From Candidatus Woesebacteria bacterium (GTDB lineage Bacteria > Patescibacteriota > Microgenomatia > UBA8517): DNA of 64,000 bases. Shown here piece by piece: positions 1 through 64,000 of the stretch; the first letter of the stretch is position 1; each line of letters starts with the position of its first letter. The stretch covers positions 938,918-1,002,917 of the forward strand of contig CP066686.1 of the NCBI GenBank assembly GCA_016432365.1, given 5' to 3'. The position numbers and the translations under genes were made by a program. The notes beneath the pieces were generated by a model, which was not told where the DNA came from, did not search any database, and was given only the letters and a program-made list of their open reading frames with translations.

Positions 1-12
1 CTGTGAAATAAA

Positions 13-444
13 ATGGCCAGAAAAGTAAAAATAGTCGTCAAAATCAACTTGAAGGCAGCTGAGGCTACCCCCGCTCCTCCTGTGGGAACAGCTTTGGGAC
101 AGCACGGTGTAGCCATCATGGAGTTCGTTAAGCAATATAACGACAAAACTAAAGATCTCAAAGGGCAAGTTGCCCCCGCCGTCATTACGATTTACGATGA
201 CCGTAGCTTTACTTTTATAATCAAAAGGGCGCCTGTTGCCGACATGATCAAAAAGACTCTAGGTATAGAAAAAGGTGCAGGCAAAACCCCCAGGGAAACC
301 GCAGGAACGTTAACCAAAGAACAAATTCGCAAAATTGCCGAGGAAAAATTGGAAGACCTTAATACAAAAGACGTTGAAGCGGCAATGAAAATTGTTGCCG
401 GAACAGCGAGAAGTATGGGGGTTAAAACAGAAACTAGTAACTAG
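13..444 (+). CDS. rplK: 50S ribosomal protein L11
   Basis: Translation has the conserved L11 N-terminal motif (PPVGTALGQHGVAIMEFVKQYN), ~140 aa, immediately upstream of L1. Confidence 0.9.
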   Translation: MARKVKIVVKINLKAAEATPAPPVGTALGQHGVAIMEFVKQYNDKTKDLKGQVAPAVITIYDDRSFTFIIKRAPVADMIKKTLGIEKGAGKTPRETAGTLTKEQIRKIAEEKLEDLNTKDVEAAMKIVAGTARSMGVKTETSN

Positions 445-470
445 TAGCTAGAATCTAGTATCTAATTTGT

Positions 471-1277
471 ATGGGGAAAACTAAAACATCATTCGTAGGA
501 GAAGACAAAAACGAAAAGAAAAGCCACCTTGCTCACAAAAGTGAGGAGGGTAAAGTTCATGTCGCCGGACTCAAAGGCGGACAAAGAGTAAAAGTGGTTG
601 ATGCCGCCCCAACCGAAGAAGCTCCTATTTTTGAAGATGGCGCAAACCCAGAAGTGTCTGTGGTAAAAGCCAAAAAGAAAATTGTAGAAAAAATCAGGTC
701 CGTAAAGTATAAAGACGCCAAAAAGAAAATTGAACCTGGTAAAACTTATGCAATCGAAGCGGCAATTAAATTGGTAAAGGAAACTTCATATTCCAAATTT
801 GACGGAACAATGGAAGCCCACCTTGTACTTAAAAAGGCCGGGATTTCGGCCCAAGTTACCCTCCCCCATGCCGCAGGACGTGAGAAAAAGGTAGAAATTG
901 CATCGGATGAAACAATAGAAAAATTAAAGTCCGGAAAAATAGATTTTGATATTTTGATTGCAACCCCTGTTATGATGCCAAAACTTGTTCCCTTCGCGAG
1001 ACTCTTGGGACCCAAGGGGCTTATGCCAAACCCCAAAAACGGAACACTTGTAACAGATCCCAAAAAGGCCAATAGCTTCTCTGCTGGAACAGTTACTCTC
1101 AAAACCGAAAAAGAAGCACCTCTTGTTCACACAGTCGTCGGGAAAAATAGCCAAAAAGATGGGGAAATTGCAGACAATCTTAAAGCAATTTTCAAAGCTT
1201 TCGGAGGCGATAAACAAATCGTCCGCGCCTTCATTAAGTCGACTATGTCTCCAAGTGTCAAAGTGGAGGTCAAATAA
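471..1277 (+). CDS. rplA: 50S ribosomal protein L1 (with N-terminal K/E-rich extension)
   Basis: L1-like core (DGTMEAHLVLKKAGISAQ...IATPVMMPKL...LGPKGLMPNPKNGTL), follows rplK; ~40 aa lysine-rich N-terminal extension. Confidence 0.88.
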   Translation: MGKTKTSFVGEDKNEKKSHLAHKSEEGKVHVAGLKGGQRVKVVDAAPTEEAPIFEDGANPEVSVVKAKKKIVEKIRSVKYKDAKKKIEPGKTYAIEAAIKLVKETSYSKFDGTMEAHLVLKKAGISAQVTLPHAAGREKKVEIASDETIEKLKSGKIDFDILIATPVMMPKLVPFARLLGPKGLMPNPKNGTLVTDPKKANSFSAGTVTLKTEKEAPLVHTVVGKNSQKDGEIADNLKAIFKAFGGDKQIVRAFIKSTMSPSVKVEVK

Positions 1278-1283
1278 CTAAAT

Positions 1284-1487
1284 CTACTTTTTTTGTTCCT
1301 TAATCCCGTTTATTTTCTCAAGTATCGTCTTTTTTCTATCTTCCGGGAAGCTTTTGGGGAGATTTGCATTCATCCAATCCATTATTTCTTCATCGGTTGC
1401 GGTTCTAAAATCAAAAACTTCCTCATCGTCATCTTCCAACAAAAATCTAAAATCCGCTGTAATTCCCTCGTTTTTAATTTTATTCAT
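1284..1487 (-). CDS. small acidic hypothetical protein (67 aa), translationally coupled to upstream 308-aa ORF
   Basis: ORF with ATGA stop/start overlap with 1484..2410; Asp/Glu-rich; no recognisable family. Confidence 0.35.
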   Translation of the reverse strand: MNKIKNEGITADFRFLLEDDDEEVFDFRTATDEEIMDWMNANLPKSFPEDRKKTILEKINGIKEQKK

Positions 1488-2410
1488 ATTCCTCCTTTTG
1501 GTACGAGACCTGACGCTTCCGCTTGTGCGGTAAAGGATTTTACCACAGATTCGTCCAACACTCTTCCAAAAACATCCAATTTTACCCCTTTGTGGTCATA
1601 ACTTGGAACCTCTACCATAAAACACCCTGCCACTACATGTTGCCCCGTGCCCGCAGCAGCTAGCAGTTCATCCCGTTTTTTGAACATCTTTGTGACAGTT
1701 TCGGTTTCCAACATTCTCGAACCAACCCATGCTCCCTGAGATGTAACGTTGCTTTCGTTAAAAAACTCAACCGACCCCTTTCCGTCACCTGTCGATTTTA
1801 ACTGAATCAAATTTATGTGACGAACCCCATTTTCTTCATAGTCTAATATAAAATCTGTCCCACTTGTTGCGTCGTCGGACGGAGAAGCAAAAAAATCTCT
1901 AATCTTCATATCACTTTTTTTAATTGACTTTTTAAGCATGTCGGCAAAAGTTAAATTCGACATCCAACCTAAAAGTACTCTTTTACCAACCGTATCAGTC
2001 AGCAACTTTAATTTTGAAGACAGGCCTCTTTCTATTTCACTTTGTCTGTGCTCATCTGAAACTCGGCTATCTTCGCCCAGTAAATGCAGAGTTACAGCAA
2101 ATTCCTGGCTAAGAAGCGATCTTCGCTTAAACCATTCAACCGAACTCGGATTTTTAACTCTTACTAAGTTTTTTGCATCCTCAGCAAACTCCCTGCCAAG
2201 CCAGTCCACCAAAGTGTCATCGATTATTTTCAGCTCTGTTCTCTCCACAGGAGTCTTAACCTCCCAGGCCCGAAGAACGTGTGTAAAATTTTCTACCGCA
2301 TCAAATGTATCTACTGCCATCCTGTAAAGATTACAACAGCAACAACCTAATGGCAAGAAGACGACTATTTCAGCTGACCATGGCGCCATTGATCTTTGCA
2401 GCCTTCCCAT
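1484..2410 (-). CDS. hypothetical protein (308 aa), ORFan inserted inside ribosomal-protein cluster
   Basis: Long ORF on opposite strand between rplA and rplJ; contains CCCC cysteine cluster near N-terminus; no family recognised by eye. Confidence 0.45.
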   Translation of the reverse strand: MGRLQRSMAPWSAEIVVFLPLGCCCCNLYRMAVDTFDAVENFTHVLRAWEVKTPVERTELKIIDDTLVDWLGREFAEDAKNLVRVKNPSSVEWFKRRSLLSQEFAVTLHLLGEDSRVSDEHRQSEIERGLSSKLKLLTDTVGKRVLLGWMSNLTFADMLKKSIKKSDMKIRDFFASPSDDATSGTDFILDYEENGVRHINLIQLKSTGDGKGSVEFFNESNVTSQGAWVGSRMLETETVTKMFKKRDELLAAAGTGQHVVAGCFMVEVPSYDHKGVKLDVFGRVLDESVVKSFTAQAEASGLVPKGGI

Positions 2411-2456
2411 AGTATAATTCCCCCTGTACGTTATCTTATTTTGTAGAGGTGATAAG

Positions 2457-2756
2457 TTGAATTACAAGAAACTGCTTAAAATAGCCACAGATCTTACACA
2501 ACCCGTCATTGAAGCTCTGGCAGCCGGAAATCCTGTTGAAGGGCCAACAAAGAGTCTCTTTAACAAACTAAATGACGAGGACCAGCCGGATGAGAAAGCC
2601 GCCCGAAATATTGCCTTGTTTCTTGGGGGCGAAGTTGAAAAGTTGAAGGACAACGAGAAGTATCAACGTTTACTGTGGTACGACATTTCTTTTGAGGCTA
2701 AAGAGCTTGGTAAAAATAGATACACAGTAATAATGTCCTACAGCCGCCAGTTGTAA
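2457..2756 (+). CDS. hypothetical protein (99 aa)
   Basis: ORF divergent from 1484..2410; no recognisable motifs. Confidence 0.35.
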   Translation: MNYKKLLKIATDLTQPVIEALAAGNPVEGPTKSLFNKLNDEDQPDEKAARNIALFLGGEVEKLKDNEKYQRLLWYDISFEAKELGKNRYTVIMSYSRQL

Positions 2757-3104
2757 CAAAACCAGATACCGTGAGGTTTAATCAACAATAAACCCACGGT
2801 ATCTAAAAAACTCCTCCAATTTACCATAAAACAATTGCATTTTCGTAGATAAAAGTGTAAATTTTCTATATGGCAGAAGGCGGAGACAATGATAGTAAGT
2901 TTATGAATGCTGCTGACCTTCAAAATTTTTGGGCAGAGAAAGATGTCGAAACAGCCTCCACCGCTCCGATAAACATAGGTAAAGCTCAAGAACGAGTCGT
3001 CGCAGGGCAAAAAACAGCAGTTGCCAATCCCACGGGACTTGAGGAAGTTACTGCCAATGCGGCAAAAGTCGCAAAAGAACAGCGCAAAACCACCTAAGTA
3101 GTCC

Positions 3105-3133
3105 TTGATTCCATCTCCCCGCTTTGCTATACT
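3105..3133 (+). promoter_or_regulatory. sigma70-like promoter for rplJ-rplL (TTGATT-17 bp-TATACT)
   Basis: TTGATT at 3105-3110, 17-nt spacer, TATACT at 3128-3133; ~100 nt upstream of rplJ ATG. Confidence 0.5.
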
Positions 3134-3139
3134 AGCCCC

Positions 3140-3234
3140 TAGTCCGAAGAAAGTGTGTAGGGAAACCGTAATTCGCACTGGAGGAAGCTAATTTCTTCAG
3201 TGTTGGCGCCCCTTCACCATTTTCAGACAAAAAC
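3140..3234 (+). promoter_or_regulatory. rplJ 5' leader (candidate L10(L12)4 autoregulatory leader)
   Basis: ~95-nt untranslated leader between the promoter and rplJ; position matches known L10 leaders; structure not verified. Confidence 0.3.
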
Positions 3235-3753
3235 ATGTTAAAAGCTCAAAAAGTTACATTTGTAGAAGATCTAACAGGAAAACTGAAAGACGCCAAATCC
3301 TTAGTCCTTGTTAACTATTCCGGACTTAACGTCAAAGCCCAACAAGACCTAAAAGAGAAGCTAAACACGGCAGGAGCCCGCATGGTCGTAATTAAGAATA
3401 CCCTGCTTAAGAGAGCCGGCAAGGCGGCTAAAATAGACGAAGGAATGTTGGAAGATACAATCCTCCAAGGACAAACAGCTCTGGTAATTTCTAGTGAGGA
3501 TGCTGTCGCCCCCATTCAAATATTGGGGAAGTTCGCAAAAGAAAACGAAGTGCCAAAGTTTAAAGTAGGCATTGTTGACGGGATGTTCCAAGATACAGCC
3601 TCTCTGACAAAACTTTCTACGCTTCCGGGACGAGATGTTCTACTAGGACAGCTCTTGGGAAGCCTTATGTCGCCGATGTATGGACTTGTGGGAACACTTA
3701 GTAGCCCAATGCAACAACTCGTTTACACTTTAAATGCAAAGGTTAAAAGTTAA
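3235..3753 (+). CDS. rplJ: 50S ribosomal protein L10
   Basis: L10-like sequence (LVLVNYSGLNVKAQQDLKEKL...), precedes L7/L12. Confidence 0.88.
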   Translation: MLKAQKVTFVEDLTGKLKDAKSLVLVNYSGLNVKAQQDLKEKLNTAGARMVVIKNTLLKRAGKAAKIDEGMLEDTILQGQTALVISSEDAVAPIQILGKFAKENEVPKFKVGIVDGMFQDTASLTKLSTLPGRDVLLGQLLGSLMSPMYGLVGTLSSPMQQLVYTLNAKVKS

Positions 3754-3774
3754 AAGGCAAAATTTCAAGTAAAA

Positions 3775-3866
3775 ATTAATAACCAGCTTCGCTGTCAAAA
3801 ACTTTTTACTTTTGAATTGAATTTTTGAATTTTGATTTTTGAGTTTTAAATTAGAATTGAGGTGAA
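3775..3866. repeat. AT-rich TTTTGA(A/C)TTTT microsatellite-like dispersed repeat (rplJ-rplL spacer)
   Basis: ttttgaattgaatttttgaattttgatttttgagtttt seen directly. Confidence 0.6.
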
Positions 3867-3871
3867 TATAT

Positions 3872-4276
3872 ATGGCAGAAGAAACAACAAAAGAAAATAA
3901 AGCAGTAGAAAAATTAGTTGAAGAAATTGCAAAGCTTAGTGTTTTGGATCTTTCGGAATTAGTTAGCGCACTTCAAGAAAAACTTGGAGTTTCCGCTATG
4001 CCCGTAGCAGCCGCAGCGGCACCAGTCGCCAGTGGCGAAGCAGCTCCAGCAGCTGATGAAGGAGGTCTTAAAACAGTTGTCATGACAAACGCAGGAGGAA
4101 ACAAGATTGGTGTAATCAAAGCGCTTCGTGAGATTAACCAGAACTTAACCTTGATGGATGCAAAAGGAATGACAGAAGCGGTTCCTGCAGAAATTCTTAA
4201 AGATGCAAAAGCAGAAGATGCAAAAAGCGCTGAGGAAAAATTGAAAGCAGCCGGTGCAACAGTAGAACTGAAGTAA
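3872..4276 (+). CDS. rplL: 50S ribosomal protein L7/L12
   Basis: Classical L7/L12: N-terminal dimerisation helix, Ala/Pro hinge (AAAAAPVASGEAAPAA), C-terminal domain (GVIKALREI...GATVELK). AAGGAG-like RBS (ttgaggtgaatat) upstream. Confidence 0.92.
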   Translation: MAEETTKENKAVEKLVEEIAKLSVLDLSELVSALQEKLGVSAMPVAAAAAPVASGEAAPAADEGGLKTVVMTNAGGNKIGVIKALREINQNLTLMDAKGMTEAVPAEILKDAKAEDAKSAEEKLKAAGATVELK

Positions 4277-4282
4277 CAAATT

Positions 4283-4327
4283 ATCCCGCAATGTTTACAC
4301 TTTGTGATAAAATGCGGGATTTTTTGT
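4283..4327 (+). terminator. rho-independent terminator after rplL
   Basis: ATCCCGCA ... TGCGGGAT inverted repeat followed by TTTTTTG. Confidence 0.6.
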
Positions 4328-4434
4328 GGGTGGAACTTCGTGAAATGTTTGGGTGTGAAATAAGGTCGTATTTTCACGAAATGGTGGATAATTAAGTTGA
4401 TCAAAATTAATATTAAATACCCTATTTTCGGCTT

Positions 4435-5328
4435 TTATTGTAGAAGATAATTTATAACCTTTTGAGCTACATTGATTGTTGTTGCCTTTTCAAACCCCTC
4501 AAACTGACAGGATCTATTGACCTCCAAAACTATCCATTTGCCCTCGATATTCCGCATAAGATCTACCCCACAATAATCAAGTTTGAATAGTTTGACTGTG
4601 TTTGTGGCTATCGAACTTGCCTCGGAATCTTCCCCTATTCTATATTCTTCTACCAGTCCACCCTGAGAAAAATTACTTAGGAAATTTCCCGGCTTGGCCG
4701 TCCTCTTCATGGCACCAACGATTTTTCCGCCCAACATAACAACCCTCAAATCTACCGCGTTCGGCAAAAACCTTTGAAAAAGTAGGGCTTTTACTTTAAA
4801 GTTTGAATTAAATTTTTTAAGAAGTTCGTCAAGTTCGTTATCATTTGAGATTTTGAAAACACCCGTCCCGCAACTTCCTATAACATCTTTTGCGATAAAT
4901 GGATAGTTACTTTTGCCCCATTTAACGAGCTCCTCAATTGATGCAAAACTAAAGCTTTCGGCAACAGGCAATCCTACCGACGACAAATTAATATATTGTG
5001 TTGTTTTGTCCAAAGACGGCCACTTATCGTATGACATTTCGTTCAGGATTTTTGTTCCCTTGGATTTATACCATAAAAGGATTGCGGTTCTTAAAGGGTT
5101 GTACATACTGTCCTCTCCCAGCCCCCTTAAAAAAATTCCTTTTGGAATTGGCATTTTTTCACCCTTTAAATTGAGCTCCATTCCGTCATTTGAATAAACA
5201 ATATTTATATCTTTGTAATGGATCACCCGAAGATCAACATTAAGTTTATTAGCCTCTTCACTTAATCTTTTTGGGGCGTAGGCCATCGGCCCTGTTGTAA
5301 ATAAAATTATATCGCAATCAAAATGCAT
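4435..5328 (-). CDS. ATP-grasp amidoligase, RimK-like (4th of 4 tandem ATP-grasp genes)
   Basis: ATP-grasp C-terminal signature resembling RimK (CGVDLMRNIEGKWIVLEVNRSCQFEGFEKATTINVAQKVI). Probable start at MHFDCD (5328); longer ORF to 5388 is likely upstream extension. Confidence 0.75.
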   Translation of the reverse strand: MHFDCDIILFTTGPMAYAPKRLSEEANKLNVDLRVIHYKDINIVYSNDGMELNLKGEKMPIPKGIFLRGLGEDSMYNPLRTAILLWYKSKGTKILNEMSYDKWPSLDKTTQYINLSSVGLPVAESFSFASIEELVKWGKSNYPFIAKDVIGSCGTGVFKISNDNELDELLKKFNSNFKVKALLFQRFLPNAVDLRVVMLGGKIVGAMKRTAKPGNFLSNFSQGGLVEEYRIGEDSEASSIATNTVKLFKLDYCGVDLMRNIEGKWIVLEVNRSCQFEGFEKATTINVAQKVINYLLQ

Positions 5329-5341
5329 AGTCGGTATTGTA

Positions 5342-6277
5342 CTACATTTTAGAGGAAAAATTGGTAATAAGTGCCATAAGAAAAACATCTCTGTTTTTCA
5401 TCTCCCATTTAGGGAAACCTATCTGGTCGTTAATTTCAAATATCAGAGGAGTCCCCTTCTCATCAATTCCAAAGTCCAAACTAAACATCGGGTTGTCGTA
5501 TTCATCATAGAATTTTTTGGATATTACTCTGACTATTTTTTTGACAGATTCCGGGACTAGCCCGTAATCAATTTCCGTTAAATTTCCACCTTGGGCGGCG
5601 TTTGCCAAAAACGTTCCCGGGGCAGGAACTCTTACGTGGCACCAGGCAACCTTCCCGTTAACAACAACAATCCGCAAATCATGTTTGCCGGGTGTTATCC
5701 CGGGGATGCCGTTTGCTGTATCAACAAATTCCTGCAATATGAATTTGGTATCTTCTTTTTCGGGTTTAAATTCTTTGAGTTTTTCTTTTGAACCTATAAA
5801 AATTCCTTTACCGCGCAATCCGTTGTAAGGCTTTAGAACTATGGTTTCTGTAGAGATTTTACCCAATAGATCAAAGACGTTTTTGTATTCCCCAACCCAT
5901 AAAGTTTTTGGCATATACTCTTCAAGTATTTGATATGCCTCCCACTTATCGCAGGTTAACTCCTTAAATTTTCTGCAGTTAACAACTCTTAAATTATCAT
6001 TATTTCTTGGCGGAAAATCCAAGTCGCCTACCCAGTCGAAAACCAAATCAATTTTTATTTCATTTTCCAATCTCTCAAATGTCCCATTTTTAAATAACCA
6101 GACACCGTTAAATATTCCGTTCCCAATATAGGTTTTTTTTGTTAAAACATAGACTTCCCAACCTTGATTTTGACAAAGTTCCAGGAGCCGAATATACACG
6201 GGTCTTTTAACGGAAATGTGACTAAGAGGGTTATCTCCCACAAAATCTTTACCGAAACACATCCCAAATCGAGTCAT
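5342..6277 (-). CDS. ATP-grasp amidoligase (YheC/D- or ST-type-like)
   Basis: VLKPYNGLRGKGIFIG ... FSLDFGIDEKGTPLIFEINDQIGFP ATP-grasp motifs; stop/start overlap with neighbouring genes. Confidence 0.7.
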   Translation of the reverse strand: MTRFGMCFGKDFVGDNPLSHISVKRPVYIRLLELCQNQGWEVYVLTKKTYIGNGIFNGVWLFKNGTFERLENEIKIDLVFDWVGDLDFPPRNNDNLRVVNCRKFKELTCDKWEAYQILEEYMPKTLWVGEYKNVFDLLGKISTETIVLKPYNGLRGKGIFIGSKEKLKEFKPEKEDTKFILQEFVDTANGIPGITPGKHDLRIVVVNGKVAWCHVRVPAPGTFLANAAQGGNLTEIDYGLVPESVKKIVRVISKKFYDEYDNPMFSLDFGIDEKGTPLIFEINDQIGFPKWEMKNRDVFLMALITNFSSKM

Positions 6278-7170
6278 TTTGAAAGTTTCTTGTCTAAAAA
6301 TTTAATCAACTCCGATATTTCCGGACTTACCGATGTGTCGTAATTAAATCCCGGTCCGCGGTTTACTTCAAATATGTAAGGCTTTCCTGTATCCTTTTCG
6401 ATAGCCAGGTCAACCCCAGCGATTTGAATATTCAGACACTTTGCAGCATTAACTGCGATTTCTTGCATCTCGGGACTAATAGAAACTACGTCAAGATATC
6501 TTTCGTATTCATTCATATTTGAATAATTTAATTTTAATTGAGAATAGTCTCTTGGAACTTTTGTATGTACGACTTTTACTTCATCTCCGAGTACTAACAA
6601 TCTGTATTCGCTCTCTAACGGAATATATTTCTGGAAAAGATATTTTGCAATTCTGCCTTTTTCTCCAACTTTTTTCGGCAAATCTTCAAATTGTTTTTTA
6701 TCGCTAATTGCATAAATTCCTGTCATGTGTTGCCCGACCAATTCTTTTGCAACAATCGGAAAACCCAACTCCGAAATAATATAGTCTTCATATCTTTTGA
6801 TATTAATACCCATACAAAATATTGTAGGCGGAACAGGAATGCCACCAATCGAAAGTTTTAAATAAGAAGTAAGCTTATCTCCGGCCGCCCCGATTTCACT
6901 AAAACTTCTGTCAAAATAAGGAACCTTGAGTTTATCTAAACATCTTGCCAAACTTCCCGCCAATGCAAAATGCGAATGGTCTGCACGACGGATATACACT
7001 AGGCCAAAATCTGAGATATTGACACCCTTTACCAGGACTTGGAGGTTACTTCCGTTTATATCAAACAATAGGTCCGTAAATGTGGCTATTATGGCTCCCG
7101 ATTTTTCCCCTAAAATTTCTGCCTTCGACCCAATTTTATCGAACAGGATTAACGTTCTTTTTTTTGTCAT
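6274..7170 (-). CDS. ATP-grasp amidoligase, RimK-like
   Basis: GFPIVAKELVGQHMTGIY ... QIAGVDLAIEKDTGKPYIFEVNRGPGFNYD; 4-nt overlap with flanking genes. Confidence 0.75.
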   Translation of the reverse strand: MTKKRTLILFDKIGSKAEILGEKSGAIIATFTDLLFDINGSNLQVLVKGVNISDFGLVYIRRADHSHFALAGSLARCLDKLKVPYFDRSFSEIGAAGDKLTSYLKLSIGGIPVPPTIFCMGINIKRYEDYIISELGFPIVAKELVGQHMTGIYAISDKKQFEDLPKKVGEKGRIAKYLFQKYIPLESEYRLLVLGDEVKVVHTKVPRDYSQLKLNYSNMNEYERYLDVVSISPEMQEIAVNAAKCLNIQIAGVDLAIEKDTGKPYIFEVNRGPGFNYDTSVSPEISELIKFLDKKLSK

Positions 7171-8459
7171 TTTGTATAGTCATCAACCTTAACCAAAAAA
7201 TTTTGCAGGTCGCGGCGGCCAATTATCATGGCATGTTTGAGCCCGCGACGCCCAGCAATAGTTCCGACTGTGTTAACAAGACGCCCTGCTAAATAATACC
7301 TTAAATTGATTGTGGGGCGCATCTCCGAACCCATGGAGGTCGTGACTTTCTTCTGCCAAAGTATGTTCTCCTTAGTTAAAAGTCCCAAATTTTCGGCTAA
7401 TTCCTTATCTATTGAACTATTCCAAGCCCCAGTATCGACTTTCGCCAAAACTTCTACTTTCTTTTTATCCCCGGTTATCACCTTCACCGTTTCCTTGGTT
7501 CCAATTGTCTTAATGCCCTCTTCCAACTGTTCTGCATCTTGATATCTCCCGGCGAACAAGAGTTTGGCGATTCTAACTCCATGATTAGCATCGGTAATTT
7601 CCAAATCATCTACTCTGTCAAGTCTGCGTCTTAACCCCTCACCATTTGCAATTTGAATCTGAAGTCCCGGCTGAGCGTTCATTTCGAGGACCATTGGGCC
7701 CTTTTCCGGATGAATAACGATATCAATTCCCGCATAACCAAGTCTAGAAGCTATTGAAGCATTTACTGCGGTCGTAAGAACCAAATCCCAATTGGGTATC
7801 TTTATTCCTCGCAACTTCTTCTCAGTTCCCGGTTTGAATACAATTTGATTCCCGTGCCAAATCGCTTTTGTCGTAATGCCCGTTGCAATATCAACACCAA
7901 GTCCCAAAGCCCCCTGATGCAAGTTAGCCCTACCTCCGGATTCCTTTGTCGGCAACCTAAGCATTGCCATAACAGGTATTTTATTAAAAACTATTACCCG
8001 GACGTCGGGAGTCCCTCTATATGCCCATTTTCTAAATGCTTCGGCCCTACCCACATATTCCTGCGCAAAAGCAACATCAGGTTCGTTTCCCATTGAATAG
8101 GCACCTTCGAGAATATCTAGAGTGTGAAGTTTCAGATCTGCTGTCGTTATTTTTTCTTTTTGAGTAGTCAACCACACGCCGTCCTTAAGCTTCTTTTTTA
8201 CAACTACTATCCCCTCTCCACCTAAGCCACGACTGGGTTTGAGTGCAAACCTGTCGGGAAAACTATCCCAATCAAAACTTAAAATTTCTGTAGGATCTCT
8301 AAATATTTTTAGGATTTTTGGAGACGGAACCCCGACTCTTTTTAAGATCCTTTCTGTTTGAATCTTAGAATCGGCAATCTTTTTACCTCGTGCGGTGTTG
8401 TAGCGGTATGCATACAATTGAGTGCGGGCATTTAGACCGAGAATGGAAGAGATTTTCAT
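7167..8459 (-). CDS. fusion: RimK-related alpha-L-glutamate-ligase-like ATP-grasp domain + clan-AA (retropepsin-like, DTGA) aspartic protease domain
   Basis: N-terminal ~300 aa ATP-grasp (LKPSRGLGGEGIVVV..., GIDIVIHPEKGPMVLEMNAQPGL); C-terminal ~120 aa with VDTGAWNS motif typical of the RimK-associated retropepsin-like 'ATP-dependent zinc protease' family. Confidence 0.7.
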   Translation of the reverse strand: MKISSILGLNARTQLYAYRYNTARGKKIADSKIQTERILKRVGVPSPKILKIFRDPTEILSFDWDSFPDRFALKPSRGLGGEGIVVVKKKLKDGVWLTTQKEKITTADLKLHTLDILEGAYSMGNEPDVAFAQEYVGRAEAFRKWAYRGTPDVRVIVFNKIPVMAMLRLPTKESGGRANLHQGALGLGVDIATGITTKAIWHGNQIVFKPGTEKKLRGIKIPNWDLVLTTAVNASIASRLGYAGIDIVIHPEKGPMVLEMNAQPGLQIQIANGEGLRRRLDRVDDLEITDANHGVRIAKLLFAGRYQDAEQLEEGIKTIGTKETVKVITGDKKKVEVLAKVDTGAWNSSIDKELAENLGLLTKENILWQKKVTTSMGSEMRPTINLRYYLAGRLVNTVGTIAGRRGLKHAMIIGRRDLQNFLVKVDDYTK

Positions 8460-8573
8460 AATTTATAAGTCAAAAGTTAAAAGTCGAAAGTCAAAAATAC
8501 AATTCAAAATTATAAAATTTCTGAAGCTGATTTTGACTTTTTAATTTAAATTTTGACTTTTGCATTTTGATTT
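8460..8573. repeat. dispersed TTTTGACTTTT/AAAAGTCAAAA repeat block
   Basis: gtcaaaagttaaaagtcgaaagtcaaaaa ... ttttgactttttaatttaaattttgacttttgcattttgatttttaactttt. Confidence 0.6.
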
Positions 8574-9461
8574 TTAACTTTTAATTAGTTTTCTGAATCT
8601 ATAAAACTCCATTACCCGGAGGCCAGTATATCTACCAAGGATCAAATCAAGCACAGCTACTCCTACTAGAGAAATCTCGGGGTTGAGGAGAACAAAAGAT
8701 TGCAGCGGTTTAAGTGTCAGGAAAAAGAACGATATAAAAGAGATTAAAAGAGTTTCAAAAGTCAGATTGGCCGCAGTTTCTACGCTTTTACCCAACTGTA
8801 CCCGGGTAAAATCTTCGGCCAAAAGAATCATGATTAGAACCGCAAAAATTGAAACGTTGGCTAGATCGGGAAATCTGATCAGTGGGGCTGAAAACAAAAT
8901 CCCCAAAACTCCAAACACAACTGCCCAAAGAATCAATGCCATACGGGGCAAATATTGCAATTTGATCTTAACTTTACGAAGAATCATACGCATAGCAGTT
9001 GAAACCGCAACAATTACAAGAAACAGTCCAATTCCTACAATTGGCCCTGTAGCCACAAAAACTACGGAAAGAGCGGCGGGAAGAAAGATTCCAAATCCCC
9101 TAACCCCAATCACGTTGCGCGTGAAGGCTATTACGAATGCAACCAAGGGTAAAAGAAGTAGAAGAACAATAGTATTTGCAGGAACCCCCGCAGCAATCGC
9201 TCCTCTTATGGCGTATTTTACGGGGTTTGTTGGCCAAACTGAGCCCAATTTTTGATCTTTAAGTATGGTTTCGAGTGGTCCCAAAGATTCCTGTGATTTT
9301 TGGGTAATATCCACACGTGGTGCCTCGGGCGTGGGTGCTGCTGAAGGGGTCGCTGTTTCAGTGACAATTGGGCTAGGCGTGGGAAGATCCCTGGCAAAAA
9401 TCGGTGCAGGCACAAAAAGAAGCCCTGAGGCCACGAACAATGTAGCTACAAACTTTCGCAT
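8574..9461 (-). CDS. 7-TM membrane protein with signal peptide and Pro/Thr-rich linker (7TM partner of RimK-related ligase systems; lacks the transglutaminase-like head)
   Basis: Signal peptide (MRKFVATLFVASGLLFVPAPIFA), PT-rich segment, then seven predicted hydrophobic helices; first gene of the minus-strand ATP-grasp operon. Confidence 0.55.
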   Translation of the reverse strand: MRKFVATLFVASGLLFVPAPIFARDLPTPSPIVTETATPSAAPTPEAPRVDITQKSQESLGPLETILKDQKLGSVWPTNPVKYAIRGAIAAGVPANTIVLLLLLPLVAFVIAFTRNVIGVRGFGIFLPAALSVVFVATGPIVGIGLFLVIVAVSTAMRMILRKVKIKLQYLPRMALILWAVVFGVLGILFSAPLIRFPDLANVSIFAVLIMILLAEDFTRVQLGKSVETAANLTFETLLISFISFFFLTLKPLQSFVLLNPEISLVGVAVLDLILGRYTGLRVMEFYRFRKLIKS

Positions 9462-9637
9462 GGGTTAATTTCTCTAAAGAGTACGTATAGTATACCATTT
9501 TCCCCTGCCAGACTGCCAGTTTCAGACAAATCACCCTGTAGTCTTGACTATAAAGCATAACTAGCTATAATTTGACCTTCAGTAATAGCTCATTCACATT
9601 TGTGAAATTAAAAAAATATATCCTGAAAGGATGCCCA

Positions 9638-10549
9638 ATGAGTGTCATTTTTCAATCAACGATATACGATCGAAGTGTCGAATCGAACTACGAAGTTTTG
9701 ATGATCGCAGACCATCATGTTTTTTTCGTTGGGGGAAGCAAGGTCAATCTCAAAACAGGCTCAATTGTAAACAACGGTGATGGTTATATCATCGTAAGCA
9801 AAAAGAGTACCAATCAAGAGAAGAAAGTAAAAATGGAGATGAAATTCCCCAAACAACTGCTCATTATCGGAGGTGTTCGGGCTAAGTTGATCATCGTTCC
9901 TTCAATAAGCGGAAAAATCGAGGCCAAAGTTACAGGGTCGAAGTCGGCGGTCAATACCATCAAATTTGATCAGTCCGAAGGTCGACTTACAATCGGTTCG
10001 ATTCCGGCTAAGAACCAAACAATATCAGTCTCGGTTAGGAAAAATGTAGTTTCTATGGCTCACGGCAGCTCGAAAATTACAATCTCCCAAACAGTCAAGG
10101 GAGACGAACCACCCACTTTAACACTGGGCGTACCGGTTAACACTCCCATTGGTATCGGCAATATAGATGGCCCGATTACAATCGATGATATTCAATGCCC
10201 AGTTGAGTTGTTGTTGAATTCATACCACTCGGCTGAAATCGGAAGAATTAATTCCTTGGCCCTTTGGGTAAACGGAACCGGCGGCGCAACAATTGATCTT
10301 GTTTCAGGATCTGTTGCCGCTCAACTGAATTCAACCGGAAGCGTGATCATAGATCACGGGGACGTATCCACCTTGAGTGTTATCTGCACCCAGGTTGGAT
10401 CGTTCACTTTTAAAGGCCTGGCTGATTCTGCTGATCTTACAACAAATGGGGTTGGCGGAATTACAGTCAAAGCAGTTACCAAAAAACCAAAAATTGCTCA
10501 AAAGAGCAAATATGTTGGAAAAATCACAGTTGAAAACTGGCCCGATTAG
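9638..10549 (+). CDS. hypothetical beta-rich protein (possibly DUF2807/adhesin-head-like)
   Basis: Repetitive G/S/T-rich beta-strand-like segments; AAGG RBS 8 nt before ATG at 9638; ORF-track start 9572 is probably upstream extension. Confidence 0.4.
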   Translation: MSVIFQSTIYDRSVESNYEVLMIADHHVFFVGGSKVNLKTGSIVNNGDGYIIVSKKSTNQEKKVKMEMKFPKQLLIIGGVRAKLIIVPSISGKIEAKVTGSKSAVNTIKFDQSEGRLTIGSIPAKNQTISVSVRKNVVSMAHGSSKITISQTVKGDEPPTLTLGVPVNTPIGIGNIDGPITIDDIQCPVELLLNSYHSAEIGRINSLALWVNGTGGATIDLVSGSVAAQLNSTGSVIIDHGDVSTLSVICTQVGSFTFKGLADSADLTTNGVGGITVKAVTKKPKIAQKSKYVGKITVENWPD

Positions 10550-10565
10550 TTTCACAAGTTAGTAC

Positions 10566-10628
10566 CACCCCTCGGAGTTTTCCAAAGCTAATTTTAGCTT
10601 AAGGACTCTGAGGGGTGTTTTTTTTGGC
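10566..10628 (+). terminator. rho-independent terminator (paralogous to the one at 11826-11882)
   Basis: CCCCTCGGAG ... CTCTGAGGGG stem with inner AAGCTAATTTTAGCTT hairpin, then T8. Confidence 0.6.
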
Positions 10629-10647
10629 AAAATACCATCCTGTAGTG

Positions 10648-10676
10648 TTGACTTTTGGCCTTAAATGTGCTATAAT
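10648..10676 (+). promoter_or_regulatory. sigma70-like promoter (TTGACT-17-TATAAT)
   Basis: TTGACT 10648-10653, 17-nt spacer, TATAAT 10671-10676; ~230 nt upstream of the 10910 ORF. Confidence 0.55.
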
Positions 10677-10909
10677 TGCGGGTTGTACTTTTACATTTTG
10701 CAGAAAGTATTGGAATCCCGCTTAAACGCGGCACGAGGCATGTACGTATAGTACTGAAAAGCCGAGTGCAAAGTTTTGTGGGACAGAAAGAATTTCTCCC
10801 CTCAAGTGGGTAGCCCCTTGGTACTAGCCAAAATTCGGTACCTGAAGGACTACCCATTTGGGTATACAGCAAATTTGCTGTCATTCAAACCAAAAGGAGA
10901 AATTTAAAC

Positions 10910-11578
10910 ATGAACGGATCTGTTTGGAAGCGTACTGGCTATGGAACCATGAGTAAGAATCTGTATGTTCTCAGCATTTCTGCGTTTACAGGATTTGGGA
11001 TCTTCGTCTCGATGCTTGTCGCGCAGTTTACCTTGCAGATGGAATTGACCTGGCCTTTTGCCTTGATCGTCTTGGTTATTGGCATTGCCGGCATTTTCGT
11101 TGCCCACGGTTCGGACGTACCAGTGGTCTCTTTGCTTGGCTATATGATGGTTGCAGTCCCTTACGGCGCATTACTCGGCCCCCTGCTTAACCTTTATGTG
11201 CCTGTGAGCATCATTCTGCCGTTTTTCATCACCACTGTCTACGTTGCCGTCTTTGGGCTTGTTGGAGCTGTCATTCCTGACAGTCTCGAAAGCTGGTCAA
11301 CGTATCTGCTCGGCGGGCTCTTTGTCGGTTTACTCGGATATTTCATTATCCCGATCGGCGGGCTCTTTGGTCTTTCGGTTGCGCATGCTCTGACTGTCTG
11401 GGACTGGGCCATTGTTGTACTCTTTGCCGCAGTCATCATGTATGATTTCAACCGGGCTCTTCGTATTCCCTATACCCTGGACAACAGCATCGACGTGGCG
11501 CTTGCCATCTACCTTGACTGGTTTAACGTGTTTATTCGCGTTCTTCAATTCTTCGGAATTCTGAAGAAAAACGACTAA
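10910..11578 (+). CDS. Bax-inhibitor-1/YccA family membrane protein
   Basis: ~7 TM helices and C-terminal BI-1 signature (DFNRAL...YTLDNSIDVALAIYLDWFNVFIRVLQFFG). AAAGGAG RBS upstream. Confidence 0.7.
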   Translation: MNGSVWKRTGYGTMSKNLYVLSISAFTGFGIFVSMLVAQFTLQMELTWPFALIVLVIGIAGIFVAHGSDVPVVSLLGYMMVAVPYGALLGPLLNLYVPVSIILPFFITTVYVAVFGLVGAVIPDSLESWSTYLLGGLFVGLLGYFIIPIGGLFGLSVAHALTVWDWAIVVLFAAVIMYDFNRALRIPYTLDNSIDVALAIYLDWFNVFIRVLQFFGILKKND

Positions 11579-11626
11579 TCCTCGCCAGAACCCAAAGGTA
11601 GATATAAAAACAACAAGGAGTAATCC

Positions 11627-11803
11627 ATGCTTAACAAACTACATCCTAGAGTCTACAACGCACTCGCGCTTTTTTTGACATGTGCTGTCGGTAGTATCCT
11701 GGGAGCTGTGGTGAATCACTTTTCAGGAAACCTGAATCTGTCGTTCATCGTCGCCTCATTTATCGGTTACGGTTTCGGCCGATTCTTTATGCCACTTAAG
11801 TAA
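11627..11803 (+). CDS. small hydrophobic protein (58 aa), not in ORF track
   Basis: AAGGAG RBS 7 nt upstream of ATG at 11627; two hydrophobic segments; followed by terminator. Confidence 0.4.
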   Translation: MLNKLHPRVYNALALFLTCAVGSILGAVVNHFSGNLNLSFIVASFIGYGFGRFFMPLK

Positions 11804-11825
11804 CTCTTTCTGCAAATTGCACCAA

Positions 11826-11882
11826 CCCCCTCGGAGACTTCCGAAGCTGATTTTTTAGCTTAGGACCGAGGGGTGTTTTTTG
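11826..11882 (+). terminator. rho-independent terminator (paralogue of 10566-10628)
   Basis: CCCCTCGG ... CCGAGGGG stem, inner AGCTGATTTTTTAGCT hairpin, then T-run. Confidence 0.6.
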
Positions 11883-11947
11883 GAAAAAAATTCTATATAA
11901 TAAAGTCTCGCCACAAGATCTCCCCTCGGGAAGCGCTTTGAGCCTGG

Positions 11948-13705
11948 TTGGAAATTTTCTGTGGCGTTCAAAAAATGTTTAAAATCTTTAAACGATTCTA
12001 CTGGTTCATTTGGAAGCACAAGTGGTGGTTCATCTTAGCAATGATGGCCACGACTATTGCTATCGTGCTTGAACTCATCACCCCCTACTTTTTCAAACTG
12101 TTTGTTGAAGCTCTACAAAATAACGATTTGGACTATCTGTATAAGTTAATTTTGATCTTTATTGCAGTCCAGTTTACGGCTCTTATTTTTGCAAATCTCA
12201 AGTACCTGTTTGGTGATGTGGTCGCGGTTGATACCGCCATCGACATAAGGACTACTATCTTTAAATTTGTGCAGGACTTGGACTTCTCTTTTCATGCAAA
12301 TAAGAGTACCGGCTCCCTAATCAGCGCTTTTAAACGCGGAGACAACGCCTTTTGGGGACTCTTTGAACGAATGAATCAAAAAATGTGGGAAATAATTATC
12401 GGTTTTATCGTAATGGGTTACTTTTTTCTTAAGATTGATCCCAGATTCGTACTGATTTTTGCTGTTTCTTTTGTTCTTACACTGGTCGCCACTAAATATC
12501 TGGCCGGACTAAACATTAGAACCCGTGAAGAATTTAATGAATACGAGGACGACATTAGCGGCATAATCACCGACAATCTAATAAACTACGAAACGGTCAA
12601 GCTTTTTGCCAAAGAAAAGTGGGAAATTGAGCGCCTAAAAAATTCATTCAAAGACTGGAAAAAGTACTTGTGGAGACATTTTTGGACTTACAGGATGATT
12701 GATATGAGTGTCGGATCCCTTGTTAATATTTCAATTTTCTTGGTACTTATATTTTCTTTGAATTTGATTAAGGTAAAAGAGATTGGCATTGGAGACTTTA
12801 TTTTAATTGTTGGCTACGTAAACTTGTTCTTTCCAAAGCTTTTTGACCTTATTTACGGACTTAGGGAGATATCAACAAACTATGCCGATATCAAAAAGTA
12901 TTTTGATTTATTGGATTACGAAATAGATGTAAAAGACCCGGTAAGCTCCGTTAGCCTGGACCACGTTAAAGGAATTATTGAATTCAAAAACGTCTCCTTT
13001 ACCTACGGCGGACGTTCTAAAAACGCCATTAACGGAGTTGATTTGAAGATAAATAAAGGACAATCTGTGGCTTTGGTCGGTAGAAGCGGCAGCGGTAAAA
13101 CCACCTTGGCCAAACTTCTAATGAGATTTTATGATATCGACTCTGGAGAAATAACAATCGATGGGGTGAATATCAAAGACTTCACAAAAAGCACCCTCCG
13201 TGGATTTGTTGGCGTTGTTCCCCAGGAGCCTATTCTTTTCAATAACACAATTGCATACAACATAGGATATGGCAAGAACGATCCCACACTTTCCGAGATT
13301 AGAACAGCTTCGAAATTGGCCAATATTGACGATTTTATAGAAGGACTTAAGAAAAAATATGATACCGAGGTTGGTGAACGTGGGGTTAAGCTCTCCGGAG
13401 GACAAAAACAGCGTTTGGCAATAGCGCGTATGATACTAAGCGACCCCGATATTGTTGTATTTGATGAGGCAACAAGCCACCTTGACTCTGAAAGCGAAAA
13501 ACTTATTCAGGACGCATTTTGGAAGGCAAGACGAGGCAAAACCACCATTATTATCGCCCATCGTTTGTCTACGATTATGAGGGCGGACAAGATTGTGGTC
13601 ATGGAGCATGGACATATTAAAGAAACCGGGACCCACGAGGGACTGGTGAAGAAAAAAGACAGCTTATATTCCCACTTCTGGAATTTGCAGATTAAACTCG
13701 ACTAA
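11948..13705 (+). CDS. ABC transporter, fused permease/ATP-binding exporter (MsbA/ABCB-like)
   Basis: Six-TM N-terminal half; Walker A GRSGSGKTT, ABC signature LSGGQKQR, Walker B IVVFDEATSHLD. Start may be the Met at 11975. Confidence 0.9.
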   Translation: MEIFCGVQKMFKIFKRFYWFIWKHKWWFILAMMATTIAIVLELITPYFFKLFVEALQNNDLDYLYKLILIFIAVQFTALIFANLKYLFGDVVAVDTAIDIRTTIFKFVQDLDFSFHANKSTGSLISAFKRGDNAFWGLFERMNQKMWEIIIGFIVMGYFFLKIDPRFVLIFAVSFVLTLVATKYLAGLNIRTREEFNEYEDDISGIITDNLINYETVKLFAKEKWEIERLKNSFKDWKKYLWRHFWTYRMIDMSVGSLVNISIFLVLIFSLNLIKVKEIGIGDFILIVGYVNLFFPKLFDLIYGLREISTNYADIKKYFDLLDYEIDVKDPVSSVSLDHVKGIIEFKNVSFTYGGRSKNAINGVDLKINKGQSVALVGRSGSGKTTLAKLLMRFYDIDSGEITIDGVNIKDFTKSTLRGFVGVVPQEPILFNNTIAYNIGYGKNDPTLSEIRTASKLANIDDFIEGLKKKYDTEVGERGVKLSGGQKQRLAIARMILSDPDIVVFDEATSHLDSESEKLIQDAFWKARRGKTTIIIAHRLSTIMRADKIVVMEHGHIKETGTHEGLVKKKDSLYSHFWNLQIKLD

Positions 13706-14367
13706 CTCGCCTCGAGATCCGATATTAATCTATCCAAGTCTTTCCTAAACTCGACCAGTGGATTAACTGCCAACGGGTTTCGTACGACTTTGACGGTTAA
13801 TAAAGACTCATATTTTCCAAAATCAACCACATTTTTGTATCGATCTGGCAAACTATCTGTCACCAGAAGCGCCAATTGCCCCACACAATATGCCCATGGC
13901 GTTTGACCCAAAATGTACTGGCGATCAACAAATTGTTCCAAGTAGTCCGATCTATGATCGCTATATAACGAATTTGTTTTTTTATCATAAAAATCTTCAA
14001 GATCTACCTGTCTTGTTGAAATACCATTAAGCCCCCAGGACAAAACTTTTACATTTCTACCGGCTCGATCGTGAATCCAAAACCCTGCGTCATCGATTGC
14101 TTTGAGTTGTAACACAACATGCCTGACCACTTCTAATTTATCCTTCAGACTAATTGCAGAATCCGATACATCCATTAAATCATCAAGGTCCATGCCTCCC
14201 AGTCTTTCAACATTAAAATGTCTATTGCCTACTTCGTCGGCTTCTGAAATTATGACTGGGACTACAGGCTCGCCATTGAAGCTGACATTTCTCAAAAAAT
14301 GATATCCTAGAAAACGTATATTTTTTTTCTCAAAATACTCTGTTCGTAACTCGAGTTTTGCATCCAT
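13702..14367 (-). CDS. hypothetical protein (221 aa)
   Basis: ORF with 4-nt overlap with the ABC gene end; no confident family. Confidence 0.45.
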   Translation of the reverse strand: MDAKLELRTEYFEKKNIRFLGYHFLRNVSFNGEPVVPVIISEADEVGNRHFNVERLGGMDLDDLMDVSDSAISLKDKLEVVRHVVLQLKAIDDAGFWIHDRAGRNVKVLSWGLNGISTRQVDLEDFYDKKTNSLYSDHRSDYLEQFVDRQYILGQTPWAYCVGQLALLVTDSLPDRYKNVVDFGKYESLLTVKVVRNPLAVNPLVEFRKDLDRLISDLEAS

Positions 14368-14479
14368 CTGTACAATAAATTATATAACATTTTGTTATTT
14401 GACTTTTAAAATACTACAGGTTAAAATCTTGCCTGAGAAAGTTCTTTGACGCCACAACTCTACCTGAAAGGAGGCCTAA

Positions 14480-14758
14480 ATGTACTGCGAAATTTGCAAG
14501 TTCAAGATCGGAGTAAACTACCTGCTTGAGAATGATTCATCCTGTGAATATTGTCAAACCACCGTACACACAGCGGGCTTGGTGGGAACATACGAGGGAC
14601 TTAAGAATGGTCTCCATATTTTTAGAGTTCATCCCACATTAACCTGCTCCGGATGTGGGGAAAAACTCACACATCTATTTGTTCCATGCTCCGACGACGG
14701 AGGTTTAATAGATGTGACAGAAGAGTTCAAAAAGCTACCAACAAAAATACGCAAATGA
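14480..14758 (+). CDS. Cys-rich zinc-ribbon-like small protein
   Basis: CxxC...CxxC...CxxC pattern (CEICKF, CEYCQ, CSGCGE); followed by terminator. Confidence 0.45.
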   Translation: MYCEICKFKIGVNYLLENDSSCEYCQTTVHTAGLVGTYEGLKNGLHIFRVHPTLTCSGCGEKLTHLFVPCSDDGGLIDVTEEFKKLPTKIRK

Positions 14759-14768
14759 TCGAACGCTG

Positions 14769-14812
14769 ATACCCCTATGGAAGAAACAAAAATCTGTAGG
14801 GGTATTTTTTTT
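14769..14812 (+). terminator. rho-independent terminator
   Basis: ATACCCCTA ... TAGGGGTAT stem followed by T8. Confidence 0.6.
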
Positions 14813-14926
14813 GAAGAATTACTCGTCCTTTGACTGCATTCCGAGTAACCACCCCGTACATTACTTACTTGCTCCCAAATACTACGTGTTTGCGTCGCAA
14901 GGGCGTTTTTACGGGGCAAGAAGTAC

Positions 14927-15142
14927 TTAATCCTCTTTACTTTGCATACCCAATAACCATAAAACTGCTTCTTTTTTATAACGGCGATCTCCACGGGAGT
15001 TTATGCGAATTGCAGGAAGTTTACCTCGCTTACCCCATCTTTTTATAGTTAAAGGAGAAACACGAAGAACATCTGCAACTTCACGAACCGTGAGAAGGTC
15101 GGGTAGATTTTCTAATTTAACTTTTTTCTTTGGTTCATCCAT
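14927..15142 (-). CDS. excisionase/MerR-family helix-turn-helix DNA-binding protein (~72 aa)
   Basis: LTVREVADVLRVSPLTIKRWGKRGKLPAIRINSRGDRRY matches HTH_17/excisionase-type; same HTH type as N-terminus of the 23355 giant ORF. Start assumed at MDEPKK. Confidence 0.6.
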   Translation of the reverse strand: MDEPKKKVKLENLPDLLTVREVADVLRVSPLTIKRWGKRGKLPAIRINSRGDRRYKKEAVLWLLGMQSKED

Positions 15143-15304
15143 TTTGTTTATGTTGTATATACTTTGTTCCTGTCCCCTGCCTATCAACGATCTATCTTAA
15201 TCACAAGATATCAAAGGGGTTCAGTCGTGTCAAGAGGTATTAAATAAGACTTTTTTGTTGACATCCATCCTTACCTTTGGCATAATCCCCATAGTTTTGA
15301 AAAT

Positions 15305-16108
15305 ATGAGCGAAAGCCTATACAGAGTTGCGCTTGATGCACTTGTCGAATTGTCCCCGGAAATAGAGGCCGCCAGAAGTGGAATTAAGCCTAAACCAACA
15401 GTCCCCACTTTGGAAAGCATCGTCAGTGGCTTTGACCCCGAATCGGAGTATCGTAAAAATAAAATATATTTAGGTACGGCCGAAGACGGCCTACCGGTCT
15501 CGATTAATTTAAATAACCTTGGAAGCGGTCCCAGACTGGTGGTTTCCGATAAAGGAGCCGGAAATGTCGACATCCTAAAATCTATAGCCCAATCAATTAT
15601 GATGACGCACTCCCCTAGCAGTGTTCAGTTTGTTGTTATTACACCCAATCCAAACGAATGGCATATTCCGGAATACTCGCCACACAATCCCAACGGGATT
15701 ATTCCGGTGTACGAAAAATCTGCTGATGATATGATTCTCTCCTTGAATGCCTGGGCCCATTCGAACAGATCTAACCAAAGTGTCGTTTTACTTTATGAAG
15801 ATTTGACCCGCATACTTTCATCCAATCCGGAAACTGCCGATCACCTCCGTTGGTTACTAATGAGAGGTACTTCCAAACATGTTTTTCCGATTGTCACATT
15901 AGATACTTCAAAAGCTCAAGAAGTTTCCTCCTGGCTTCCCTATTTTCGTTCAAAGATTTTTGGAAAGATAACGGATCCGGAAGAGGCAGGAAAATTTATA
16001 GAATCTGACAAGCTGACAAACGCCAATCTGGATACGCTTTACCAAGGTTCTCAATTTACAGTTCATACCGGTAACGAGTGGACGCGCTTCTTGCTTCCTA
16101 AAATTTAA
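15305..16108 (+). CDS. FtsK/SpoIIIE-like domain protein with degenerate P-loop (pseudo-ATPase?)
   Basis: Alignment by eye to FtsK motor region (YLGTAEDGLPVSINLNNLGSGPRLVVSDKGAGNVDILKSIAQSIMMTHSPSSVQFVVITPN vs LG..G.PV..DL...PHLLVAGTTGSGKS...RFIMIDPK); Walker A replaced by SDKGAGN. Confidence 0.4.
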   Translation: MSESLYRVALDALVELSPEIEAARSGIKPKPTVPTLESIVSGFDPESEYRKNKIYLGTAEDGLPVSINLNNLGSGPRLVVSDKGAGNVDILKSIAQSIMMTHSPSSVQFVVITPNPNEWHIPEYSPHNPNGIIPVYEKSADDMILSLNAWAHSNRSNQSVVLLYEDLTRILSSNPETADHLRWLLMRGTSKHVFPIVTLDTSKAQEVSSWLPYFRSKIFGKITDPEEAGKFIESDKLTNANLDTLYQGSQFTVHTGNEWTRFLLPKI

Positions 16109-16172
16109 AACTTGAACAACATTTCCCCATTGCAAATTAAATTTCGCATTGTTATATTGGCTGACAAATTAA

Positions 16173-17009
16173 ATGGGCGTCGAATTCTTTTCTGATATTT
16201 CAAGGGCACTAGCCAAAACTGAGGCAGGAAGATCTCTTAAGGAAATTTTAAGATGGTCGGAATATAGAACAGGAGAATCTGAACAAGAATGGATATCTAA
16301 AATCGGAATAACAGGTCAGGATTTTCTTCATACCACCACTCTGATGCCGCAAATAGGTGAAGTTTTTCTTCGCCTCGAGGGTGACCGATTTTCGAGTTCT
16401 GAACAGGAAACTTTCCGTTACGGACTTATAAGTCATGATTTTGGTGAAGCAAAAATTAACGGAAAAGGAATCGGCGACATAAGTGCCAGTATTAAAAACG
16501 CTAAAGACGAGAAGATTGAATCGGGCATTGCCAGAAAAGTTATCGCTTCACTAGATCTGCCGAAAGAGACCAAAGATAAACTTTTAAACGGATATCATGA
16601 AGTTGTGGAAGGTGGAAATCCTAAACTTTACGACGCCTTTAAGGCCCTAGAGCGAACAGAATATGTAATAACCGCCATGAAGGCGTTTGTAAACTGTCGT
16701 AGACTGGAAATTCAAGGTAAGCCCGGTATTAAGGAAGAAAAAGCCATGATAGGAAGAGTACTTGTTATAAACCTGACCAAGGTGTTAAACGAACACGTTC
16801 CAAATTATCCGAACTCCATAGGCAGACTATTCTCAAATAACAGAGAGTTGATAGACCAAATGTTTGATTTCTCGACAGAATGGTTAGTTTCAAACAACTC
16901 TTGGCGTGGCAAGGATGTTGACCATGGGGCGCTGGCAATGATGTTTCAAAGCCAATGGATAAAATTTAAAATCCGTACAGACCGGAATATTTTTCCTCAA
17001 GATATTTAA
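16173..17009 (+). CDS. hypothetical protein, possible HD-domain
   Basis: H...HD spacing (FLHTTT ... ISHDFGE) suggests HD phosphohydrolase fold; weak. Confidence 0.3.
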   Translation: MGVEFFSDISRALAKTEAGRSLKEILRWSEYRTGESEQEWISKIGITGQDFLHTTTLMPQIGEVFLRLEGDRFSSSEQETFRYGLISHDFGEAKINGKGIGDISASIKNAKDEKIESGIARKVIASLDLPKETKDKLLNGYHEVVEGGNPKLYDAFKALERTEYVITAMKAFVNCRRLEIQGKPGIKEEKAMIGRVLVINLTKVLNEHVPNYPNSIGRLFSNNRELIDQMFDFSTEWLVSNNSWRGKDVDHGALAMMFQSQWIKFKIRTDRNIFPQDI

Positions 17010-18462
17010 GGTTCACGCTTGGATTGAAAGTCATTTCATTCTTCTTTAGCAAATCTTCTAAGGTGTACGTCGATCCGTATTGGTGTATATGTTTCTCAAG
17101 CCATTGTTCAGTTTGTTCGTAATTTTTAATTTTTAATTTTAAATTTTTAATTTGACTCTCCCATTGCGCCCCTAAAAACGTTCCAAGACTGTAAGTTGGA
17201 AAATACCCCACCGCCCCACCACTCCAGTGAATATCCTGGAGTACCCCCTCTGAATCATTTTTTGGAACTATTCCAAGATATGCTTTCATCTTACTGTTCC
17301 AGACCTCTCTTAAATCAGATATCTTAAATCTTCCTTCTATCAGTCCCCTTTCTATTTCGAACCTAAGCATGATATGGAAGTGGTATGTAACTTCATCTGC
17401 CTCAACTCTTAGAAGGCTTGGGCGAACCTTATTAAAATAAGAGTGATAGCTGCCTACTGACAACTGTTTACGGCTTGCCGACGAAGTACTGATTACTGAA
17501 TCAAAATCTTTTTTAAAATGGCTTATGAACTCCCCACTTCGTCCTACAAAGTTTTCCCAGAACCTGCTTTGAGATTCATGAATTACCAAGCTCGACCCCC
17601 CGCCAATTGGTGTCATCTCAAGCTCCGGCGCGGATTGAAGGTCGTAAAGAGCGTGGCCAAACTCATGAATTACAGCTAAAAGGCTTCTTCCGAAATCTTG
17701 TTCATGATACCAGGTGGTGATTCTTGTATCGTTGTTTGAAAAAGACGTGGTGAACGGATGCGCAGAAGTATCAAGCCGGAAATTTTGTCCGAAATCTTTC
17801 CATAAATATTTTAATACCTTGTCATTTAGTTCTGACATCTTATGTTTATCGTATTTTGCAGTTTCTAACGGATGAGTTTTAAAATATTTTGAGGATGTCG
17901 TGATTTTATTTAGTAGTTCTTGAAGTGGACTTTTGATCCCATCGAAAAAGTTTTGAACAGAACTGCTGGTCAGCCCCTCTTCGTATTGATCCAAAAGCGC
18001 ATCATATGGTGAGTCTTCATACCCCAAGTATTCTGCGGCCTGTTTGTTCATGTCAAAAATCTTTGACAGAGATTTTTCAAATATTTTGAAGTTATTCTTC
18101 TCCTTTGCCTCCCTCCAAATAACCGTGGCCGTATTGGTTAACCTCTCAAAATCTTCAATAAAGTCGCTTGGTAACTTCTCGTAGTATTTCAGAGATCTCA
18201 AAAGAATCCGGACCACCCCCCTTTCCTGATCTGTCATTTGCTTAATGCCCTCTGCTTTATGCAGTAAACTTACGAAGTTTTGATCAAGAAACATCTTTTG
18301 CCTGATAACCGATAGCCTACCAAGAGCCTCTCCACGCGCAGAAGCTCCCATTTGCGGCATGTAAGTTTCCAAGTCCCAATGGGCAATTGCCGAGGTGTAG
18401 CTTAGTGCCCACAAATCTTTATAGTAATCAAGAATCTGAAGAATCACCTTATTTTTAAACAT
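16966..18462 (-). CDS. M32 carboxypeptidase (carboxypeptidase Taq family)
   Basis: Family motifs HPF (HPFTTSF), HESQS (VIHESQSRFWEN), DxRxT (NNDTRITT), HExGH (IHEFGHALYD), GxxQDxHW (GVLQDIHWSGG). Carries an in-frame K/N-rich insert from the dispersed repeat (IKNLKLKIKNYEQ). Confidence 0.85.
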   Translation of the reverse strand: MFKNKVILQILDYYKDLWALSYTSAIAHWDLETYMPQMGASARGEALGRLSVIRQKMFLDQNFVSLLHKAEGIKQMTDQERGVVRILLRSLKYYEKLPSDFIEDFERLTNTATVIWREAKEKNNFKIFEKSLSKIFDMNKQAAEYLGYEDSPYDALLDQYEEGLTSSSVQNFFDGIKSPLQELLNKITTSSKYFKTHPLETAKYDKHKMSELNDKVLKYLWKDFGQNFRLDTSAHPFTTSFSNNDTRITTWYHEQDFGRSLLAVIHEFGHALYDLQSAPELEMTPIGGGSSLVIHESQSRFWENFVGRSGEFISHFKKDFDSVISTSSASRKQLSVGSYHSYFNKVRPSLLRVEADEVTYHFHIMLRFEIERGLIEGRFKISDLREVWNSKMKAYLGIVPKNDSEGVLQDIHWSGGAVGYFPTYSLGTFLGAQWESQIKNLKLKIKNYEQTEQWLEKHIHQYGSTYTLEDLLKKNEMTFNPSVNLKYLEEKYSGLYGF

Positions 18463-18487
18463 GGACGTATTCTAACACGTAAGAAAG

Positions 18488-20950
<2,463 letters not shown>

Positions 20951-20970
20951 GATATCCTAATAAGCTTTGA

Positions 20971-23198
<2,228 letters not shown>

Positions 23199-23354
23199 TT
23201 AAGTATTTAATATCGCTTTATGCTTGTCAAGCAATTTTTAATCAAAAACTTGGCCAAAATTGACTAAAATGGCCTTGACAGTTTATTAGTTTAGAATCAA
23301 TATGGGTATTGGAACTTGGACAAATTCTAAAATCGTGTACAAGTTTCTAACTTT

Positions 23355-26300
23355 ATGACTGCCAATCATTTACGAATTCAGGAAGCTGCTAATATTTTAG
23401 GTATTTCCTCTAAAACCTTACGCCGGTGGAATAAAAGTGGAAAACTGGTTCCCGAACAAATAAGCCACGGCGGGCAACGCTTCTATACAAAAGAACAACT
23501 AATCAACTTTCGATCTCTAAACACCAAAACCAATTTAATCCCCAATCCCCAACCAAAACAGACAGGAAATGATTTCAAAACCAGCCACCTATTGCCAACA
23601 ATCGGTTTTGTTTTGTTGTGGTCAATCCTTTTTACAATTCTTGGTCTTGGTTCTCTGTTTACTGTATCAGCTGTTGGAGGCCAATCAGACATACTGTCCG
23701 CTTTGTTAAATCCACCCGCTACTCTACCCAAAAATATAACCAAGGCTGATATAAATAGTCCCTCAGTTTTAGCTGCCGAAAGTATAATCCCCGCCTACAC
23801 TTTCAATGTTAACTTGCCTGCTAAGTTTTCCGACAGTGTCACTTTTTTGGAAGATATAACTGTTCCCAATGTAATCTACAGCCTTAAAGCCGGGGATGGC
23901 ATTAGTATCACAACCGGTCAAACACCAACTATTAAAAGTACTGTAGCACTTACTGCCGGCGATGGTATTACAATTGACGGGTTTAAAGTTACAAACAGCA
24001 GTCTTGGTTCTTCACAAAACATTTTTAAGACTATTTCAGTATCAGGACAGTCTGATGTTGTAACTGATACGAACACAGATACGCTTACTTTTGCAGGAAG
24101 TGGTGTAACCATCACCACTGATGCTACAGCTGACAAGATTACCTTTACTGCGGTGGAACCTGATTATACGTTGTCCGGATGGACCGACTCCGGAACGAGC
24201 GTGGGGCTTACAACGACAACTGATTCGGTCGTGGTCGATGGATTAACGTTTGGCAACGCCACCATTACCAGTGGGAAAAAGATTCTTCCCAGTGTCGACC
24301 TGGGAGCAGATTTGGGATCTTCGTCGTATCGGTTTAACAATCTATATGTTGCAAATATTAATTCCAATTCCTCCCAAAGTTTCTCCGGACAAACAACGTT
24401 TTCCTACGAACCTACAGCTACGACGCTTACTCAAGCCTCTGTTCTTATCAACCCCACGACATCGGTCGCCAACGGCCAGCTCCTGGCGTTAGGTATTGCC
24501 GGATACCAGAAAGCGTTGATTGATGAAGATGGAGATATTATTCTGGGTTACTCCGACGCCACGAGCGCACCCGCGTCGGATTACCCGCTCAATATCTACG
24601 GCCACAGCGGTACTCAGGTAGCATATATTGATACTACCGGGTTGGCCAATGTCCAAACATTAAATCTCGCCAATAACGCAATAACTTCAGGTGGCGCACT
24701 TACGATTACTCCGGCAGCTGGATCAAATCTAAATGTAGCTCTCTCGACAACCGGAGATCTTGCCGTTAACACTGATGATTTGTATGTGGATACTTCAACA
24801 GGAAGGGTAGGAATAGGAACAACAACTCCAGAAACGCCTCTTCAAGTAAAATTAGAGGGATTAGCATTAAAGCTTGGCTTTAGTGGTTCTGGTGGTAATA
24901 GTTCTTATATGAGCTATAACGGCTATGGCTTTATGGGTTATGACTATAACGGAGGAAATCTCAACATGATTGTTCAGGGTGTTTCTGGTACAGGAATTGA
25001 ATTTAACGTTAATAACTCCACCTTTGGTTCCGGCACAGTCATGCAGATACTCACGAATGGTAATGTTGGTATCGGCACCACTGCCCCCACCAGTAAACTC
25101 CACGTCTCCGGTGCGGTTACCGGCAAAGCACTGGCAATTTTTGACGAAACTGGTGACCAGAATATTTTGGTCGCTTCGGCATCAGGAAGTCCGAAATTTG
25201 TTATTGACCACTCTGGCAACGTTGGTATAGGCACAACTACTCCTGGCACTTGGGGTAAATTAGAAATAGTAACAGGTAGCATCTCTTACTTCTTCAGCAC
25301 TGGAGGACTTGGTACAACTGGCAACGTTAATCCCTGGTATGTCAGTTATACCAACGGACCCAGTAATGGATCCACGATGTATTTGGCTAGTAATTACATG
25401 CGACTCTACGGCGGCTCAACCGGCACCAATGGAACTCTACAAATGTATACAGGCTCTACCGAAAAAATGCGCATTGATGGATCCGGCCTTGTCGGTATCG
25501 GCACCACCTCTCCCACCTCTCTACTTCATGTTTCTGGCAAAGTAACTGGAAAAGCATTGGCTATTTTTGATGAAACCGGGGATCAAGATATTTTTACAGC
25601 TTCCGGTTCAGGGACGACCAGACTTCAGTTGTCGCATGCCGGTACTTTGACTTCATGGGGGTCGATTGTCACAAATGGAACAGAAAACGGAGGAACAGGA
25701 ACTGGATTAATTACCATTAATAACTCTGGCGGCCTTGATTTGTACGTGGCTGTTGGTAGTGGCGCCTATATTACCGCCAGACCATCATACCCGCTGTATA
25801 TTACCAGCGGTATTTTGACGGTCAATTCAGGAACAAGCGATATGTACTTTAAGCAGAACTCAGTTACACCTATTACAAGTGAGGGCACCGGGGCTGTTGC
25901 AAACACTCTTTATCTCAAAACTGGCAATGTAGGTATTGGCACAACGAACCCGGCTTCTAAGCTATCAGTGATTGGCTCAGGTTCTGGAGAGACTGTTATT
26001 CAAGTTACCTCTGGTGTTTCGGGATCAACGTCCTCCGACGGTTTTTTCTTGGGGTATGCTGCTGATAACAACATATTAGTATGGGGAAAAGATGGAAACA
26101 GTATTAAATTTGGCACTACCGACATTGAAAGACTAAGACTGAGTAATGCAGGAGGATTGTCATTAGGAGATTCAACATGGAATGGGACTGATCCCGGTGT
26201 CGGAAGTATGGCTATACAATCAAAACTGGGAATTGGAACCTCAAGTCCTACCAGTAAACTTCACTTAACAGGTGCTGTCACAGGCAAGGCGCTTGCCATT

Positions 26301-27659
26301 TTTGATGAAACTGGGGACCAGAATATTTTAGTCGCATCAGCATCTGGGACAAATCGGTTGACGCTAACAAACGCTGGTAGATTGGGAGTTGGAACCTCAA
26401 GTCCCACTGCAATATTACATACAAATGGCACAAACCAATATTTGGGAGAGTTCGATTATTCAGGGTCTCCGGTATTTACAGTGTATTTAGTTACCGGGGG
26501 TCAAATGGGACTTTTTTCTGGTTCGAACAGTTTAGGACTTAGTGCCAGTTCTCCTACCGGAAACCCTCATATGACAATTGCCACGACGGGAAATGTTGGA
26601 ATAGGGACTAGCATAACCAATCCTACTTCGAAACTCCATGTTGGGGGTAGTGTAACAGGCAAAGCCCTGGCGATTTTTGATGAAACCGGAGATCAGAATA
26701 TAATCACAGCCAGCGCATCAGGAGTTGGTAAATTTGTTGTAACTCGAGCAGGAAGTGTTGGTATCGGTACCACTAATCCCACTTCCGCGAGTGGGTTTGC
26801 TCCCTTGTTACATATTGCAGGTGATAATCCTGGCATAGTACTACAAGGGCCTGGCACATACGAGGTCGGTGCAGGATCAACCGGTGGAGTTAAATGGTTA
26901 TATATTGGAGACAGTTCTGCATCAATGAGATGGGGTGTAAATGGTGTTGGTGTTGGACCTGATAACTCACCAGACTACTTCTTTGATGTTCAGGGTAATT
27001 TACACGCTGATGGAACTGTATCTATCGATACTTTAGGGACAGGCACTGTATATAGTAATGCCGGAGTGTTAACTAACGTCGATCCATCTGATAAAAATCT
27101 TAAACAAAACATTGTGGATCTAAGTAGTGGTACTTTGGAAAAGGTGCTTGGATTAAAACCTGTATCATATAACTGGAAATCAACAGACGATGGAGCTTTA
27201 GGATTTATTGCACAAGATGTAGAGCAAGTATTCCCGGAGCTCGTCGGACACAACAACGACGGAACACTGGGATTATTTACCACCCAGTTCATACCGGTGC
27301 TTACTAAGGCCATACAAGAACAACAGCTACAGATTGACGAGATAAAGCTTTCAAGTGCAAGTGCGACAATAACCAACAGCGACTGGGGCGCACTAACAAG
27401 CTTGGTGAATTCGATTAAAACAACATTAAGCGAAGTCCAAGAAAAACTGACCGCCATGGCTGATGAAATATTTACTAAAAAGATTCATACGGAAGAGATT
27501 TGTGTAGGAACGGTGAATAATGAGACCTGTGTCAATAAAGAACAATTGGATAGTGTAATAAAGTTATTACCTACACCCACTCCTCTGCCAACAGCTGCAC
27601 CAAACGCCACAGATTCTGCAGAGCTCGTTACCCCTAGCCCTACACCAACTTCTGATTGA
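23355..27659 (+). CDS. giant (1434 aa) membrane-anchored fibre-like protein: N-terminal excisionase-type HTH, one TM helix, G/T/S-rich beta repeats, C-terminal S74-type intramolecular chaperone (tail-fibre/endosialidase-like) domain
   Basis: HTH (LRIQEAANILGISSKTLRRWNKSGKL); TM (TIGFVLLWSILFTILGLGSLF); >=4 copies of ~40-aa repeat (GIGTT.PTSKLHVSGAVTGKALAIFDETGDQNILVASASG); C-terminal DKNLKQNIVDLSSGTLEKVLGLKPVSYNWK...GFIAQDVEQVFPELV...IPVLTKAIQEQQ matching Peptidase_S74 auto-chaperone. Confidence 0.8.
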   Translation: MTANHLRIQEAANILGISSKTLRRWNKSGKLVPEQISHGGQRFYTKEQLINFRSLNTKTNLIPNPQPKQTGNDFKTSHLLPTIGFVLLWSILFTILGLGSLFTVSAVGGQSDILSALLNPPATLPKNITKADINSPSVLAAESIIPAYTFNVNLPAKFSDSVTFLEDITVPNVIYSLKAGDGISITTGQTPTIKSTVALTAGDGITIDGFKVTNSSLGSSQNIFKTISVSGQSDVVTDTNTDTLTFAGSGVTITTDATADKITFTAVEPDYTLSGWTDSGTSVGLTTTTDSVVVDGLTFGNATITSGKKILPSVDLGADLGSSSYRFNNLYVANINSNSSQSFSGQTTFSYEPTATTLTQASVLINPTTSVANGQLLALGIAGYQKALIDEDGDIILGYSDATSAPASDYPLNIYGHSGTQVAYIDTTGLANVQTLNLANNAITSGGALTITPAAGSNLNVALSTTGDLAVNTDDLYVDTSTGRVGIGTTTPETPLQVKLEGLALKLGFSGSGGNSSYMSYNGYGFMGYDYNGGNLNMIVQGVSGTGIEFNVNNSTFGSGTVMQILTNGNVGIGTTAPTSKLHVSGAVTGKALAIFDETGDQNILVASASGSPKFVIDHSGNVGIGTTTPGTWGKLEIVTGSISYFFSTGGLGTTGNVNPWYVSYTNGPSNGSTMYLASNYMRLYGGSTGTNGTLQMYTGSTEKMRIDGSGLVGIGTTSPTSLLHVSGKVTGKALAIFDETGDQDIFTASGSGTTRLQLSHAGTLTSWGSIVTNGTENGGTGTGLITINNSGGLDLYVAVGSGAYITARPSYPLYITSGILTVNSGTSDMYFKQNSVTPITSEGTGAVANTLYLKTGNVGIGTTNPASKLSVIGSGSGETVIQVTSGVSGSTSSDGFFLGYAADNNILVWGKDGNSIKFGTTDIERLRLSNAGGLSLGDSTWNGTDPGVGSMAIQSKLGIGTSSPTSKLHLTGAVTGKALAIFDETGDQNILVASASGTNRLTLTNAGRLGVGTSSPTAILHTNGTNQYLGEFDYSGSPVFTVYLVTGGQMGLFSGSNSLGLSASSPTGNPHMTIATTGNVGIGTSITNPTSKLHVGGSVTGKALAIFDETGDQNIITASASGVGKFVVTRAGSVGIGTTNPTSASGFAPLLHIAGDNPGIVLQGPGTYEVGAGSTGGVKWLYIGDSSASMRWGVNGVGVGPDNSPDYFFDVQGNLHADGTVSIDTLGTGTVYSNAGVLTNVDPSDKNLKQNIVDLSSGTLEKVLGLKPVSYNWKSTDDGALGFIAQDVEQVFPELVGHNNDGTLGLFTTQFIPVLTKAIQEQQLQIDEIKLSSASATITNSDWGALTSLVNSIKTTLSEVQEKLTAMADEIFTKKIHTEEICVGTVNNETCVNKEQLDSVIKLLPTPTPLPTAAPNATDSAELVTPSPTPTSD

Positions 27660-27707
27660 TATTTATTAAAATATGTACAATAATCAGAAGACAAAACTTA
27701 GACATAT

Positions 27708-28460
27708 ATGGAACAAGAAGAAAAAAAGTTACCCAGAAAAATATCTTTTAAAATAATTTTGACTGCAGTTGCAGTCCTTCTTATTTTATGCGGTGCCGCA
27801 GGAACATACTATTTCTATAACCAAAACCAAAAGGCGTTGCAACTTCTAAAAGACCCTACAGCAGCACAAAAAGAAGAAGTCAAAACGATACTGGCCAAGC
27901 TATCGATACTGATAGAACTACCCCAGGACGAAGAACCTCAAGTTGCAACCGTATTGGATTACAGCAAACTCAAGGACCAGACATTTTTTGCCAAGGCCCA
28001 AAATGGCGACAAAGTCTTGATTTATACAAAGGCCGGCAAAGCAATCTTATATAGGCCAAGCACGAACAAAATAATAGAAGTGGGCCCTATTAGTTTAGGG
28101 CAAAACCAGGAAGCGCCTATTAAAGTGGCCGTTTACAATGGAACAAACATCGCAGGACTTTCCAATACTTTTGCTACCAATATAGTAAAAACTGCATCAA
28201 ATGTGAATGTTGTTACTAGGGCAAACGCCGCAAATAAATACGAAAGGACTATAGTTGTTGATTTAACAAATAAAGAAGGACTTGCAAAACAAATGGCTGA
28301 TCTTATTGGAGGTACCGTATCAACACTCCCCGAAGGCGAGGTAAAGCCAGCAGATGCTACCATAGATCTCTTGATAATACTTGGAACAAACTATACCGGT
28401 TTATCCGCCCCAGCGCCGGCTTCCCCATCTATAGCTCCAACAGCAACCCCAACCCAATAG
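27708..28460 (+). CDS. LytR_C (cell-envelope-related) domain membrane protein
   Basis: N-terminal TM, C-terminal VAVYNGTNIAGLSNTFATNIVKTASNVNVVTRANAANKYERTIVVDL resembling LytR C-terminal domain. Confidence 0.6.
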   Translation: MEQEEKKLPRKISFKIILTAVAVLLILCGAAGTYYFYNQNQKALQLLKDPTAAQKEEVKTILAKLSILIELPQDEEPQVATVLDYSKLKDQTFFAKAQNGDKVLIYTKAGKAILYRPSTNKIIEVGPISLGQNQEAPIKVAVYNGTNIAGLSNTFATNIVKTASNVNVVTRANAANKYERTIVVDLTNKEGLAKQMADLIGGTVSTLPEGEVKPADATIDLLIILGTNYTGLSAPAPASPSIAPTATPTQ

Positions 28461-28481
28461 TCAATTTTTATTTATAAGTTT

Positions 28482-29216
28482 TCAGTTTAGATACTTATCT
28501 ATGAACCCTTCTATTACTTTATTTACTTCCTCAACTATCTCCCGATGGCGGCGATAGCCGTGATCTGAATTTAACTCGTGGAGCATTTTTGGCATCGGAA
28601 TAGATTCATATATTTCTTCAATTTCTTTCGGTGTGTAGTACCTGTCGTCAGTTCCTGAAAATAATAATTTTGGTTTTTGGCACTTTTTTAAAACAGCCAA
28701 AGTATCAAATTTTTCTCCATCCTTAAAATATTCAATAGGTAGAGCAAATTCTTTCTGTTCCTTGGTCCTTTCACTACCAGGTGGAATATCCCTATGCTCA
28801 ATCTGAACTCCATCTTTGACAGACTTGGGAGGTGTAGGCGGTTCATACGAAGACATTACCAAAATGATACCGATTACATTTGGATTAACACTTGCCAATA
28901 TGGCCACATTTCCACCTCGAGAGTGACCCAATAATAAGGTCGGTTTGTTACCGTAATATTCAATTAATTCATTAACAGCTTTAAGATAGTTGGTGGTTGT
29001 AAAAAGTTCAATCCCTCCAGGACTTTCCCAGGTGCCGGGCGGATCAACCGCCACAGTATAAAAACCCTTGCCGGCCAAATATTCCTGATGGCTAACAAAA
29101 TTAGCATAATCCTTGGTATCAAGCTTACCGGGAAGCATGATGACGACTCTTTCTGAGTTTTTACCCCCTCTTGTATTAACGGCCAGTTCAAAAGATGTAG
29201 TTTTGATCAAGTTCAT
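28482..29216 (-). CDS. alpha/beta-hydrolase fold protein
   Basis: Nucleophile elbow GHSRGG, later Asp/His; ~244 aa. Confidence 0.7.
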   Translation of the reverse strand: MNLIKTTSFELAVNTRGGKNSERVVIMLPGKLDTKDYANFVSHQEYLAGKGFYTVAVDPPGTWESPGGIELFTTTNYLKAVNELIEYYGNKPTLLLGHSRGGNVAILASVNPNVIGIILVMSSYEPPTPPKSVKDGVQIEHRDIPPGSERTKEQKEFALPIEYFKDGEKFDTLAVLKKCQKPKLLFSGTDDRYYTPKEIEEIYESIPMPKMLHELNSDHGYRRHREIVEEVNKVIEGFIDKYLN

Positions 29217-29365
29217 AAGGAAAGTATACCAAATTGATCCTTTTAAAATTCTGAATGCATCATGATCCTGAGCCTGTCGAAGGAGAAGTCTGGGACTGAG
29301 GTAGTCTGAGGCTTACGAAGGATCAAAGACTTGATTATTTTGACTTATAGTGTAGAATACCACAT

Positions 29366-29680
29366 ATGAAAGAACTAGAAAGACCTGCTGTCACAGGCAG
29401 AGGGCTGCCTATTGTCACAAGTGAAACATTTAATAAAATCCTAGATGCAGACAGGAAGGGTTCGGAGCCGTGGGGAGAAATGCTCAACAGAGTTAAAGAC
29501 AGATTAGTTAAAGAACAGCCCGTGTTGGCAAGATTTCTTGAAAGTCAGGGGTCGAAATTTGAACCCGAAGAAATGCTCCACATTATCGAAGTTGCTATAG
29601 GGGTCTATGCCCTTTTGGAGCAACAGGCCAACATCAACAAAATGTCAGATACTTTCTCCGTAACCCCCGAGTCAAAATAA
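29366..29680 (+). CDS. hypothetical protein (104 aa)
   Basis: ORF only. Confidence 0.3.
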   Translation: MKELERPAVTGRGLPIVTSETFNKILDADRKGSEPWGEMLNRVKDRLVKEQPVLARFLESQGSKFEPEEMLHIIEVAIGVYALLEQQANINKMSDTFSVTPESK

Positions 29681-29743
29681 CTTCGGGGGAAAACCCCAAT
29701 CTCTTTTTGAGAAACCTTGAACAATAAATGAAGCAAATCCTAT

Positions 29744-31048
29744 TTATGCAACTCTCTCTTTTAACGCCCTGTAGTACTTTTGAAGATAATCTTCGGCTTT
29801 GGCCCAATGGGCTTCGACAAACCTCGTAGACCCTGAGCCTGTCGAATGGGCCGCCATTGCCAAATTGCGCTCAACTGCAGCTAAGATCCGTAGGTGTGCC
29901 GCTTTCGCCGCTTGAAACAATGAAATGCGATAGACCTCGGCATAAAGTTCTTTGGCCGTTTGTTCTGCCTCAAAAGACGATTCCACAGAATCCTTGCCGG
30001 CAAGCTCCCTATTCATTTTTACCTCAAGTGAAGCAACAATTTCCGGTTCGAATGCTAATTTGAGTTCGTTTTTGACTAACTGATAAAATTTCTTCATTTT
30101 TCCTTTGGCTTCGGTAAATTTGCTCGCTTTCTCAAAAACAAAAGCCTCAACTAATAATTTTGCTGCTTGGATTGCCAAAGTCTTACTTAACCCGTACTGC
30201 TCTTTTATATGTTTCATCGCATAGTCACGAATGCGGACACCTTCCGGAATATTTTTAAGCCTCCACCAGGAGAGTTCAAGCTTGGCTGCAATTTCTGGAT
30301 TAAATTTTAGGTGCTCTTCTGCGTCATTTCCGCCAAATCTACGTCTGCGGCGGCTAAAATCTAAGACCGCTTCTTTTAACTTCTCGGGAGAGAAGTCAGG
30401 AAAATGATCGTTTTCGAAATAGTACTCAGTATAAGGCGACTGCCACAAAAGCATTCCGCTGGTTCTCTGTTCCCCGCTGGTTCGTATCATCAAATCAACA
30501 TATGGGTAAGGCTGACCTTTTGTATCAAGATAGGTTTCAAACAACTTTTTGTCAATTTTCCCAGCCGGAACTTTGTCTATTACCATCTTTTGGACTGCCC
30601 TAATGATTTCATCGTGCCCGCCGTAATCAATGGCGATGTTCATAATATATTTTTTATTATCTTTTGTTTCCTTTTCCGCTTTGGCGATTTTACTTAGAAG
30701 AAATTTTGGCAATCGGTCTTTTCGTCCCAGATGAATTATTTTTACCTTGTCCTTTTGGGCATCGGCAAGATATTGGTCGATCATCCTGGAATATAGCTTC
30801 ATAAGATAGCCTATTTCCTCTGCCGTTCTATCCCAATTCTCGGTAGAAAAACCCCAAAGGGTGATTGTGTGGATTCCCCAACTTCTTGCAGACCTGCAAA
30901 TTTCAACAGCCGTGTCAAATCCTTTTTTATGCCCTTGAAGAGTGTTAAGTCCCCTTGCCCTTGCCCACCTGCGGTTGCCGTCAGGGATAATGGCAATATG
31001 ATTCGGAACAACCGTGTCTTTGGGGAGCAAAACTTTTGATTCAGCCAT
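29744..31048 (-). CDS. uppS: undecaprenyl-diphosphate synthase (cis-prenyltransferase) with ~200-aa C-terminal helical extension
   Basis: N-terminal 230 aa = UppS (HIAIIPDGNRRWA, TITLWGFSTENWDR, ends ...RRFGG); extra C-terminal domain of unknown function. Confidence 0.8.
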   Translation of the reverse strand: MAESKVLLPKDTVVPNHIAIIPDGNRRWARARGLNTLQGHKKGFDTAVEICRSARSWGIHTITLWGFSTENWDRTAEEIGYLMKLYSRMIDQYLADAQKDKVKIIHLGRKDRLPKFLLSKIAKAEKETKDNKKYIMNIAIDYGGHDEIIRAVQKMVIDKVPAGKIDKKLFETYLDTKGQPYPYVDLMIRTSGEQRTSGMLLWQSPYTEYYFENDHFPDFSPEKLKEAVLDFSRRRRRFGGNDAEEHLKFNPEIAAKLELSWWRLKNIPEGVRIRDYAMKHIKEQYGLSKTLAIQAAKLLVEAFVFEKASKFTEAKGKMKKFYQLVKNELKLAFEPEIVASLEVKMNRELAGKDSVESSFEAEQTAKELYAEVYRISLFQAAKAAHLRILAAVERNLAMAAHSTGSGSTRFVEAHWAKAEDYLQKYYRALKERVA

Positions 31049-31055
31049 ATGCAGA

Positions 31056-31730
31056 TTATATCAGATCAAGGATTGCGTCAGCGATATCGTCCCTGTCTAC
31101 TATAGACCAGCCTTTTTCGTCTGCAATTTCCACAAGTTTGTCATTTGGCTCCATTACAAACGGAAATTCCACTTTATCTAACATTTCAGCATCATTTTCT
31201 GAATCCCCGACTGCAAAAGATCCGCTTTTGCCGTATTTTGTAACCAAGTCGGCAACGACTCCTTTACTCCCAGCCAAACTTAATTCGACCTTACCTGTAA
31301 ATTTACCGTCTTTAACTTCAGCGATTGAAGAGAGGTAATCCTTAAGACCGAACATCGTACATACCCCCTCGCAAGCAAACTGGAAATTGGTGGTTACAAA
31401 ATAAATATCGTATTCTTCTTTAATTTGTGGGATTATTTCTGCGAAGTAGGAAAAGAACTTATCTTTGTTCTCGTCTAAATACTCAGAAGTACTTTCGACT
31501 ATTTCTTTATAATCAATTCCCTTAAGAGCTTCTGCGTAAACTTCAAGCATCTTGTCGGCTGCCTGTTTATAATTTTTTTGACCCGACTTATATTCCTCAA
31601 GAAGTAAATGAACTTTATCCCATGTACCTTTAACAATTAGTCCGCTTTTTTCTTGACTTTGAATCTGCCCAAAAATTACGTGGCCCCCATAGATAACACC
31701 ATCAATATCAAAAAGGGCTAGTTTTTTCAT
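31056..31730 (-). CDS. HAD-superfamily hydrolase (subfamily IB, SerB-like)
   Basis: FDIDGV motif I, downstream GDSENDAEML motif IV. Confidence 0.7.
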   Translation of the reverse strand: MKKLALFDIDGVIYGGHVIFGQIQSQEKSGLIVKGTWDKVHLLLEEYKSGQKNYKQAADKMLEVYAEALKGIDYKEIVESTSEYLDENKDKFFSYFAEIIPQIKEEYDIYFVTTNFQFACEGVCTMFGLKDYLSSIAEVKDGKFTGKVELSLAGSKGVVADLVTKYGKSGSFAVGDSENDAEMLDKVEFPFVMEPNDKLVEIADEKGWSIVDRDDIADAILDLI

Positions 31731-31783
31731 AATTTGTTATACATCATCATGATACCGTATTTGGATTCCAACTAGAGTCAACT

Positions 31784-32110
31784 CTAGTTATTGTTTTCAA
31801 ACGTCGGGGCTTGATAGATATAGAGCTTGATATTCCCCTCAACTTCTTCCCCAACCAGACTGCCGCCCATAATTTCCGAAACCCAAATAGGTCTATTGTT
31901 GTCGGCAGATTTAACGGCCGGATCTGCACGGAATTCTATTCTAACCTGGTCATCCGGCTTAACTTCTCCCGCCTTTACCAAAACAGACACAACTTCTTTG
32001 ATGGCTGCGTCGTCCAATATTTTTCCAAACCAGTCAGGTTCTGTCTCTCTGGCTGTCATTTCATCTGCAAAATCCGCCGGTACACCAACTCTAACAATTC
32101 TTTCTGCCAT
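31784..32110 (-). CDS. hypothetical protein (108 aa)
   Basis: ORF only. Confidence 0.35.
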   Translation of the reverse strand: MAERIVRVGVPADFADEMTARETEPDWFGKILDDAAIKEVVSVLVKAGEVKPDDQVRIEFRADPAVKSADNNRPIWVSEIMGGSLVGEEVEGNIKLYIYQAPTFENNN

Positions 32111-32134
32111 TTGGCGCTAGTATATCACTATTTT

Positions 32135-32272
32135 AAATGAACACTAAAGCGTTTCCAGAACATTGTCTTCTCTTTGAATAGACTCTCCCTCAGGTTCGTC
32201 GCCACGGCCTTCATGGCCGTCACCGATTGTACCCAAATCATTATCTAACTGTTCATCAACACCAGTATTTTC
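32135..32272 (-). CDS. small acidic protein (45 aa), not in ORF track
   Basis: ATG at 32270-32272 (minus) preceded by AAGGGGGTG RBS-like sequence ~8 nt upstream; highly acidic (MTVENTGVDEQLDNDLGTIGDGHEGRGDEPEGESIQREDNVLETL); directly upstream of 31784..32110. Confidence 0.3.
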
Positions 32273-32340
32273 GACCGTCATTGTTTATACACCCCCTTAA
32301 CAACACACATCTATTAGTCTCCTCTGATATAATTCTCCCC

Positions 32341-32691
32341 ATGGCAAACAAAGAGTCACTACTTGGAGCGCTTTTAACCGAAGAGGTCCAAGGAATTTCC
32401 AAAAAATTAAATTTTTGGGGAAAACCGATCGAACTTCCGACGGGACTTAGCTGGACCAGTGAAAGCCATCTTACCTTGGAAAAATTTCTTGAGGCCAATC
32501 CCCTGCCGGCGAACGCGCGGGATATTCCGCTTTACGGTGCCGCTTGGGAATTCGTTTGGGGAAAAGAGACTCCCAAGGAAATAAAAGAGGCCAAAGAAGT
32601 ACTTTTGATACGTGCCAGAACAGGAATGGAAGTGACCGAAGAGGAAAAAATTTGGCTTAAAATAATAGCCGTCGACACCGACATGTTTTGA
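32341..32691 (+). CDS. hypothetical protein (probable start at 32341)
   Basis: ORF; upstream part of the 32227 ORF overlaps the opposite-strand small ORF. Confidence 0.35.
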   Translation: MANKESLLGALLTEEVQGISKKLNFWGKPIELPTGLSWTSESHLTLEKFLEANPLPANARDIPLYGAAWEFVWGKETPKEIKEAKEVLLIRARTGMEVTEEEKIWLKIIAVDTDMF

Positions 32692-32696
32692 GGCTG

Positions 32697-33494
32697 TTAT
32701 TTTTTGACAAGCGTCGAGGACAAACGCCCTTTTCCTAAAATAGCATTCATAAGTCCGCCTGCTTTTGTCCCGTTTACAATTTGAGTTTTAATTCCAATTG
32801 TTTTTGCCAGTTTTAAACTTTCTTCTACTTTGTGTAACATTCCTCCTGTTACATCTACATTCCTTGCTCCCAAAATAGACGACTTTAGTTGATCAAAATT
32901 CTTGCTCGTTATGACCGGAATTGTCTTGCCATTTTCGTCGTATACTCCATCGACATCTGTAACATAAATCATGCGGATTTTGTAATTTTTGATTAATTTT
33001 TTAGCGATGATCGAAAGTATTTTTTCTGTAGAAAAAATAGTACATCCCTGTTTTTTATCCATTATTACATCCCCATATATGACAGGGTGCCCCCCTGTCA
33101 GCAAGAGATGCTCGAGTGGATCAATGTAGGATTTAATGGAAATTAGAGTATCAGAAATTATGAAACTTGCAGGGGAAAATGGAAAAACCGGGAGATTTTC
33201 TTTAATAAACTCTTTAATAACGATTGCGTTTAGTTGTCTTGCGGCGTCCTCCACAATACTCATTCCCATCAAACTTTTGGAATTAATGAGGCCTTTTTTT
33301 GTTTGATATTTTTTAGCGGGAGTATGCGCAAAAGACCCTGCGCCATGACCGATAACAATCGCGCCGGAAAACACTTTTAATGCAGCTTTTATCTCCCCGC
33401 CCAGTCTCTTTATATTCTCGGGCCGTACAGTAAACTCCATGGACTTATCAGTAATAACACTTCCCCCGAGTTTTATTAATATTAGTTCTTTCAT
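32697..33494 (-). CDS. isopentenyl phosphate kinase (amino-acid-kinase family)
   Basis: Strong by-eye match to archaeal IPK motifs: ILIKLGGSVITDK, IVIGHGAGSFAHTPAKKY, PVIYGDVIMDKKQG, YVTDVDGVYD, NVDVTGGMLHKVEE. Confidence 0.8.
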   Translation of the reverse strand: MKELILIKLGGSVITDKSMEFTVRPENIKRLGGEIKAALKVFSGAIVIGHGAGSFAHTPAKKYQTKKGLINSKSLMGMSIVEDAARQLNAIVIKEFIKENLPVFPFSPASFIISDTLISIKSYIDPLEHLLLTGGHPVIYGDVIMDKKQGCTIFSTEKILSIIAKKLIKNYKIRMIYVTDVDGVYDENGKTIPVITSKNFDQLKSSILGARNVDVTGGMLHKVEESLKLAKTIGIKTQIVNGTKAGGLMNAILGKGRLSSTLVKK

Positions 33495-33521
33495 CCCGCT
33501 ATTCTAACAGATTGATATTAG

Positions 33522-34079
33522 GTGGTATACTTTTTGATAGTCTCAATTATGGCCAACACCAAACAAAACAGTTCTTTTACCAAAGAGTTTGAAAGACTTG
33601 CAGCACCATTAACCAAGTTTGTTATTAAAAGAGTCTCAGGAGACTCTGAAGCAGTTGAGGAAGTGTTAAGCTCCACAATGGTAGCCGCCTGGCGGGGATG
33701 GAACACATTTCGACACAAATCAAGCTATTTCACCTGGATTTGTAGAATTGCCTTAAATAAAATCGCTGATTATTACCACGATCAGGTAAACCGCAACTCT
33801 AAAATTGTTGTACCGCTTATAGACGCTTTTAACAACATTGACGACAAATCCCTTTCTCCGGAAGAAACCCTCGCTCTTAACGAACTAAGGAGGTCTGTGA
33901 ATGATTGTTTGAACCTCCTCCCTCCAGAGAAACGACAACTACTGCAGTTCAGATATTGGTATGACCTTTCCTACTCCGAAATAGCCAAAATGCTCGGGCT
34001 AAGCGAACGGGCAGTTGAAGGAAAACTCTACCGGGCGCGTCACGAATTTGCTGAGGTTTGGGGAGGGAAAAATAAATGA
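33522..34079 (+). CDS. ECF-type RNA polymerase sigma factor (sigma-70 regions 2 and 4)
   Basis: Region 2 (FTWICRIALNKIADYYHD) and region 4 HTH (LSYSEIAKMLGLSERAVEGKLYRARHEF). Start may be 33549. Confidence 0.8.
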   Translation: MVYFLIVSIMANTKQNSSFTKEFERLAAPLTKFVIKRVSGDSEAVEEVLSSTMVAAWRGWNTFRHKSSYFTWICRIALNKIADYYHDQVNRNSKIVVPLIDAFNNIDDKSLSPEETLALNELRRSVNDCLNLLPPEKRQLLQFRYWYDLSYSEIAKMLGLSERAVEGKLYRARHEFAEVWGGKNK

Positions 34080-34897
34080 GCGACAAAGGCGAAGTTTTCC
34101 GAGAGGCAGAACAAAAATTCGGACCCAGTCCAAAGATCACCTCCCCTGACGGTTGGATTGCACCCAATGGAGTTTTTTATGCCTGTACTCCGGCCGAGCA
34201 TGACGAGCTTGCGAAGCACCTTTTAAAAAACCATGAAGCAATAATCAAAGAAAGACTAGAAAACAAGATGGTGTATGGAATGGCACACGATATTGAGAAT
34301 TACAACGCCCGTGAGGTTCTAAAAGAAACAGGTTATGCACTTCTATCCGACAACACCCTGACCGAGACCAACACACCCGACAGACTTACCACTAAACAAA
34401 TTGAGCTCGCAGAGAAAAGCAAGATAGTTTTTTCACCAAAAAGCGGCCAACTTTCACCCGAGGCGTATCGAAAATTTAAGACAGGGATCGACGGAATGGA
34501 AGGTGTCGGACAAGTGTTCGGCTTTGAAATGGAACATACCAGCCATGAAAACAGACGAAATGTCGATGCCTTTTTGGCAGATCCGGCCGGTGAACTGAAT
34601 ATTGAAGATGAGTATTCCTTCCCCGAAAAACTTTTCGACTTTCTGTCCAAAGATAATGTAGGGGAACTGAGTGCCAAATCCCGCAAACTGACGGTTAGGT
34701 GGAGACGTTTGGATCTTATACCCGGAGAAAGTACGTTTCTGGAACTCGCCAACCACGACCACACATTAGGCGGTACCTACGAGGACGTCTACCCAGGAGT
34801 CGAGGACTCCATAAAACTGGTCACAGGAGAAGCGATCGGAAAGTTTATCCAAGAACAAAGATTGCTTGTGCATGGAGATATCAAATTGCTCCATTAA
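34076..34897 (+). CDS. hypothetical cytoplasmic protein translationally coupled to the ECF sigma factor (candidate anti-sigma/partner)
   Basis: ATGA overlap with sigma gene stop; no TM segment; no recognised family. Confidence 0.45.
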   Translation: MSDKGEVFREAEQKFGPSPKITSPDGWIAPNGVFYACTPAEHDELAKHLLKNHEAIIKERLENKMVYGMAHDIENYNAREVLKETGYALLSDNTLTETNTPDRLTTKQIELAEKSKIVFSPKSGQLSPEAYRKFKTGIDGMEGVGQVFGFEMEHTSHENRRNVDAFLADPAGELNIEDEYSFPEKLFDFLSKDNVGELSAKSRKLTVRWRRLDLIPGESTFLELANHDHTLGGTYEDVYPGVEDSIKLVTGEAIGKFIQEQRLLVHGDIKLLH

Positions 34898-35466
34898 TCG
34901 GTATGGCCGTTTGAATATCCGTCCCTGGTTTGTTTATAAACCATAAGTTCCCCGTGTGTCATTATTTGAACTTCACCAATGTCTAAGAGACTTGAGCCAC
35001 TCCTTTGAAAAACAAAGTTTATATGCAATGCTGAATAAATCGGGCTCATGTGAGGATTTGATTTCTCAATATGACTTGCTCGAACTTCCGGGTTTCTGTA
35101 ATCTCTAATGCTGGGTTTTCCTCCCGGAAATTCTTTTGGCGTTAGTGGGTAAGCAGATTGGATAAGACGAGACAGCCATCCCCTATCTTCCACTTCGGTT
35201 ATAAACCTAACTCCATATATGTCACGTTCGGGTTCTGTCGAATCTCTCCTCTTGATCTTGTCCTCAATCCTGGCAATTCTTTTTGTTCTATATCCACTCT
35301 CTTCCCAATCGACTTCCACTCCATTAAAAATCAGGAAAAATGATAAACCTGTGAATATTGATTTAGATATCTTTTCCCTTATTTCAATACCCGGAAGATT
35401 GTTTTTTTGCTCATAAACGTCCTCGGGTAGTCTAATAATCGTATTAAGACTTCTTTCTATGCTCAT
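34894..35466 (-). CDS. RelA/SpoT-domain protein (small alarmone synthetase-like nucleotidyltransferase)
   Basis: Synthetase-domain motifs in order: DIYGVRFI (DxxGxR), YSALHINF (YRSxH-like), EVQIMTHGE (EIQIRT-like). Confidence 0.5.
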   Translation of the reverse strand: MSIERSLNTIIRLPEDVYEQKNNLPGIEIREKISKSIFTGLSFFLIFNGVEVDWEESGYRTKRIARIEDKIKRRDSTEPERDIYGVRFITEVEDRGWLSRLIQSAYPLTPKEFPGGKPSIRDYRNPEVRASHIEKSNPHMSPIYSALHINFVFQRSGSSLLDIGEVQIMTHGELMVYKQTRDGYSNGHTD

Positions 35467-35512
35467 CGGAAGAAAATCTTAGCACGAACAAACGCACTTA
35501 CAAGACCGGAAT

Positions 35513-36313
35513 TTAGAGGTGTGTCAGTTTATACCAAAAAATTTTGATGGGGAAAATTGGAAAAGCATTAAAAATACGTTTGAACCGATTGGGTTCTTTG
35601 ATGAGCCTCCACAACCACTCAAGGCCTGCTTTTTCCATCCATTTTGGAGGTAATTTAGAAAAACCGGCAACATAGCGAAAAGTTCCACCAACTGCCATCG
35701 CCCCGCCTATTTTAAGTTTGGATAAGTTTTTATGTATCCAAATCTCTTGTTTTGGATTTCCAAAGGCAACAAAAAGGAGAACAGGCCTAAACTTATTTAT
35801 CTGGGCAATAACATCAAACTGTATCTTAATATCAACTTTGGTATCAGGTTCCCCATTTTGATTCAATTTTGGCCCCCCTACAGTTTCAATTTTTAATTTT
35901 GAATTTTTAATTTTGAATTTTGAAGCTGCCAAAGCAGCTTCATCCCCCAACCCGCCAAGGAGAAATACCTTCCAATGCTTTTTCGCAGCGAGTTGAACAA
36001 GCTCTTCGAAAAATTTTCTGCCCGGAATTATGTTCAGATTATCCCCCGAGAGGAATTTTGATGCATAGGCAAGCCCGACTCCGTCCGGAACCGGGTAATC
36101 TGCCGAATTGAGGGCTATTGCAAGCTCTTTATTCTTCTGTGCCATTAAAACAAGCTCGGGGTTAGGTGTGACAATATAAAATTTTTTATTACAGGATATA
36201 TTTTCTTCCACTCCTGTTAGCAGTGAGTTAATGGAACTGCTAAGTACATTAATTCCGAGGATTTGTCCGTATTTTTGACTTTTTTTGTCTCTTTTTACTC
36301 TGATTTTATTCAT
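35513..36313 (-). CDS. WecB/TagA/CpsF-family glycosyltransferase
   Basis: GVGLAYASKFL...KVFLLGG...FRPVLLFVAFGNPKQEIWI motifs; contains in-frame repeat-derived insert KFKIKNSKLKIE. Confidence 0.8.
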   Translation of the reverse strand: MNKIRVKRDKKSQKYGQILGINVLSSSINSLLTGVEENISCNKKFYIVTPNPELVLMAQKNKELAIALNSADYPVPDGVGLAYASKFLSGDNLNIIPGRKFFEELVQLAAKKHWKVFLLGGLGDEAALAASKFKIKNSKLKIETVGGPKLNQNGEPDTKVDIKIQFDVIAQINKFRPVLLFVAFGNPKQEIWIHKNLSKLKIGGAMAVGGTFRYVAGFSKLPPKWMEKAGLEWLWRLIKEPNRFKRIFNAFPIFPIKIFWYKLTHL

Positions 36314-36742
36314 AAGCTTTTAACTTTTAACTTATAACTTTTAACTTTTCGTACATTAGCCTCATATTTTCCGCAAACAATTATACCCTATACTATAATT
36401 GGAATCTTGTTTATAGTATGTTGTATGTAGGGATAAATGGAACTATACTAAAGGTCTTAAATACTAACTTTACTATCCTCTTAAACAAACAATATTGAAC
36501 AAGTTTTTACATCTTTTTTTAAATACCCTTTTTAATAGTTATCCTCAAACAGTCCTCAACTCGATTGACATTTTTTGGCTCATACTATAAGTATTTATTT
36601 TAGAACGATATTGCTTATCTATCCCACCTTTCTGTTTAGATCAATAAGTGCAATCTGTATAAAAACAGCCAACCTATAACTTCGTAATGTTCGGATTATT
36701 CCCTGTACCCTATAGCGCAGCTGGGATTCATACTATTATGTG

Positions 36743-37750
36743 TTAACCTTTTGTGCTTACGCTTCTTTTCCAAAGTTCAATATTTTCAAGAACCAAACCC
36801 GTTCCCCTTACCACGCACAAGAGTGATTCATCAGCTACGTGAGCAGGAACTCCGGTTTCTTGTGTCATCAGCTTGTCAAAATTCCTAAGGAGCGACGTCC
36901 CACCGCTCATAACGATTCCCTTATCTATTATATCTGCGGCAAGTTCAGGAGGCGTATCTTCAAGAACAGCCTTAACCCCACCCACAATTTGCATTAAAAC
37001 AGGGTTTATGGCCTCACTAACCTCGGAAGAAGTTATAATTACGCTTCTGGGAAGCCCAAAAACCAGATCTCGACCGGATATCTCAAGTTTTTCCTCCTTG
37101 GCCAGGGGTATGGCCGAACCAATTTTCAATTTAATATCCTCAGAAGTTTGATCCCCAATTATTAGATTGTGTTTCTTTTTTAAATAATTTTGTATAGCCT
37201 CATCGATCTTGTTCCCCGCTACCCTGACAGACTTATGCGTAACAACTCCCCCTAAAGAAATTACGGCCGCCTCGGTAGAGCCTCCGCCAATATCTACAAT
37301 CATATGCCCGGAGGGAGCCGATACCGGTATTCCTGCACCGATTGCGGCTGCTAACGGCTCATCAATTAAATAGGCATGGGAGGCACCTGCAGACAGAGTC
37401 GCATCCAAGGCCGCACGCCGTTCCACCTGGGTACAGCCTGCAGGTACACAAACCATTACATTTGGCTTAAAAAATTGAAACTTTCCGACCACTTTGCCTA
37501 TAAAGTACTTAAGCATAGCTTCTGTTATCTGATAATCCGCTATTACCCCATCCCTCATAGGACGGCTGGCGATTAGCGCTTCGGGGGTTCTACCCAACAT
37601 CTTTTTTGCTTCTTCCCCAACAGCCACCACTTTATTGTCATCGGCGGAAATAGCTACAACTGTAGGCTCATTAACGATTAAGCCTTCCCCGGCCAACCAA
37701 ACCAAAGTATTGGCTGTACCTAAGTCGATTGCAATGTTTTTACGAGGCAT
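36743..37750 (-). CDS. mreB: rod-shape determining protein MreB
   Basis: Actin-fold motifs (IAIDLGTANTLV, DIGGGSTEAAV, GIVMSGGTSLL). Confidence 0.9.
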   Translation of the reverse strand: MPRKNIAIDLGTANTLVWLAGEGLIVNEPTVVAISADDNKVVAVGEEAKKMLGRTPEALIASRPMRDGVIADYQITEAMLKYFIGKVVGKFQFFKPNVMVCVPAGCTQVERRAALDATLSAGASHAYLIDEPLAAAIGAGIPVSAPSGHMIVDIGGGSTEAAVISLGGVVTHKSVRVAGNKIDEAIQNYLKKKHNLIIGDQTSEDIKLKIGSAIPLAKEEKLEISGRDLVFGLPRSVIITSSEVSEAINPVLMQIVGGVKAVLEDTPPELAADIIDKGIVMSGGTSLLRNFDKLMTQETGVPAHVADESLLCVVRGTGLVLENIELWKRSVSTKG

Positions 37751-37878
37751 AATTCCAGAGAAAAACTAAAAAGGAAAAGCGAAAAAGTTTTTCACTCTTC
37801 ACTTTTAGCTATTAGCTTCCTGACCTGCATTATATCAGAATTCAAAGATATCATTGGGAGTCTGATATAATATGAGCC

Positions 37879-39072
37879 ATGACTAAAGTCCGAATTTTTG
37901 TATTTCTGTCTACCCTATTTATAGTCGGTTTTTTTGGCATTTTTGTTTCCTTTTACGCCAGAGGCTACCGTCTTAATTTTAAAACCCTCAAATTTGAACC
38001 TAACGGGATCCTTGTAATTAAATCCGAGCCTGACGGAGCCTCGGTTTACATTAACAAAGAGTTAAAGGGTGCAACAAACACATCCCTTTCACTTGCACCC
38101 GGCAATTACGATATTGAGGTCAAAAAAGACGGTTTCTTTCCCTGGTCCAAAAGACTTTCAATAGATAAGGAAATTGTTACAAATGTGACTATTTCACTAT
38201 TTAAAAATGTCCCATCTCTCTCCCCAATCACTTTTTCAGGTGCGACTAACCCGGCAGTATCTCAAGACGGCACAAAAATAGCTTTCCTGGTCCCGGCCTC
38301 AAAAGACCCAGGGAACGACAAGGAAGGCCTCTGGAGCCTGGATACATTTAATTTTCCGCTTGGATTTTCCAGCGACCCCAAAAGGATCACCGACGGCGAC
38401 CTGACAGGCTCAACATATGTATTTTCACCCGATTCCAGACAGATTCTATTAACTACATCTAACGGTATCTTTCTACTCGATTCCGGATCTTTTGTTTCTC
38501 AGTCCCAAAGAATCAACATCGCCTCAAGGGTTCCCTCAATACTGGCTCAGTGGGAAAACGAAAAGAAAATCAAAAATGAAAGTTTAATTAGGAACTTACC
38601 TCCTGACGTTGCTGACATTTTAACCAGAAAAAGTGAGACTTTTACCTTCTCTCCAGACGAAACGATGATACTTTATACTGCAAGTACTTCCGGAATATTG
38701 CCCAACAATCTAATTGCTCAGCTTCCCGGCTCCTCCACCCAGAAACAAGAAAGAAGTGTTAACGCGGGCTCAACTTACGTTTACGATATCAAAGAAGACA
38801 GGAATTTCTTAATTACTGATGAGGTGGTTGTCTTAGGCGAGATACCAAGTTATTCCTTACGTTGGATGCCTTCAAGCAAACATATACTTCTGGCCCAACC
38901 AAACCAAGTGGTAATTATGGATTACGATGGCACAAATAGACAGGTCATCTACTCCGGAAGCTATTTTGCACCTTTTGCCTTTCCATATAGGAATTCTACA
39001 AAGCTACTTATTCTCACCAATCTTGGAGCCGCTTCCCTTGTCCCCAACCTTTACACCCTAACGGTTAAGTAG
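37879..39072 (+). CDS. PEGA-domain membrane-anchored protein
   Basis: N-terminal TM then PEGA-like segment (PDGASVYINKELKGATNTSLSLAPGNYDIEVKKDGFFPW). Confidence 0.5.
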   Translation: MTKVRIFVFLSTLFIVGFFGIFVSFYARGYRLNFKTLKFEPNGILVIKSEPDGASVYINKELKGATNTSLSLAPGNYDIEVKKDGFFPWSKRLSIDKEIVTNVTISLFKNVPSLSPITFSGATNPAVSQDGTKIAFLVPASKDPGNDKEGLWSLDTFNFPLGFSSDPKRITDGDLTGSTYVFSPDSRQILLTTSNGIFLLDSGSFVSQSQRINIASRVPSILAQWENEKKIKNESLIRNLPPDVADILTRKSETFTFSPDETMILYTASTSGILPNNLIAQLPGSSTQKQERSVNAGSTYVYDIKEDRNFLITDEVVVLGEIPSYSLRWMPSSKHILLAQPNQVVIMDYDGTNRQVIYSGSYFAPFAFPYRNSTKLLILTNLGAASLVPNLYTLTVK

Positions 39073-39099
39073 CCTCCATGATATAATTTGCAAGTTCAA

Positions 39100-39121
39100 G
39101 CCCTCGTAGCTCAACGGATAG
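39100..39121 (+). pseudogene. 22-nt exact duplicate of the 5' end of tRNA-Arg (truncated tRNA remnant)
   Basis: gccctcgtagctcaacggatag occurs at 39100-39121 and again as the start of tRNA-Arg at 39161; no matching 3' acceptor strand follows the first copy. Confidence 0.45.
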
Positions 39122-39160
39122 GGATAACCCTTCGGTTGGCTACTCAGGCACAATAGAAAA

Positions 39161-39232
39161 GCCCTCGTAGCTCAACGGATAGAGCAGACCCGTCCTAAGG
39201 GTAAGATGGAGGTTCAATTCCCTCCGAGGGCA
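39161..39232 (+). tRNA. tRNA-Arg (anticodon CCT)
   Basis: Cloverleaf by hand: acceptor GCCCTCG/CGAGGGC, D-arm GCTC-AACGGATA-GAGC, anticodon loop GT-CCT-AA, T-arm GGAGGTTCAATTCC(C)TC. TATAAT at ~39081 upstream. Confidence 0.75.
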
Positions 39233-39233
39233 C

Positions 39234-39305
39234 CGGGGTGTAGTGAATCGGTATCACGTTACGTTCGGGACGTAAAGACACTGGGTTCAATTCCCAGCAC
39301 CCCGA
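39234..39305 (+). tRNA. tRNA-Pro (anticodon CGG)
   Basis: Acceptor CGGGGTG/CACCCCG, D-arm GTGA-ATCGGTA-TCAC, anticodon stem TTACG/CGTAA with loop TT-CGG-GA, T-arm CTGGG-TTCAATT-CCCAG; 1-nt spacer from tRNA-Arg. Confidence 0.75.
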
Positions 39306-39327
39306 CAAAAAGTTGTAATATTAGTTT

Positions 39328-39885
39328 ATGCCCCAAACCAAAGCTGGTTACGAGTATCTTCTTGCTTACAAAATCACTGTTCCTATTTACGATTACACCG
39401 TTGAATTCTGTAAAAAATGGATCAACTACCATTCAAGAACTAAAGATCAAATGGAACAGGCCGCCAGAAGCGGCATGCAAAATATTTTAGAGGGTAGTAA
39501 AGAAGAAAGTTTAAAAAGCTATATAAAGCTTGCAGGGGTAGCTCGGGCATCACTTGAGGAACTTTTAAATGATTATTTATCCTACGCCAGACAAAACAAA
39601 ATAGACATTTGGGACGGGTACAAATCTAAAAGGGAGATAAGGGAGATTGGATTGATATGGGAAATAATAAAAAAGACGCCTGTTTTACCTATTCACCCCG
39701 ATTTCCCCAATCTCCCCAATCACCCTGAAATGGCTGTTAACCTAATGGTAACCATAATAAACCAAGCAAATTATTTAATTGATAAACTAATACTTTCTTT
39801 GAAGGAAAAACATATGAAAGAAGGCGGCCTTACAGAGGAACTATATAGAAAAAGAGTTGAATATCGCAAAAAGCACTCAATTTAG
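39328..39885 (+). CDS. four-helix-bundle protein (23S rRNA intervening-sequence protein family)
   Basis: YEYLLAYKITVPIYDYTVEFCKK...ARASLEELLNDY resembles the pfam05635/TIGR02436 family. Confidence 0.5.
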   Translation: MPQTKAGYEYLLAYKITVPIYDYTVEFCKKWINYHSRTKDQMEQAARSGMQNILEGSKEESLKSYIKLAGVARASLEELLNDYLSYARQNKIDIWDGYKSKREIREIGLIWEIIKKTPVLPIHPDFPNLPNHPEMAVNLMVTIINQANYLIDKLILSLKEKHMKEGGLTEELYRKRVEYRKKHSI

Positions 39886-39900
39886 TGTAAAATCCATAAA

Positions 39901-40887
39901 ATGCTAGCCAAGCTTAAACAAAAAATTATCGATAGGACTTCCGGTAAACGCAAAAACGAGACTTCTCCCGAGATCTTCGATGAGTTTAAGTTAAAAACCG
40001 GCAAAAAGAATCAGCTTTTTACTTTTTTTAAACCCGAAGTGTTTTTGAAAAAGACTCCGGATCAGATCGAAAAAATATTAGACTTGGTATTTAAAAAACT
40101 TGAGGAATATGAAGTAAGCGTTGACGGAGCCGCCCTTTTCCCGGGAGCGGCTATAGGCAAATACACAATAATGGATAAGCACTACGGCGTAATTAATACC
40201 CTATCTAAAAATGCCTCCAAAATTCTTAGTAAAGACGAACGTGACTTGGTCTTGAAAACTCTCGGTATAACAAACCCAAATACAAAGATATTGGGCGGGC
40301 ACGAAGCATATGAAATTTCCGGCTTCGGCAAAACTTACGATTTCGACACTTATTGGTTGGAGGCCCCCTCAACAAAAATTAAAAGTGGGTTCTATGTTAG
40401 AAAAATGAAAATTGGAGACGACGAAACTGTTGTCGTAAATGGATTCCATCCCCATCAACTCGCCCACTATACAGAACCGGACAGATTTGTGGGAGCGATG
40501 TTAGTCTCTTCCGATCGTGATTGGTCGGTACTCAGAACCGAGATGTTGGGCGAAACCTTTCCGGATAAAGCTGTACCGGGTTCGATTCGCGGAATGCTAT
40601 ACAAAGATGCAAAAACATATGGATTTGAGACAGTAACGATTGCCAATAACGCTCTACACCTTTCAGCAGGCCCAACCGAAGCGCTATTCGAAATTGACAA
40701 CTTTCTGAACAAGCCATTTGGGATTGATTTTATAAAAGAAGAGGCAAATTTAAGTGCCAAACTTCAAAAAGAAGGTGTTAGTGAAGAAAATATAAGAAAG
40801 ATTATCAACGACAAGGAGATACATTCTCTCTTGGAACATAAAAATACCAGCGAAGCAATTGAACTCATTAAGTCAAAGTTGATATAA
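39901..40887 (+). CDS. divergent, enlarged nucleoside-diphosphate-kinase-like protein
   Basis: N-terminal (QLFTFFKPEVF) and C-terminal (PGSIRGMLY...IANNALHLSAGPTEALFEIDNF) segments parallel NDK (ERTFIMIKPD; PGTIRGDF...N.IHGSDS...A.RE); 328 aa vs ~140 typical. Confidence 0.4.
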   Translation: MLAKLKQKIIDRTSGKRKNETSPEIFDEFKLKTGKKNQLFTFFKPEVFLKKTPDQIEKILDLVFKKLEEYEVSVDGAALFPGAAIGKYTIMDKHYGVINTLSKNASKILSKDERDLVLKTLGITNPNTKILGGHEAYEISGFGKTYDFDTYWLEAPSTKIKSGFYVRKMKIGDDETVVVNGFHPHQLAHYTEPDRFVGAMLVSSDRDWSVLRTEMLGETFPDKAVPGSIRGMLYKDAKTYGFETVTIANNALHLSAGPTEALFEIDNFLNKPFGIDFIKEEANLSAKLQKEGVSEENIRKIINDKEIHSLLEHKNTSEAIELIKSKLI

Positions 40888-41056
40888 AAAGATATATAAA
40901 TAGAGGTTCTGTTTGTAAGTAAAGAAGGTACTCAAACTATATCAACAACTTCTTATCCCCCTTCGCGAAATACCCCGAGCGTTAGCTCGCGGATGGAAGC
41001 GAAGAGTTTCGCTTCGGAGGGATTCCGCTCCCGACGAAGCTTGGGAGAAGATACCC

Positions 41057-42361
41057 CTACCGTAAGGTCAAGAGAGCTTCATACTTCTCCCCGTCTTTGT
41101 AAGGCCCGATTATCGCCAAATTCAAGTGGTCTTTAACAAATATCTTTTTAGCCTCCGCTAAAACGTCTTTAATAGTTACCCTATCGATCCTGTCGTATAA
41201 TTCATCCGGAGTTAAAACCTCTTTCAAAAACATTACCTGTTCGGCAAAAAAGTCACCTGCCGCCTGAGTATCCTCCAGGGAAAGCGCAATGTGGCCTTTT
41301 AGATATTCTTTTGTCTTTTCCAGCTCTTTAGAGGAAATTGGAAATTTTTCGTCTGCCAGACCATAGAGCTGATCTAGAATAACTTTAATTGCTTCTTCGC
41401 TCTTACCAACATCTACCCCCGCATAAAACCCTGTATAACCCACCTCGCTGAATTTGTCCCCCGCCGATTTAACGGCGTATGCCAACCCGCGGCGTTCCCT
41501 AACTTCTATAAACAACCTTGAACTCATTGGCCCTGCCAATATTGTAGAAAGTACACTTTGGGCAAAACGTCCCGAATATCCCCTGCCCTCGCTCAAGAAA
41601 CCAAGAATCACATGTGCCTGCTCCACTTTTTTGGTTTTAAGTTCAAACTGTGGCTCAGTCTGTTCTGGTTTGAAATTTTGACTTATATTTTTGACTTTTG
41701 ACTTTTGACTTTTGACTTGATTAAAGTATTTCTCCACCAAATCCACTGCACTTTTCTCTGTTATTCCGCCCGAAACCGATATAAACATATTTTCCGGATA
41801 ATAATGCTTGCCCCGATAAAGTTCAAAATCACTTTTAGTTATACTTTTTACACTTTTCGCATCTCCCCCTATATCCCATCCCAATGAATTTCCCTTAAAA
41901 ATCAATCCTTCGAAAACGTCATGAATTTTTATCATCGGAGTATCCTCATACATCGCAAGTTCCTGAATAATCGTCCCCTTTTCGCGTTCAATTTCTTCAG
42001 ATTTAAGAAGCGGGCTAAGAACCATGTCGCTTAAAACATCCATTGCGGTTTCGACACTCCCTGAACGGGATTTTATATAAAAATTCGTCCAATCTTTACT
42101 CGTTGCCGCGTTAAATTCACCACCGATCGAGTCAACTGCCTCGGAAATCGCTTTCGCGGAAGGCCGCTTGCTACTCCCCTTAAAAACCATGTGTTCAAGG
42201 AAGTGGCTTATTCCGTTTATTCTTTTATCTTCAAACCTGGATCCGGTTTTAACCCACACAGTGACCGTAACCGATTCCAACCCCGGCATAGGGACTGTTA
42301 CCACTGTGAGCCCGCTTTTTAATTTATGAAGTTTGTATTCCATGGGGATAGTATATTGCAT
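41057..42361 (-). CDS. M16-family zinc peptidase (pitrilysin/insulinase-like)
   Basis: HxxEH zinc motif (ISHFLEHMVFKGS) plus downstream E; 434 aa; contains repeat-derived insert KSQKSKVKNISQNFKPEQ. Confidence 0.85.
   Translation of the reverse strand: MQYTIPMEYKLHKLKSGLTVVTVPMPGLESVTVTVWVKTGSRFEDKRINGISHFLEHMVFKGSSKRPSAKAISEAVDSIGGEFNAATSKDWTNFYIKSRSGSVETAMDVLSDMVLSPLLKSEEIEREKGTIIQELAMYEDTPMIKIHDVFEGLIFKGNSLGWDIGGDAKSVKSITKSDFELYRGKHYYPENMFISVSGGITEKSAVDLVEKYFNQVKSQKSKVKNISQNFKPEQTEPQFELKTKKVEQAHVILGFLSEGRGYSGRFAQSVLSTILAGPMSSRLFIEVRERRGLAYAVKSAGDKFSEVGYTGFYAGVDVGKSEEAIKVILDQLYGLADEKFPISSKELEKTKEYLKGHIALSLEDTQAAGDFFAEQVMFLKEVLTPDELYDRIDRVTIKDVLAEAKKIFVKDHLNLAIIGPYKDGEKYEALLTLR
41640..41712. 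repeat. intragenic copy of the TTTTGACTTTTGACTTTTGAC repeat (inside M16 peptidase ORF)
   Basis: ttttgacttatatttttgacttttgacttttgacttttgacttg in-frame within 41057..42361. Confidence 0.55.
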
Positions 42362-42377
42362 GTAGTATACTAAATAT

Positions 42378-42890
42378 ATGGCTTCAAATCACAGACATAA
42401 ATCGAGCCAAATAATCAGGAGTTTTGAGGCGGAATCCCTACGCAAGCGGTCCACTATCTCCAAAATCGTGGATTTTCTTACTTCGTATTTCGGTACAATT
42501 GGGTTTCTTGTCGCAAACGCGGCTGTCTATGGAATTTGGATTTTGGGAAATTCAGGAAAAATTCCGGGCTTCCCCACCATCGACCCATACCCCTATTCTT
42601 TCATGAATTCTTTCGTTTCAATTGAGGCGATTATTTTATCTGTAATAGTTCTGATGAGCCAAAACCGGGAAAATCAGCGTGATATTTTACGAAATGAGCT
42701 GGGACTACAGGTTGAATTAATTTCAGAAAAAGAGATCACAAAAATACTCAAAATTCTAAAAGAAATTCGTGCGGAACAGAAGAATTCAAAACCTGATGCG
42801 GAGCTTGAGGAAATGACAAAAGAAATAGACGCAGGGTATATCGAAAGAAAACTGGAGAAGGAACTTACGGAATCGGAAAAACTCACTTGA
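42378..42890 (+). CDS. DUF1003-family membrane protein (paralogue A)
   Basis: Two-TM core FGTIGFLVANAAVYGIWIL...IDPYPYSFMNSFVSIEAIILSVIVLMSQNR; paralogous to 48924..49490. Confidence 0.6.
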   Translation: MASNHRHKSSQIIRSFEAESLRKRSTISKIVDFLTSYFGTIGFLVANAAVYGIWILGNSGKIPGFPTIDPYPYSFMNSFVSIEAIILSVIVLMSQNRENQRDILRNELGLQVELISEKEITKILKILKEIRAEQKNSKPDAELEEMTKEIDAGYIERKLEKELTESEKLT

Positions 42891-43009
42891 CTTAAAACTT
42901 CTATAGGCTTAAACTTCCCTCAAAGTTTACAAAAAAACTTTAACAGTAAAGAGCACCTTTACATCATCAATTTTGATTTTTAATCCACAACCTATGAAAG
43001 GAGGTTGAG

Positions 43010-44623
43010 ATGGAAGAACTGTTACAGAAGTATCTAAAAGGTTTTAGCGGTGTCGATGAGGCTACAGTTGCCCGAATTAGGGATCTTTTGGTTCCTGTTT
43101 CTAATGCCGACAAAATTCTGGTAAGCGCCATCAAAACGAATATGCCACCGAAGGAGTTCGCAGAATGGCTTGACACTAACATCCAGAAGAAATTGGCGGA
43201 AGAAAAGGCAAAACCTGCTCCGGTGACTAAGTCAGCCTCAGGAAACGTTGATTCAACCTCCGAGGCATTGAACGCTTACCTGGCAAAATTCCCGGAGATT
43301 GTTGGAGCAAACAGGGCTCAAATCCGAAGTTTGGTCAGGATGGCAGATCCGGAAGAAGCAATATCAATTTTGGAAACGGCTGCCCTATACAGTGCCTCAC
43401 CAAACGATGTGATGGAACTTTTGAGAAAGGCGCCTCAGCGTCAGCAAGAAAGCGCCCCTCAAGAAGCGGCCGATACCACAAAGGTTGAAGAAACCGAAGC
43501 CAAACCTCAACCAGAAGATGGTGGCAACAAGAGTGTTCAGGTAGCCGAGACTAATGGCAAACGAGGTTGGGGCGGATTCAAACGCGGCAAATCTGCTAAG
43601 AAGACAGACCCCGATCGAAATCAACCTGGACAGCAACAAAGCCCGAAAGCGAAAATCCCGACCTGGGCCACATGGATCGGAGTCGGAATCCTGGTTTTGG
43701 CTGTGTTGGGCGCGATATATTACTACGTCGCCTTTGTCCCCCATCCTCAACGGGCAGAAAACACTGAAACCCTAGGGCCAGCAGCGGTAGTGGAAGCACC
43801 ACCGGTCGTCAATCTGCAGGCAGTAGATTACAAAAGCGTAGCTTTTGTCGGGGTTACTCTGTTTTTTATGTTCATCGCCGGAACGGCTTTGATACCCCTC
43901 GGAATCCTTGATGCCAAAGAACGCCTGCAAGTATCAGACATCAGTGTGGCACTTGGAGGTCTATTCGCAAACTATCTCGCCATCTGGAAACCTTTTGTCG
44001 CATTCTGGACTACGTTGGTTCCGATGTTCAATGAGCAATCCACAGCTGTCCTTTTTGGCATGCTTATTACAGGGATTGTCGTCACAAAAGCAGTGACCGG
44101 AGGACGTGATACAACAAACCTCGGCGTATACTTCGGAGGGTTGGCGATTATTGGAGCAAGCTTAGGAAATATGGGTGCATTCCAGGCAGCTTTCAACATT
44201 CCTTACCAACCGGTATACATGCTCCTGGGAATACCTGCGGCCATCATAGCTAAGCAAACAAGCGCGTTACAATACAGCTTGCTTGTGTATTCGGTACTTT
44301 TCCTGGCCATTGGTGCGTACCTGCTTGACATCGTCTATCCGAGAGAGAAAAAACCCAGATATGGGGCTTTCATTTCCTTTGCCTCGGTTGTTGGAATATA
44401 CTACCTGGCATTACTCAAATTCGATGCACAATACGCCCTACTCTTCGGCATAACCGCCGGAATTCTCGCAGCAGTTCTTGCCCGAAAAGCAGGCACTACA
44501 GAGACTTCAGGTGAAAATAAGCTGACAAAAATTGTTCAGCGTATTTTTGAGTACACCCCTTGGGACGGCGCTTGTCTCGGAATTGTTGTTCTAGTCCTTC
44601 TGCGTTTGGCAGGCATTGCCTAG
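43010..44623 (+). CDS. polytopic membrane protein with duplicated ~55-aa N-terminal cytoplasmic repeat and K/Q/P-rich linker
   Basis: Internal repeat (LQKYLKGFSGVDEATVARIRDLL... vs LNAYLAKFPEIVGANRAQIRSLV...), then ~8 hydrophobic helices. Confidence 0.55.
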   Translation: MEELLQKYLKGFSGVDEATVARIRDLLVPVSNADKILVSAIKTNMPPKEFAEWLDTNIQKKLAEEKAKPAPVTKSASGNVDSTSEALNAYLAKFPEIVGANRAQIRSLVRMADPEEAISILETAALYSASPNDVMELLRKAPQRQQESAPQEAADTTKVEETEAKPQPEDGGNKSVQVAETNGKRGWGGFKRGKSAKKTDPDRNQPGQQQSPKAKIPTWATWIGVGILVLAVLGAIYYYVAFVPHPQRAENTETLGPAAVVEAPPVVNLQAVDYKSVAFVGVTLFFMFIAGTALIPLGILDAKERLQVSDISVALGGLFANYLAIWKPFVAFWTTLVPMFNEQSTAVLFGMLITGIVVTKAVTGGRDTTNLGVYFGGLAIIGASLGNMGAFQAAFNIPYQPVYMLLGIPAAIIAKQTSALQYSLLVYSVLFLAIGAYLLDIVYPREKKPRYGAFISFASVVGIYYLALLKFDAQYALLFGITAGILAAVLARKAGTTETSGENKLTKIVQRIFEYTPWDGACLGIVVLVLLRLAGIA

Positions 44624-44730
44624 CACTAGCGACTCACCCCCGTGAGACAGATATTTCTTACAAAAAAATAAGAAACAATCATCTCACGGGGGCTTACGTA
44701 TCGTTTTTTGTAAATTGGAAGGAGATACAA

Positions 44731-44919
44731 ATGAACTTTATATCGACCCTGAACAGTATCCAGATCTTTTTTCTGGTCACAGGAATTGCATCAGCACTGT
44801 TCGTGGCATACGAAGCGGTACTGGCCATCAAACGACGCGGCGGTGATATGGGTTTGGCTTTGGTTGCCGGACTCCTAGCCCTGGTTTCGCTTTATATGGC
44901 CCTGTTCGTGAAACCGTAA
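44731..44919 (+). CDS. small membrane protein (62 aa)
   Basis: GGAAGGAG RBS 6 nt upstream of ATG 44731; two hydrophobic helices. ORF-track ORF 44560 is likely 5'-overextended. Confidence 0.45.
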   Translation: MNFISTLNSIQIFFLVTGIASALFVAYEAVLAIKRRGGDMGLALVAGLLALVSLYMALFVKP

Positions 44920-44938
44920 GTTTTGCAAGGAGGTAGAA

Positions 44939-45775
44939 ATGATTCCTAAATTCAAAATCAGTGAACGAGGAAATATCCAACAAGGATTCCTTGTCATTCT
45001 GCTTATTGCGATTGTGGTATTTGTCATCATATCCCTTTTCGGCGCATATGCTGTAAACACCACCGTCGTTCTGGAAGAAATTGAGAGGGAAAAAACAATG
45101 GGGATCCTAATTCAGATCCCGAGTTCAAGTTTGCCACCCGAACTGAAGATCGATAAACGCGGAGTTGATCAATATGTGATCTTCAAATATTTTTCGATCG
45201 TCGGAGACGGTGTCGAAATCCCCGGTGACCAAGAATACGCGGCCGCTTACGCCACCAATACAGAACTGACAACTCTGGATTGCGGTGACCAAATCACCTC
45301 AGTTGGTATCATTTCCAAGGCTTTTGAGCCGGAAATCGGTGCAGCCGAAGCCGGTGCCAAGGTAAGCATTATGATTCTGGGAGCCAGAGCCATAACAAAC
45401 GGCGGATGCGAAGTTGGGCCACTGGTAAGAAATCCATTGTACGATGAGAATTTCGAACCCTATGCCGCTTACCCTTCCATCTGGAACATTCCGGGGTGCC
45501 TCCTACGTGTATGGACTGCTCCCGGTATTTACAGGGAAAGTTCTTGCCTTGAGGGCGGATATCGTCCAACATTAAATTGGCAGCGCATAGGTGCAATCGA
45601 TATCCCGAACGGTCAGGGCTTATTCCGTCTCGTTGCGGCAGATAACGGCCTTTGGATGCATGCGATTAGCACCATTGACCTAAATCAGATCTACAATACC
45701 TACAACGTTGATGGAACGATTAAGGAAAAGATCGAAAACATTCTACAAAAGGTATTTGGAGGAAGTTCACAATGA
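44939..45775 (+). CDS. membrane-anchored secreted hypothetical protein
   Basis: AGGAGG RBS; N-terminal TM anchor, Cys-containing extracellular domain. Confidence 0.5.
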   Translation: MIPKFKISERGNIQQGFLVILLIAIVVFVIISLFGAYAVNTTVVLEEIEREKTMGILIQIPSSSLPPELKIDKRGVDQYVIFKYFSIVGDGVEIPGDQEYAAAYATNTELTTLDCGDQITSVGIISKAFEPEIGAAEAGAKVSIMILGARAITNGGCEVGPLVRNPLYDENFEPYAAYPSIWNIPGCLLRVWTAPGIYRESSCLEGGYRPTLNWQRIGAIDIPNGQGLFRLVAADNGLWMHAISTIDLNQIYNTYNVDGTIKEKIENILQKVFGGSSQ

Positions 45776-46233
45776 CTCAGAATAACCAAAACCAACAACC
45801 GGCCAAGAAAGAGCCAAAGGTCATCATTTTCGTGACCCTGATGGCCATCGTGGCGGTTGCTATTTTCGGCAGTGCTGCTGGCAGGATCGTCGCATACGCA
45901 CTCTGTGCAGTATTTCTTGGCGCCTTGGGATACGGTACTTACCGGTTTTTCAGCCAGGACGTCAAGTACTACGTCGGAATTCCGCTTGTTGCGGCCCTTT
46001 TGGGTTTCGCATTCGGAGCCTTTGAAGATGCAGGCAAGTACGGTGCCAGGATCGGCGGATCTTTCCAGTCGATCGCGTGGCTTCTGCTTTGTCCTGTTAT
46101 CTTTGTGGTCTTTGGCATCGCATTCCGCTGGTTTCAAAAGAACCAGAGTAAGATCGACGAAAAGATCAACAATGGCCTGGAAGAGCTTGACCGCGGTCTT
46201 GACAAAATTGTCGATCAGATCAAGCTTAAGTGA
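45772..46233 (+). CDS. 4-TM membrane protein
   Basis: ATGA overlap with upstream gene; four hydrophobic helices; followed by terminator. Confidence 0.5.
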   Translation: MTQNNQNQQPAKKEPKVIIFVTLMAIVAVAIFGSAAGRIVAYALCAVFLGALGYGTYRFFSQDVKYYVGIPLVAALLGFAFGAFEDAGKYGARIGGSFQSIAWLLLCPVIFVVFGIAFRWFQKNQSKIDEKINNGLEELDRGLDKIVDQIKLK

Positions 46234-46254
46234 TTTGTAAATTTGTGAGTACTT

Positions 46255-46306
46255 ACCGCTCGTTGCACACCTTAATAGTGAAAAAGCAACGGGCGGTTTT
46301 TCTTTG
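46255..46306 (+). terminator. rho-independent terminator
   Basis: ACCGCTCGTTGC ... GCAACGGGCGGT stem then TTTTTCTTTG. Confidence 0.55.
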
Positions 46307-46392
46307 CCCATCGAAGCTCGAAGAGCAAAGTTGGGTTTGGAAAAACCCCCTCGCTTGACAAAAAACGCCTATAGGGTTATTATTCGCACGTC

Positions 46393-47568
46393 ATGACAGC
46401 CGAACGCACAAACGACTCCGAAACTAGTGATCTACCTCTTCCTGAGGTGTATAAAAACGTCCCCAGAATTCCAAAAACTGAATCTGCGATTACCACCGTC
46501 CAGCAAATCGAGGGCGAAGTTGTCGAAGACGAAAATCAAAAACCGGACCGCGCCAGAGCAGCCCATGACGCAATTCTTAAAACAAGACATATCCTTTCTA
46601 CTGCCATAAGAGGCGCAGATGAAGAAACAACGCAAATGGTTAGGTCCATTCTCCAAGAAAGATTAGAACAGGAACAGATTGAGGCGATGGATGCCACAGA
46701 CAGAACAATATTTGTGTCACTTAAAGAACAGGTCGTTAACGTAAATGAAGCTCTAACCGATTTTTACGGAACTCCAACTTCAATTTTGATGCTTTACAGC
46801 TACGAATCAGAAAAAGACCCCCAGACATACCCCCCATTAGATACGGCAAATGGGATTAAAGGGATGTTAAGGCTTCACAGAGATTTGTATCAAGAAATTG
46901 CATCGGCCCCCGTAATTGCTAGTGAGTTGGCTGAAGCCAAAACACAGACGGCCATTATTCCTGCTCAAAAAGACGTAAAAATATTAAGAATTGACGCGGA
47001 AAGAGAAGTGGCCGAAAAGTTTTCTCTGGCAGCTGACTCCCTCAAAAAAGCGGCCAGCGATCGCGCTGCTGTTCGAAGCGCACATATTAGAGGAGCAGCG
47101 GAAACAATATCAACAGCCGTCGGTGAAGCTCCCGTTCAAATAGCAAGATCCTTTGCCGACAAGCTCGGCGAATGGATAAAAACAAGCGATGACGCAATGG
47201 GAACCGTATCTTTTATGGGCGGTGCCGTTGCCGGACCTTTGGCGTTAATTATTGAAGGCCCCGCTCTTTCACCGATTCTCGCTACTTGGATTTCTACTTG
47301 GCCTTGGGGAACGGCCACGGCAGTTGGATTTGGAGCATTAGGCGGAGCGATAGGAGGGTTTGTTACTTGGAAAGCAATCAGATTTGCCGCCGAATATAGT
47401 TGGAGTGTTGTACAAAATGTTTGGGAATCCATAGAACAAAAACTGGGTGAATGGGGCGAAAAGATTGGTAATTCCAAGTTGTTTAGCGGGAAAAAGGACC
47501 AAACAAATCACAACCAAAACCAGAATAACAGAGGTAAAGGCAATAACAGGACGGACCACGAAGCATAA
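46393..47568 (+). CDS. hypothetical protein with C-terminal Gly-zipper TM hairpins
   Basis: Acidic/coiled N-terminal region, C-terminal GGAVAGPLALIIEG...GFGALGGAIGGFVTW hydrophobic segments, N/Q-rich tail. Confidence 0.5.
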   Translation: MTAERTNDSETSDLPLPEVYKNVPRIPKTESAITTVQQIEGEVVEDENQKPDRARAAHDAILKTRHILSTAIRGADEETTQMVRSILQERLEQEQIEAMDATDRTIFVSLKEQVVNVNEALTDFYGTPTSILMLYSYESEKDPQTYPPLDTANGIKGMLRLHRDLYQEIASAPVIASELAEAKTQTAIIPAQKDVKILRIDAEREVAEKFSLAADSLKKAASDRAAVRSAHIRGAAETISTAVGEAPVQIARSFADKLGEWIKTSDDAMGTVSFMGGAVAGPLALIIEGPALSPILATWISTWPWGTATAVGFGALGGAIGGFVTWKAIRFAAEYSWSVVQNVWESIEQKLGEWGEKIGNSKLFSGKKDQTNHNQNQNNRGKGNNRTDHEA

Positions 47569-47788
47569 TCTTCTTTTTGACACTTCTTCATTCTTGCAAT
47601 CCCTCAAAAATAATCCTATAGCAAACTCAAAACAAAATGAAGGTTTGCAATTTTATGTTTTGAGTTTGGTATATAGAAATTCTATGCTTGCCAAACAAAT
47701 GTCAGTTTTGACATTTGTTTTAACATGGCTATATAATCCCCCTGCAACTTAACATTACCCTGAAAAGGAAATCAAAAAGGAGAGTTCC

Positions 47789-48235
47789 ATGCCTACAATC
47801 AATATTGTCCAGTTAATAATTGGGGTTCTGATTATGGTAATTTCCGCGGCCGCACTTGTATGGTTCTTTATGTGGAATTGGTGCCAACAGAAGCAAGCAA
47901 AACTGATAGCGGAACAGAAACGCGCGTTACTGAAAAAAAATCCAATTTCCTTCGGCCTCAATTATTTCTTTGCCGGAAACGACAGGATCGAAGCCGTTGT
48001 CACCGACGTTGACTATGAAGCCGGAGAGTTATCTATCGACGTCACCTTGCATGTAGCAGATGACGACACCATCCTAAGTGCCCCGGATGACAGTGATTTG
48101 AGCAATGTCAGACTGCCTGTAAAGCACTTCGACGGAACAATCGAAACATTGTCGTTTGACCTTGTAAATGACAGGCCTGCCGCCTTTAACGGATGGGAAA
48201 TTGTAATAGATGATGTTCTCGCCAAAGCCGGTTAG
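47789..48235 (+). CDS. N-terminally anchored hypothetical protein
   Basis: AAAAGGAGAG RBS; TM helix then acidic soluble domain. Confidence 0.5.
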   Translation: MPTINIVQLIIGVLIMVISAAALVWFFMWNWCQQKQAKLIAEQKRALLKKNPISFGLNYFFAGNDRIEAVVTDVDYEAGELSIDVTLHVADDDTILSAPDDSDLSNVRLPVKHFDGTIETLSFDLVNDRPAAFNGWEIVIDDVLAKAG

Positions 48236-48272
48236 GCCGCCCGTCCACATATAACAGAAAAGGAGAAACAAT

Positions 48273-48848
48273 ATGTGTTTCAATGACTCGTTCTGCATCA
48301 ACGGTTTTCAAATAACCGTGGCCGTTTTGATCATCCTCGGAATCTGCTACTGGCTGTACCGCAAGGTGTCGAAACCAGAGCCGGGGTTTATTACGTTCGA
48401 TGAGCTTGCCCCTCAAATAACTGAAGCTCCCCCACCTCAACCTGAGGAGGAAGAACTTGAAGAGGAAGCGCCTGTTGAAGAGGAACCCGAAGAGGAGGAA
48501 GAACTTGAAGAGAAAGAAGAACCGACTTTTAAAGAAGGTGACGAAATCTTATTCAATGAAAAGTCTGGGTTCCAAGTGGTCTTTGTCGTCGAGTTGTTCA
48601 ACAGCGATGAGGATGAGATTCAAGGTCCGCTTGTGGTAAGGTATCCGCAAGGCATCGAAATCGTGGATGTCGACTACGTTGAAAGTTACGATGAATCTGA
48701 TGTGATTCACGTCAAATTCAAAAAGAACGGACACCTGTCAGATATCGACTTCGAAGTCGACAATCCTGTAGACGAAGATGACCTGAACGGTTGCTCGTTT
48801 GTTGTTAACTATGCAACATCCGAACCGCTACCGTTAGCCGACAGTTAA
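48273..48848 (+). CDS. N-terminally anchored acidic (Glu-rich) hypothetical protein
   Basis: AAAAGGAGAA RBS; TM helix; EEEELEEE low-complexity stretch; followed by terminator. Confidence 0.5.
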   Translation: MCFNDSFCINGFQITVAVLIILGICYWLYRKVSKPEPGFITFDELAPQITEAPPPQPEEEELEEEAPVEEEPEEEEELEEKEEPTFKEGDEILFNEKSGFQVVFVVELFNSDEDEIQGPLVVRYPQGIEIVDVDYVESYDESDVIHVKFKKNGHLSDIDFEVDNPVDEDDLNGCSFVVNYATSEPLPLADS

Positions 48849-48858
48849 TTTAAACCAA

Positions 48859-48918
48859 AGACCAGCGCAATTCACCCACAAGGTGATTCCTATTCATAGG
48901 ACGCTGGTCTGTTTTTTT
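48859..48918 (+). terminator. rho-independent terminator
   Basis: AGACCAGCG ... CGCTGGTCT stem (with inner TCACC/GGTGA hairpin) then GTTTTTTT. Confidence 0.55.
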
Positions 48919-48923
48919 GGTTA

Positions 48924-49490
48924 TTGCCAACCACAAAAGCCTGGGTTTACAATCCAAGAATGCCCACGGACCACGTAAAATCCAGTCACCATTTAATTCA
49001 AAGTTTTGAAGCAGATCAGCTTAAGAACCGTCCAAAATTCATACAAATTGCAGACCGGTTAACTCTTTTGTTTGGAAGTATCAGTTTTTTTATACTTAAT
49101 GCCCTGCTTTTTATTGTCTGGATCGCAATCAACACAGGATTTGTCCCATTTGTACCGGTCTTTGACCCCTACCCTTTTATTCTTTTGACTATGTTTGTCT
49201 CGCTCGAAGCAATTTTTCTTTCCATAATCGTCCTTATGAGTCAAAACAGACAAGGGCACATTTTTACTTTAAGAGAAGAGCTGGATATGCAAGTTAACCT
49301 CCTGGCAGAACGCGAAATAACCATGTCACTAAAAATCCTAAAACTAATGGCCAGCAAAATGGGAATAAAGATCAGGAACGAGGAATTGGGAGAAATGGTT
49401 AAAGAAACCGATATTTCTTATATTCAAAGGGAAATCCAGGAACAAATTCAGGAAAGAACCAGGCTTTCCAGAAAGTTAGGTAAGAAATAG
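48924..49490 (+). CDS. DUF1003-family membrane protein (paralogue B)
   Basis: FGSISFFILNALLFIVWIAIN...FDPYPFILLTMFVSLEAIFLSIIVLMSQNR; same architecture as 42378..42890. Confidence 0.6.
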   Translation: MPTTKAWVYNPRMPTDHVKSSHHLIQSFEADQLKNRPKFIQIADRLTLLFGSISFFILNALLFIVWIAINTGFVPFVPVFDPYPFILLTMFVSLEAIFLSIIVLMSQNRQGHIFTLREELDMQVNLLAEREITMSLKILKLMASKMGIKIRNEELGEMVKETDISYIQREIQEQIQERTRLSRKLGKK

Positions 49491-49784
49491 TTTCACTTTG
49501 AAAAAGTGTGTGATATATTACCGATATGGCCATAGAAATATTTAATGAAGGAGAAGGAAAAGATGAAGAAAGTAACTTTTTCCCGGAAGTAGTCAGAGAA
49601 ACAACCGAACAGGGACGAATTGTTTGGTTAAAAAGTGCTCCTGAAGACTCTAAACCTCCCGTTAACGAATCCTCCTTACAATCAAATCCTTTAAAGTAAG
49701 CTATCCCACACAATTTTCGCACTCAACTTTTCAATACTGTTCGTATACGTTTCGTGCCAAAATTGAGAGGGATTCCGCTTCGCT

Positions 49785-51542
49785 TCACATCTTCTCAGGA
49801 GCGTCAATCCCTAATAGCTGAAGCCCATTCTTAAGCACTTGACCCGTTCCTGCAGTTAGTGCGAGTCTGAAATTCCCCACTTCTTCGTTCTTCGTTTTTC
49901 CTTCTTCGCTTATTATTCTATTATGCGCGGGGCCTAAGGCTTCGTCTTTCGTGCGCTCGTCATTTGTATTCAAAATCCTATTGTGAGCGTAAAAAGTGTT
50001 GAATTTTGAAGCTAAATCATATAAATAGTTGCACAAAAGATTGGGTGAGTAACTTTTGGCTGCATTGGCAATTACCTCGGAAAATCGGGACAAAGCTCTT
50101 AAAACGGTCAGCTCTTCTATTTCTAATTTTATATTATTCGCATATTCGCTCATTCGCTTATTTGAAGCCTTTGCGAGCACGGAATTAGTTCGAGCAACTG
50201 TATATTGCAGATAGGGCCCGGAATTGCCTTCCAGGGAAATGCTTTCCTTAAGATCAAATGAGATGTCTTGCGCAAGACCTGTCTTTAAAAATGAATATTT
50301 AACTGCGCCTACTGCTATCATTTCTGCCACGCCATCTTCGGTTTTATACGCTTTTTTGATTGACTCCTTGGCGTCATCAAGTATTTTTTCTCCAAGAACC
50401 ACATTGCCGGTCCTTGAACTCATTTTCCCCTCTTTCAGACGAACCCAACCATATGGAACATGGAACTCCCTGCCTTTTGTTTCCGGCTCTATAAACTCCA
50501 AAGCTTTGAAGATCACTTGAAAATACGCGCTTTGTTCTGGACCAACAGTGTGAATCAGTTTGTCGGGATTGTATTCAGAAAACTGAAGCTTTGCCAAACC
50601 CAAATCTTTGGCCTCATAGGTTGGAACACCTTTACCTGAAATAAAAACCCTGTCATGCAAGCCATATTCACTGCCGGGGAAAATAATTGCGCCCTCGCTT
50701 TCTTTTAAAATCCCTTTTTTAAGAGCTTCCAAGGCAATTTCTTTACCCTTTTGGTAGACTTCGCTCTCAAAATAAAATCTATCAAACTTCGTATAGACTC
50801 TTTTATATATTTCGGCAAAATAATCCAAACTCCATTGTCTTGTCTCGGAATACAATTTATTTATTTCATCATCGCTCTTATCATAAATAATGCCATTTAT
50901 GACATGAATTTCTTCTTTGGCTTTTTCATCAATTTCATAGGCACTTGAGCCTGTCGAATACGCCTTGCCTAAATACTCAGCCCGTTTTTTAACATCTTTT
51001 GGGTCATCAAAACCAATTCTTTTAATTCCCCATAACGCCTTTGCTATATGGAGACCAACGTCGCCCTGATAATTTGCCCGTACAACTTCTGCCCCGTTTG
51101 CCTCGTAAAGCCTAGCCAATGTTTCACCTGTTGTTATGTTTCTAAGGTGGCCTATATGAAAAGCTTTATGAGTATTGGGGTGAGCATACTCAAACATTAT
51201 TTTTTGACCTTTAAGAGAATCACTTGTGCCATATTTTTCTTTTTCCTCTTCAATCTGCATCAAATTACTAACTAGGACATCAGTTTTTAGCCAAAAATTA
51301 ATAAAACCCGGGCCGGCAACTTCAATTTTGTCTACAAATTTTGATAGTTCGGGAGATTGGGATAATTTGGATTTTATTTCTTCCGCAAGCGCCCTTGGAT
51401 TCTTGCCTTCGCTTTTTGCCATGATTAGCGCAATATTGCACGAGTAGTCGCCGAAATTTGGATTCTCGGTGAATTCCAAACTAACCACCTTTTCCCCCGA
51501 CACTTCCGTTAACACATTTATTATTCGGTCTTTAATCGACAT
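49785..51542 (-). CDS. argS: arginyl-tRNA synthetase
   Basis: Class I motifs HIGH (FHIGHLRN) and KMSK (KMSSRTG), ArgRS N-terminal add-on domain, 585 aa. Confidence 0.9.
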   Translation of the reverse strand: MSIKDRIINVLTEVSGEKVVSLEFTENPNFGDYSCNIALIMAKSEGKNPRALAEEIKSKLSQSPELSKFVDKIEVAGPGFINFWLKTDVLVSNLMQIEEEKEKYGTSDSLKGQKIMFEYAHPNTHKAFHIGHLRNITTGETLARLYEANGAEVVRANYQGDVGLHIAKALWGIKRIGFDDPKDVKKRAEYLGKAYSTGSSAYEIDEKAKEEIHVINGIIYDKSDDEINKLYSETRQWSLDYFAEIYKRVYTKFDRFYFESEVYQKGKEIALEALKKGILKESEGAIIFPGSEYGLHDRVFISGKGVPTYEAKDLGLAKLQFSEYNPDKLIHTVGPEQSAYFQVIFKALEFIEPETKGREFHVPYGWVRLKEGKMSSRTGNVVLGEKILDDAKESIKKAYKTEDGVAEMIAVGAVKYSFLKTGLAQDISFDLKESISLEGNSGPYLQYTVARTNSVLAKASNKRMSEYANNIKLEIEELTVLRALSRFSEVIANAAKSYSPNLLCNYLYDLASKFNTFYAHNRILNTNDERTKDEALGPAHNRIISEEGKTKNEEVGNFRLALTAGTGQVLKNGLQLLGIDAPEKM

Positions 51543-52635
51543 AGGTATTATTATATCCCTTTACAACCTGTTTAAAAATCTCCAAGCACTTTCCAATCTT
51601 GTCAGAATAGCAAAACTCATTGGCTTTATGCATTTGATCTGTCTCCCCCGGGCCAAATATAACAGTCGGAATTCCCCTCTCAGTAAAAAACGGCATGTCG
51701 GTTGACCCCGGGAATGCTACAATTTTTGCTTTCGAAACGTTTTTGACGATTTTGACGATGTCTTCGCCGCTTTCCGTGAATCCGAAGCTAACCGGTGGAT
51801 AAAGGTACTCAATTCCTCCCAGTCTGCCTACGGATCTTTTTACAACCTCAAAAGCCAATGAGTGCATTTCCGGAATGGTTCTAATATCAAAAGTTGCGCT
51901 ACACATATCCGGAAATTTATTTGGCGTTACAGCATTCCCGGCAATAATCGAAGTTGCAAGGCCAATCGTCGAAGACCCCAGAACTTCATTGCTATATCTT
52001 TTCTTCCAAATCTTTCCCAATTTCTCAATATTTGAAATTACTTTATACATTTTGAGAACGGAGTGATCATTGGTTTTTATTGGTTTGCTCCCGTGTCCGG
52101 ATTTGCCATTTGTGGTAATTTTTAAAAACAAATTTCCTTTATGTGCAACGCCGATTAATTCCAAACCAGTCGGTTCACAGACGATTGCTGATATCTTTTT
52201 ATATGTTTTTAAATGGTTTGTTGCCAACCATTCAACTGTATCATTTGTTCCGTGGCCATCCACCTCCTCCCCGACTGTAAATGTAAGAATTACATCACAC
52301 TCCGGTTTTTTAACTGAAAATTCTTTTGCCAAAAGCATAAGTACGGCGATAGATGCCTTATTATCGCTTGCCCCAAGACCAAATATTTTTCCATCTTTTT
52401 CGATTCCACCAAAAGGATCGTATTGCCACAGTTTGACGTCACCCGGAGATACAGTATCCACATGTGCATTAAATATCAAACATTTTTTACTGTTTGACCC
52501 TTTAATGACAAGAACCACATTACCTTTAACATTAACGGGATTTACGCCATAGGAGGTCAGGAGATCTGCAATATACTTGCAAATCCCCTGTTCCATCCCT
52601 GTAACAGAATTAATCTGTATTAACTTTTTTAGCAT
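51532..52635 (-). CDS. M20-family metallopeptidase (ArgE/DapE-like deacylase)
   Basis: NAHVDTVSPGD, GASDNKASIAVLM, GEEVDGHG metal-binding motifs. Confidence 0.8.
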   Translation of the reverse strand: MLKKLIQINSVTGMEQGICKYIADLLTSYGVNPVNVKGNVVLVIKGSNSKKCLIFNAHVDTVSPGDVKLWQYDPFGGIEKDGKIFGLGASDNKASIAVLMLLAKEFSVKKPECDVILTFTVGEEVDGHGTNDTVEWLATNHLKTYKKISAIVCEPTGLELIGVAHKGNLFLKITTNGKSGHGSKPIKTNDHSVLKMYKVISNIEKLGKIWKKRYSNEVLGSSTIGLATSIIAGNAVTPNKFPDMCSATFDIRTIPEMHSLAFEVVKRSVGRLGGIEYLYPPVSFGFTESGEDIVKIVKNVSKAKIVAFPGSTDMPFFTERGIPTVIFGPGETDQMHKANEFCYSDKIGKCLEIFKQVVKGYNNTYVD

Positions 52636-53228
52636 TATTTGATTTTAACCGGTATGTCACAACACAACTTGTTCTGCCATTTGGCCTGATCGAATTTTGG
52701 ACAATTGATACACTCACCAAAGACTTCATCCGGCAAAATTCCAGGCTTAGTAATCACTTCACCTCCGTGATCCAAAAAAATCTTAAGACTTTTTTCGTTG
52801 CAAAGCGCAAACAAATTCGCTTTGGGGTGTTTAGACTTGGCCGCTTCAATGAGTTTTCCAACTATTGCATGCCCTAATCCCATTTCTCTGTGACTAGTAC
52901 CCACAACAATCGCGCCAAGCTCGATCCAGTTATCAGACCACTCAAAAGTGACCGCACCAAATCCAATCGGCTTTGGTGTTCTTCCGTATTCCCAAGCCAC
53001 AACACTTACGCTGTTTTCTAACAAGAACAGAATCTCCTCCGGCTCTTTGGGTAACATCGTACCAGCCTCTTTTGTCCATCTGGACACTACAGCCGCAACC
53101 ATTTTGTTCTCGTCATATTCAACGAATTCTATTTCTTTTACAATTTGTTGATTTTCTTTCATATTTATCACCCACTTTCCAGAGCTTTTGGCTCTAAAAC
53201 ACAAAAAAGCCCCTCTGAACACCGACAA
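52635..53228 (-). CDS. GNAT-family N-acetyltransferase with C-terminal Cys cluster
   Basis: GNAT core (IGFGAVTFEW...HREMGLGHAIVGKLIEAA); C-terminal CINCPKF...CCD. Start likely at MKENQQ (53163). Confidence 0.6.
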   Translation of the reverse strand: MSVFRGAFLCFRAKSSGKWVINMKENQQIVKEIEFVEYDENKMVAAVVSRWTKEAGTMLPKEPEEILFLLENSVSVVAWEYGRTPKPIGFGAVTFEWSDNWIELGAIVVGTSHREMGLGHAIVGKLIEAAKSKHPKANLFALCNEKSLKIFLDHGGEVITKPGILPDEVFGECINCPKFDQAKWQNKLCCDIPVKIK

Positions 53229-53544
53229 ACGTCAGTATTCAAAGGGGCCTTACTAATTCCTAGTTTCTAACGACTAGTTACTAGTCCGACGGTACCACCC
53301 TTTTTCGACTTTCCAAAAAAAATCCGTCTTGCGACGGAAAACTGAAAAATTGGAAAAATCCTCTTTTCAGAGCTCCGCTAATTGCGACACTCTTTGTCGT
53401 ATTTTTACTGTTGACTTCAGTCGTAGTAATTTCCCTAAGGAATTTCTCCTACGCAGCTCGTCTACTGCGGTAGACTCAAACGCATTTATTAAACTGAAAG
53501 TGATATTACAACAACCTTTTTCCCTTGTCAAATCGTCTCCAGCC

Positions 53545-53573
53545 TTGACTTTTGACCAAAAATAGCCTATAAT
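53545..53573 (+). promoter_or_regulatory. sigma70-like promoter (TTGACT-17-TATAAT)
   Basis: TTGACT 53545-53550, 17-nt spacer, TATAAT 53568-53573; ~155-nt leader before ORF 53729. Confidence 0.5.
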
Positions 53574-53728
53574 TAACACTTTGAAAGGCCAATTGCGGCT
53601 TTTGTGAAATTCTTAGCACTTTTATAAAAAGAAAGAAAAACAGTTTTGTGGCTGGATTAGAGTGCGCTTACGGTGCTTTCTAACCCAGTCACTTGGCTGC
53701 AAAAAATTGTAGTGAAAAGGAGTCATAA

Positions 53729-53950
53729 ATGGACAAAAACAAAAATACTGTAGATTTCCTCCTCGTAATTATTGCCACGATTGTGGTAGGAGGAATCGTC
53801 CTCGCAATTGTTTACTATGCCGGGCCGGCAATCCTGGTGGGAATCCAAAGTTGGTTCAAACAAGCGACCTTCCCCGAAATCGGAATGTTGTTCATCGCTC
53901 TCTTCCTGATCGTTTTGGTCTCCGGTTTTTTCCGGAACCTCCGTCGGTAG
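53729..53950 (+). CDS. small 2-TM membrane protein (73 aa)
   Basis: AAAAGGAG RBS; two hydrophobic helices; preferred over the antisense ORF 53723..53995. Confidence 0.5.
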   Translation: MDKNKNTVDFLLVIIATIVVGGIVLAIVYYAGPAILVGIQSWFKQATFPEIGMLFIALFLIVLVSGFFRNLRR

Positions 53951-54025
53951 GGGAAATTTGCTCGTTGGGCTGAAGTTTGCTCTTCGAGCACGCAATTTTT
54001 CTTTTTTTTCTTTCTTTCTTTATCT

Positions 54026-54080
54026 CGGACAGGAGCATTTGTCTATTATTTTTATCCAATAGATATTTGTCTCCTGTCCG
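54026..54080. promoter_or_regulatory. perfect 10-bp inverted repeat (CGGACAGGAG/CTCCTGTCCG) with 35-nt AT-rich spacer upstream of sigma factor gene
   Basis: Seen directly; inner imperfect palindrome TCTATTA.../AATAGA; preceded by T-rich tract and a shorter hairpin (TGCTCG/CGAGCA at ~53968-53991). Confidence 0.4.
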
Positions 54081-54092
54081 TGCACGCCTCAA

Positions 54093-55142
54093 TTGCTTTT
54101 TACTGCCCCTTTCGAATACAATGCTGGCATGTCCAAGGAAAGACCGGCAAAACCTACATTTAACCTCCCCAACCCCACTGACGACGACCTTGCTCAAATT
54201 GAAGAAAAATATATAAAAAATTACAAATTTGATCATTCCCTAATCACAAACGTAGAAATTGACGACATGTTGGGTTTGCACCTCGCAAGCCTGCCTCAAA
54301 TCAAATTAAATTCCCTGGAAGAAGATATTGCCCTGGCCAAACGTATCGAAAAAGGCGGCGAGGATGCCTACGAGGCCCGCGAGGCTCTTCTTTACTCCGT
54401 CGCCCATATGGTAATCTCCGAAGCCGCAAAACGCGCCAAAGACAAGCAAACAATGATGGATTTGGTCCAGGAAGGAAATCTAGTTCTTTGGGAAAAGGCT
54501 ATTGAGGGGTATAACTGGAGACGCGGTTTTAAATTTTCAACCTTTGCTATGTGGTGGATAAAAGCAGCTCAATCGCGGACAATCAACAGAAATTCAGGAG
54601 CCTACAGAATTCCTGAAAATGTAATTTACTCTTCAAGAAAAGTCCGGAACACCATGTATCAACTTACTGCCGAAAAAGGTCACACACCAACCTTGGAAGA
54701 CATTTCGGAAAAGACTGAGATTAAACCGGCAAGAGTAAAAAAACTGCTGGATTATACCCGGCAAAGACAAGTCTCACTCTCTTCAAAAATAAATCCACAT
54801 GACGACACGGAAATAGCAGACCAGTTAGAAGATGAAAACGCCCCCTACCGTAACTCACTAGAAGACCAAATCGACGAAAATGATATAACGGAAACTTTAA
54901 AAAGAAAAGTCGATTCGGAGTTGTCAAAGCTCATTTCAAGGCAGAGAGAGGTCTTAAAATTTAGACTGGGAATTGGCAACCAAAACAAATGGAACGGAGA
55001 ACGCATGACATTCGAACAAATAGGAAAAATCATGGGCGGCATTACCAGGGAACGCGTTAGACAAATTCAAAGGGATGGGCTTAGACATATTAAAGACAGA
55101 GAGGTTCATGAGTTACTACTGACAATCCTTTCCACACACTAA
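54093..55142 (+). CDS. sigma-70 family RNA polymerase sigma factor (RpoD-like, regions 1.2-4)
   Basis: LVQEGNLVLWEKAIEGYNWRRGFKFSTFAMWWIKAAQSR (region 2), TFEQIGKIMGGITRERVRQIQRDGLRHIK (region 4.2). Start may be 54129. Confidence 0.85.
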   Translation: MLFTAPFEYNAGMSKERPAKPTFNLPNPTDDDLAQIEEKYIKNYKFDHSLITNVEIDDMLGLHLASLPQIKLNSLEEDIALAKRIEKGGEDAYEAREALLYSVAHMVISEAAKRAKDKQTMMDLVQEGNLVLWEKAIEGYNWRRGFKFSTFAMWWIKAAQSRTINRNSGAYRIPENVIYSSRKVRNTMYQLTAEKGHTPTLEDISEKTEIKPARVKKLLDYTRQRQVSLSSKINPHDDTEIADQLEDENAPYRNSLEDQIDENDITETLKRKVDSELSKLISRQREVLKFRLGIGNQNKWNGERMTFEQIGKIMGGITRERVRQIQRDGLRHIKDREVHELLLTILSTH

Positions 55143-55349
55143 ACTTGACTCCAAGGCCCGACTTGATATAATACCCACTATAGGTTACTAGCCTTAATTT
55201 GTTGAAAGGACCTTAAAATGAGGAATAAGAATCGTCCAAAATGGGCAGTAATTTTTTTGCTGTCAGTGATTTTTTGTTTAATCGTTTTAATTGCAACGGT
55301 ACTAAACCCTCTTGCATATTATGTTTTCAATCGCTGAAAGGAGCGAAAA

Positions 55350-55709
55350 ATGAAAAAGAAAGTTTTTTTGATTTTGATCGTGTTTATTGCCTTAACCGCC
55401 TGCGCACCCAAAGCTGTAAATTCGACTGCCGTTGAAGCACCCAAGCCATCTGAATATACAAACCTTGAGGCCACCGTCTTTATTGGCAACTACTGGCAGG
55501 GGGCTTGCGGGGATTCGTGGATGATCTTTGTACAGGCATCGGATTCAGGAAGTGTAACGCTTCTTGAGGGGAATCCCAACGTCAGCCTTGTTGCAATCCC
55601 ACGCAAAGCGCCAGGCGCTTTTTTCTCAGGATGTAAATTCATCCGAGTTGTTCCCAACGAACAAGCCGGCAACGGAGACTGGAAAGTAAAAATTTACGGC
55701 TTGCCGTAA
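55350..55709 (+). CDS. lipoprotein (signal peptide + lipobox LTAC)
   Basis: MKKKVFLILIVFIALTAC; AAAGGAG RBS. Confidence 0.55.
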   Translation: MKKKVFLILIVFIALTACAPKAVNSTAVEAPKPSEYTNLEATVFIGNYWQGACGDSWMIFVQASDSGSVTLLEGNPNVSLVAIPRKAPGAFFSGCKFIRVVPNEQAGNGDWKVKIYGLP

Positions 55710-55718
55710 AAAAATTCA

Positions 55719-55760
55719 AGAAGAACTGAAGGGAAACCCCTTTCTTTCAGTTCTTCTGCT
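55719..55760. terminator. bidirectional hairpin terminator between convergent genes
   Basis: GAAGAACTGAAGG ... CTTTCAGTTCTTC stem; flanked by A-run and T-run. Confidence 0.5.
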
Positions 55761-55794
55761 TTACCTCGCCGAAGTCTTGACGAAGGCGGGTCCC

Positions 55795-56628
55795 CTACTT
55801 TCCAATCCAATACTTCTCGCCATCTGTCGAAACAATAACATCACCACCCATATCAGTTCTCAATACTCTTATGTTATATTTACCTAACAAGTCCAATATT
55901 TCTTTGTGTGGATGGCCGTAAATATTATTCTTTCCGACACTAATTACCGCAACTTGAGGATATAATGCTTTTACAAGCATTTCGGACAGACCATTCTTGC
56001 TTCCATGATGATTCACTTTGAGATAGTTAACCCCTTCGACTTCGCCCAGGGCTGATAGCCCATCACTAATTTTGTTTTCAACATCCGCTGTAAAAATAGC
56101 CTTGAATTTGCCAAATTTAAGCAGATCCACAACGCCAATATTATTTGCATTGGGATCACTGAATCCACTATCCGGATTAAGTATATCTAAATATATCATT
56201 CCTACCCTGAGTACCTGACCTGTATGTGGCCTTATGACCTTTGTACCACTACCCCCCACCTCTTTCTTTAGCACTTGATAGTCAACACTGCCAGATTCAA
56301 CATTGTTATACAAAAAATTGTCCACTTTATATCTTTTAAAGACTTCTATTAGCCCAAAATAATGATCTTTCTGTGGATGGGTTGAAATTGCAAGTTCTAT
56401 CTCTCGGTCCCAAAATGGAACATGCTTACTAAGACATTCCAGAACTCTGTTGTTTGGTCCGCCGTCGGTTAAAATTTGAATATTCTTATAAATAACAAGG
56501 ATTGCGTCCCCCTGCCCCACATCACAAGCGACTATGTGTAAATACCCATCCGGCAACTGAAATATTGCCATTACAATTACCGATAAAATTAAAATTAAAG
56601 TTATATAGAGATATTTCCAAATTTGCAT
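55795..56628 (-). CDS. ComEC/Rec2 C-terminal metallo-beta-lactamase-fold domain protein (separate gene)
   Basis: MBL motifs (ACDVGQGDA, STHPQKDH, VNHHGSKNG); own N-terminal TM. Confidence 0.7.
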   Translation of the reverse strand: MQIWKYLYITLILILSVIVMAIFQLPDGYLHIVACDVGQGDAILVIYKNIQILTDGGPNNRVLECLSKHVPFWDREIELAISTHPQKDHYFGLIEVFKRYKVDNFLYNNVESGSVDYQVLKKEVGGSGTKVIRPHTGQVLRVGMIYLDILNPDSGFSDPNANNIGVVDLLKFGKFKAIFTADVENKISDGLSALGEVEGVNYLKVNHHGSKNGLSEMLVKALYPQVAVISVGKNNIYGHPHKEILDLLGKYNIRVLRTDMGGDVIVSTDGEKYWIGK

Positions 56629-56629
56629 A

Positions 56630-56735
56630 ATTCAAAAGTCAAAATTTAGAAATCAAAAATACAAGTTAGAAGTAAAAATACAAACTTTTGACTTTTTACT
56701 TGAAATTTTGAGTTTTGACTTTTACCTTTTGACTT
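56630..56735. repeat. dispersed TTTTGACTTTT repeat block between the two ComEC genes
   Basis: caaaagtcaaaatttagaaatcaaaaatacaagttagaagtaaaaatacaaacttttgactttttacttgaaattttgagttttgacttttaccttttgactt. Confidence 0.6.
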
Positions 56736-57807
56736 AGCTAAATAGTTCTACTATTCTCACAAACCACCACAAAAGTGAATAGCTTAACCAAAGTATTATT
56801 TTACCGAAAAATGGCATGACAAGTCCGACAACCCCACCTACGCTTCCCAAAATCATAATATAGGGAATCGTCCAAAGAACTAGGGCGTTAATTAAAGGAG
56901 ACCATATATTAAACTGTCCAAATGTAACAAACAATATCGGGGCTACACCGATTTGAGCTGCCAAAGATGTAGAAAGTCCTTCTCTAAGTAAACTGGGGAT
57001 CTTAAGTAACTTTGAATTGATTCTTTTTTCAAAAAGCATAAGTGAGGCCGTTGAAACAAAAGACAATATAAAACCAATGTCGGTTATCCAACTTGGGTTA
57101 TATACAAGCATTGCCCCAGCTGTCAGGAACAAGATCCGCATTGTAGACACCATCCGCCCAGTTCCCTGCCCCAAAAAAATAATAGAAGACATTATAGCTG
57201 CCCTCACGAGCGGTGCATCAAAACCCGACACAAAGAGATACAAAATAATACCTAATATAGCAAACACTATCGCTTTTCTTCTGGTTAAGTACAATGTAAG
57301 AACTCCCATCAAAAAAGATACAACGAAAGTTATGTTGGTTCCTGATGCAACTACAACATGGGCCACTCCTGCAAGTTTTGTCTGATTATAAAAATCCGGT
57401 GAAAGCGCCCCCTTGGACCCAATTACAATTCCGCCCAATAGACCCCCTTCCGGCTCCGGTAAAGCCTTTTGATAAAAAGAAATTATGTTGTTTCGAAATA
57501 GCGATGTAAAACTTTTTGAAGGACTGGTACTTATTAATTTTGGATCCTCTAATTTTCCGCTGCCGACAACTCCCTCAACAACAATTTTATCGCCGTATGA
57601 TATTTCCGGAAAAAGCGGGAGCTTAATTTTTAGTCCGGTAACTTTTAAATATTGCCCGGTGGAATAACGGACCGGGTCGGACAGTATTGTGGTAGTTATA
57701 CGGACCCGGTCGCCAATATGGTAAACGGGGCGGGTTGTGAAATATCTAAAAATAATTAGAAAGATTAATAGAAACCAAATTAAGTATTTCATTAAGTCAA
57801 AAATCAA
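56734..57807 (-). CDS. ComEC/Rec2 N-terminal membrane competence domain protein
   Basis: Polytopic; ...LAGVAHVVVASGTNITFV... resembles ComEC competence domain. Confidence 0.7.
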   Translation of the reverse strand: MIFDLMKYLIWFLLIFLIIFRYFTTRPVYHIGDRVRITTTILSDPVRYSTGQYLKVTGLKIKLPLFPEISYGDKIVVEGVVGSGKLEDPKLISTSPSKSFTSLFRNNIISFYQKALPEPEGGLLGGIVIGSKGALSPDFYNQTKLAGVAHVVVASGTNITFVVSFLMGVLTLYLTRRKAIVFAILGIILYLFVSGFDAPLVRAAIMSSIIFLGQGTGRMVSTMRILFLTAGAMLVYNPSWITDIGFILSFVSTASLMLFEKRINSKLLKIPSLLREGLSTSLAAQIGVAPILFVTFGQFNIWSPLINALVLWTIPYIMILGSVGGVVGLVMPFFGKIILWLSYSLLWWFVRIVELFS

Positions 57808-57905
57808 AATTTAGAAGTCAAAAATACAAGTTAAAATTTAAAATTGTAACTACTTTTGCCTTTTGAATTGTAATTTTGAATTTTGATTTTTGCATTTTAA
57901 ATTAT
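57790..57905. repeat. dispersed TTTTGA repeat block between ComEC-N and ComEA
   Basis: agtcaaaaatcaaaatttagaagtcaaaaatacaagtt...ttttgaattgtaattttgaattttgatttttgcatttt; first half nearly identical to the start of block 62790. Confidence 0.6.
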
Positions 57906-58558
57906 TAGTAAACACTTATTTTATCTTTAATCTTTTCGTACAAACTTTGTTTAATAGCCCCCTTGGATACCAATTCTTCTGTAGTTGAGTACGGTCTGTG
58001 TTCAATTATGTTTTGGCCGTATACTTGGCCAATTCCGGGTAACGAGTCCAGTTGATTGAGGCTTGCGGTGTTGATGTTTATTAATGTGTTACTATCGGAT
58101 GAAAAAGTGGATGATGTAGTTTGATCCCCACCACCAGTTTTAGCAATCGTTTCATTTGACTGCTGATTGGCGTTGGGTATGTACACCTTTTGTCCGTCTG
58201 TTAGTTTTGCGGCGCGGTTTAAATATTTATCTGTCCAAACTCTGTCGGCATTAACAGAAAACCCATTGGAAATAACTAAAAGATCTTCAATACGACTATC
58301 ACCGGGGAGTTTATAAACTCCGGGTTTTACTACTTCTCCTGCAATTTCCACTATTATCTCCCCGACTGTTGAGTTATCCGTACTTCCACTTAGAACTTCT
58401 ACTTTTGTCGATGGAGATACCAGTCCGCTTTTAAAAAAGAAAACCCCAGCGCCAGTGGCGATTAACCCCCCGAGAAATATTAAAAGAGGATAACGAAAAC
58501 GGTTTAACAGTTCATCGATATTGAAGCTGTGCATTACTAAACTATACACCAAAATCAA
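57905..58558 (-). CDS. comEA: ComEA DNA-binding competence protein (TM + SLBB + helix-hairpin-helix)
   Basis: C-terminal INTASLNQLDSLPGIGQVYGQNIIEHRPYSTTEEL HhH motif. Confidence 0.8.
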   Translation of the reverse strand: MILVYSLVMHSFNIDELLNRFRYPLLIFLGGLIATGAGVFFFKSGLVSPSTKVEVLSGSTDNSTVGEIIVEIAGEVVKPGVYKLPGDSRIEDLLVISNGFSVNADRVWTDKYLNRAAKLTDGQKVYIPNANQQSNETIAKTGGGDQTTSSTFSSDSNTLININTASLNQLDSLPGIGQVYGQNIIEHRPYSTTEELVSKGAIKQSLYEKIKDKISVY

Positions 58559-58755
58559 ATGCGCATTTCATTAAGCATTGCTACTCTAATCATCCGCCTG
58601 AGTTCCCCATGAGGTTGAAGATCGCTTTGTGATGCCATATTCGTATCAAATGAAGGCCTATCTAAAGTTTCAGGATGTTCCTGCAAATACTTGCGTTCAC
58701 TGTCCGCAATGTGTTTGTTCTCCATCGCCTGTAAGTATCGTTCGAGTAGGCTCAT
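58555..58755 (-). CDS. small hypothetical protein (66 aa) between leuS and comEA
   Basis: ORF with 4-nt overlaps on both sides; no family. Confidence 0.3.
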   Translation of the reverse strand: MSLLERYLQAMENKHIADSERKYLQEHPETLDRPSFDTNMASQSDLQPHGELRRMIRVAMLNEMRI

Positions 58756-61364
58756 ATTACAAAATTAATTACCTTACCGGATATAAAAATTGTCTTTTTA
58801 ATAGTTTGCCCTTCCAACCACTTTGTCACATTGGGGTCAGATTTGGCCAATTTGGTTACCTCAGATTCTTGCTTCGAGATTTCAGATTCCAGCTTCATTG
58901 ATGCGCGAACTTTTCCGTTGATTTGGACTACCACCGTAACCTCATTCTGTACAATAAGCTTGGGGTCGTAGGATGGCCAAGGAGACGCATGAATACTAAA
59001 AGGCATACCTAATACCTCTACCCATATTTCTTCCATCATGTGTGGCGCAAAAGGGGCCATGAGGCGTGCCAAAGCACTTAAGACCTCAGAAGTCTGATGA
59101 CTGATATTTGGTGTCTGAATCGAAGTTTGATTTTCGATCTTCGTTTTTCCGACTTCGTTTCTGATTTCAGACTTCTGACTTCCGGCTTCTGTTAGTGTAT
59201 TCACCAGTTCCATGAGAGATGAAATTGCCGTATTAAATTTATAATTTTCTACGTCCTCCCCCACTTTTTTGATGGTTTGATGAAGCTTTGATAAAACTTC
59301 TGTGTTTTCCTCTGTACTATGTACTTTGTACTCTGTACTAAAGAGTCTCCAAACCCTGCCTAAAAACCTGGCTATTCCTTCGACTCCGGTTATACTCCAC
59401 GGTTTCATTACGTCAAACGGTCCCATAAACATTTCATAAACACGAAGCGTGTCGGCTCCGAACTTTGGAATAATATCGTCAGGCGTGATTACATTCCCCC
59501 ATCTTTTGCTCATCTTGCGGGAATCGGGTCCAAGTATCCACCCCGGGGCACGGAGCTTTAAAAATGGTTCGTCTCCTACAGATTTATCGATTAGACCTTG
59601 GTCAAATAAGAACTTCCAAAAAAATCTGGCAAAGAGCAAATGCTGAACAACATGTCCACCCCCCACATAATCATCAACCGGAATAATATTTTCTTTTGAA
59701 GCAAATTCGTTTTTATTCTTTGGGTCGCAGAACCTCATAAAATACCAAGAGGAATCAACGTAGGTATCCATTGTGTCAACTTCGCGCTTTACCTGCTTTC
59801 CACAAATAGGACAAACTACATCTTTCTGAAAAGTTTCGGATCTGGCAATGGGACTTTCACCGTGAGGTAAAAAATCTACATCAGAAGGTAACTTAACAGG
59901 TAAATCTGTGTCGGGAACCGGTTGCCAACCATCGTCTTCGCAATAAACCATGGGGATCGGACAACCCCAATAGCGCTGACGGGAAATTAACCAGTCACGG
60001 ATGTGATATGTAACGGTTCGCTTCCCCAAGCCCTTGTCCTCAAACCAATCCATTGTCTTTTGCAATCCTTCTTCAAAATCTAAACCGTTCAAAAAGTCGG
60101 AATTAATAAACCGACCCTCCATTCCGTGCTCGATAACCTGATCCTTCTTTGTAATTTCGGAGGCGTCGCCGTCTTTACCTACAATGACACGCACAATCGG
60201 AAGCTTATATTCCTGAGCAAATTCAAAATCGTTTAAATCATGTCCCGGACAACCTTGCACCGCCCCAGTACCCACACCAGCAACCACAAAATCAGAAACC
60301 CAAACAGGAACTTCTTTATTGTTTATGGGGTTGGCTACATATAATCCTGTAAACACACCGGTTTTTGTCTTATTGGACTTATTAGCCACATTTGTCGAAT
60401 TAGATGAACTAGAAAGATGCTCTTTTATATATTTTGCAACACTTTCCTGATAGGCTTTTGGCAACTTAAGTTCCTTAAGTAGCTTATGCTCCGGAGACAG
60501 AACCAAAAATGTCATGCCAAAATTTACAGGAGCTGTTGTGAAAACTTCTATTTCTTTATCCGAGCCAACAACTTTATAACGAATATTTATCCCCTCTTTT
60601 CTCCCAATCCAATTAATTTGTTGTCTTTTAACTTCATCTTCCCAATCAATTTTTTCTAATCCCGATATTAAACGGTCGGCGTAGGCAGTGATTTTAAAGA
60701 ACCACTGATCCATATCTTTCTGTATTACTTCTGTATCACACCGCTCACATTTACCCTCAACAACCTGCTCGTTAGCTAAGACTGTTTCATCTTTAGGGCA
60801 CCAGTTTACGGGAGATTTCTTTTTGTAGGCCAAACCTGCTTTAAATAACTGAATAAATATCCACTGTGTCCATTTATAAAATTCCGGCGAGCTTGTGTCG
60901 ATTTCCTTATCCCAATCATAAGACATGCCACTTATTTCCAGCTGACGCCTAAATGTTTTTATATTCTCGTGAGTGGATTTATCAGGGTGGATTCCGGTTT
61001 TGATTGCATAATTTTCCGCCGGAAGCCCAAACGCATCCCAACCCATTGGATGCAAAACTGAATGCCCCTTCATCCTAAAATATCGGGAGAGGATATCTGT
61101 ACCGACATAACCCTCCAGATGTCCTACGTGCATCGAGGCACCTGATGGGTATGGAAACATATCAAGAACATATCTCTTTTTCTCCCCTGTTCCGGGAGTC
61201 TTGTAAATTTGTTCCTTAGCCCACTTAGCCTGCCATTTAGCCTCTACAACCGAATGGTCATATTCTTTTTGCTTGCCCGTCGAAGCCTTGGCGGAGTCGG
61301 GCCACTTGGCTTCTGTTTTTTTATGGTTGTACTTATCCATTTTGCAAATTATATATCTTGTCAT
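58752..61364 (-). CDS. leuS: leucyl-tRNA synthetase (with in-frame low-complexity insert)
   Basis: HMGH (HVGHLEGY) and KMSKR (KMSKRWGN) class I motifs, LeuRS editing and anticodon domains; insert EIRNEVGKTKIENQTSIQTPNISHQTSE encoded by repeat-like DNA at ~59100-59200. Start likely at 61340. Confidence 0.9.
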   Translation of the reverse strand: MTRYIICKMDKYNHKKTEAKWPDSAKASTGKQKEYDHSVVEAKWQAKWAKEQIYKTPGTGEKKRYVLDMFPYPSGASMHVGHLEGYVGTDILSRYFRMKGHSVLHPMGWDAFGLPAENYAIKTGIHPDKSTHENIKTFRRQLEISGMSYDWDKEIDTSSPEFYKWTQWIFIQLFKAGLAYKKKSPVNWCPKDETVLANEQVVEGKCERCDTEVIQKDMDQWFFKITAYADRLISGLEKIDWEDEVKRQQINWIGRKEGINIRYKVVGSDKEIEVFTTAPVNFGMTFLVLSPEHKLLKELKLPKAYQESVAKYIKEHLSSSSNSTNVANKSNKTKTGVFTGLYVANPINNKEVPVWVSDFVVAGVGTGAVQGCPGHDLNDFEFAQEYKLPIVRVIVGKDGDASEITKKDQVIEHGMEGRFINSDFLNGLDFEEGLQKTMDWFEDKGLGKRTVTYHIRDWLISRQRYWGCPIPMVYCEDDGWQPVPDTDLPVKLPSDVDFLPHGESPIARSETFQKDVVCPICGKQVKREVDTMDTYVDSSWYFMRFCDPKNKNEFASKENIIPVDDYVGGGHVVQHLLFARFFWKFLFDQGLIDKSVGDEPFLKLRAPGWILGPDSRKMSKRWGNVITPDDIIPKFGADTLRVYEMFMGPFDVMKPWSITGVEGIARFLGRVWRLFSTEYKVHSTEENTEVLSKLHQTIKKVGEDVENYKFNTAISSLMELVNTLTEAGSQKSEIRNEVGKTKIENQTSIQTPNISHQTSEVLSALARLMAPFAPHMMEEIWVEVLGMPFSIHASPWPSYDPKLIVQNEVTVVVQINGKVRASMKLESEISKQESEVTKLAKSDPNVTKWLEGQTIKKTIFISGKVINFVI

Positions 61365-61379
61365 ATACTTTTAGAAGAC

Positions 61380-62060
61380 ATGCAATTCGTCTCACCCATT
61401 TTGGCCGTCATCACAGTTGTTCTTGCCTTTGTAATCTCCGTAAGCCCGCTTTCGGGTTGGGGTCTACAGATTACTGCGCTTATGGTCATCATTTATGTCG
61501 GAACTTCTTTCCTGATTAGAAAAGGTATGCTTTCAAGTAGCATCAAGGTTACCTTGGATGTTATTATCTTCTCCCTTTCTGTCTCGCTTTTACTTTTTAC
61601 AACAGGAGGGTTTAATTCACCTGTTTTCTTTTTAAGTTATTTTTTACTTTTTGGGGTTTCTTTATTCTCCTCCCCAATTACCGCAACAGCAATTACGGTT
61701 ACCTTTGCCCTGCTTTTTGTTGTCTCACCAAAACAGGACTTCTGGATCGATCTACTTCAAATCGGATCATTGCTGGCTATTGCCCCCCTATCCGTCCTTT
61801 TTGGAAAACAATATTTAAAGGTACTGGAAGATAAAAAGATGATTACGGGCTTGTCCCAAAAGATTCAGAAAAATAAAGTCGACGTGACCACCTGGACCGA
61901 AGGGGATTTTAGAAGGCGCGTACTAAGAATTCAGGAGTATCTGCAAAAACTTCTTGATGACCCGAAGGTAGAAACAGATAAAAAAGAAAGAATCAAATCT
62001 TTGTACAGGCAGATTTATGACTTATTTTTAAGCGGAACAATCATGGAGAAAAAAATTTAG
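61380..62060 (+). CDS. polytopic membrane protein with C-terminal cytoplasmic helix
   Basis: ~6 hydrophobic helices; start chosen at Met 61380 to avoid overlap with leuS. Confidence 0.45.
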   Translation: MQFVSPILAVITVVLAFVISVSPLSGWGLQITALMVIIYVGTSFLIRKGMLSSSIKVTLDVIIFSLSVSLLLFTTGGFNSPVFFLSYFLLFGVSLFSSPITATAITVTFALLFVVSPKQDFWIDLLQIGSLLAIAPLSVLFGKQYLKVLEDKKMITGLSQKIQKNKVDVTTWTEGDFRRRVLRIQEYLQKLLDDPKVETDKKERIKSLYRQIYDLFLSGTIMEKKI

Positions 62061-62063
62061 TAT

Positions 62064-62798
62064 ATGGCAAAGTTCATCCCCGCGTTTTTCGTTTTATCGC
62101 TATTCGCTCTTCGTTCTTCGCTCTTCGTTGCCCCCGTGCTCGCCCAAGCCGAAATCAATTCTCCAAATTATATTATTCAGATGCCAAATTTAAATTCCGG
62201 CGCAGGGCTTCCCACCTCGAGTAACTATAAAGTGAGTTCGACCATAGGCCAGAACGCTGCTGGTCTGTTTTCGTCCGCAGGATTTCGCGTTAAATCCGGA
62301 TTCCAATACATTTACTCAATCATTCCTTTCTCTTTTACTGTTTCATCTACTTCCATCAATTTTGGACACCTTGTGGCGTTAACACCGTCAACTGCCACCA
62401 ACACCCTGACTGTAAGTAGCGGAGGCGCGGGAGGATACCAGGTTAAGGCCTCGGAAAACAATCCTTTAAAGATTGGTAGCACAGGAACCACAATCGCCGA
62501 CACAAGTTGTGATAGCACCTGCAGCGAAACCACGGCCGGAGTTTGGACGTCATCTTCCCGATACGGTTTTGGATTTAACATGTCCGGGGATGATATCCCG
62601 GCCGACTTTACCAACTCAACCTATTACCGCCAATTTGCAGACCGAGCAAGCGCCGAAAGCCCTCAAGTTGTAATGTCATCTATTTACGTGGGAACAAACA
62701 GGCAATCAACGGTTACATACAAGGTAAACATTTCCGGCGTCCAACAATCGGGAATTTACAATAATATAATTACATATACAGCAATTCCGAGTTATTAA
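62064..62798 (+). CDS. secreted hypothetical protein (signal peptide)
   Basis: MAKFIPAFFVLSLFALRSSLFVAPVLAQA signal peptide; S/T/G-rich. Confidence 0.5.
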   Translation: MAKFIPAFFVLSLFALRSSLFVAPVLAQAEINSPNYIIQMPNLNSGAGLPTSSNYKVSSTIGQNAAGLFSSAGFRVKSGFQYIYSIIPFSFTVSSTSINFGHLVALTPSTATNTLTVSSGGAGGYQVKASENNPLKIGSTGTTIADTSCDSTCSETTAGVWTSSSRYGFGFNMSGDDIPADFTNSTYYRQFADRASAESPQVVMSSIYVGTNRQSTVTYKVNISGVQQSGIYNNIITYTAIPSY

Positions 62799-62915
62799 AG
62801 TCAAAAATCAAAAATAAAAATGCAAAAATTCAAATCAAAAATCAAAAGTTCTTTTAATTTTTTTAACTTTTTAATTGTATTTTTTACTTTTTACTTTTTA
62901 CTTTTTACTTTTAGC
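62790..62915. repeat. dispersed repeat block running into the start of ORF 62820 (encodes its signal peptide)
   Basis: agtcaaaaatcaaaaataaaaatgcaaaaattcaaatcaaaaatcaaaag ... ttttttactttttactttttactttttacttttagc. Confidence 0.55.
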
Positions 62916-63767
62916 GACAAAGTCGCCGCCCAGGAGGTTTCCCTTTCCATTTCTCCTCCACTCACCGAAATCGTTATACAGCCCGGTAAAAGTCTCAATC
63001 AAACAATAACCGTCAGAAATGATGGTGTTCCTGTAACTGTTGTTGCCAAAATAGTTCCGTTTGTGCCGCTTGATACAAACGGACATGTAGAATTAATCGA
63101 AGATCAAAATTCCATTGATGCTTTCTCTTCCTGGTTTTATTTCGACCAGCGCCCAACCTCGCTTGGAGTTAATGAACGCCATGACTTTATAATTAAGATT
63201 ACGCCTCCCGATTCCACTGAACAAAGAGACTACTATTTTACTTTCCTCGTAGAAGTACAAGCTAATAACAACATCGGAGTAAATAATTCTGAGTCCCAAG
63301 CCAGAATCGGAGCAAATATATTATTAACCGCAACTAAAGACGGTAACCCGCAAAAGAACGTATCAATCGTTAAATTCTCCGCACCAAAGCTTGTCGATTC
63401 CTTTACCGGTTTCTCCTATCAGGTTATTCTCGGCAATTCCGGATCAGGTTTTTTTAAACCCGTCGGTAAAATTACGGTCGATCAGATTTTTGGCACAACC
63501 ACAACACTCAATCTGGCACCCCTTAATGTACTTGTGGGAGGTGAACGGGAAATTACCTGTCTTGAGGGGCAAGAAATAATCTCTTGCGCTCTCCCCGGAA
63601 AATTTTTAATCGGAATTTATCGAGCTAATTTAAGTTTTACCGTTGACGGAGTGGGAGAAAGTTACGAAAAACAAATTTATACAATTGCATTTCCGTTTAC
63701 TGTTCTTTTGGGACTCATTACTATAACTATAACTTACAGTATAATCAGGAGGCTAAATGCCAATTAA
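62820..63767 (+). CDS. cell-surface protein, signal peptide + C-terminal TM anchor (DUF916-like)
   Basis: Signal peptide partly encoded by TTTTTACTTTTTAC repeat; LSISPPLTEIVIQPGKSLNQTITVRNDG resembles DUF916; C-terminal hydrophobic anchor + RRL. Confidence 0.45.
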   Translation: MQKFKSKIKSSFNFFNFLIVFFTFYFLLFTFSDKVAAQEVSLSISPPLTEIVIQPGKSLNQTITVRNDGVPVTVVAKIVPFVPLDTNGHVELIEDQNSIDAFSSWFYFDQRPTSLGVNERHDFIIKITPPDSTEQRDYYFTFLVEVQANNNIGVNNSESQARIGANILLTATKDGNPQKNVSIVKFSAPKLVDSFTGFSYQVILGNSGSGFFKPVGKITVDQIFGTTTTLNLAPLNVLVGGEREITCLEGQEIISCALPGKFLIGIYRANLSFTVDGVGESYEKQIYTIAFPFTVLLGLITITITYSIIRRLNAN

Positions 63768-63827
63768 TTTCCATTTTTGGAAATTAAGCCATTGACATAT
63801 TGTAAATACCCGTATAAAAATAAAATA

Positions 63828-64000
63828 TATGACTTTTAACAAAATGGTTTTCCGATTGGTACCTTTTATCTTCGTTGCAACTTTTTTTGCTTTATCAGCC
63901 CTGTCGATTAACAACGTATATGCCTCAACAATGACTTCCGCTTCTGTCACGATGGGTAATTCCAGAATGTCTTTTAAAGCGCCTATTAGTTCGGGTTCGG
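63828..64000 (+). CDS. secreted protein, 5' partial (continues beyond window)
   Basis: MTFNKMVFRLVPFIFVATFFALSALSINNVYA signal peptide; ORF open to window end. Confidence 0.35.

Follow-up and report, generated by a model that had tools for sequence, protein, structure and literature searches.

Heptanucleotide tandem repeats in intergenic gaps and reading frames of a Candidatus Woesebacteria genome

Introduction

Since the description of the cyanobacterial STRR, the question has been why bacterial genomes favour tandem repeats of seven bases. The units of STRR1-3, which Mazel et al. reportedly described in 1990, are said to be CCCCAGT, TTGGTCA and CAACAGT.

As far as summarized in two later articles, heptamers are the commonest class of long simple sequence repeats (SSR), for which polymerase slippage was proposed (Mrazek et al., 2007, via PMC4679880 and PMC4692102); heptamers of Calothrix are cited in both. 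The TAACTGA repeats of marine Beggiatoaceae apparently substitute for the Shine-Dalgarno sequence and are also located upstream of ribosomal protein genes. Binding of S1 or Csp to these heptamers was proposed, and CspB binds with one protein per heptamer (PMC4679880).

Other repeat systems share single features with the repeats analyzed here. The palindromes of the REP/BIME, ERIC, Correia/NEMIS and MITE types are ~100-150 nt in length and are co-transcribed with the neighbouring genes (reviewed in PMC10969869). The stem of the Coxiella intervening sequence (IVS) contains tandem GACAGAT heptamers at the RNase III cut site (PMC4990558). TIGR arrays are long, have units of ~36 nt that combine edge repeats, loop repeats and two spacers, and adjoin a Nop-domain Tas gene (PMC12045711).

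In this study, 64 kb out of the 1.08-Mb genome of a Candidatus Woesebacteria bacterium were analyzed (the whole stretch is termed the window in the following). The repeat blocks in the window are real seven-base tandem repeats, which are a known kind of bacterial repeat.

Results

Identification of period-7 arrays

Every site listed in the initial annotation was recovered at its position. Using TRF and direct reading of the sequence, the tandem blocks at all of these sites were identified as period-7 arrays with 4 to 7.6 copies. Units of 11, 8 and 7 nt had been assigned to them; the repeats themselves are present, but the separate unit lengths were not retained, since every one reads as a 7-nt period.

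For counting, 21-nt windows with at least 16 matching positions at lag 7 were considered as arrays. This resulted in 17 period-7 arrays in the window, compared to a mean of 0.2 and a maximum of 1 in order-3 Markov replicas. Within the 64-kb window, the arrays are thus in excess over base composition. With a threshold of 18/21, 7 arrays were found, compared to 0 in dinucleotide shuffles. For each of the other periods between 3 and 13, only 0-2 arrays were detected, and the enrichment relative to shuffles and Markov replicas was limited to period 7 and its multiple 14. The control sequence of E. coli K-12 (50 kb) contained 0 period-7 arrays.

Nine of the 17 arrays are located mostly within the non-coding 11.9% of the window (P = 5e-5). 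The units identified in the window include AAAAGTC, AAAATTC, AAAATTT, AAAAGTT, AACGAAG and AACTAGT, besides others.

The same period prevails in related genomes. For 80 loci around M16 orthologues, 137 period-7 arrays were counted vs 10-49 for every other period (4-13), and 80 metagenome loci around ComEC yielded 79 period-7 arrays vs 0-15 for other periods. Dozens of differing period-7 units were found across Woesebacteria, other lineages of the candidate phyla radiation (CPR) and Thermomicrobiales. The description as a single proliferating AT-rich repeat therefore proved too narrow, given these units and the heptamers in the window that are not AT-rich. Orthologous spots with differing units are the M16 linker, WecG, the second hot spot of LeuRS, both signal peptides and the ComEC/ComEA junctions. 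Thus, the period is specifically 7, the units vary between sites and between related genomes, and arrays are found only where the sequence is free to vary.

Six arrays were absent from the initial annotation (3738, 432-464, 59313-59340, 62083-62129, 49881-49908 and 37760-37818), three of which are as follows:

432..464, + strand: AACTAGT array, runs across the ORF 13-444 stop codon into the spacer preceding ORF 471-1277
37760..37818, unstranded: short inverted pair GAAAAAC ... TTTTCAC (A-rich/T-rich) in the divergent spacer upstream of mreB
49881..49908, - strand: in-frame array with the sense unit CGAAGAA (TTCTTCG) near the C-terminus of ORF 49785-51542, encodes EEGKTKNEE

The AACTAGT array at 432..464 shows that the phenomenon extends beyond the AAAAGTC-type unit.

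Intergenic hairpin modules

Five intergenic modules follow one common plan, in which an A-rich heptamer arm is followed by a loop and a T-rich arm. Each module is a hairpin of ~100 nt which occupies the stop-to-start gap of co-directional genes:

3738..3852, + strand: palindromic heptamer module in the rplJ-rplL gap, A-arm AAAAGTT-like, T-arm TTTTGAA-like
8463..8586, - strand: palindromic heptamer module between the genes for 7TM_transglut and ATP-grasp proteins, arms AAAAGTC/GACTTTT
56632..56735, - strand: palindromic heptamer module between the channel half and the metallo-beta-lactamase half of ComEC, spans the 105-nt gap
57797..57903, - strand: palindromic heptamer module in the ComEA/ComEC-N gap, which is bounded by a stop codon (57905) and an ATG (57792)
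62797..62912, + strand: A-rich and T-rich arrays (AAAAATC, then TTTTTAC), overlaps the start of ORF 62820

For four of the five modules, the z-score of the hairpin ranges between -1.95 and -3.35. In the module between rplJ and rplL, whose products L10 and L7/L12 were identified via Pfam, the A-rich arm (3738-3775) overlaps the end of rplJ and the T-rich arm (3803-3852) stops 9 nt ahead of the rplL Shine-Dalgarno sequence GAGGTG; the fold has -27 kcal/mol (z = -2.4). The module at 8463..8586 (-25.8 kcal/mol, z = -3.0) starts at the stop codon of the upstream gene, ends 4 nt ahead of the following ATG and is flanked by 7TM_transglut (8574-9461) and ATP-grasp (7167-8459), both assigned via Pfam. 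The two modules at the ComEC and ComEA junctions fold with -24.4 kcal/mol and z = -3.35 (56632..56735) and with z = -1.95 (57797..57903), respectively, whereas the hairpin at 62797..62912 is weak (z = -0.75).

The U-rich arm ends 0-10 nt ahead of start codons without a Shine-Dalgarno sequence. In a scan for intrinsic terminators covering the modules between 55 and 64 kb, and thus not those at 3.8 kb and 8.5 kb, none was scored; the scan recovered GC-containing hairpins at the convergent junction 55693-55744. Further arrays of this type have no inverted partner and are conserved with substitutions in the relatives L001 and L002:

36272..36349, - strand: A-rich arrays (sense AAAAGTT), adjoin the WecG start codon upstream and enter the first codons

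The initial annotation had described intergenic copies that are alike beyond the unit, and this was confirmed: the five modules have 71% column identity over ~120 nt and common stretches of 16-30 nt, among them the 16-nt stretch AAGTCAAAAATCAAAA at ~57794 and ~62799, although low-complexity period-7 sequence aligns easily, which inflates the identity. The orthologues of the modules in the relative L081 show an identity of only 64-66%, near the shuffled level, the window modules being more alike mutually. Such a pattern is compatible as well with spread by copy-and-paste or with a binding factor specific to this genome.

The ComEC halves (channel, 56734-57792; metallo-beta-lactamase, 55795-56628) match TIGR00361 positions 110-374 and 423-663. 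The coincidence of repeat and ComEC break had been pointed out before. The break is genuine and is kept in 120/120 homologues among the matches listed, but the repeat is not its cause, since more than 100 relatives have the same split. The halves overlap or abut in most relatives (junction of -4 to +10 nt in 32/55), so the repeat occupies an old junction and did not create it. Long spacers are located exactly between the conserved C-terminus ...IFx* and the N-terminus MKIWKY. Comparing filled with empty ComEC junctions, no duplicated flank, no target-site duplication and no terminal consensus was found.

At the ComEA/ComEC-N junction, the genes overlap or are less than 10 nt apart in 13/58 relatives, and the spacer comprises at least 19 nt in about three quarters of them. 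A single spacer-spanning hairpin (z <= -2) is formed by 17 of 24 distinct long spacers, and the frequency of spacers could mean that a hairpin is wanted there. At both junctions, long spacers of the relatives carry hairpins whose heptamers are quite different. Among neighbouring arrays, inverted units prevail over direct ones (23 vs 8). Two short-read assemblies break inside the module 57797..57903.

In-frame arrays inside enzymes

Five arrays are located in frame within genes for enzymes:

17120..17153, - strand: in-frame array (sense AAAATTA) in the M32 carboxypeptidase, encodes KNLKLKIKN
35884..35924, - strand: in-frame array (sense TTCAAAA/TTAAAAA) in the WecG/TagA glycosyltransferase, encodes SKFKIKNSKLKIE
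41676..41718, - strand: in-frame array (sense GTCAAAA, four perfect units) in the M16 inter-domain linker, encodes VKSQKSKVKNISQ
59100..59200, - strand: decayed in-frame heptamer array (sense GAAGTCA...) in the LeuRS anticodon-binding domain, encodes SQKSEIRNEVGKTKIENQTSIQTPNISHQT
59313..59340, - strand: second in-frame LeuRS array (sense AGTACAN x4, TAGTACA), encodes STEYKVHSTE

The peptides quoted previously, IKNLKLKIKNYEQ (M32), KFKIKNSKLKIE (WecG) and KSQKSKVKNISQNFK (M16), are correct, and the GTCAGAA/GACTTC-type array of LeuRS is present. The interpretation as in-frame insertions applies to LeuRS (~30 aa) and does not apply to M32, WecG and M16, which show no net length gain compared to homologues. 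Likewise, a net palindromic insertion of the kind known from Rickettsia palindromic elements was not found in M32, WecG or M16, only LeuRS being lengthened. The in-frame arrays of the enzymes, M32 included, are unstructured as RNA.

Compared to PDB 1k9x and 17 homologues, M32 lacks 6-7 aa in the array segment. The WecG array equals 30/32 aligned orthologues in length (two are 4 aa longer, one is shorter) and its segment is 2 aa longer than in TagA (PDB 7mpk). This spot is also heptamer-periodic in orthologues with the units AAGATTC (L009), AATCTAG (L003) and TCAAAAC (L011), and the array agrees in register with L001 at 24/36 nt, with zero indels. The M16 linker is hypervariable, with zero net insertion compared to orthologues; it contains the perfect four-unit stretch (41690-41717), and four orthologue loci carry other heptamers there. 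In the AlphaFold model of M16, residues 214-237 are coil and residues 221-226 have a pLDDT <50.

The LeuRS array at 59100..59200 is a lineage-specific insertion of ~30 aa which is not significantly palindromic (z = -1.3). It is also carried by L081 with 1 difference in 101 nt. All 34 third codon positions (34/34) are identical, against 64% gene-wide (P = 3e-7); a neutral loop should not lack synonymous change in this way. Residues 732-756 have a pLDDT <50 in a weak model. The second array marks another indel hot spot of LeuRS, where L081 has CAACAGT x6. The proposed tolerance of the repeats in unconstrained segments of essential proteins agrees with the coil linker of M16 and with the low-confidence loops of LeuRS in the weak model.

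Repeat-encoded signal peptides

The signal peptide of ORF 62820 is repeat-encoded, as already recognized in the initial annotation. The ATG lies within the A-arm of 62797..62912, and the signal peptide is MQKFKSKIKSSFNFFNFLIVFFTFYFLLFTFSDKVAA, followed by QE. Here, the Lys-rich n-region derives from the A-arm and the Phe/Leu-rich h-region from the T-arm; a perfect four-unit stretch is located at 62881-62908. In the orthologues, the mature sequence QEVSLSISPP is kept while the leaders derive from other inverted arrays, namely a CAATCTA-type array with period 8 (L081) and GATTTAA/TTAAATC (L082).

The second case is PamT, a CPR pilus protein:

62083..62129, + strand: T-rich in-frame array (CGCTCTT) in PamT, encodes the hydrophobic core of the signal peptide

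The PamT orthologues share the mature sequence AQAEIxSPNYIIQMPNLNSG, and their leader units are CTCTATT (L081) and CTYTGTA (L082). Both signal peptides have thus a separate unit in each of three related genomes.

Discussion

Origin and persistence of the arrays

It appears somewhat probable that heptanucleotide arrays are a lineage-wide trait of Woesebacteria and other CPR genomes, which originate by local slippage and are kept at tolerant sites. The arrays would arise and homogenise locally by misalignment in a 7-nt register at replication or repair; slippage is an explanation carried over from the literature on heptanucleotide SSR and leaves the choice of register 7 unaccounted for. Selection would then purge the arrays except from tolerant places.

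In gaps between co-directional genes, the arrays would persist as an inverted pair, here with the A-rich arm first and the T-rich arm second. At its base, the hairpin may bring the stop codon of the upstream gene back to the start codon of the downstream gene. About 100 extra bases would then be tolerated at junctions which overlap or abut in relatives, because the hairpin restores the stop-start proximity. By analogy to MITE and REP hairpins, these hairpins may secondarily be targets of RNase III or slow down exonucleases. Inside genes, the arrays overwrite unconstrained segments, i.e. the inter-domain linker, surface loops and signal peptides, in a mostly length-neutral way, which would proceed via in-register substitutions or conversions. 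A-rich sense arrays give Lys/Asn/Ser/Gln loops and T-rich ones Phe/Leu signal-peptide cores, LeuRS being the sole case where an array added ~30 residues.

Alternatively, the intergenic modules might be mobile non-autonomous palindromes (MITE-, REP- or Correia-like) of ~100 nt that are copied into intercistronic gaps, the heptamer arrays being their arms, which is near the proliferating repeat of the initial annotation. Five copies of one architecture in 64 kb with the identity and shared stretches described above, and, in relatives, a presence or absence that falls exactly into the stop-to-start gap, would be expected from such elements. Two near-identical copies of another, GC-rich palindrome, TGTCATTGCGAGG...CCTCGCAATGACA, are located at two adjacent junctions in L082, and a stem of the form (GTATATN)n AGGG...CCC (NATATAC)n occurs 'solo' in L137 and encloses a PF05635 gene in opposite orientations in L002 and L037. 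However, orthologous junctions of close relatives hold arrays of different units instead of one element, the identity of the modules is inflated by their low complexity, and the ComEC junctions lack target-site duplications and a terminal consensus. No transposase was noticed in the 64 kb of the 1.08-Mb genome, and mobility cannot explain in-frame arrays that evolve in place at constant length. Mobile palindromes are therefore considered unlikely. Still less likely, and speculative, is a distinct class of self-propagating hairpin modules of CPR bacteria related to rRNA intervening sequences. It would account for inverted 7-nt stems that occur empty (the AT-rich modules of the window and the 'solo' stem) or with cargo (in L002 and L037 the PF05635/Avd-like four-helix-bundle gene, at window 36350-36740 a conserved non-coding block of 300 nt), and for a landing point precisely between stop and start codons. 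If true, the 7-nt register would be the footprint of a protein making, binding or processing the stems, the puzzles of STRR/heptamers and of IVS would share one answer, and the frozen synonymous sites of LeuRS would reflect recent spread or a function at the nucleotide level.

The hairpins and arrays could also act as RNA signals, namely as intercistronic RNase III or stability elements, attenuators or arrays for single-strand-binding proteins (Csp, S1); in the latter case, start codons without a Shine-Dalgarno sequence would be the target of a protein whose footprint is 7 nt. The hairpin architecture is kept despite sequence turnover at ComEA/ComEC-N in most relatives, the U-rich arm lies at such starts as the TAACTGA heptamers do (PMC4679880), RNase III cuts Correia hairpins (PMC10969869), and the synonymous sites of the LeuRS insertion do not change. 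Against this, the junctions are short or overlapping in many relatives, at ComEC N/C (32/55) as well as ComEA/ComEC-N (13/58), and the hairpin is therefore not required. The wide differences between units speak against a sequence-specific binder, ordinary GC-containing terminators are found at convergent gene ends while the scanned modules (55-64 kb) score as none, and the in-frame arrays of the enzymes are unstructured as RNA. A primary role as RNA signal is thus rather improbable. Contingency loci, in which slippage in unit number toggles genes, are a very unlikely reading. Four units in a row are perfect in some arrays (M16, ORF 62820), 7-bp repeats reportedly switch the hmw adhesins in Haemophilus, and the affected genes include two for surface or pilus proteins, but the affected genes are mostly housekeeping genes (LeuRS, M16, M32, WecG, rplJL) and most arrays are interrupted. 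The phase-variable length suggested initially was not seen as a change in copy number: two other assemblies, probably of one population, are identical across the 56.6-kb module, and the copy number in WecG and LeuRS is kept between genomes ~15-18% apart in DNA. Between species, arrays are either unchanged or wholly replaced. An origin of the blocks from base or amino-acid composition, or from errors of assembly, has almost no probability: they are AT-rich and encode Lys/Asn-rich low-complexity peptides, but shuffles and order-3 Markov replicas yield ~0.2 arrays instead of 17, the arrays recur in independent assemblies, and orthologous spots carry arrays in dozens of other assemblies.

Woesebacteria are an unusually clean test bed for the origin of seven-base repeats, with tiny gene-dense genomes and hundreds of assembled relatives in which one junction or loop can be observed empty, filled or with another heptamer. 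Formerly overlapping operon genes can host ~100 nt of repeat DNA between them if it is self-folding. Repeat DNA can also write signal peptides and loops of essential enzymes, an aminoacyl-tRNA synthetase included, which gives reduced genomes a way of gaining new low-complexity protein segments. Breaks of short-read assemblies inside hairpins may partly cause the fragmentation of CPR assemblies and miscalled start codons.

Comparison with known repeat systems

An identity with TIGR-Tas was rejected: TRF revealed no period near 36 nt, the arms comprise ~50 nt of 7-nt units, and no Nop-domain gene was present among the scanned proteins of the window (a subset of ORFs).

Like the Coxiella 23S rRNA IVS (PMC4990558), inverted flanks form a stem around an S23p/PF05635 gene in L002 and L037. 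In contrast to this IVS, which is located in rRNA genes, the cassettes of the relatives are intergenic, and the AT-rich modules of the window carry no gene. Rickettsia palindromic elements (PMC10969869) are comparable insofar as a repeat is translated in frame within unrelated housekeeping enzymes of a reduced genome at fold-compatible positions. They are palindromic insertions of ~150 bp with a conserved peptide, whereas 3/4 enzyme arrays are length-neutral and not palindromic. With REP/BIME, ERIC, Correia/NEMIS and MITEs (PMC10969869), the modules share their dispersed intergenic location and the long hairpins formed by palindromes. Unlike MITE/REP, which have a family consensus, terminal inverted repeats and target-site duplications, they have tandem-heptamer arms and unrelated units at orthologous sites.

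Next to the REP- or MITE-like hairpins, the heptamer repeats of other bacteria come nearest to the arrays. The GGGAATC/GGGGAYT repeats of Xanthomonas and Nostoc (PMC4692102) are intergenic heptamers, some in inverted pairs, which occupy the same intergenic positions in related species and vary extensively in both length and sequence, as observed here. They are G-rich and quadruplex-forming, whereas the window repeats are A/T-rich without G-tracts. The TAACTGA repeats of marine Beggiatoaceae (PMC4679880) are likewise heptamers a few nucleotides upstream of starts, some of them within ORFs. They have one fixed unit and 1 inverted set of 170, whereas many units occur here and inverted pairs are usual in gaps.

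As in heptanucleotide SSR/STRR, head-to-tail 7-nt units, several families per genome, an excess of this period and a mainly intergenic location were found. The host is a CPR bacterium with a genome of ~1 Mb and not a cyanobacterium, and the units are A/T-rich (AAAAGTC, AAAATTC and others). In addition, the intergenic copies are mostly inverted pairs across stop-to-start gaps, and in-frame copies overwrite loops and signal peptides. Since the units of the window differ from those of STRR1-3, the arrays represent the same kind of repeat without being members of those sequence families.

Period-7 arrays in the window and in related genomes

The initial annotation described one proliferating AT-rich repeat of the type TTTTGA(C)TTTT. 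All of its sites are present in the window and the peptides quoted for them were right; the feature common to these sites is a period of 7 nt, not a single shared motif. Tandem arrays were defined as 21-nt windows in which 16 or more positions match at the lag tested. This resulted in 17 period-7 arrays in the window versus 0.2 in order-3 Markov replicas, and each other period from 3 to 13 gave 0 to 2 arrays. With a stricter threshold, 7 period-7 arrays were detected versus none in dinucleotide shuffles, and a 50-kb control region of E. coli K-12 contained zero. Nine of the 17 arrays lie mostly within non-coding DNA, which constitutes 11.9% of the window (P = 5e-5). The A-rich units include AAAAGTC, AAAATTC, AAAATTA, AAAAGTT and AAAAATC. 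Since units such as AACTAGT, AGTACAN, CGCTCTT and CGAAGAA also occur, the TTTTGAC sequence is only the commonest flavour.

The G+C content of the window is 41%. The M16 peptidase, LeuRS and ComEC proteins encoded here match proteins from a Candidatus Woesebacteria metagenome-assembled genome at 100% identity, so the host is a small-genome CPR/Patescibacteria organism. A cyanobacterial host was rejected: HIP1, the palindrome of cyanobacteria (GCGATCGC), occurs once in the window.

For the comparison with relatives, 80 loci surrounding M16 orthologues (species-representative genomes) and 80 metagenome loci around ComEC-N were analyzed, as were the syntenic regions in L081 and L082, the two closest genomes. 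The M16 loci contained 137 period-7 arrays versus 10 to 49 for each other period between 4 and 13. For the ComEC-N loci, 79 period-7 arrays were counted versus 0 to 15 for other periods, with period 8 ranking second (15 arrays). Dozens of different units were found in Woesebacteria, other Microgenomates, Parcubacteria-type lineages and Thermomicrobiales with 63% G+C. In the latter (L069-L076; Chloroflexota, ~63% G+C), the G+C-rich units GACTACT, GGACTGA and CGAACCT lie near the M16 gene.

Hairpin modules between genes

Five intergenic modules were identified in the window:

3738-3852, module in the rplJ/rplL gap
8463-8586, module between two genes of the ATP-grasp cluster
56632-56735, module in the ComEC-N/ComEC-C gap
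57797-57903, module in the ComEA/ComEC-N gap
62797-62912, module in the gap between PamT and ORF 62820

All five share one architecture, consisting of approximately 5-7 A-rich heptamers, a loop of 10-25 nt and approximately 5-7 T-rich heptamers, the T-rich arm being roughly the reverse complement of the A-rich arm. Aligned over ~120 nt, the modules show 71% column identity with common stretches of 16-30 nt. For four of them a single long AU-rich RNA hairpin was predicted (−18 to −27 kcal/mol, z-scores of −1.95 to −3.35), and for the 62.8-kb module a weak one (z = −0.75). Z-scores per sequence, given below for the ComEA/ComEC-N spacers of relatives, were used in place of covariation analysis with RNAalifold, which predicted no pairs for the one hairpin family analyzed, the alignment being disrupted by indels in the unit register. 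In every case the module occupies the stop-to-start gap between co-directional genes. In the mRNA, the stop codon is followed by the A-arm, and 0 to 24 nt lie between the end of the U-arm and the following start codon; in four of the five cases this start codon lacks a Shine-Dalgarno sequence.

Other functional assignments were examined as well. A terminator scan of 55-64 kb, covering three of the five modules, detected none of them as a classical terminator; the same scan did find GC-containing hairpins at the convergent junction 55693-55744. The TTGAC(T) sequences do not behave as −35 boxes, as the promoter-like scan gave 17 hits versus 22 in shuffled sequences and no correctly spaced −10 partner exists for the downstream genes. 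Self-complementary units, considered as a possible driver of the hairpins, were not enriched (30 observed, 26 expected from unit composition). TIGR arrays were ruled out by unit length, and no Tas gene was present among the scanned proteins. A search of the whole window for known RNA families at gathering thresholds returned two tRNAs only.

Throughout the window, a Shine-Dalgarno-like motif was found in the start regions of only 17 out of 50 genes. In many genes, the ATG is preceded by a TATAAT-like box that ends 6-10 nt ahead of it (e.g., 37879, 29744-31048, 16966-18462 and 58752-61340), which suggests widespread leaderless mRNAs.

The ComEA/ComEC junctions

ComEC is encoded by two ORFs (55795-57792) matching positions 110-374 and 423-663 of TIGR00361. 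These correspond to a channel half and a metallo-beta-lactamase half, the latter starting with its own transmembrane helix. A repeat is indeed located at the break between the halves, as noted in the initial annotation. It did not make the break, since all 120 listed Woesebacteria homologues (~352 aa each) have the split, and in them the stop and start codons usually overlap or abut.

In 32 of 55 relatives, ComEC-N and ComEC-C are −4 to +10 nt apart; the ends of the proteins (...IFx* and MKIWKY...) are conserved. In the longer gaps, the additional DNA fits precisely between stop and start codon, and most of these gaps are inverted heptamer arrays with unrelated units, such as AATTTTC...GAAAATT (T-arm first), CAGTATT... 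or (GTATATN)4AGGG...CCC(NATATAC)4. The L081 gap carries an AAAAATC... array and that of L082 a palindrome of another, GC-rich kind. This GC-richer element (TGTCATTGCGAGGAGC...GATTGCTTCG...CCTCGCAATGACA) is present in L082 (Woesebacteria GW2011_GWB1_39_10; 7800-7900 and 8950-9070) in two near-identical copies, one in each of the adjacent ComEA/ComEC junctions, and also in the relative L093; its counterparts in the window are AT-rich heptamer hairpins.

The ComEA/ComEC-N junction measures at most 8 nt in 13 of 58 relatives. Among 24 distinct spacers of at least 60 nt, 17 form one hairpin of nearly spacer length with z ≤ −2 (median −3.2). Over all loci, neighbouring arrays carry inverted units in 23 cases versus direct units in 8. 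Judged from these relatives, the hairpins are additions to gene junctions.

Arrays within enzymes

The intragenic arrays had been interpreted as in-frame insertions into conserved enzymes. This applies to LeuRS (~30 aa); in M16, M32 and WecG no net insertion could be found relative to orthologues. The M16 array encodes VKSQKSKVKNISQ in a hypervariable linker between two domains, which is not longer than in 18 orthologues. An AlphaFold model (mean pLDDT 77) shows residues 214-237 as coil, and pLDDT drops below 50 at 221-226. Four orthologous loci have other heptamers at the linker position and six have heptamers at a second hot spot. The M32 segment has 6-7 residues fewer than its counterpart in the Pyrococcus carboxypeptidase (PDB 1k9x) and in 17 homologues. 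In WecG/TagA, the array stands in place of the usual segment KLQxxYPKLQIQ; its length matches that in 30 of 32 orthologues (4 aa more in two, less in one) and exceeds that in PDB 7mpk by 2 aa. As 24 of 36 nt still match the related locus L001 in register, this array was born of substitutions or short conversions, not of insertion. At the same spot, L009, L003 and L011 are also heptamer-periodic, with other units.

LeuRS is the exception: a decayed array gives the loop of ~30 aa in the anticodon-binding domain, which the closest database homologues lack, and a second array occupies a different indel hot spot. A weak structural model (pLDDT 61) shows both segments as loops of low confidence. LeuRS length in the clade ranges from ~620 to 917 aa, and no match to the editing domain PF13603 was obtained for the homologues P0147, P0230, P0234 and P0238 and the 662-aa L082 protein (5168-7156).

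The sense strand of internal arrays is A-rich in every case, resulting in Lys, Asn, Ser, Gln and Glu residues, and no RNA structure was predicted for these tracts.

Signal peptides

T-rich sense arrays occur where a hydrophobic stretch is needed, encoding the signal-peptide cores of PamT and ORF 62820. The mature parts of both proteins are conserved in three genomes, each of which uses a different unit to encode the leader. The signal-peptide remark of the initial annotation, made for ORF 62820, is therefore correct and generalises. The array register is not always 7: in L081 (2180-2310), the leader of the ORF 62820 orthologue consists of inverted period-8 arrays (CAAATCTA three times, TTATTTGC four times). 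In L082, two different secreted-protein genes (1184-1231 and 3701-3745) begin with the same repeat-encoded 45 nt (MIYDLRFKIKTK...), as though one had received its leader from its neighbour. The region 62064-63767 was recognized as a CPR Pam pilus locus, with a weak match for PamT (NF058579).

Turnover of the arrays

Coding DNA of the window is ~75-85% identical to that of L081 and L002, and the arrays are either unchanged or completely different. The former group comprises WecG (2 differences in 44 nt) and the LeuRS insertion (1 in 101 nt), the latter the M16 linker, the second LeuRS hot spot, both signal peptides and both ComEC spacers, which are 64-66% identical across genomes, near the shuffled level. 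In the LeuRS insertion (59100-59200 versus 6755-6860 in L081), third codon positions are identical in 34 of 34 codons compared to 64% in the rest of the gene (P = 3e-7), within a high-identity tract of ~180 nt. Recent transfer and nucleotide-level constraint are candidate explanations.

Variation within what is probably one population was checked using two short-read Logan assemblies, L083 (SRR12113421) and L084 (SRR12113422). The 56.6-kb hairpin is identical in both, with no sign of the copy-number or phase variation raised earlier. Both contigs end at the same base within the T-arm of the 57.8-kb hairpin; such palindromes break assemblies.

PF05635 genes and the mreB-wecG spacer

In the Woesebacteria loci L002 (9400-10015) and L037 (9540-10000), a 117-aa PF05635 gene (23S rRNA intervening-sequence protein/bAvd-like) lies inside inverted (GTATATN)n arrays just upstream of the M16 gene; it is missing at the corresponding position in the window (42368-42398). 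The gene has opposite orientations in these distantly related organisms, with 74% identity between the two proteins and far less between the M16 proteins. The same stem occurs solo, with an 8-nt loop, at the ComEC junction of locus L137. Gene and stem together look like a cassette. For the Coxiella IVS, heptamers at the stem are mentioned as well (PMC4990558). A general link of PF05635 to heptamer flanks was rejected, since such flanks were found only at the two short-type genes and at none of the long type, including 39328-39885 in the window. The latter encodes a 185-aa homologue of a PF05635-containing L081 protein immediately after tRNA-Arg and tRNA-Pro, with 9-nt tandem repeats at 39630-39647 and 39696-39725.

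The mreB-wecG spacer (36350-36740) contains ~300 nt of non-coding DNA with 83% conservation in L001 and L002. It is flanked by degenerate inverted GTATATN arrays, and similar arrays are present at this locus in L028, L032 and L038. An Rfam search over 36280-36780 at E ≤ 1 gave no match. It may be a small RNA of a new type or regulatory DNA.

Origin of the arrays and comparison with known systems

In the best-supported reading, arrays are created by slippage, confined by selection and self-paired at operon junctions. Woesebacteria-type genomes would be strongly prone to create and homogenise 7-nt tandem arrays; slippage has already been proposed for heptanucleotide repeats in literature cited in PMC4679880 and PMC4692102. 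Selection would restrict the arrays to places with free sequence, and at tight operon junctions only self-pairing arrays would survive. There the hairpin would reunite the stop and start codons, so that ~100 extra bases could be accommodated without separating otherwise overlapping or abutting genes. A further possibility is that the hairpins are processed or lend stability to transcripts, as is described for Correia and REP hairpins (PMC10969869). An essential role is disfavoured because many relatives lack them.

A mobile-element origin of the modules is less likely but would fit their likeness within the genome, their clean presence or absence among relatives and the solo and gene-carrying forms of the GTATATN stem. 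Module boundaries and duplications were not found, no transposase was identified among the proteins examined in the 64-kb window, and mobility is unable to explain the in-frame arrays.

The modules partly resemble REP/MITE hairpins in their working, but they do not qualify as REP/MITE elements. The likeness to Rickettsia palindromic elements, as these are outlined in PMC10969869, is limited to the LeuRS case, and the arrays do not qualify as members of that family either. In kind, the arrays are heptanucleotide simple sequence repeats like the cyanobacterial STRR, the TAACTGA repeats described for Beggiatoaceae (PMC4679880) and the GGGAATC repeats described for Xanthomonas (PMC4692102), although they fall outside these sequence families. 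The system is of an already known kind. Its host lineage is new, and so are the hairpins that span stop-to-start gaps while their units turn over, and the loops and signal peptides written by repeats.

What the first reader, a model, noticed from the sequence alone, without database searches (positions are those of the whole stretch)
23355..27659. 1434-aa HTH-TM-fibre protein: cytoplasmic excisionase-type DNA-binding domain fused through one TM helix to a repeat-rich extracellular fibre with a phage-tail-fibre auto-chaperone
One uninterrupted ORF contains four parts:

- a MerR/excisionase-type HTH at residues 1-50
- a single TM helix
- ~1200 aa of G/T/S-rich beta repeats, including at least four ~40-aa near-identical units
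- a C-terminal Peptidase_S74 intramolecular-chaperone domain, typical of phage tailspikes and endosialidases

The topology (DNA-binding domain inside, a huge fibre outside) resembles ToxR/CadC-like one-component membrane regulators, but with a phage-like adhesin ectodomain. A standalone paralogue of the HTH lies at 14927-15142. The near-identical internal DNA repeats (~120 bp at 25081, 25500, 26230 and 26620) could mediate recombinational length variation.
Basis: partly seen in the sequence, partly recalled or inferred. Interest (0 to 1): 0.6.

Follow-up and report, generated by a model that had tools for sequence, protein, structure and literature searches.

The report
Membrane-anchored surface fibre with DNA-binding head
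A tiny symbiotic bacterium (Candidatus Woesebacteria) encodes a long phage-like adhesion fibre anchored in its membrane by one helix, with a DNA-binding domain on the cytoplasmic side; related genes carry the same short DNA motif at their promoters, which suggests the fibre protein controls its own gene.

Summary
The 1434-aa ORF (23355-27659, +) is real.
- a MerR/BldC-like HTH at aa 1-60
- a disordered linker, then one TM helix at aa 80-107
- a roughly 1130-aa beta-rich fibre
- a Peptidase_S74 chaperone domain with an SDxxxK dyad (S1245/K1250)

The internal DNA repeats are not near-identical. They are 56-77% identical, so recombinational length variation is unsupported.

The fusion is not an artefact. 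About 35 of the 120 best homologues, all from Patescibacteria, share it. Paralogues carry the same ectodomain behind an ordinary signal peptide, which places the fibre outside the cell and the HTH inside. The fibre is homologous to the Bdellovibrio MAT prey-recognition fibres.

The gene sits at a conserved chromosomal locus, not in a prophage, next to an F1-ATPase operon.

New here:
- HTH(1-8 copies)-TM-ectodomain is an abundant Patescibacteria architecture (3634 clusters at E<=1e-10, proteins up to 5310 aa).
- An 11-nt motif, AAACTT(G/A)GACA, lies at about +1..+11 of the predicted transcript in 16 of 18 HTH-TM genes examined. It was found before 1 of 107 other genes in the ten tabulated loci, and that one is a fibre paralogue whose HTH has been replaced.

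This points to autoregulation by a membrane-tethered HTH. That step is inferred, not shown.

The parts
23355..27659 (+). Whole gene: HTH-TM-fibre protein, 1434 aa. The identical protein is in NCBI as 'tail fiber domain-containing protein [Candidatus Woesebacteria bacterium]' on a 1.08-Mb contig.
23355..23534 (+). aa 1-60: cytoplasmic MerR/BldC-like winged HTH (beta-alpha1-alpha2-hairpin-alpha3). T21 L22 R23 R24 W25 R42 Y44 are invariant across 26 homologues.
   Evidence: Pfam. Alignment A1. AF2 model with pLDDT ~96. Foldseek best domain matches: RacA-DNA 5i44 (rmsd 2.1 A) and BldC-DNA 6ama (rmsd 1.8-2.2 A). Profile against PDB: BldC, E 2.5e-10.
23535..23591 (+). aa 61-79: P/N/Q/K-rich flexible linker. 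Its length ranges from about 20 to 110 aa among homologues.
   Evidence: pLDDT ~52. Gappy, unconserved columns in A1.
23592..23675 (+). aa 80-107: the single transmembrane helix, a type II signal anchor with the N terminus inside.
   Evidence: Hydropathy. Helix 80-107 with pLDDT 88-94. Net-positive N-side in all 33 homologues.
23727..24764 (+). aa ~125-470: conserved membrane-proximal base or stalk of the fibre. It is 42-57% identical between orthologues, and 62 invariant columns surround RFNNLWVANINSNSSQSFSGQTTFSY.
24765..27086 (+). aa 471-1244: variable distal fibre. It contains nine VGIGTTxPxxxL capping-loop motifs and is homologous to the Bdellovibrio MAT trimeric beta-helix fibres.
   Evidence: PDB sequence hits 8ond (Bd2133, E 4e-11), 8oml, 8ojn, 8on4 and 8ol4. 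Motif count. PHROGs tail-fibre families. Distal part not conserved between orthologues.
25056..26747 (+). Span holding the four dispersed ~52-aa repeat units (25056-25211, 25482-25637, 26217-26372, 26592-26747) with the identical core TGKALAIFDETGDQ. Their DNA is only 56-77% identical.
27087..27344 (+). aa 1245-1330: Peptidase_S74 intramolecular chaperone and autoprotease. The predicted cleavage is at S1245 (SDKNLK, Ser-Lys dyad S1245/K1250).
   Evidence: Pfam. SDxxxK conserved in homologues. S, D and K invariant in A2. Profile hits to S74 domains 8jov, 6f45, MyRF 7dc3 and 3gud. Fold hits MyRF ICA 7dc3, K1F 3gw6 and GA-1 3gud.
27345..27659 (+). aa 1331-1434: two long helices, a small beta-hairpin with C1383/C1392, LPTPTP, and a Pro/Thr-rich tail. 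This part would leave with the chaperone after cleavage. The same tail also occurs in orthologues that lack S74.
23275..23303 (+). Predicted sigma-70-type promoter of the fibre gene: TTGACA, 17 nt, CAATAT. The -35 box is invariant in the four-locus alignment, and the same TTGACA-N17-TTAAAT layout recurs at 10 of 14 sites.
   Evidence: read from the alignment; the consensus scan did not list it
23312..23346 (+). Operator-like element at about +1..+35: GAACTTGGACA (23312-23322) and the inverted partner AAACTTGTACA (23336-23346, minus strand).
   Evidence: The hairpin alternative was tested.
23246..23256 (+). Third motif-like site, AAACTTGGCCA, between the two divergent -35 boxes. It lies in a conserved block, TTG(G/A/C)CCAAAA.
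27694..27704 (+). Exact copy of the motif, AAACTTAGACA. It lies 9 nt after a TTGATA-17-AATAAT promoter and 3 nt before the ATG of the downstream LytR_C gene (27708-28460).
18488..23195 (-). Conserved divergent neighbour: a 261-aa membrane protein of unknown function followed by F1-ATPase alpha, gamma, beta and epsilon. The reason for the association is unexplained.
   Evidence: Adjacency in other genomes.
14927..15187 (-). Small soluble HTH_17/MerR-like protein (86 aa). A ~70-aa counterpart is present near the locus in five other genomes. It is an alternative candidate binder of the motif.

Best explanation
**What it is.** The gene encodes a host- or prey-recognition fibre of an episymbiotic Patescibacterium.

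**Assembly (inferred from homology).**
- The protein inserts as a type II membrane protein. The N-terminal 60-aa BldC/MerR-like HTH and a flexible linker stay in the cytoplasm. One helix spans the membrane. About 1300 aa are exported.
- Outside the cell, the C-terminal S74 domain chaperones trimerisation of the beta-helical fibre and then cuts itself off at S1245.
- This leaves a fibre of roughly 80 nm. The length is extrapolated from the ~55-nm Bd3182 fibre. The base is conserved and the tip is variable and lineage-specific.
- The fibre is held in the membrane by three TM helices, with three HTHs on the cytoplasmic face.

**Role of the HTH (inferred from comparative genomics).** The tethered HTHs bind the sequence AAACTT(G/A)GACA, often with an inverted or direct partner. 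This sequence sits at the transcription start of the protein's own gene, so the protein would repress or tune its own synthesis. It would also tie that locus to the membrane, as a transmembrane one-component circuit. Whether fibre engagement outside the cell changes DNA binding inside is open.
For: **Architecture**
- ORF, HTH, TM and S74 are all present.
- About 35 of the 120 best homologues, from independent assemblies, have HTH, then TM, then the same stalk.

**Topology**
- About 30 homologues have the same stalk directly after a signal-peptide-like N terminus.
- The N-side is net positive in 33 of 33 HTH-type homologues.

**Fibre type**
- The fibre region hits the Bdellovibrio MAT fibre structures 8ond, 8oml, 8ojn, 8on4 and 8ol4.
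- It carries nine copies of their capping-loop motif and the same SDxxxK S74 motif.
- MAT fibres are shown experimentally to be exported trimeric adhesins that self-cleave at the S74 serine (PMC10769870).

**Base constant, tip variable**
- Orthologues align over aa 1 to about 290-630 (most over 1-430 or more) at 36-57% identity and diverge beyond that.

**Cellular, not phage**
- The gene sits at the same chromosomal locus in at least 12 genomes: a p261/F1-ATPase operon on one side and LytR_C and UppS on the other.

**HTH is a DNA-binding type**
- The MerR signature residues are invariant.
- The nearest solved relatives are BldC (E 2.5e-10) and RacA, both solved bound to DNA.

**Operator**
- The motif is present, with at most one mismatch and in the sense orientation, at the promoter of 16 of 18 non-redundant HTH-TM genes.
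- These include a different gene family (the ~330-aa 2xHTH-TM genes in L020, L021 and L023) and a distant giant protein (L022).
- In the ten loci with gene tables it was found upstream of 9 of 10 HTH-TM genes. Of the 107 other genes it precedes only one, a fibre paralogue in L006 whose HTH is replaced by a GIY-YIG domain. It precedes none of the five small soluble HTH genes.
- Its position is fixed: 7-8 nt after the -10 box in most sites and 11 nt in L023.
- The first arm is conserved in sequence even where no RNA hairpin can form.
Against: - No experiment of any kind exists for this family.
- DNA binding by the HTH, and its binding to this particular motif, are inferred.
- The loci are partly orthologous, so the 16 of 18 count overstates independence.
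- The motif is absent in L024 and altered in L007.
- In the window the motif also precedes the LytR_C gene, which has no HTH. In other genomes the LytR-like gene lacks it.
- A syntenic small soluble HTH of the same family could be the real binder.
- Topology rests on hydropathy, the charge rule and homologues, not on a dedicated predictor or experiment.
- Trimerisation and cleavage are extrapolated from homologues. The monomer AF2 model of the C terminus is only moderate (pLDDT 65).
- A membrane-tethered HTH has restricted reach, although ToxR and CadC show that this arrangement works.
Confidence: 0.5

Rival explanations
1. RodZ-like anchor. The cytoplasmic HTH does not bind DNA. It is a protein-protein module that docks the fibre to MreB or another cytoplasmic partner, as the HTH of RodZ does. 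The promoter motif would then be bound by another factor.
For: RodZ is a known HTH-TM-ectodomain protein whose HTH binds MreB (established knowledge). The sister family of ~330-aa 2xHTH-TM proteins is the divergent neighbour of mreB in both loci examined and is followed by a PEGA protein. In L007 the fibre gene lies 4 kb from mreB. HTH-TM is attached to many unrelated ectodomains, as a generic anchor would be.
Against: The HTH is MerR/BldC-type, not XRE-type, and it keeps the family's invariant DNA-contact signature (T-L-R-R-W ... R-x-Y) across very divergent proteins. The motif tracks HTH-TM genes specifically, which this model leaves as coincidence. mreB is not near the fibre gene in the window or in L001-L006.
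Confidence: 0.15
2. The fibre part is as in the best explanation, but the motif is the operator of the small soluble HTH protein (14927-15187 and its ~70-aa counterparts) or of another regulator. The tethered HTH would bind DNA non-specifically or at other sites, acting as a RacA-like nucleoid-membrane tether.
For: A ~70-aa soluble HTH of the same family lies near the locus in the window, L001, L002, L003, L005 and L022. RacA, a chromosome anchor, is among the best structural matches. The LytR_C gene of the window has the motif but no HTH.
Against: The soluble HTH gene itself never has the motif upstream (0 of 5). It is only 33% identical to the fibre's HTH. The set of genes carrying the motif is almost exactly the set encoding tethered HTHs, including in Saccharibacteria (L023), where no soluble HTH was seen in the 7-kb locus.
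Confidence: 0.2
3. The conserved element is an RNA feature rather than a protein operator: a 5'-terminal stem-loop or leader for mRNA stability or translation of these long messages. The HTH would be unrelated to it.
For: The element starts at the predicted +1. An inverted partner 13-15 nt downstream allows a hairpin in the window, L001, L002 and L023 (z about -2).
Against: No stable hairpin forms in L004, L014, L019, L020 or L021 (z of -0.6 or higher), although the first arm is conserved there. TTAGACA paired with TGTCCAA gives an A-C mismatch with no compensatory change. L006 and L022 have direct, not inverted, repeats.
Confidence: 0.1
4. Artefact or phage remnant. The HTH-fibre fusion would result from a mis-assembly or a missed frameshift, or the gene would be a prophage tail fibre with a fused excisionase.
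For: S74 and the PHROGs tail-fibre hits. Phage-like homologues without a TM exist. One genome (L013) has a frameshift in this gene.
Against: The same fusion is intact in dozens of independent assemblies. The neighbours are housekeeping genes in conserved order, with no phage genes. The L013 frameshift lies after the TM and the start of the stalk, not between the HTH and the TM.
Confidence: 0.03

Closest known systems
Bdellovibrio bacteriovorus MAT (mosaic adhesive trimer) fibres, e.g. Bd2133 and Bd3182 (Caulton et al. 2024, PMC10769870)
   Same: The fibre body is sequence-homologous. It has the same V-G-x-G/N-x-x-P-x-x-x-L capping loops, a C-terminal S74 with SDxxxK or an alternative tip, a constant base with swapped tips, and is used by a bacterium that lives on other bacteria.
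   Different: MAT fibres start with a cleavable signal peptide and attach to the cell through an N-terminal domain. This protein has a cytoplasmic HTH and an uncleaved TM anchor. The host is a monoderm-like Patescibacterium, not a Gram-negative predator.
BldC (Streptomyces), a minimal MerR-like DNA-binding protein (PDB 6ama, 6amk)
   Same: It is the closest solved relative of the HTH (E 2.5e-10; rmsd about 2 A). It has the same minimal winged HTH with no effector or dimerisation domain. BldC binds variable numbers of repeats, which resembles the variable motif arrays seen here.
   Different: BldC is a 68-aa soluble protein. Here the domain is the N terminus of a 1434-aa membrane protein.
ToxR/CadC/TcpP membrane-bound one-component regulators
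   Same: The order is a cytoplasmic DNA-binding domain, one TM helix and an extracytoplasmic domain, and the protein binds promoter DNA while it stays in the membrane.
   Different: Their DNA-binding domain is an OmpR-type winged helix and their sensor domain is small. Here the domain is MerR/BldC-type and the ectodomain is a fibre of more than 1100 aa. No common ancestry.
Myelin regulatory factor (MyRF/MYRF)
   Same: To my knowledge it is the only well-known protein that combines a DNA-binding domain, an S74/ICA self-cleaving trimerisation domain and a TM helix. Its ICA domain is the best fold match to the C terminus.
   Different: The order in MyRF is DBD-ICA-TM, so cleavage releases the DNA-binding trimer. 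Here the order is DBD-TM-fibre-ICA, so cleavage releases only the chaperone and the DBD stays tethered.
RodZ
   Same: It has an N-terminal cytoplasmic HTH, one TM helix and an extracytoplasmic domain. The sister 2xHTH-TM family found here lies next to mreB.
   Different: RodZ has an XRE-type HTH that binds MreB, not DNA, and a small periplasmic domain.

Membership tests
Peptidase_S74 / intramolecular chaperone auto-processing (ICA) domain | Match to the family profile above the curated threshold | tested here: met
   PF13884, 59.5 bits against a cutoff of 22, E 3.9e-16, aa 1245-1297
Peptidase_S74 / intramolecular chaperone auto-processing (ICA) domain | Catalytic Ser-Lys dyad in an S-D-x-x-x-K motif at the domain start | tested here: met
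   S1245-D-K-N-L-K1250. S, D and K are invariant in 14 homologues. The motif aligns with SDERLK and SDRRIK of solved S74 domains.
Peptidase_S74 / intramolecular chaperone auto-processing (ICA) domain | ICA fold | tested here: met
   Top Foldseek hits are MyRF ICA 7dc3 (E 1.9e-4), K1F 3gw6 and GA-1 3gud. The model is only moderately confident: pLDDT 80-89 in the domain and 65 overall.
Peptidase_S74 / intramolecular chaperone auto-processing (ICA) domain | Trimerisation-dependent autocleavage | not testable with these tools
   Needs expression of the C-terminal fragment with and without S1245A.
Bdellovibrio-type MAT fibres | Sequence homology of the beta-helical fibre body, with capping-loop motifs | tested here: met
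   8ond E 4.3e-11, 8oml 5.4e-8, 8ojn 2.5e-5. Nine loops of the form VGIGTTxPxxxL.
Bdellovibrio-type MAT fibres | N-terminal signal peptide followed by the conserved ~130-aa MAT base domain | tested here: not met
   The N terminus is HTH, linker and TM. Homology of the stalk to the MAT base domain could not be tested because no MAT N-terminal sequence was available. Signal-peptide-type paralogues do exist in Patescibacteria.
MerR family transcription regulators (canonical) | N-terminal winged HTH of MerR type | tested here: met
   PF13411 and PF00376 above cutoffs. Fold hits to BmrR, MtaN, CueR and others.
MerR family transcription regulators (canonical) | Long antiparallel coiled-coil dimerisation helix and a C-terminal effector-binding domain | tested here: not met
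   After aa 60 come a disordered linker and a TM helix. The profile match ends at position 47 of 69 of MerR_1. The protein belongs with the minimal BldC/RacA/excisionase-like branch.
ToxR-like transmembrane transcription activators | OmpR/PhoB-type winged-helix DNA-binding domain | tested here: not met
   No Trans_reg_C hit. The domain is MerR/HTH_17.
ToxR-like transmembrane transcription activators | Cytoplasmic DBD, single TM, extracytoplasmic domain | tested here: met
   (the topology is inferred, not measured)
Phage tail fibre / prophage gene | Located among phage structural genes | tested here: not met
   The neighbours are F1-ATPase, M32 carboxypeptidase, LytR_C, a hydrolase and UppS. 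The same order is seen in at least 12 genomes.
RodZ | XRE-type HTH that binds MreB | tested here: not met
   The HTH type is MerR-like. MreB binding is not testable here.

The most novel reading that the evidence does not exclude
Patescibacteria possess a phylum-wide class of transmembrane one-component proteins. One to eight BldC-like HTHs are tethered by a single helix to ectodomains that range from about 130 aa to more than 5000 aa and include fibres, lipases and RodZ-like modules. Each would bind a shared operator, AAACTT(G/A)GACA, at its own transcription start. That would physically couple surface structures, and possibly host contact, to gene expression and to the position of the locus at the membrane. 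The conserved pairing of the fibre gene with a divergently transcribed, atypical F1-ATPase operon could mean that host attachment and energy metabolism are co-regulated from one intergenic region.
Probability: 0.3. Interest if true: 0.85.

Novelty: new variant of a known kind. Interest (0 to 1): 0.66.

Why it matters
How ultrasmall Patescibacteria recognise their hosts and regulate anything at all is largely unknown. Reviews of the field mention type IV pili and unnamed adhesins, and none of the papers I searched or checked mentions this architecture.

The locus offers three things:
- a concrete candidate host-recognition fibre, with solved homologues in a predatory bacterium
- a testable pairing of a regulator with its operator, which would be a first handle on transcriptional control in this phylum and a possible inducible-promoter part for genetics
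- an example of a DNA-binding domain permanently tethered under a giant surface structure, in the reverse arrangement to eukaryotic MyRF

If the HTH instead docks to MreB, the protein would be an integrin-like link between surface fibres and the cytoskeleton. That would be equally unexpected.

Tried and rejected
- **Single-sequence homologue search with aa 1-126.** The word prefilter found only 9 candidates and 1 hit, so the search was wasted. It was replaced by profile searches with alignment A1.
- **The search for related loci with A1.** It was replaced by the stalk alignment A4, which returned only 12 loci because the patterns were strict.
- **Recombinogenic DNA repeats.** Rejected.
- **Prophage or assembly artefact.** Rejected.
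- **RNA hairpin as the conserved feature.** It forms in only 4 of 9 loci and was kept as a minor rival.
- **Motif enrichment in the window by count alone.** Not significant: 2 exact matches against 0.75 expected, and 5 against 3.9 with one mismatch allowed. The signal lies in the positions and in the cross-genome association.
- **The 261-aa neighbour as an ATP synthase c subunit.** Only a weak, sub-threshold match (PF00137, E 0.05-0.24; phmmer not significant). No canonical a or c subunit was found in the 64-kb window, which says nothing about the rest of the genome.
- **Rfam.** Only two tRNAs in the window.
- **Literature.** Six searches and two targeted reads found no description of HTH-TM fibres in Patescibacteria. 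Absence from this library is not proof of novelty.

Full report
**1. The observation**

- Pfam finds MerR_1, MerR and HTH_17 at aa 6-53 and Peptidase_S74 at aa 1245-1297, all above their curated cut-offs.
- PHROGs tail-fibre families cover aa ~617-1333.
- Hydropathy shows one hydrophobic stretch in the whole protein, aa ~79-107. The 78 residues before it hold 12 K/R and 4 D/E.
- An AlphaFold2 model built on 26 homologous N-termini gives a confident small domain at aa 1-60 (pLDDT about 96; strand, two helices, hairpin, helix). It is followed by a low-confidence linker at aa 61-79 and a confident helix at aa 80-107.
- Four ~50-aa units share the identical peptide TGKALAIFDETGDQ.
- A small HTH ORF lies at 14927..15187 on the minus strand.

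One sub-claim fails. The repeats are not near-identical at the DNA level. The four 119-nt copies are 66-77% identical to the reference copy. In register they are 56-65% identical, and the longest shared exact run is 17 nt. The peptide is conserved while the codons have drifted. That indicates selection on the protein and makes recombinational length variation unlikely.

**2. The fusion is real and recurrent**

The identical protein is deposited as a 'tail fiber domain-containing protein' of a Candidatus Woesebacteria MAG, on a 1.08-Mb contig. I classified the N-termini of the 120 best homologues.
- About 35 have one or two MerR-like HTHs, then one hydrophobic segment, then a region homologous to query aa 126-470, the 'stalk' (examples).
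- About 30 have the same stalk directly after an N-terminal signal-peptide-like segment (MKKLLLIIANIL...).
- The remainder have no TM and look like phage fibres.

The signal-peptide paralogues show that the stalk and fibre are exported. All 33 HTH-type proteins have a net-positive N-side. Together these place the HTH in the cytoplasm.

The named sources are Woesebacteria, Collierbacteria, Gottesmanbacteria, Pacebacteria, Microgenomates and 'Patescibacteria group'. A few MAGs labelled as proteobacteria carry the same Patescibacteria locus and are probably mis-binned.

**3. What the ectodomain is**

A sequence search of the PDB hits five Bdellovibrio bacteriovorus fibre fragments: 8ond (Bd2133, E 4e-11), 8oml, 8ojn, 8on4 and 8ol4. 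It also hits the S74-bearing distal tail fibre of phage S16 (6f45).

These Bdellovibrio proteins are the MAT (mosaic adhesive trimer) fibres of Caulton et al. 2024 (PMC10769870). That paper reports the following:
- they are exported and surface-located trimeric beta-helical fibres used for prey recognition
- they have a constant base and swappable tips
- they carry a capping-loop motif, V-G-G/N-pi-x-x-P-x-x-x-L
- in 13 of 21 cases they end in an S74 domain with SDxxxK, which self-cleaves (S782 in Bd3182)

The Woesebacteria protein has nine such loops (VGIGTTxPxxxL) and the motif S1245-D-K-N-L-K1250. S, D and K are invariant among homologues. A profile of the C-termini finds solved S74 domains, including MyRF. 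The C-terminal model hits MyRF ICA (7dc3), the K1F endosialidase chaperone (3gw6) and GA-1 (3gud).

Orthologues align with the query only over the N-terminal part: aa 1 to about 290-630, at 36-57% identity. Beyond that they have different distal parts, with or without S74. This is the same logic as in MAT fibres: a constant base and a variable tip.

By homology I therefore infer a trimeric fibre of about 80 nm that sheds its last 190 residues after folding. The length is scaled from the 55-nm Bd3182 fibre.

**4. Genomic context**

There is no prophage. The neighbours are as follows:
- a 261-aa membrane protein of unknown function, transcribed divergently
- F1-ATPase alpha, gamma, beta and epsilon
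- an M32 carboxypeptidase
- downstream, a LytR_C protein, a hydrolase and UppS

The same arrangement recurs around orthologues in L001-L005 and L007. It also recurs in 10 of 12 loci recovered from species-representative genomes, whether the fibre there is HTH-type or signal-peptide-type. A distant 2xHTH-TM giant protein (P0088, L022) also lies divergently from an operon of the 261-aa homologue, a b-like protein, OSCP and alpha. I cannot tell whether this adjacency is functional or just conserved gene order.

**5. The HTH-TM module is a general Patescibacteria device**

An exhaustive profile search with the N-termini against 1.84 billion cluster representatives gives 30349 hits at E<=1e-3, 3634 at E<=1e-10 and 84 at E<=1e-30.
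- Of the 245 best proteins from the two profile searches, 162 are at least 250 aa long. Of those, 139 (86%) have exactly one predicted TM.
- 45 are at least 600 aa and 13 are at least 2000 aa. The largest is 5310 aa.
- One protein has eight tandem HTHs before its TM.
- Pfam sees little in the ectodomains. Occasional hits are S74, a GDSL lipase and Gly_rich_2.
- A large sub-family of ~300-340 aa has two HTHs, a TM and a ~130-aa ectodomain. In both loci examined it is the divergent neighbour of mreB and precedes a PEGA protein. It looks like a RodZ analogue.

**6. What the HTH is**

It is a minimal MerR-like winged HTH.
- The closest solved relative by sequence is BldC (E 2.5e-10).
- The best domain-level structural matches are RacA-DNA (5i44, rmsd 2.1 A) and BldC-DNA (6ama, rmsd 1.8-2.2 A).
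- T21 L22 R23 R24 W25 R42 Y44 are invariant in 26 homologues. This is the MerR-family signature T-x-R-x-Y ... R-x-Y.
- There is no coiled-coil or effector domain, so it is not a canonical MerR regulator. It is not OmpR-type either, so it is not a ToxR-family member.

**7. A conserved operator-like motif**

Aligning the intergenic region of four orthologous loci showed invariant blocks. One is AAACTT(G/A)GACA.

In the window:
- The core ACTTRGACA occurs only twice in 64 kb. One copy is 32 nt before the fibre ATG and the other is 3 nt before the ATG of the next gene, LytR_C.
- With one mismatch allowed there are five sites. Three lie in the 160-bp intergenic region: 23246 (+), 23312 (+) and 23336 (-).
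- By count alone this is not above chance. The positions are what stand out.

Across loci:
- The motif sits 7-8 nt after a TTGACA-N17-TTAAAT promoter in 10 of 14 sites, which is about +1..+11 of the transcript.
- An inverted partner (TGTCCAAG) usually follows 13-15 nt later, even when that places it inside the coding sequence. L006 and L022 have direct repeats instead.
- In ten loci with gene tables, the motif (at most one mismatch, sense strand, within 120 nt upstream) precedes 9 of 10 HTH-TM genes. Of the 107 other genes it precedes only one, a fibre paralogue whose HTH has been replaced. It precedes none of the five small soluble HTH genes, seven 261-aa genes and three mreB genes.
- It also precedes the unrelated ~330-aa 2xHTH-TM genes in L020 and L021. 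In a Saccharibacteria locus (L023) it appears as AAACCTGGACA, 11 nt after the -10 box.
- Overall, 16 of 18 non-redundant HTH-TM genes have it. L007 has a variant and L024 has none. P0171 in L024 also has a deviant recognition helix.

RNA folding gives a modest hairpin in only four of nine loci. No compensatory changes are seen. The conserved feature is therefore the sequence, not a structure.

A transcription-factor gene that carries its own family-specific site at its promoter is the classic signature of autoregulation. BldC-like proteins are known to bind variable arrays of repeats. I therefore propose that the tethered HTH binds this element.

**8. Mechanism, and what is shown versus inferred**

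Shown by sequence:
- the domain order and the single TM
- the S74 catalytic motif
- homology to MAT fibres
- the conserved locus
- the abundance of the architecture
- the association of the motif with HTH-TM genes

Inferred from homologues or general rules:
- N-in topology
- export, trimerisation and self-cleavage
- a role in binding host cells

Inferred from comparative genomics only:
- DNA binding to the motif and autoregulation

Speculative:
- Fibre assembly or engagement alters DNA binding.
- The nascent HTH acts in cis on its own promoter during coupled transcription, translation and membrane insertion.
- There is regulatory coupling with the divergent ATPase operon.

**9. Rivals**
- A RodZ-like protein-docking role for the HTH. 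The mreB neighbourhood of the sister family supports it. The invariant DNA-binding signature and the motif association argue against it.
- The small soluble HTH is the real binder, and the tethered HTH acts as a RacA-like tether.
- The element is a 5' RNA feature.
- Artefact or prophage. This is effectively excluded.

**10. Novelty**

The fibre and the S74 domain are known kinds. A MerR/BldC-like HTH tethered beneath them, the breadth of the HTH-TM architecture in Patescibacteria, and the shared promoter motif were not found in any paper I could search or read. Public databases label these proteins only as 'MerR family regulator', 'excisionase family DNA binding protein' or 'tail fiber domain-containing protein'. 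I rate the finding as a new variant of known kinds: a membrane-bound one-component regulator combined with a MAT-type fibre.

Noticed in passing
window 18488-23195 (-); also L001-L005, L007, L008-L019, L022: The operon next to the fibre gene is unusual for an F-type ATP synthase. It consists of a 261-aa protein, then alpha, gamma, beta and epsilon. In the window and L001-L007, which have gene tables, no a, b or delta gene is adjacent. L022 has a b-like protein and OSCP. Alpha, beta and gamma score below NCBIfam's atpA, atpD and gamma cut-offs, and alpha scores almost as well against the Mycoplasma gliding F1-like ATPase MMOB1660. The 261-aa protein has a signal-like N terminus and a ~170-aa beta-rich part. 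Its C-terminal two-helix hairpin (GVEALGRNP loop) resembles subunit c only weakly (PF00137, E 0.05-0.24) and has no acidic residue in the second helix. The protein is 42% identical between distant genomes.
   Followed up: partly
L020 4001-5005; L021 4001-4909; L023 3001-3891: There is an abundant ~300-340-aa Patescibacteria family with two MerR-like HTHs, one TM and a ~130-aa ectodomain with no Pfam match. In both Microgenomates-type loci it is the divergent neighbour of mreB and is followed by a PEGA protein, so it may be a RodZ analogue with a different HTH type. Its promoter carries the same AAACTTAGACA motif.
   Followed up: partly
window 27694-27704 and 27708-28460: An exact copy of the motif lies 3 nt before the LytR_C gene downstream of the fibre gene, behind its own TTGATA-17-AATAAT promoter. 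The LytR-like genes at the same position in L001, L002 and L006 lack it.
   Followed up: partly
window 14927-15187 (-); L001 905-1123; L002 790-1008; L003 1040-1255; L005 11930-12139; L022 12743-12958: A ~70-86-aa soluble HTH_17/MerR-like protein is kept near the locus in six genomes. None of the five copies in the tabulated loci has the motif upstream.
   Followed up: partly
L013 7046-7768 and 7524-14204: In a Gottesmanbacteria chromosome the orthologue is split by a frameshift just after the TM and the start of the stalk. The pieces are a 240-aa HTH-TM ORF and a 2226-aa ORF in another frame. This is either an assembly indel error or a real, possibly phase-variable, frameshift.
   Followed up: partly
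L006 1118-1249 and 1256-7891: A tandem paralogue has a GIY-YIG domain in place of the HTH, ahead of the TM and stalk. The insertion is flanked by a 26-nt direct repeat, GGATCCCCGCTTACGCGAGGATGACA (1118-1143 and 1224-1249), and the motif pair is retained upstream. This suggests that a small mobile GIY-YIG gene landed between the promoter and the gene.
   Followed up: no
L012 5257-6981: Two genes (183 aa and 244 aa, not identified) and a 53-aa ORF are inserted between the conserved promoter and motif pair (5257 +, 5281 -) and the HTH-TM fibre gene.
   Followed up: no
window 25119-25160, 25545-25586, 26280-26321, 26655-26696: The 14-aa peptide TGKALAIFDETGDQ is identical in all four repeat units. 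It recurs almost unchanged in fibres of other species (P0002, P0003, P0009, P0010), and in a more diverged form (TGKALSIFNETGDQ) in P0034, despite synonymous DNA divergence. Such strong conservation inside an otherwise variable fibre is unexplained.
   Followed up: no
window 27345-27659; P0012-P0016, P0004, P0006: The C-terminal tail (coiled coil, C-x8-C hairpin, LPTPTP and a Pro/Thr-rich end) is conserved even in orthologues that have no S74 domain. Its role is therefore independent of the chaperone.
   Followed up: no
L012, L014, L018: MAGs labelled Gammaproteobacteria, Alphaproteobacteria and Pseudomonadales carry this Patescibacteria-specific locus of fibre, 261-aa protein and F1 alpha. 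The contigs are probably mis-binned.
   Followed up: no
window 43010-47568: A GC-richer stretch (0.44-0.47 against about 0.41 elsewhere) holds three ORFs of 537, 278 and 391 aa with no Pfam match.
   Followed up: no

Follow-up and report, generated by a model that had tools for sequence, protein, structure and literature searches.

A variable chromosomal slot carrying a membrane-protein module between the M16 peptidase and ArgRS genes of a Candidatus Woesebacteria bacterium

A block of about 7 kb in the genome of an uncultured groundwater Candidatus Woesebacteria (CPR/Patescibacteria) bacterium, made up of membrane-protein genes without a family match, represents the largest known form of a variable slot in which relatives hold swapped alleles. 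The slot lies in the 64,000-nucleotide stretch of DNA that we analysed (the window), between conserved genes for an M16-family peptidase on the left (41057..42361, minus strand) and arginyl-tRNA synthetase (ArgRS) on the right (49785..51542, minus strand). Our best reading, held with somewhat better than even confidence, is a replacement-type variable locus that was diversified by homologous recombination and encodes a mostly cytoplasm-facing membrane module. A fixed frame of promoters, terminators, ribosome-binding sites (RBSs) and a few conserved genes holds the locus, and inside this frame single gene bodies or domains are traded for very different alleles. The locus is real and moderately interesting as a variable site; the view of a mobile island between freshly duplicated genes does not hold.

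The M16 peptidase, whose orthologues are annotated with Pfam Peptidase_M16/M16_C, shares 85% amino acid identity with the nearest relative, L008, and 58-73% with 80 metagenome loci. Around 70 related loci contain both anchors; the gap between them ranges from 5 bp to 5.8 kb there and is 7.4 kb here, and the island content is missing or far smaller in most of them. ArgRS is itself mosaic with respect to L008: its amino acid identity is 72% to L002 and 54% to L008, and at the nucleotide level L008 matches the 3' 105 nt at 93% identity and cannot be aligned to the middle part. L002, the closest relative by ArgRS, lacks the island and carries one DUF1003 gene. As every sequence is metagenome-derived, the mosaic might be an assembly or binning artefact of strain mixing, but we rate the chance of this as close to negligible. 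The window-type island occurs with an identical protein set on three contigs from independent assemblies, the L008-type island has a constant gene order on its 17 contigs, which stem from several projects and samples, and the ORFs are intact with proper RBSs.

The original prediction, made from the sequence alone, placed and sized the nine plus-strand ORFs of the block correctly. Two DUF1003 genes flank seven inner genes, here named after the length of their products in amino acids. None of the seven inner proteins had a match with a meaningful E-value in Pfam, NCBIfam, PHROGs or PADLOC, none matched a PDB entry, and none could be linked to published work. Six of them contain an uncharged, hydrophobic, transmembrane (TM)-like stretch by both hydropathy tests, consistent with their description as membrane proteins, but i391 has a single weak stretch. 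The proposed strong RBSs were likewise found as AGGAG-type sites before six of the seven inner genes; i391 has none and looks leaderless. Of the ATGA couplings that had been described, there is one, the i278/i153 overlap at 45772-45775.

A DUF1003 gene, i537 (43010..44623, plus strand) and i62 (44731..44919, plus strand) are long-standing residents of the slot. The three kinds of gene, with the small ORF encoding two TM segments, occur together in L008, L025, L027, L031, L038, L054 and the distant L102. On the P0002 contigs, DUF1003 is followed by an i537-family gene, and L033 has an i537-family gene and a small ORF without DUF1003. A small membrane ORF (48-88 aa) lies 3' of the i537-family gene in L008, L025, L027, L031, L033, L038, L054, L100, L102 and the P0004 contig. 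The partner of i537 in the window, i62, has 62 aa and two TM segments and is 39% identical (E = 2e-5) to a 62-aa gene at the equivalent position in L102. The core module and its context are kept in relatives as distant as 20-25% identity, and the seven inner genes as a set are not syntenic in distant relatives.

The i537 protein (537 aa) starts with two helical repeats (residues 1-65 and 81-140), which a disordered linker joins to a domain with some nine TM segments (218-537). Its AF2 model has a mean pLDDT of 81, with values above 90 across the TM domain, and found no match in Foldseek searches against PDB and BFVD. It founds a new family, small and so far uncharacterised, with 49 clusters (50% identity) at E<=1e-3 among 1.84 billion representatives; the family is real, with 31 clusters matching at E<=1e-10. 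R305, D367, P401 and D519 are invariant in an alignment of 11 family sequences (A2). Across 51 sequences (A5), D367 is the sole invariant residue, and conservation reaches 90% or more at P265, D301, D310 and D519.

Here and in one relative, i278, i153, i391, i148 and a second DUF1003 gene are added to the slot, and i191 is added here only. The best-conserved gene of the island is i278 (44939..45775, plus strand; 278 aa), with 90% amino acid and 89-90% nucleotide identity to L008; P0005 is its only other homologue cluster. By the positive-inside rule, it would consist of an N-terminal anchor and an extracytoplasmic domain of about 235 aa with four Cys. Its stop codon overlaps the start of i153 (45772..46233, plus strand; 153 aa), which has four hydrophobic segments and a cytoplasmic coiled tail; i153 shares 30% amino acid identity with its positional counterpart L008_162, and its gene body has no nucleotide similarity to it. 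The product of the next gene, i391 (46393..47568, plus strand; 391 aa), begins with some 265 aa that are acidic, helical and cytoplasmic; a hydrophobic hairpin rich in Gly and a basic tail make up its C-terminal part. The slot of L026 holds its sole homologue, a gene of 409 aa (28-30% identity, E = 6e-38), and L008 has an unrelated, non-hydrophobic 285-aa gene (L008_285) at this position. An N-terminal TM anchor and a 114-aa domain make up i148 (47789..48235, plus strand; 148 aa). This domain is predicted to face the cytoplasm, with no K/R before the TM segment and five after it. The C-terminal domain is conserved in L008 (83% amino acid and 86% nucleotide identity, dS 0.54-0.57), and the anchor segment is replaced. 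Lastly, i191 (48273..48848, plus strand; 191 aa) has a TM anchor, an acidic EEEE-rich linker with a short tandem repeat (GAGGAGGAAGAA, repeat family D1) and a domain of roughly 100 aa. This protein has no homologue in any fetched locus, is absent from L008 and is limited to the island type of the window.

Both terminators of the original prediction are present as canonical hairpin-plus-T-run structures on the plus strand. The one 3' of i153 (46255..46306) has a 12-bp GC-rich stem followed by TTTTTCTTT and is conserved in L008 (alignment A8), and the one 3' of i191 (48860..48920) has a stem followed by GTTTTTTTGG (dG -28.4 kcal/mol, z -5.5). Two more strong hairpins on this strand have no adjoining T-run. 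The first, 3' of i537 (44637..44692; inverted repeat I2; dG -29.3 kcal/mol, z -7.0), is conserved in L008, L021 and L024, with stem changes in the latter two, and is probably a terminator or RNA-stability element. The second (47617..47673; repeat I3; dG -20.2 kcal/mol, z -4.1) lies 3' of i391 and has 21-nt arms that are 90% complementary. A sigma-70-like promoter (TTGACA-17-TATTAT; 46355..46383, plus strand), conserved in L008, lies only 9 nt 5' of the i391 start codon, which implies a leaderless i391 mRNA. A perfect consensus promoter (TTGACA-18-TATAAT, 12/12 matches; 47708..47737, plus strand) lies 5' of i148.

Comparison with L008, whose backbone has about 79% nucleotide identity to the window, revealed a mosaic. 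L008 keeps both DUF1003 genes, i278 and the C-terminal part of i148, along with the promoters and terminators; the bodies of i537, i62, i153 and i391 are swapped for non-alignable alleles, and i191 is missing. The edges of the mosaic are sharp and lie at gene boundaries, with similarity falling within a few bases of start codons. Conservation is inverted: the intergenic DNA of the island aligns to L008 at 85-97% identity, whereas that of the backbone (55143-58751) cannot be aligned. The dS values were 0.34 for i278, the lowest among the 12 genes compared, 0.57 for the i148 C-terminus and 0.68-2.2 for ten backbone genes. The value for i278 is about 4-fold under the backbone median, although backbone dS is variable and the low value could partly reflect selection at synonymous sites. 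Because there are just two i278-bearing island haplotypes, we infer recombination from the mosaic structure together with dS. The exchange was probably driven by homologous recombination between lineages of Woesebacteria, without an integrase and without recombination between the two DUF1003 genes.

CPR genomes are rich in fast-evolving membrane proteins of unknown kind. The island genes might be ordinary lineage-specific examples, inherited vertically, with a mosaic that reflects unequal rates and no exchange. Consistent with this, the TM domain of i537 shares 59% identity with that of L038, roughly as divergent as M16 (62% there), and i153 still resembles its L008 counterpart. Vertical inheritance of the whole block is nonetheless unlikely, as similarity is lost abruptly beside highly conserved intergenic DNA, i278 has its low dS, and i391 and L008_285 are unrelated. 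Moreover, the i537 TM domain has no BLAST similarity to L008 despite the conservation of M16 there; the L008 counterpart has a TM domain of a second subfamily fused to a related N-terminal domain. P0001, to which the window TM domain is 78% identical, is a chimera of the two TM-domain types, a case of domain-level shuffling. Given its divergence from L038, the i537 allele of the window may be vertically inherited, with replacement in the L008 lineage alone.

We next considered the flanking DUF1003 genes. Both match PF06210 (gathering score 27.4 bits), as had been proposed. DUF1003a (42378..42890, plus strand; 170 aa, two TM segments, clade 'a') scored 84.8 bits (E = 5.3e-24) and DUF1003b (48924..49490, plus strand; clade 'b') 98.0 bits (E = 4.2e-28). 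The coordinates of DUF1003b describe the longest ORF, from TTG 48924, but its likely true start is ATG 48960, in agreement with the public gene call (176 aa) and the alignment to DUF1003a. This ATG sits 6 nt 3' of a promoter-like TTGCCA-18-TACAAT (48924-48953). Among known members of the family, SAN_2180 of group B Streptococcus is under CiaR control and has been linked to stress tolerance (PMC4839699). Both flanking genes clearly belong to this family: each product has two TM segments and a C-terminal coil and carries the DPYP...SQNR core. Here, DUF1003 is tightly tied to an i537-family gene and the M16/ArgRS junction, an association of which we know no earlier description.

The same-orientation DUF1003 paralogues had been thought to mark the insertion of an acquired or duplicated envelope island and to recombine for its excision or exchange. 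The bracketing itself, the elevated GC of the block and the islandless L002 fit this idea, which is very improbable and already largely refuted. The two copies share 44% amino acid identity over 170 aa and 52% codon-aligned nucleotide identity, and their longest exact common word, 12 nt, is below any usable recombination substrate. A neighbour-joining tree separates DUF1003 copies into clades a and b, each being the sole resident copy in other lineages; judged from this tree, the clades are old and the copies diverged long ago. The pair therefore offers no excision route. In L025, both types stand in tandem with no island between them. Compared with L008, DUF1003a has 87% amino acid identity and a backbone-like dS of 1.7, and DUF1003b has 90% and 0.92-0.97. 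The long residence of the core in the slot likewise speaks against insertion. Compositional contrast with the flanks and patchy presence are shared with integrase- or tRNA-associated islands and prophage remnants. Unlike these, however, the island has no integrase, att-like direct repeat, adjacent tRNA (the nearest are 3 kb off) or other mobility gene, and no phage or plasmid relatives of its genes were found.

The predicted composition shift was borne out, and GC proved uneven on computation. The island (43010-48848) has a GC content of 0.464 compared with 0.414 for the window. Per-gene means were 0.474 and 0.411 for GC and 0.497 and 0.390 for GC3, in island and other genes, respectively (Mann-Whitney p = 5e-7 and 9e-5). 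The 18 other membrane-protein genes of the window have ordinary GC (0.412), and no other seven-gene run exceeds 0.428. Slot genes are also GC-richer than their flanks in L008 (0.463 and 0.400) and, overall, in all but one of the nine other lineages measured; named besides L008 are L027, L033, L031, L054, L025, L026, L038 and L102. In L100, where the i537 family stands in another context, the contrast is reversed. As the excess recurs at the slot across lineages, it is no mark of recent foreign import. What stands of the proposed horizontal acquisition is the differing composition, the variation of the block among relatives and signs of lateral exchange of alleles among Woesebacteria.

Topology was derived from AF2 helices combined with positive-inside counts. 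The products would probably form an inner-membrane assembly whose soluble parts mostly face the cytoplasm; i278 alone would show its Cys-containing domain outside the cell, and the term 'surface complex' was therefore overstated. In i537, a conserved cluster (D301, R305, D310, D367, W518-D519) is predicted at the cytoplasmic membrane face and suggests a putative cation- or substrate-binding site of a transporter-like or membrane-embedded-enzyme-like protein.

The bacterium is probably episymbiotic, and the allele turnover suggests biotic conflict, in which the opponent would be phage or the host cell. The slot might be a hotspot of anti-phage defence or a polymorphic toxin and immunity cassette, with variable proteins such as i391 as effectors and the small ones as immunity proteins or partners. 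Such a system would suit the place of the slot between core genes, its variability and patchy presence, the quick allele turnover, several independent promoters, variable parts predicted to be cytoplasm-facing or intramembrane, and the shuffling seen in i537 and P0001. The organisation also loosely recalls VARTIG, a module of hypervariable genes in Thermococcales (Makarova et al. 2021, PMC8416519). Shared with VARTIG and polymorphic-toxin-like loci are a lineage-restricted module of unknown function, a large upstream protein with domains shuffled by inter-genome recombination, and unique combinations of small genes downstream. We still regard a conflict system as doubtful. The Pfam, NCBIfam, PHROGs and PADLOC searches, toxin, immunity and defence models included, yielded no match, nor the suggested link to T7SS, holins or immunity; a nuclease, ATPase, protease or secretion component is absent, and so deep a conservation of core and context is unusual for defence cassettes. 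In contrast to VARTIG, Ig domains and recognisable toxin/immunity domains are absent, the large protein spans the membrane many times, and the module is tied to DUF1003 and one fixed slot.

Among described loci, replacement flexible genomic islands are a near parallel to a replacement-type locus (Lopez-Perez, Martin-Cuadrado & Rodriguez-Valera 2014, PMC4033161). The products here are not recognised surface-structure genes (O-antigen, S-layer, pilus), and most of the variable parts are predicted to be cytoplasm-facing, a poor fit to the classical surface-receptor rationale of such islands. The genomes compared here also differ at species or genus level and not at strain level, and replacement is gene- or domain-wise inside a regulatory frame instead of a whole-island swap. 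Both occupy a constant chromosomal site flanked by conserved core genes, hold different or non-alignable genes of like kind in related genomes, lack mobility genes, and have their exchanges ascribed to homologous recombination via conserved flanks.

The nine plus-strand ORFs predicted at 42378-49490 are all present exactly as described. The outer two had been called DUF1003-like, and both match PF06210 (84.8 and 98.0 bits; gathering score, 27.4), with E-values of 5.3e-24 for the left copy (DUF1003a, 42378-42890) and 4.2e-28 for the right copy (DUF1003b). Each copy covers positions 1-99 of the 103-position profile and has two hydrophobic segments, and the DPYP...SQNR core is visible in their pairwise alignment. 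DUF1003b had been placed at 48924-49490; the gene is real, but its start is probably the ATG at 48960, which gives a product of 176 aa. The seven inner genes (43010-48848), named here after the lengths of their products as i537, i62, i278, i153, i391, i148 and i191, deserve their description as ORFans, as none has a meaningful match in Pfam, NCBIfam, PHROGs or PADLOC. DUF1003 was the sole family matched by the nine proteins in these scans, and sequence and profile searches of the PDB with i278, i391, DUF1003a and alignments of 11 and 51 i537-family sequences found no match. The suggested link to T7SS, holin or immunity families was not borne out, since searches of Pfam, NCBIfam, PHROGs, PADLOC and PDB sequences revealed no toxin, immunity, secretion or defence domain. 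The reading of the locus as a conflict system, comparable to VARTIG (PMC8416519), likewise finds no positive domain evidence in the four family databases, and we consider it weaker than the replacement-type locus proposed below.

A membrane character had been claimed for all inner proteins. Six of the seven contain a clear uncharged hydrophobic stretch, while i391 has one weak stretch. By the positive-inside rule, i148, i191, the tail of i153 and the long N-terminal part of i391 are predicted to face the cytoplasm; i278 alone is predicted to have a large outside domain, with four Cys. Paralogy of i148 and i191 was rejected, and no paralogues of island genes were found elsewhere within the 64-kb window. 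We also rejected a type IV pilin-like nature of i278, i148 and i191: by inspection, their N-termini lack a class III signal peptide, in which a short basic leader precedes G|F/M and E stands at position +5; no Glu occurs at +5, and Pfam gives no pilin hit. The acidic EEEELEEE linker of i191 is encoded by a short imperfect tandem repeat (GAGGAGGAAGAACTTGAAGAG..., 48444-48516, repeat family D1), which could be a site of length variation.

The transcription and translation signals are more varied than originally predicted. Strong AGGAG-type ribosome-binding sites precede six of the seven inner genes but not i391, and the ATGA couplings reduce to one overlap, i278/i153. The two clean terminators are canonical ones after i153 and i191, and two strong hairpins follow i537 and i391. 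The start codon of i391 lies 9 nt after a TTGACA-17-TATTAT promoter-like site and has no Shine-Dalgarno sequence; the DUF1003b ATG at 48960 lies behind a TTGCCA-18-TACAAT promoter-like site. In both i391 (46355-46395) and DUF1003b (48924-48962), the −10 element ends 6-9 nt before the ATG, with no Shine-Dalgarno sequence, and both genes appear to be leaderless judging from these signals; for i391, the missing ribosome-binding site and the promoter 9 nt before the start point to a leaderless mRNA. Given these promoters, two terminators and two hairpins, the block is predicted to comprise at least four transcription units rather than one operon.

The block is indeed GC-richer than its surroundings, with a GC content of 0.464 versus 0.414 for the window and a per-gene GC3 of 0.497 versus 0.390 (Mann-Whitney p = 5e-7 for GC and 9e-5 for GC3). 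No other seven-gene run within the window exceeds 0.428, and the 18 other genes with transmembrane-like segments have a mean GC of 0.412. The shift is real and not a by-product of membrane-protein composition. It had been taken to suggest horizontal acquisition, but the slot between the flanking M16-peptidase gene (41057-42361, minus strand) and ArgRS gene carries GC-richer genes than its flanks in eight of nine other lineages measured. Slot and flank values are 0.463 versus 0.400 in L008 (the nearest relative), 0.450 versus 0.402 in L027, 0.460 versus 0.410 in L033, 0.516 versus 0.426 in L031, 0.483 versus 0.425 in L054, 0.471 versus 0.439 in L025, 0.420 versus 0.388 in L026 and 0.442 versus 0.428 in the distant L102; the difference is marginal in L038 (0.430 versus 0.418). 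The exception is L100 (0.449 versus 0.489), where the i537 family occurs in another context. The shift is a lasting feature of the module or its gene pool and does not signal recent acquisition from a donor of higher GC. It may be caused by GC-biased gene conversion, the region being prone to recombination. Outside the island, the GC-richest gene in the window is a Bax1-I/YccA-family gene (PF01027, E-value 1e-20) at 10910-11578 (plus strand), with GC 0.49 and GC3 0.58.

The bracketing by two DUF1003 genes had been proposed as a route for excision or exchange. The copies are 44% identical as proteins and 52% identical in nucleotides when aligned by codon; no exact word longer than 12 nt occurs in both, which leaves no substrate for homologous excision. 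In a tree of DUF1003 proteins from the slot they fall into two old clades, a for the left copy and b for the right, each of which is the sole DUF1003 copy in different lineages; in L025, b and a stand in tandem with nothing between them. A recent tandem or segmental duplication is rejected, given the 52% nucleotide identity and the placement of the copies in different old clades rather than as sisters. We also reject a mobile island with DUF1003-mediated excision. Unlike an integrative island or prophage remnant, the block has no integrase or recombinase gene (by the family scans), no att repeats (a 26-nt direct repeat of 77% identity is the only one that flanks it) and no adjoining tRNA, the nearest lying 3 kb upstream (39161-39306); an Rfam scan found two tRNAs only. 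The viral contigs, phage genomes and plasmids searched held no relatives of the block. A third DUF1003 type, c (145-149 aa), occurs in the same slot in L026 (9000-9437), where it adjoins a clade-b copy, L040 (9528-9977), L054 (4416-4853) and L102 (1267-1713); its members share 75-80% identity with one another and ~25-28% with clades a and b, making it the more divergent type. A CiaR-regulated streptococcal DUF1003 member has been linked to stress tolerance (PMC4839699), the sole functional hint for the family in the searchable literature.

With a profile of the neighbouring M16 peptidase, we gathered 80 metagenome loci. In the ~70 loci carrying both genes, the M16-ArgRS gap ranges from 5 bp to 5.8 kb, and in most of them the slot is empty or holds one DUF1003 gene; it is therefore a variable slot at a fixed address. 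The 7.4-kb gap of the window is the largest among the loci compared. A public metagenome contig carries a 12.9-kb stretch identical to the window DNA. The window ArgRS (49785-51542, minus strand), which places the organism in Candidatus Woesebacteria, is 72% identical in amino acids to that of L002 (MAG DeMMO6_57) and 54% to that of L008 (GW2011_GWB1_39_10), the reverse of the neighbouring M16 peptidase (62% and 85%, respectively). ArgRS is thus a mosaic, phylogenetically discordant with M16: its 3' 105 nt are 93% identical to L008, whereas the middle of the gene is not alignable. The L008 ArgRS has 869 aa, with an N-terminal B3_4 fusion.

The comparison with L008 (backbone ~79% nucleotide identity) revealed a gene-by-gene mosaic. 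DUF1003a (87% aa), i278 (90% aa, 89-90% nt), the C-terminal domain of i148 (83% aa) and DUF1003b (90% aa) are kept, whereas the bodies of i537, i62, i153 and i391 and the i148 anchor are non-alignable at the nucleotide level, and i191 is missing. At the protein level, i62 and i391 do not resemble the proteins encoded at the corresponding positions, i153 retains 30% identity, and i537 is related in its N-terminal domain alone (28-34%), with no BLAST similarity in its TM domain. Similarity ends within a few bases of start codons and returns at the next terminator, promoter or ribosome-binding site. Island intergenic DNA is 85-97% identical to L008, while backbone intergenic DNA between well-conserved genes (55143-58751) gives no alignment. 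The hairpin that follows i537 persists even in L021 and L024, whose M16 is ~65% identical. The window TM domain of i537 is 59% identical to that of L038 (M16 62%) and 78% to that of the homologue P0001, while that of L008 falls into a second subfamily and shares 30-33% identity with L025, L031, L054 and L033. In P0001, an N-terminus resembling that of L008 is joined to a TM domain of the window type. Against L008, i278 has a dS of 0.34 and the i148 C-terminus one of 0.57, versus 0.68-2.2 for ten backbone genes. Possible signs of homologous recombination, from two haplotypes only, are the mosaic ArgRS, the low i278 dS and the conserved intergenic frame. Each island type was recovered unchanged from independent assemblies (3 contigs for the window type, 17 for the L008 type), so the mosaic is not an assembly artefact. 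Purely vertical fast evolution is a weaker explanation: it fails on the sharp boundaries, the chimeras and the inverted conservation of intergenic versus coding DNA. A diversity-generating retroelement was rejected, as the alleles are of unequal length and have no residual similarity.

Iterative profile searches of the slot ORFs united many polytopic proteins into one i537 family, with members in L038 (433 aa), L027 (444 aa), L033 and L008 (both 409 aa), L054 (316 aa), L031 (334 aa) and L025 (313 aa), as well as P0001-P0004. A third homologue search with the 11-sequence profile returned the same four proteins only. An exhaustive HMMER search of 1.84 billion representatives recovered only 49 i537-family clusters at E ≤ 1e-3, of which 31 reach E ≤ 1e-10. 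In Pfam and NCBIfam scans of 51 members, the sole hits were weak ones, to N-terminal zinc ribbons and to the linker, with none for the TM domain; by these searches, this is a small, unnamed, new family. A small membrane ORF (48-88 aa, two TM segments) follows the i537-family gene in every fetched locus or mapped contig. Even the distant member P0023 (~24% identical) lies in the order DUF1003, 535 aa, 62 aa, three small ORFs and ArgRS, and its 62-aa neighbour is 39% identical to i62; the DUF1003, i537 and i62 families therefore form an old, conserved neighbourhood. The other genes are narrowly distributed: i278 and i148 occur in the window and L008 types only, i391 has one homologue, in the L026 slot, and i191 is unique to the window type. 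Short ORFs (111-134 aa) in L021 (1840-2175), L024 (8933-9271) and L040 (8940-9344, minus strand) carry at their N-termini the "AEAA(R)QRFLA" motif typical of the short i537 subfamily; in L021 and L024, the conserved hairpin comes next. These ORFs look like decayed i537-family remnants and suggest that the slot has lost the module more than once. In the distant lineage L100 (1252-3387, 3488-7453), an i537-family gene (502 aa, N-terminal zinc ribbon) adjoins neither DUF1003 nor ArgRS; beside it are genes for a 711-aa Wzy_C (O-antigen-ligase-like)/TPR protein and for a 500-aa protein.

With the 51-sequence alignment, AlphaFold2 modelled i537 at a mean pLDDT of 81, above 90 over residues 280-537; with five sequences, the TM domain reached 47. 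The model has two N-terminal four-helix repeats, a disordered linker and ~9 TM helices. The 11- and 51-sequence alignments show D301, R305, D310, D367, P401 and W518-D519 as conserved residues. Positive-inside counts on the model helices suggest an N-in, C-out topology, which would place D301, R305, D310, D367 and W518-D519 at the cytoplasmic face. Foldseek searches of the model against solved and viral structures gave no match. An internal duplication of the TM domain was rejected (hhalign of the halves, probability 2.9%), as was a presenilin/prepilin-peptidase GxGD motif, whose Gly residues vary in the second subfamily.

Variable replacement islands are well known, and the interpretation best supported here is a variable locus of the replacement type described in PMC4033161. 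Homologous recombination among Woesebacteria would exchange individual genes or domains while the regulatory frame around them is conserved; the locus is built around the old DUF1003, i537 and i62 membrane module. As in replacement flexible genomic islands (PMC4033161), the position lies between conserved core genes, M16 and ArgRS, is variably occupied (~70 loci), and holds non-alignable genes at equivalent places in the window and L008. Those islands encode exposed surface structures; the products here are all membrane-associated, and i278 alone is predicted to have a large outside domain. The new variant consists of a replacement-type locus in CPR with gene- and domain-level replacement within a conserved frame, together with uncharacterised gene families whose variable parts are mostly predicted to face the cytoplasm. 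On this interpretation, it offers a clear CPR example of recombination-driven single-gene replacement within such a frame, which bears on how organisms with tiny genomes make strain-level diversity. Through the recurrent module at a fixed address, the widespread but uncharacterised DUF1003 family also gains a genomic partner that is conserved in these bacteria, and i537, with its confident model and no Foldseek match among solved or viral structures, is a candidate for structural and functional study.

CPR bacteria represent a large share of bacterial diversity, their membrane proteome is mostly unannotated, and their episymbiotic lifestyle probably depends on envelope proteins. A further-reaching reading, which we think improbable as a whole, is that the three families constitute an undescribed Woesebacteria- or CPR-specific membrane machine and that the locus is an integrase-free cassette-exchange system. 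Its core would be the confidently modelled 9-TM protein with a conserved acidic site on the predicted cytoplasmic face, and the conserved promoter and terminator "linkers" would serve as homology anchors for swapping genes or domains between lineages. If true, these ultra-small episymbionts would have here a locus for strain individuality or conflict.

Two other regions of the window deserve mention. The region at 39161-40887, 1-3 kb left of the island, is a second small variable spot. It contains tRNA-Arg(CCT) and tRNA-Pro(CGG) (39161-39306), a 23S_rRNA_IVP-family four-helix protein (39328-39885) and a 328-aa ORF (39901-40887) with no Pfam match; L008 lacks this ORF, and a nucleoside-diphosphate kinase gene adjoins M16 there. 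Further upstream, a gene with unusually high GC2 (0.49) at 23355-27659 (plus strand) encodes a 1434-aa protein that oddly pairs an N-terminal MerR/HTH_17 DNA-binding domain (residues 6-53) with a C-terminal Peptidase_S74 domain (residues 1245-1297, E-value 4e-16), the type of intramolecular chaperone that phage tail-spikes and endosialidases typically carry.
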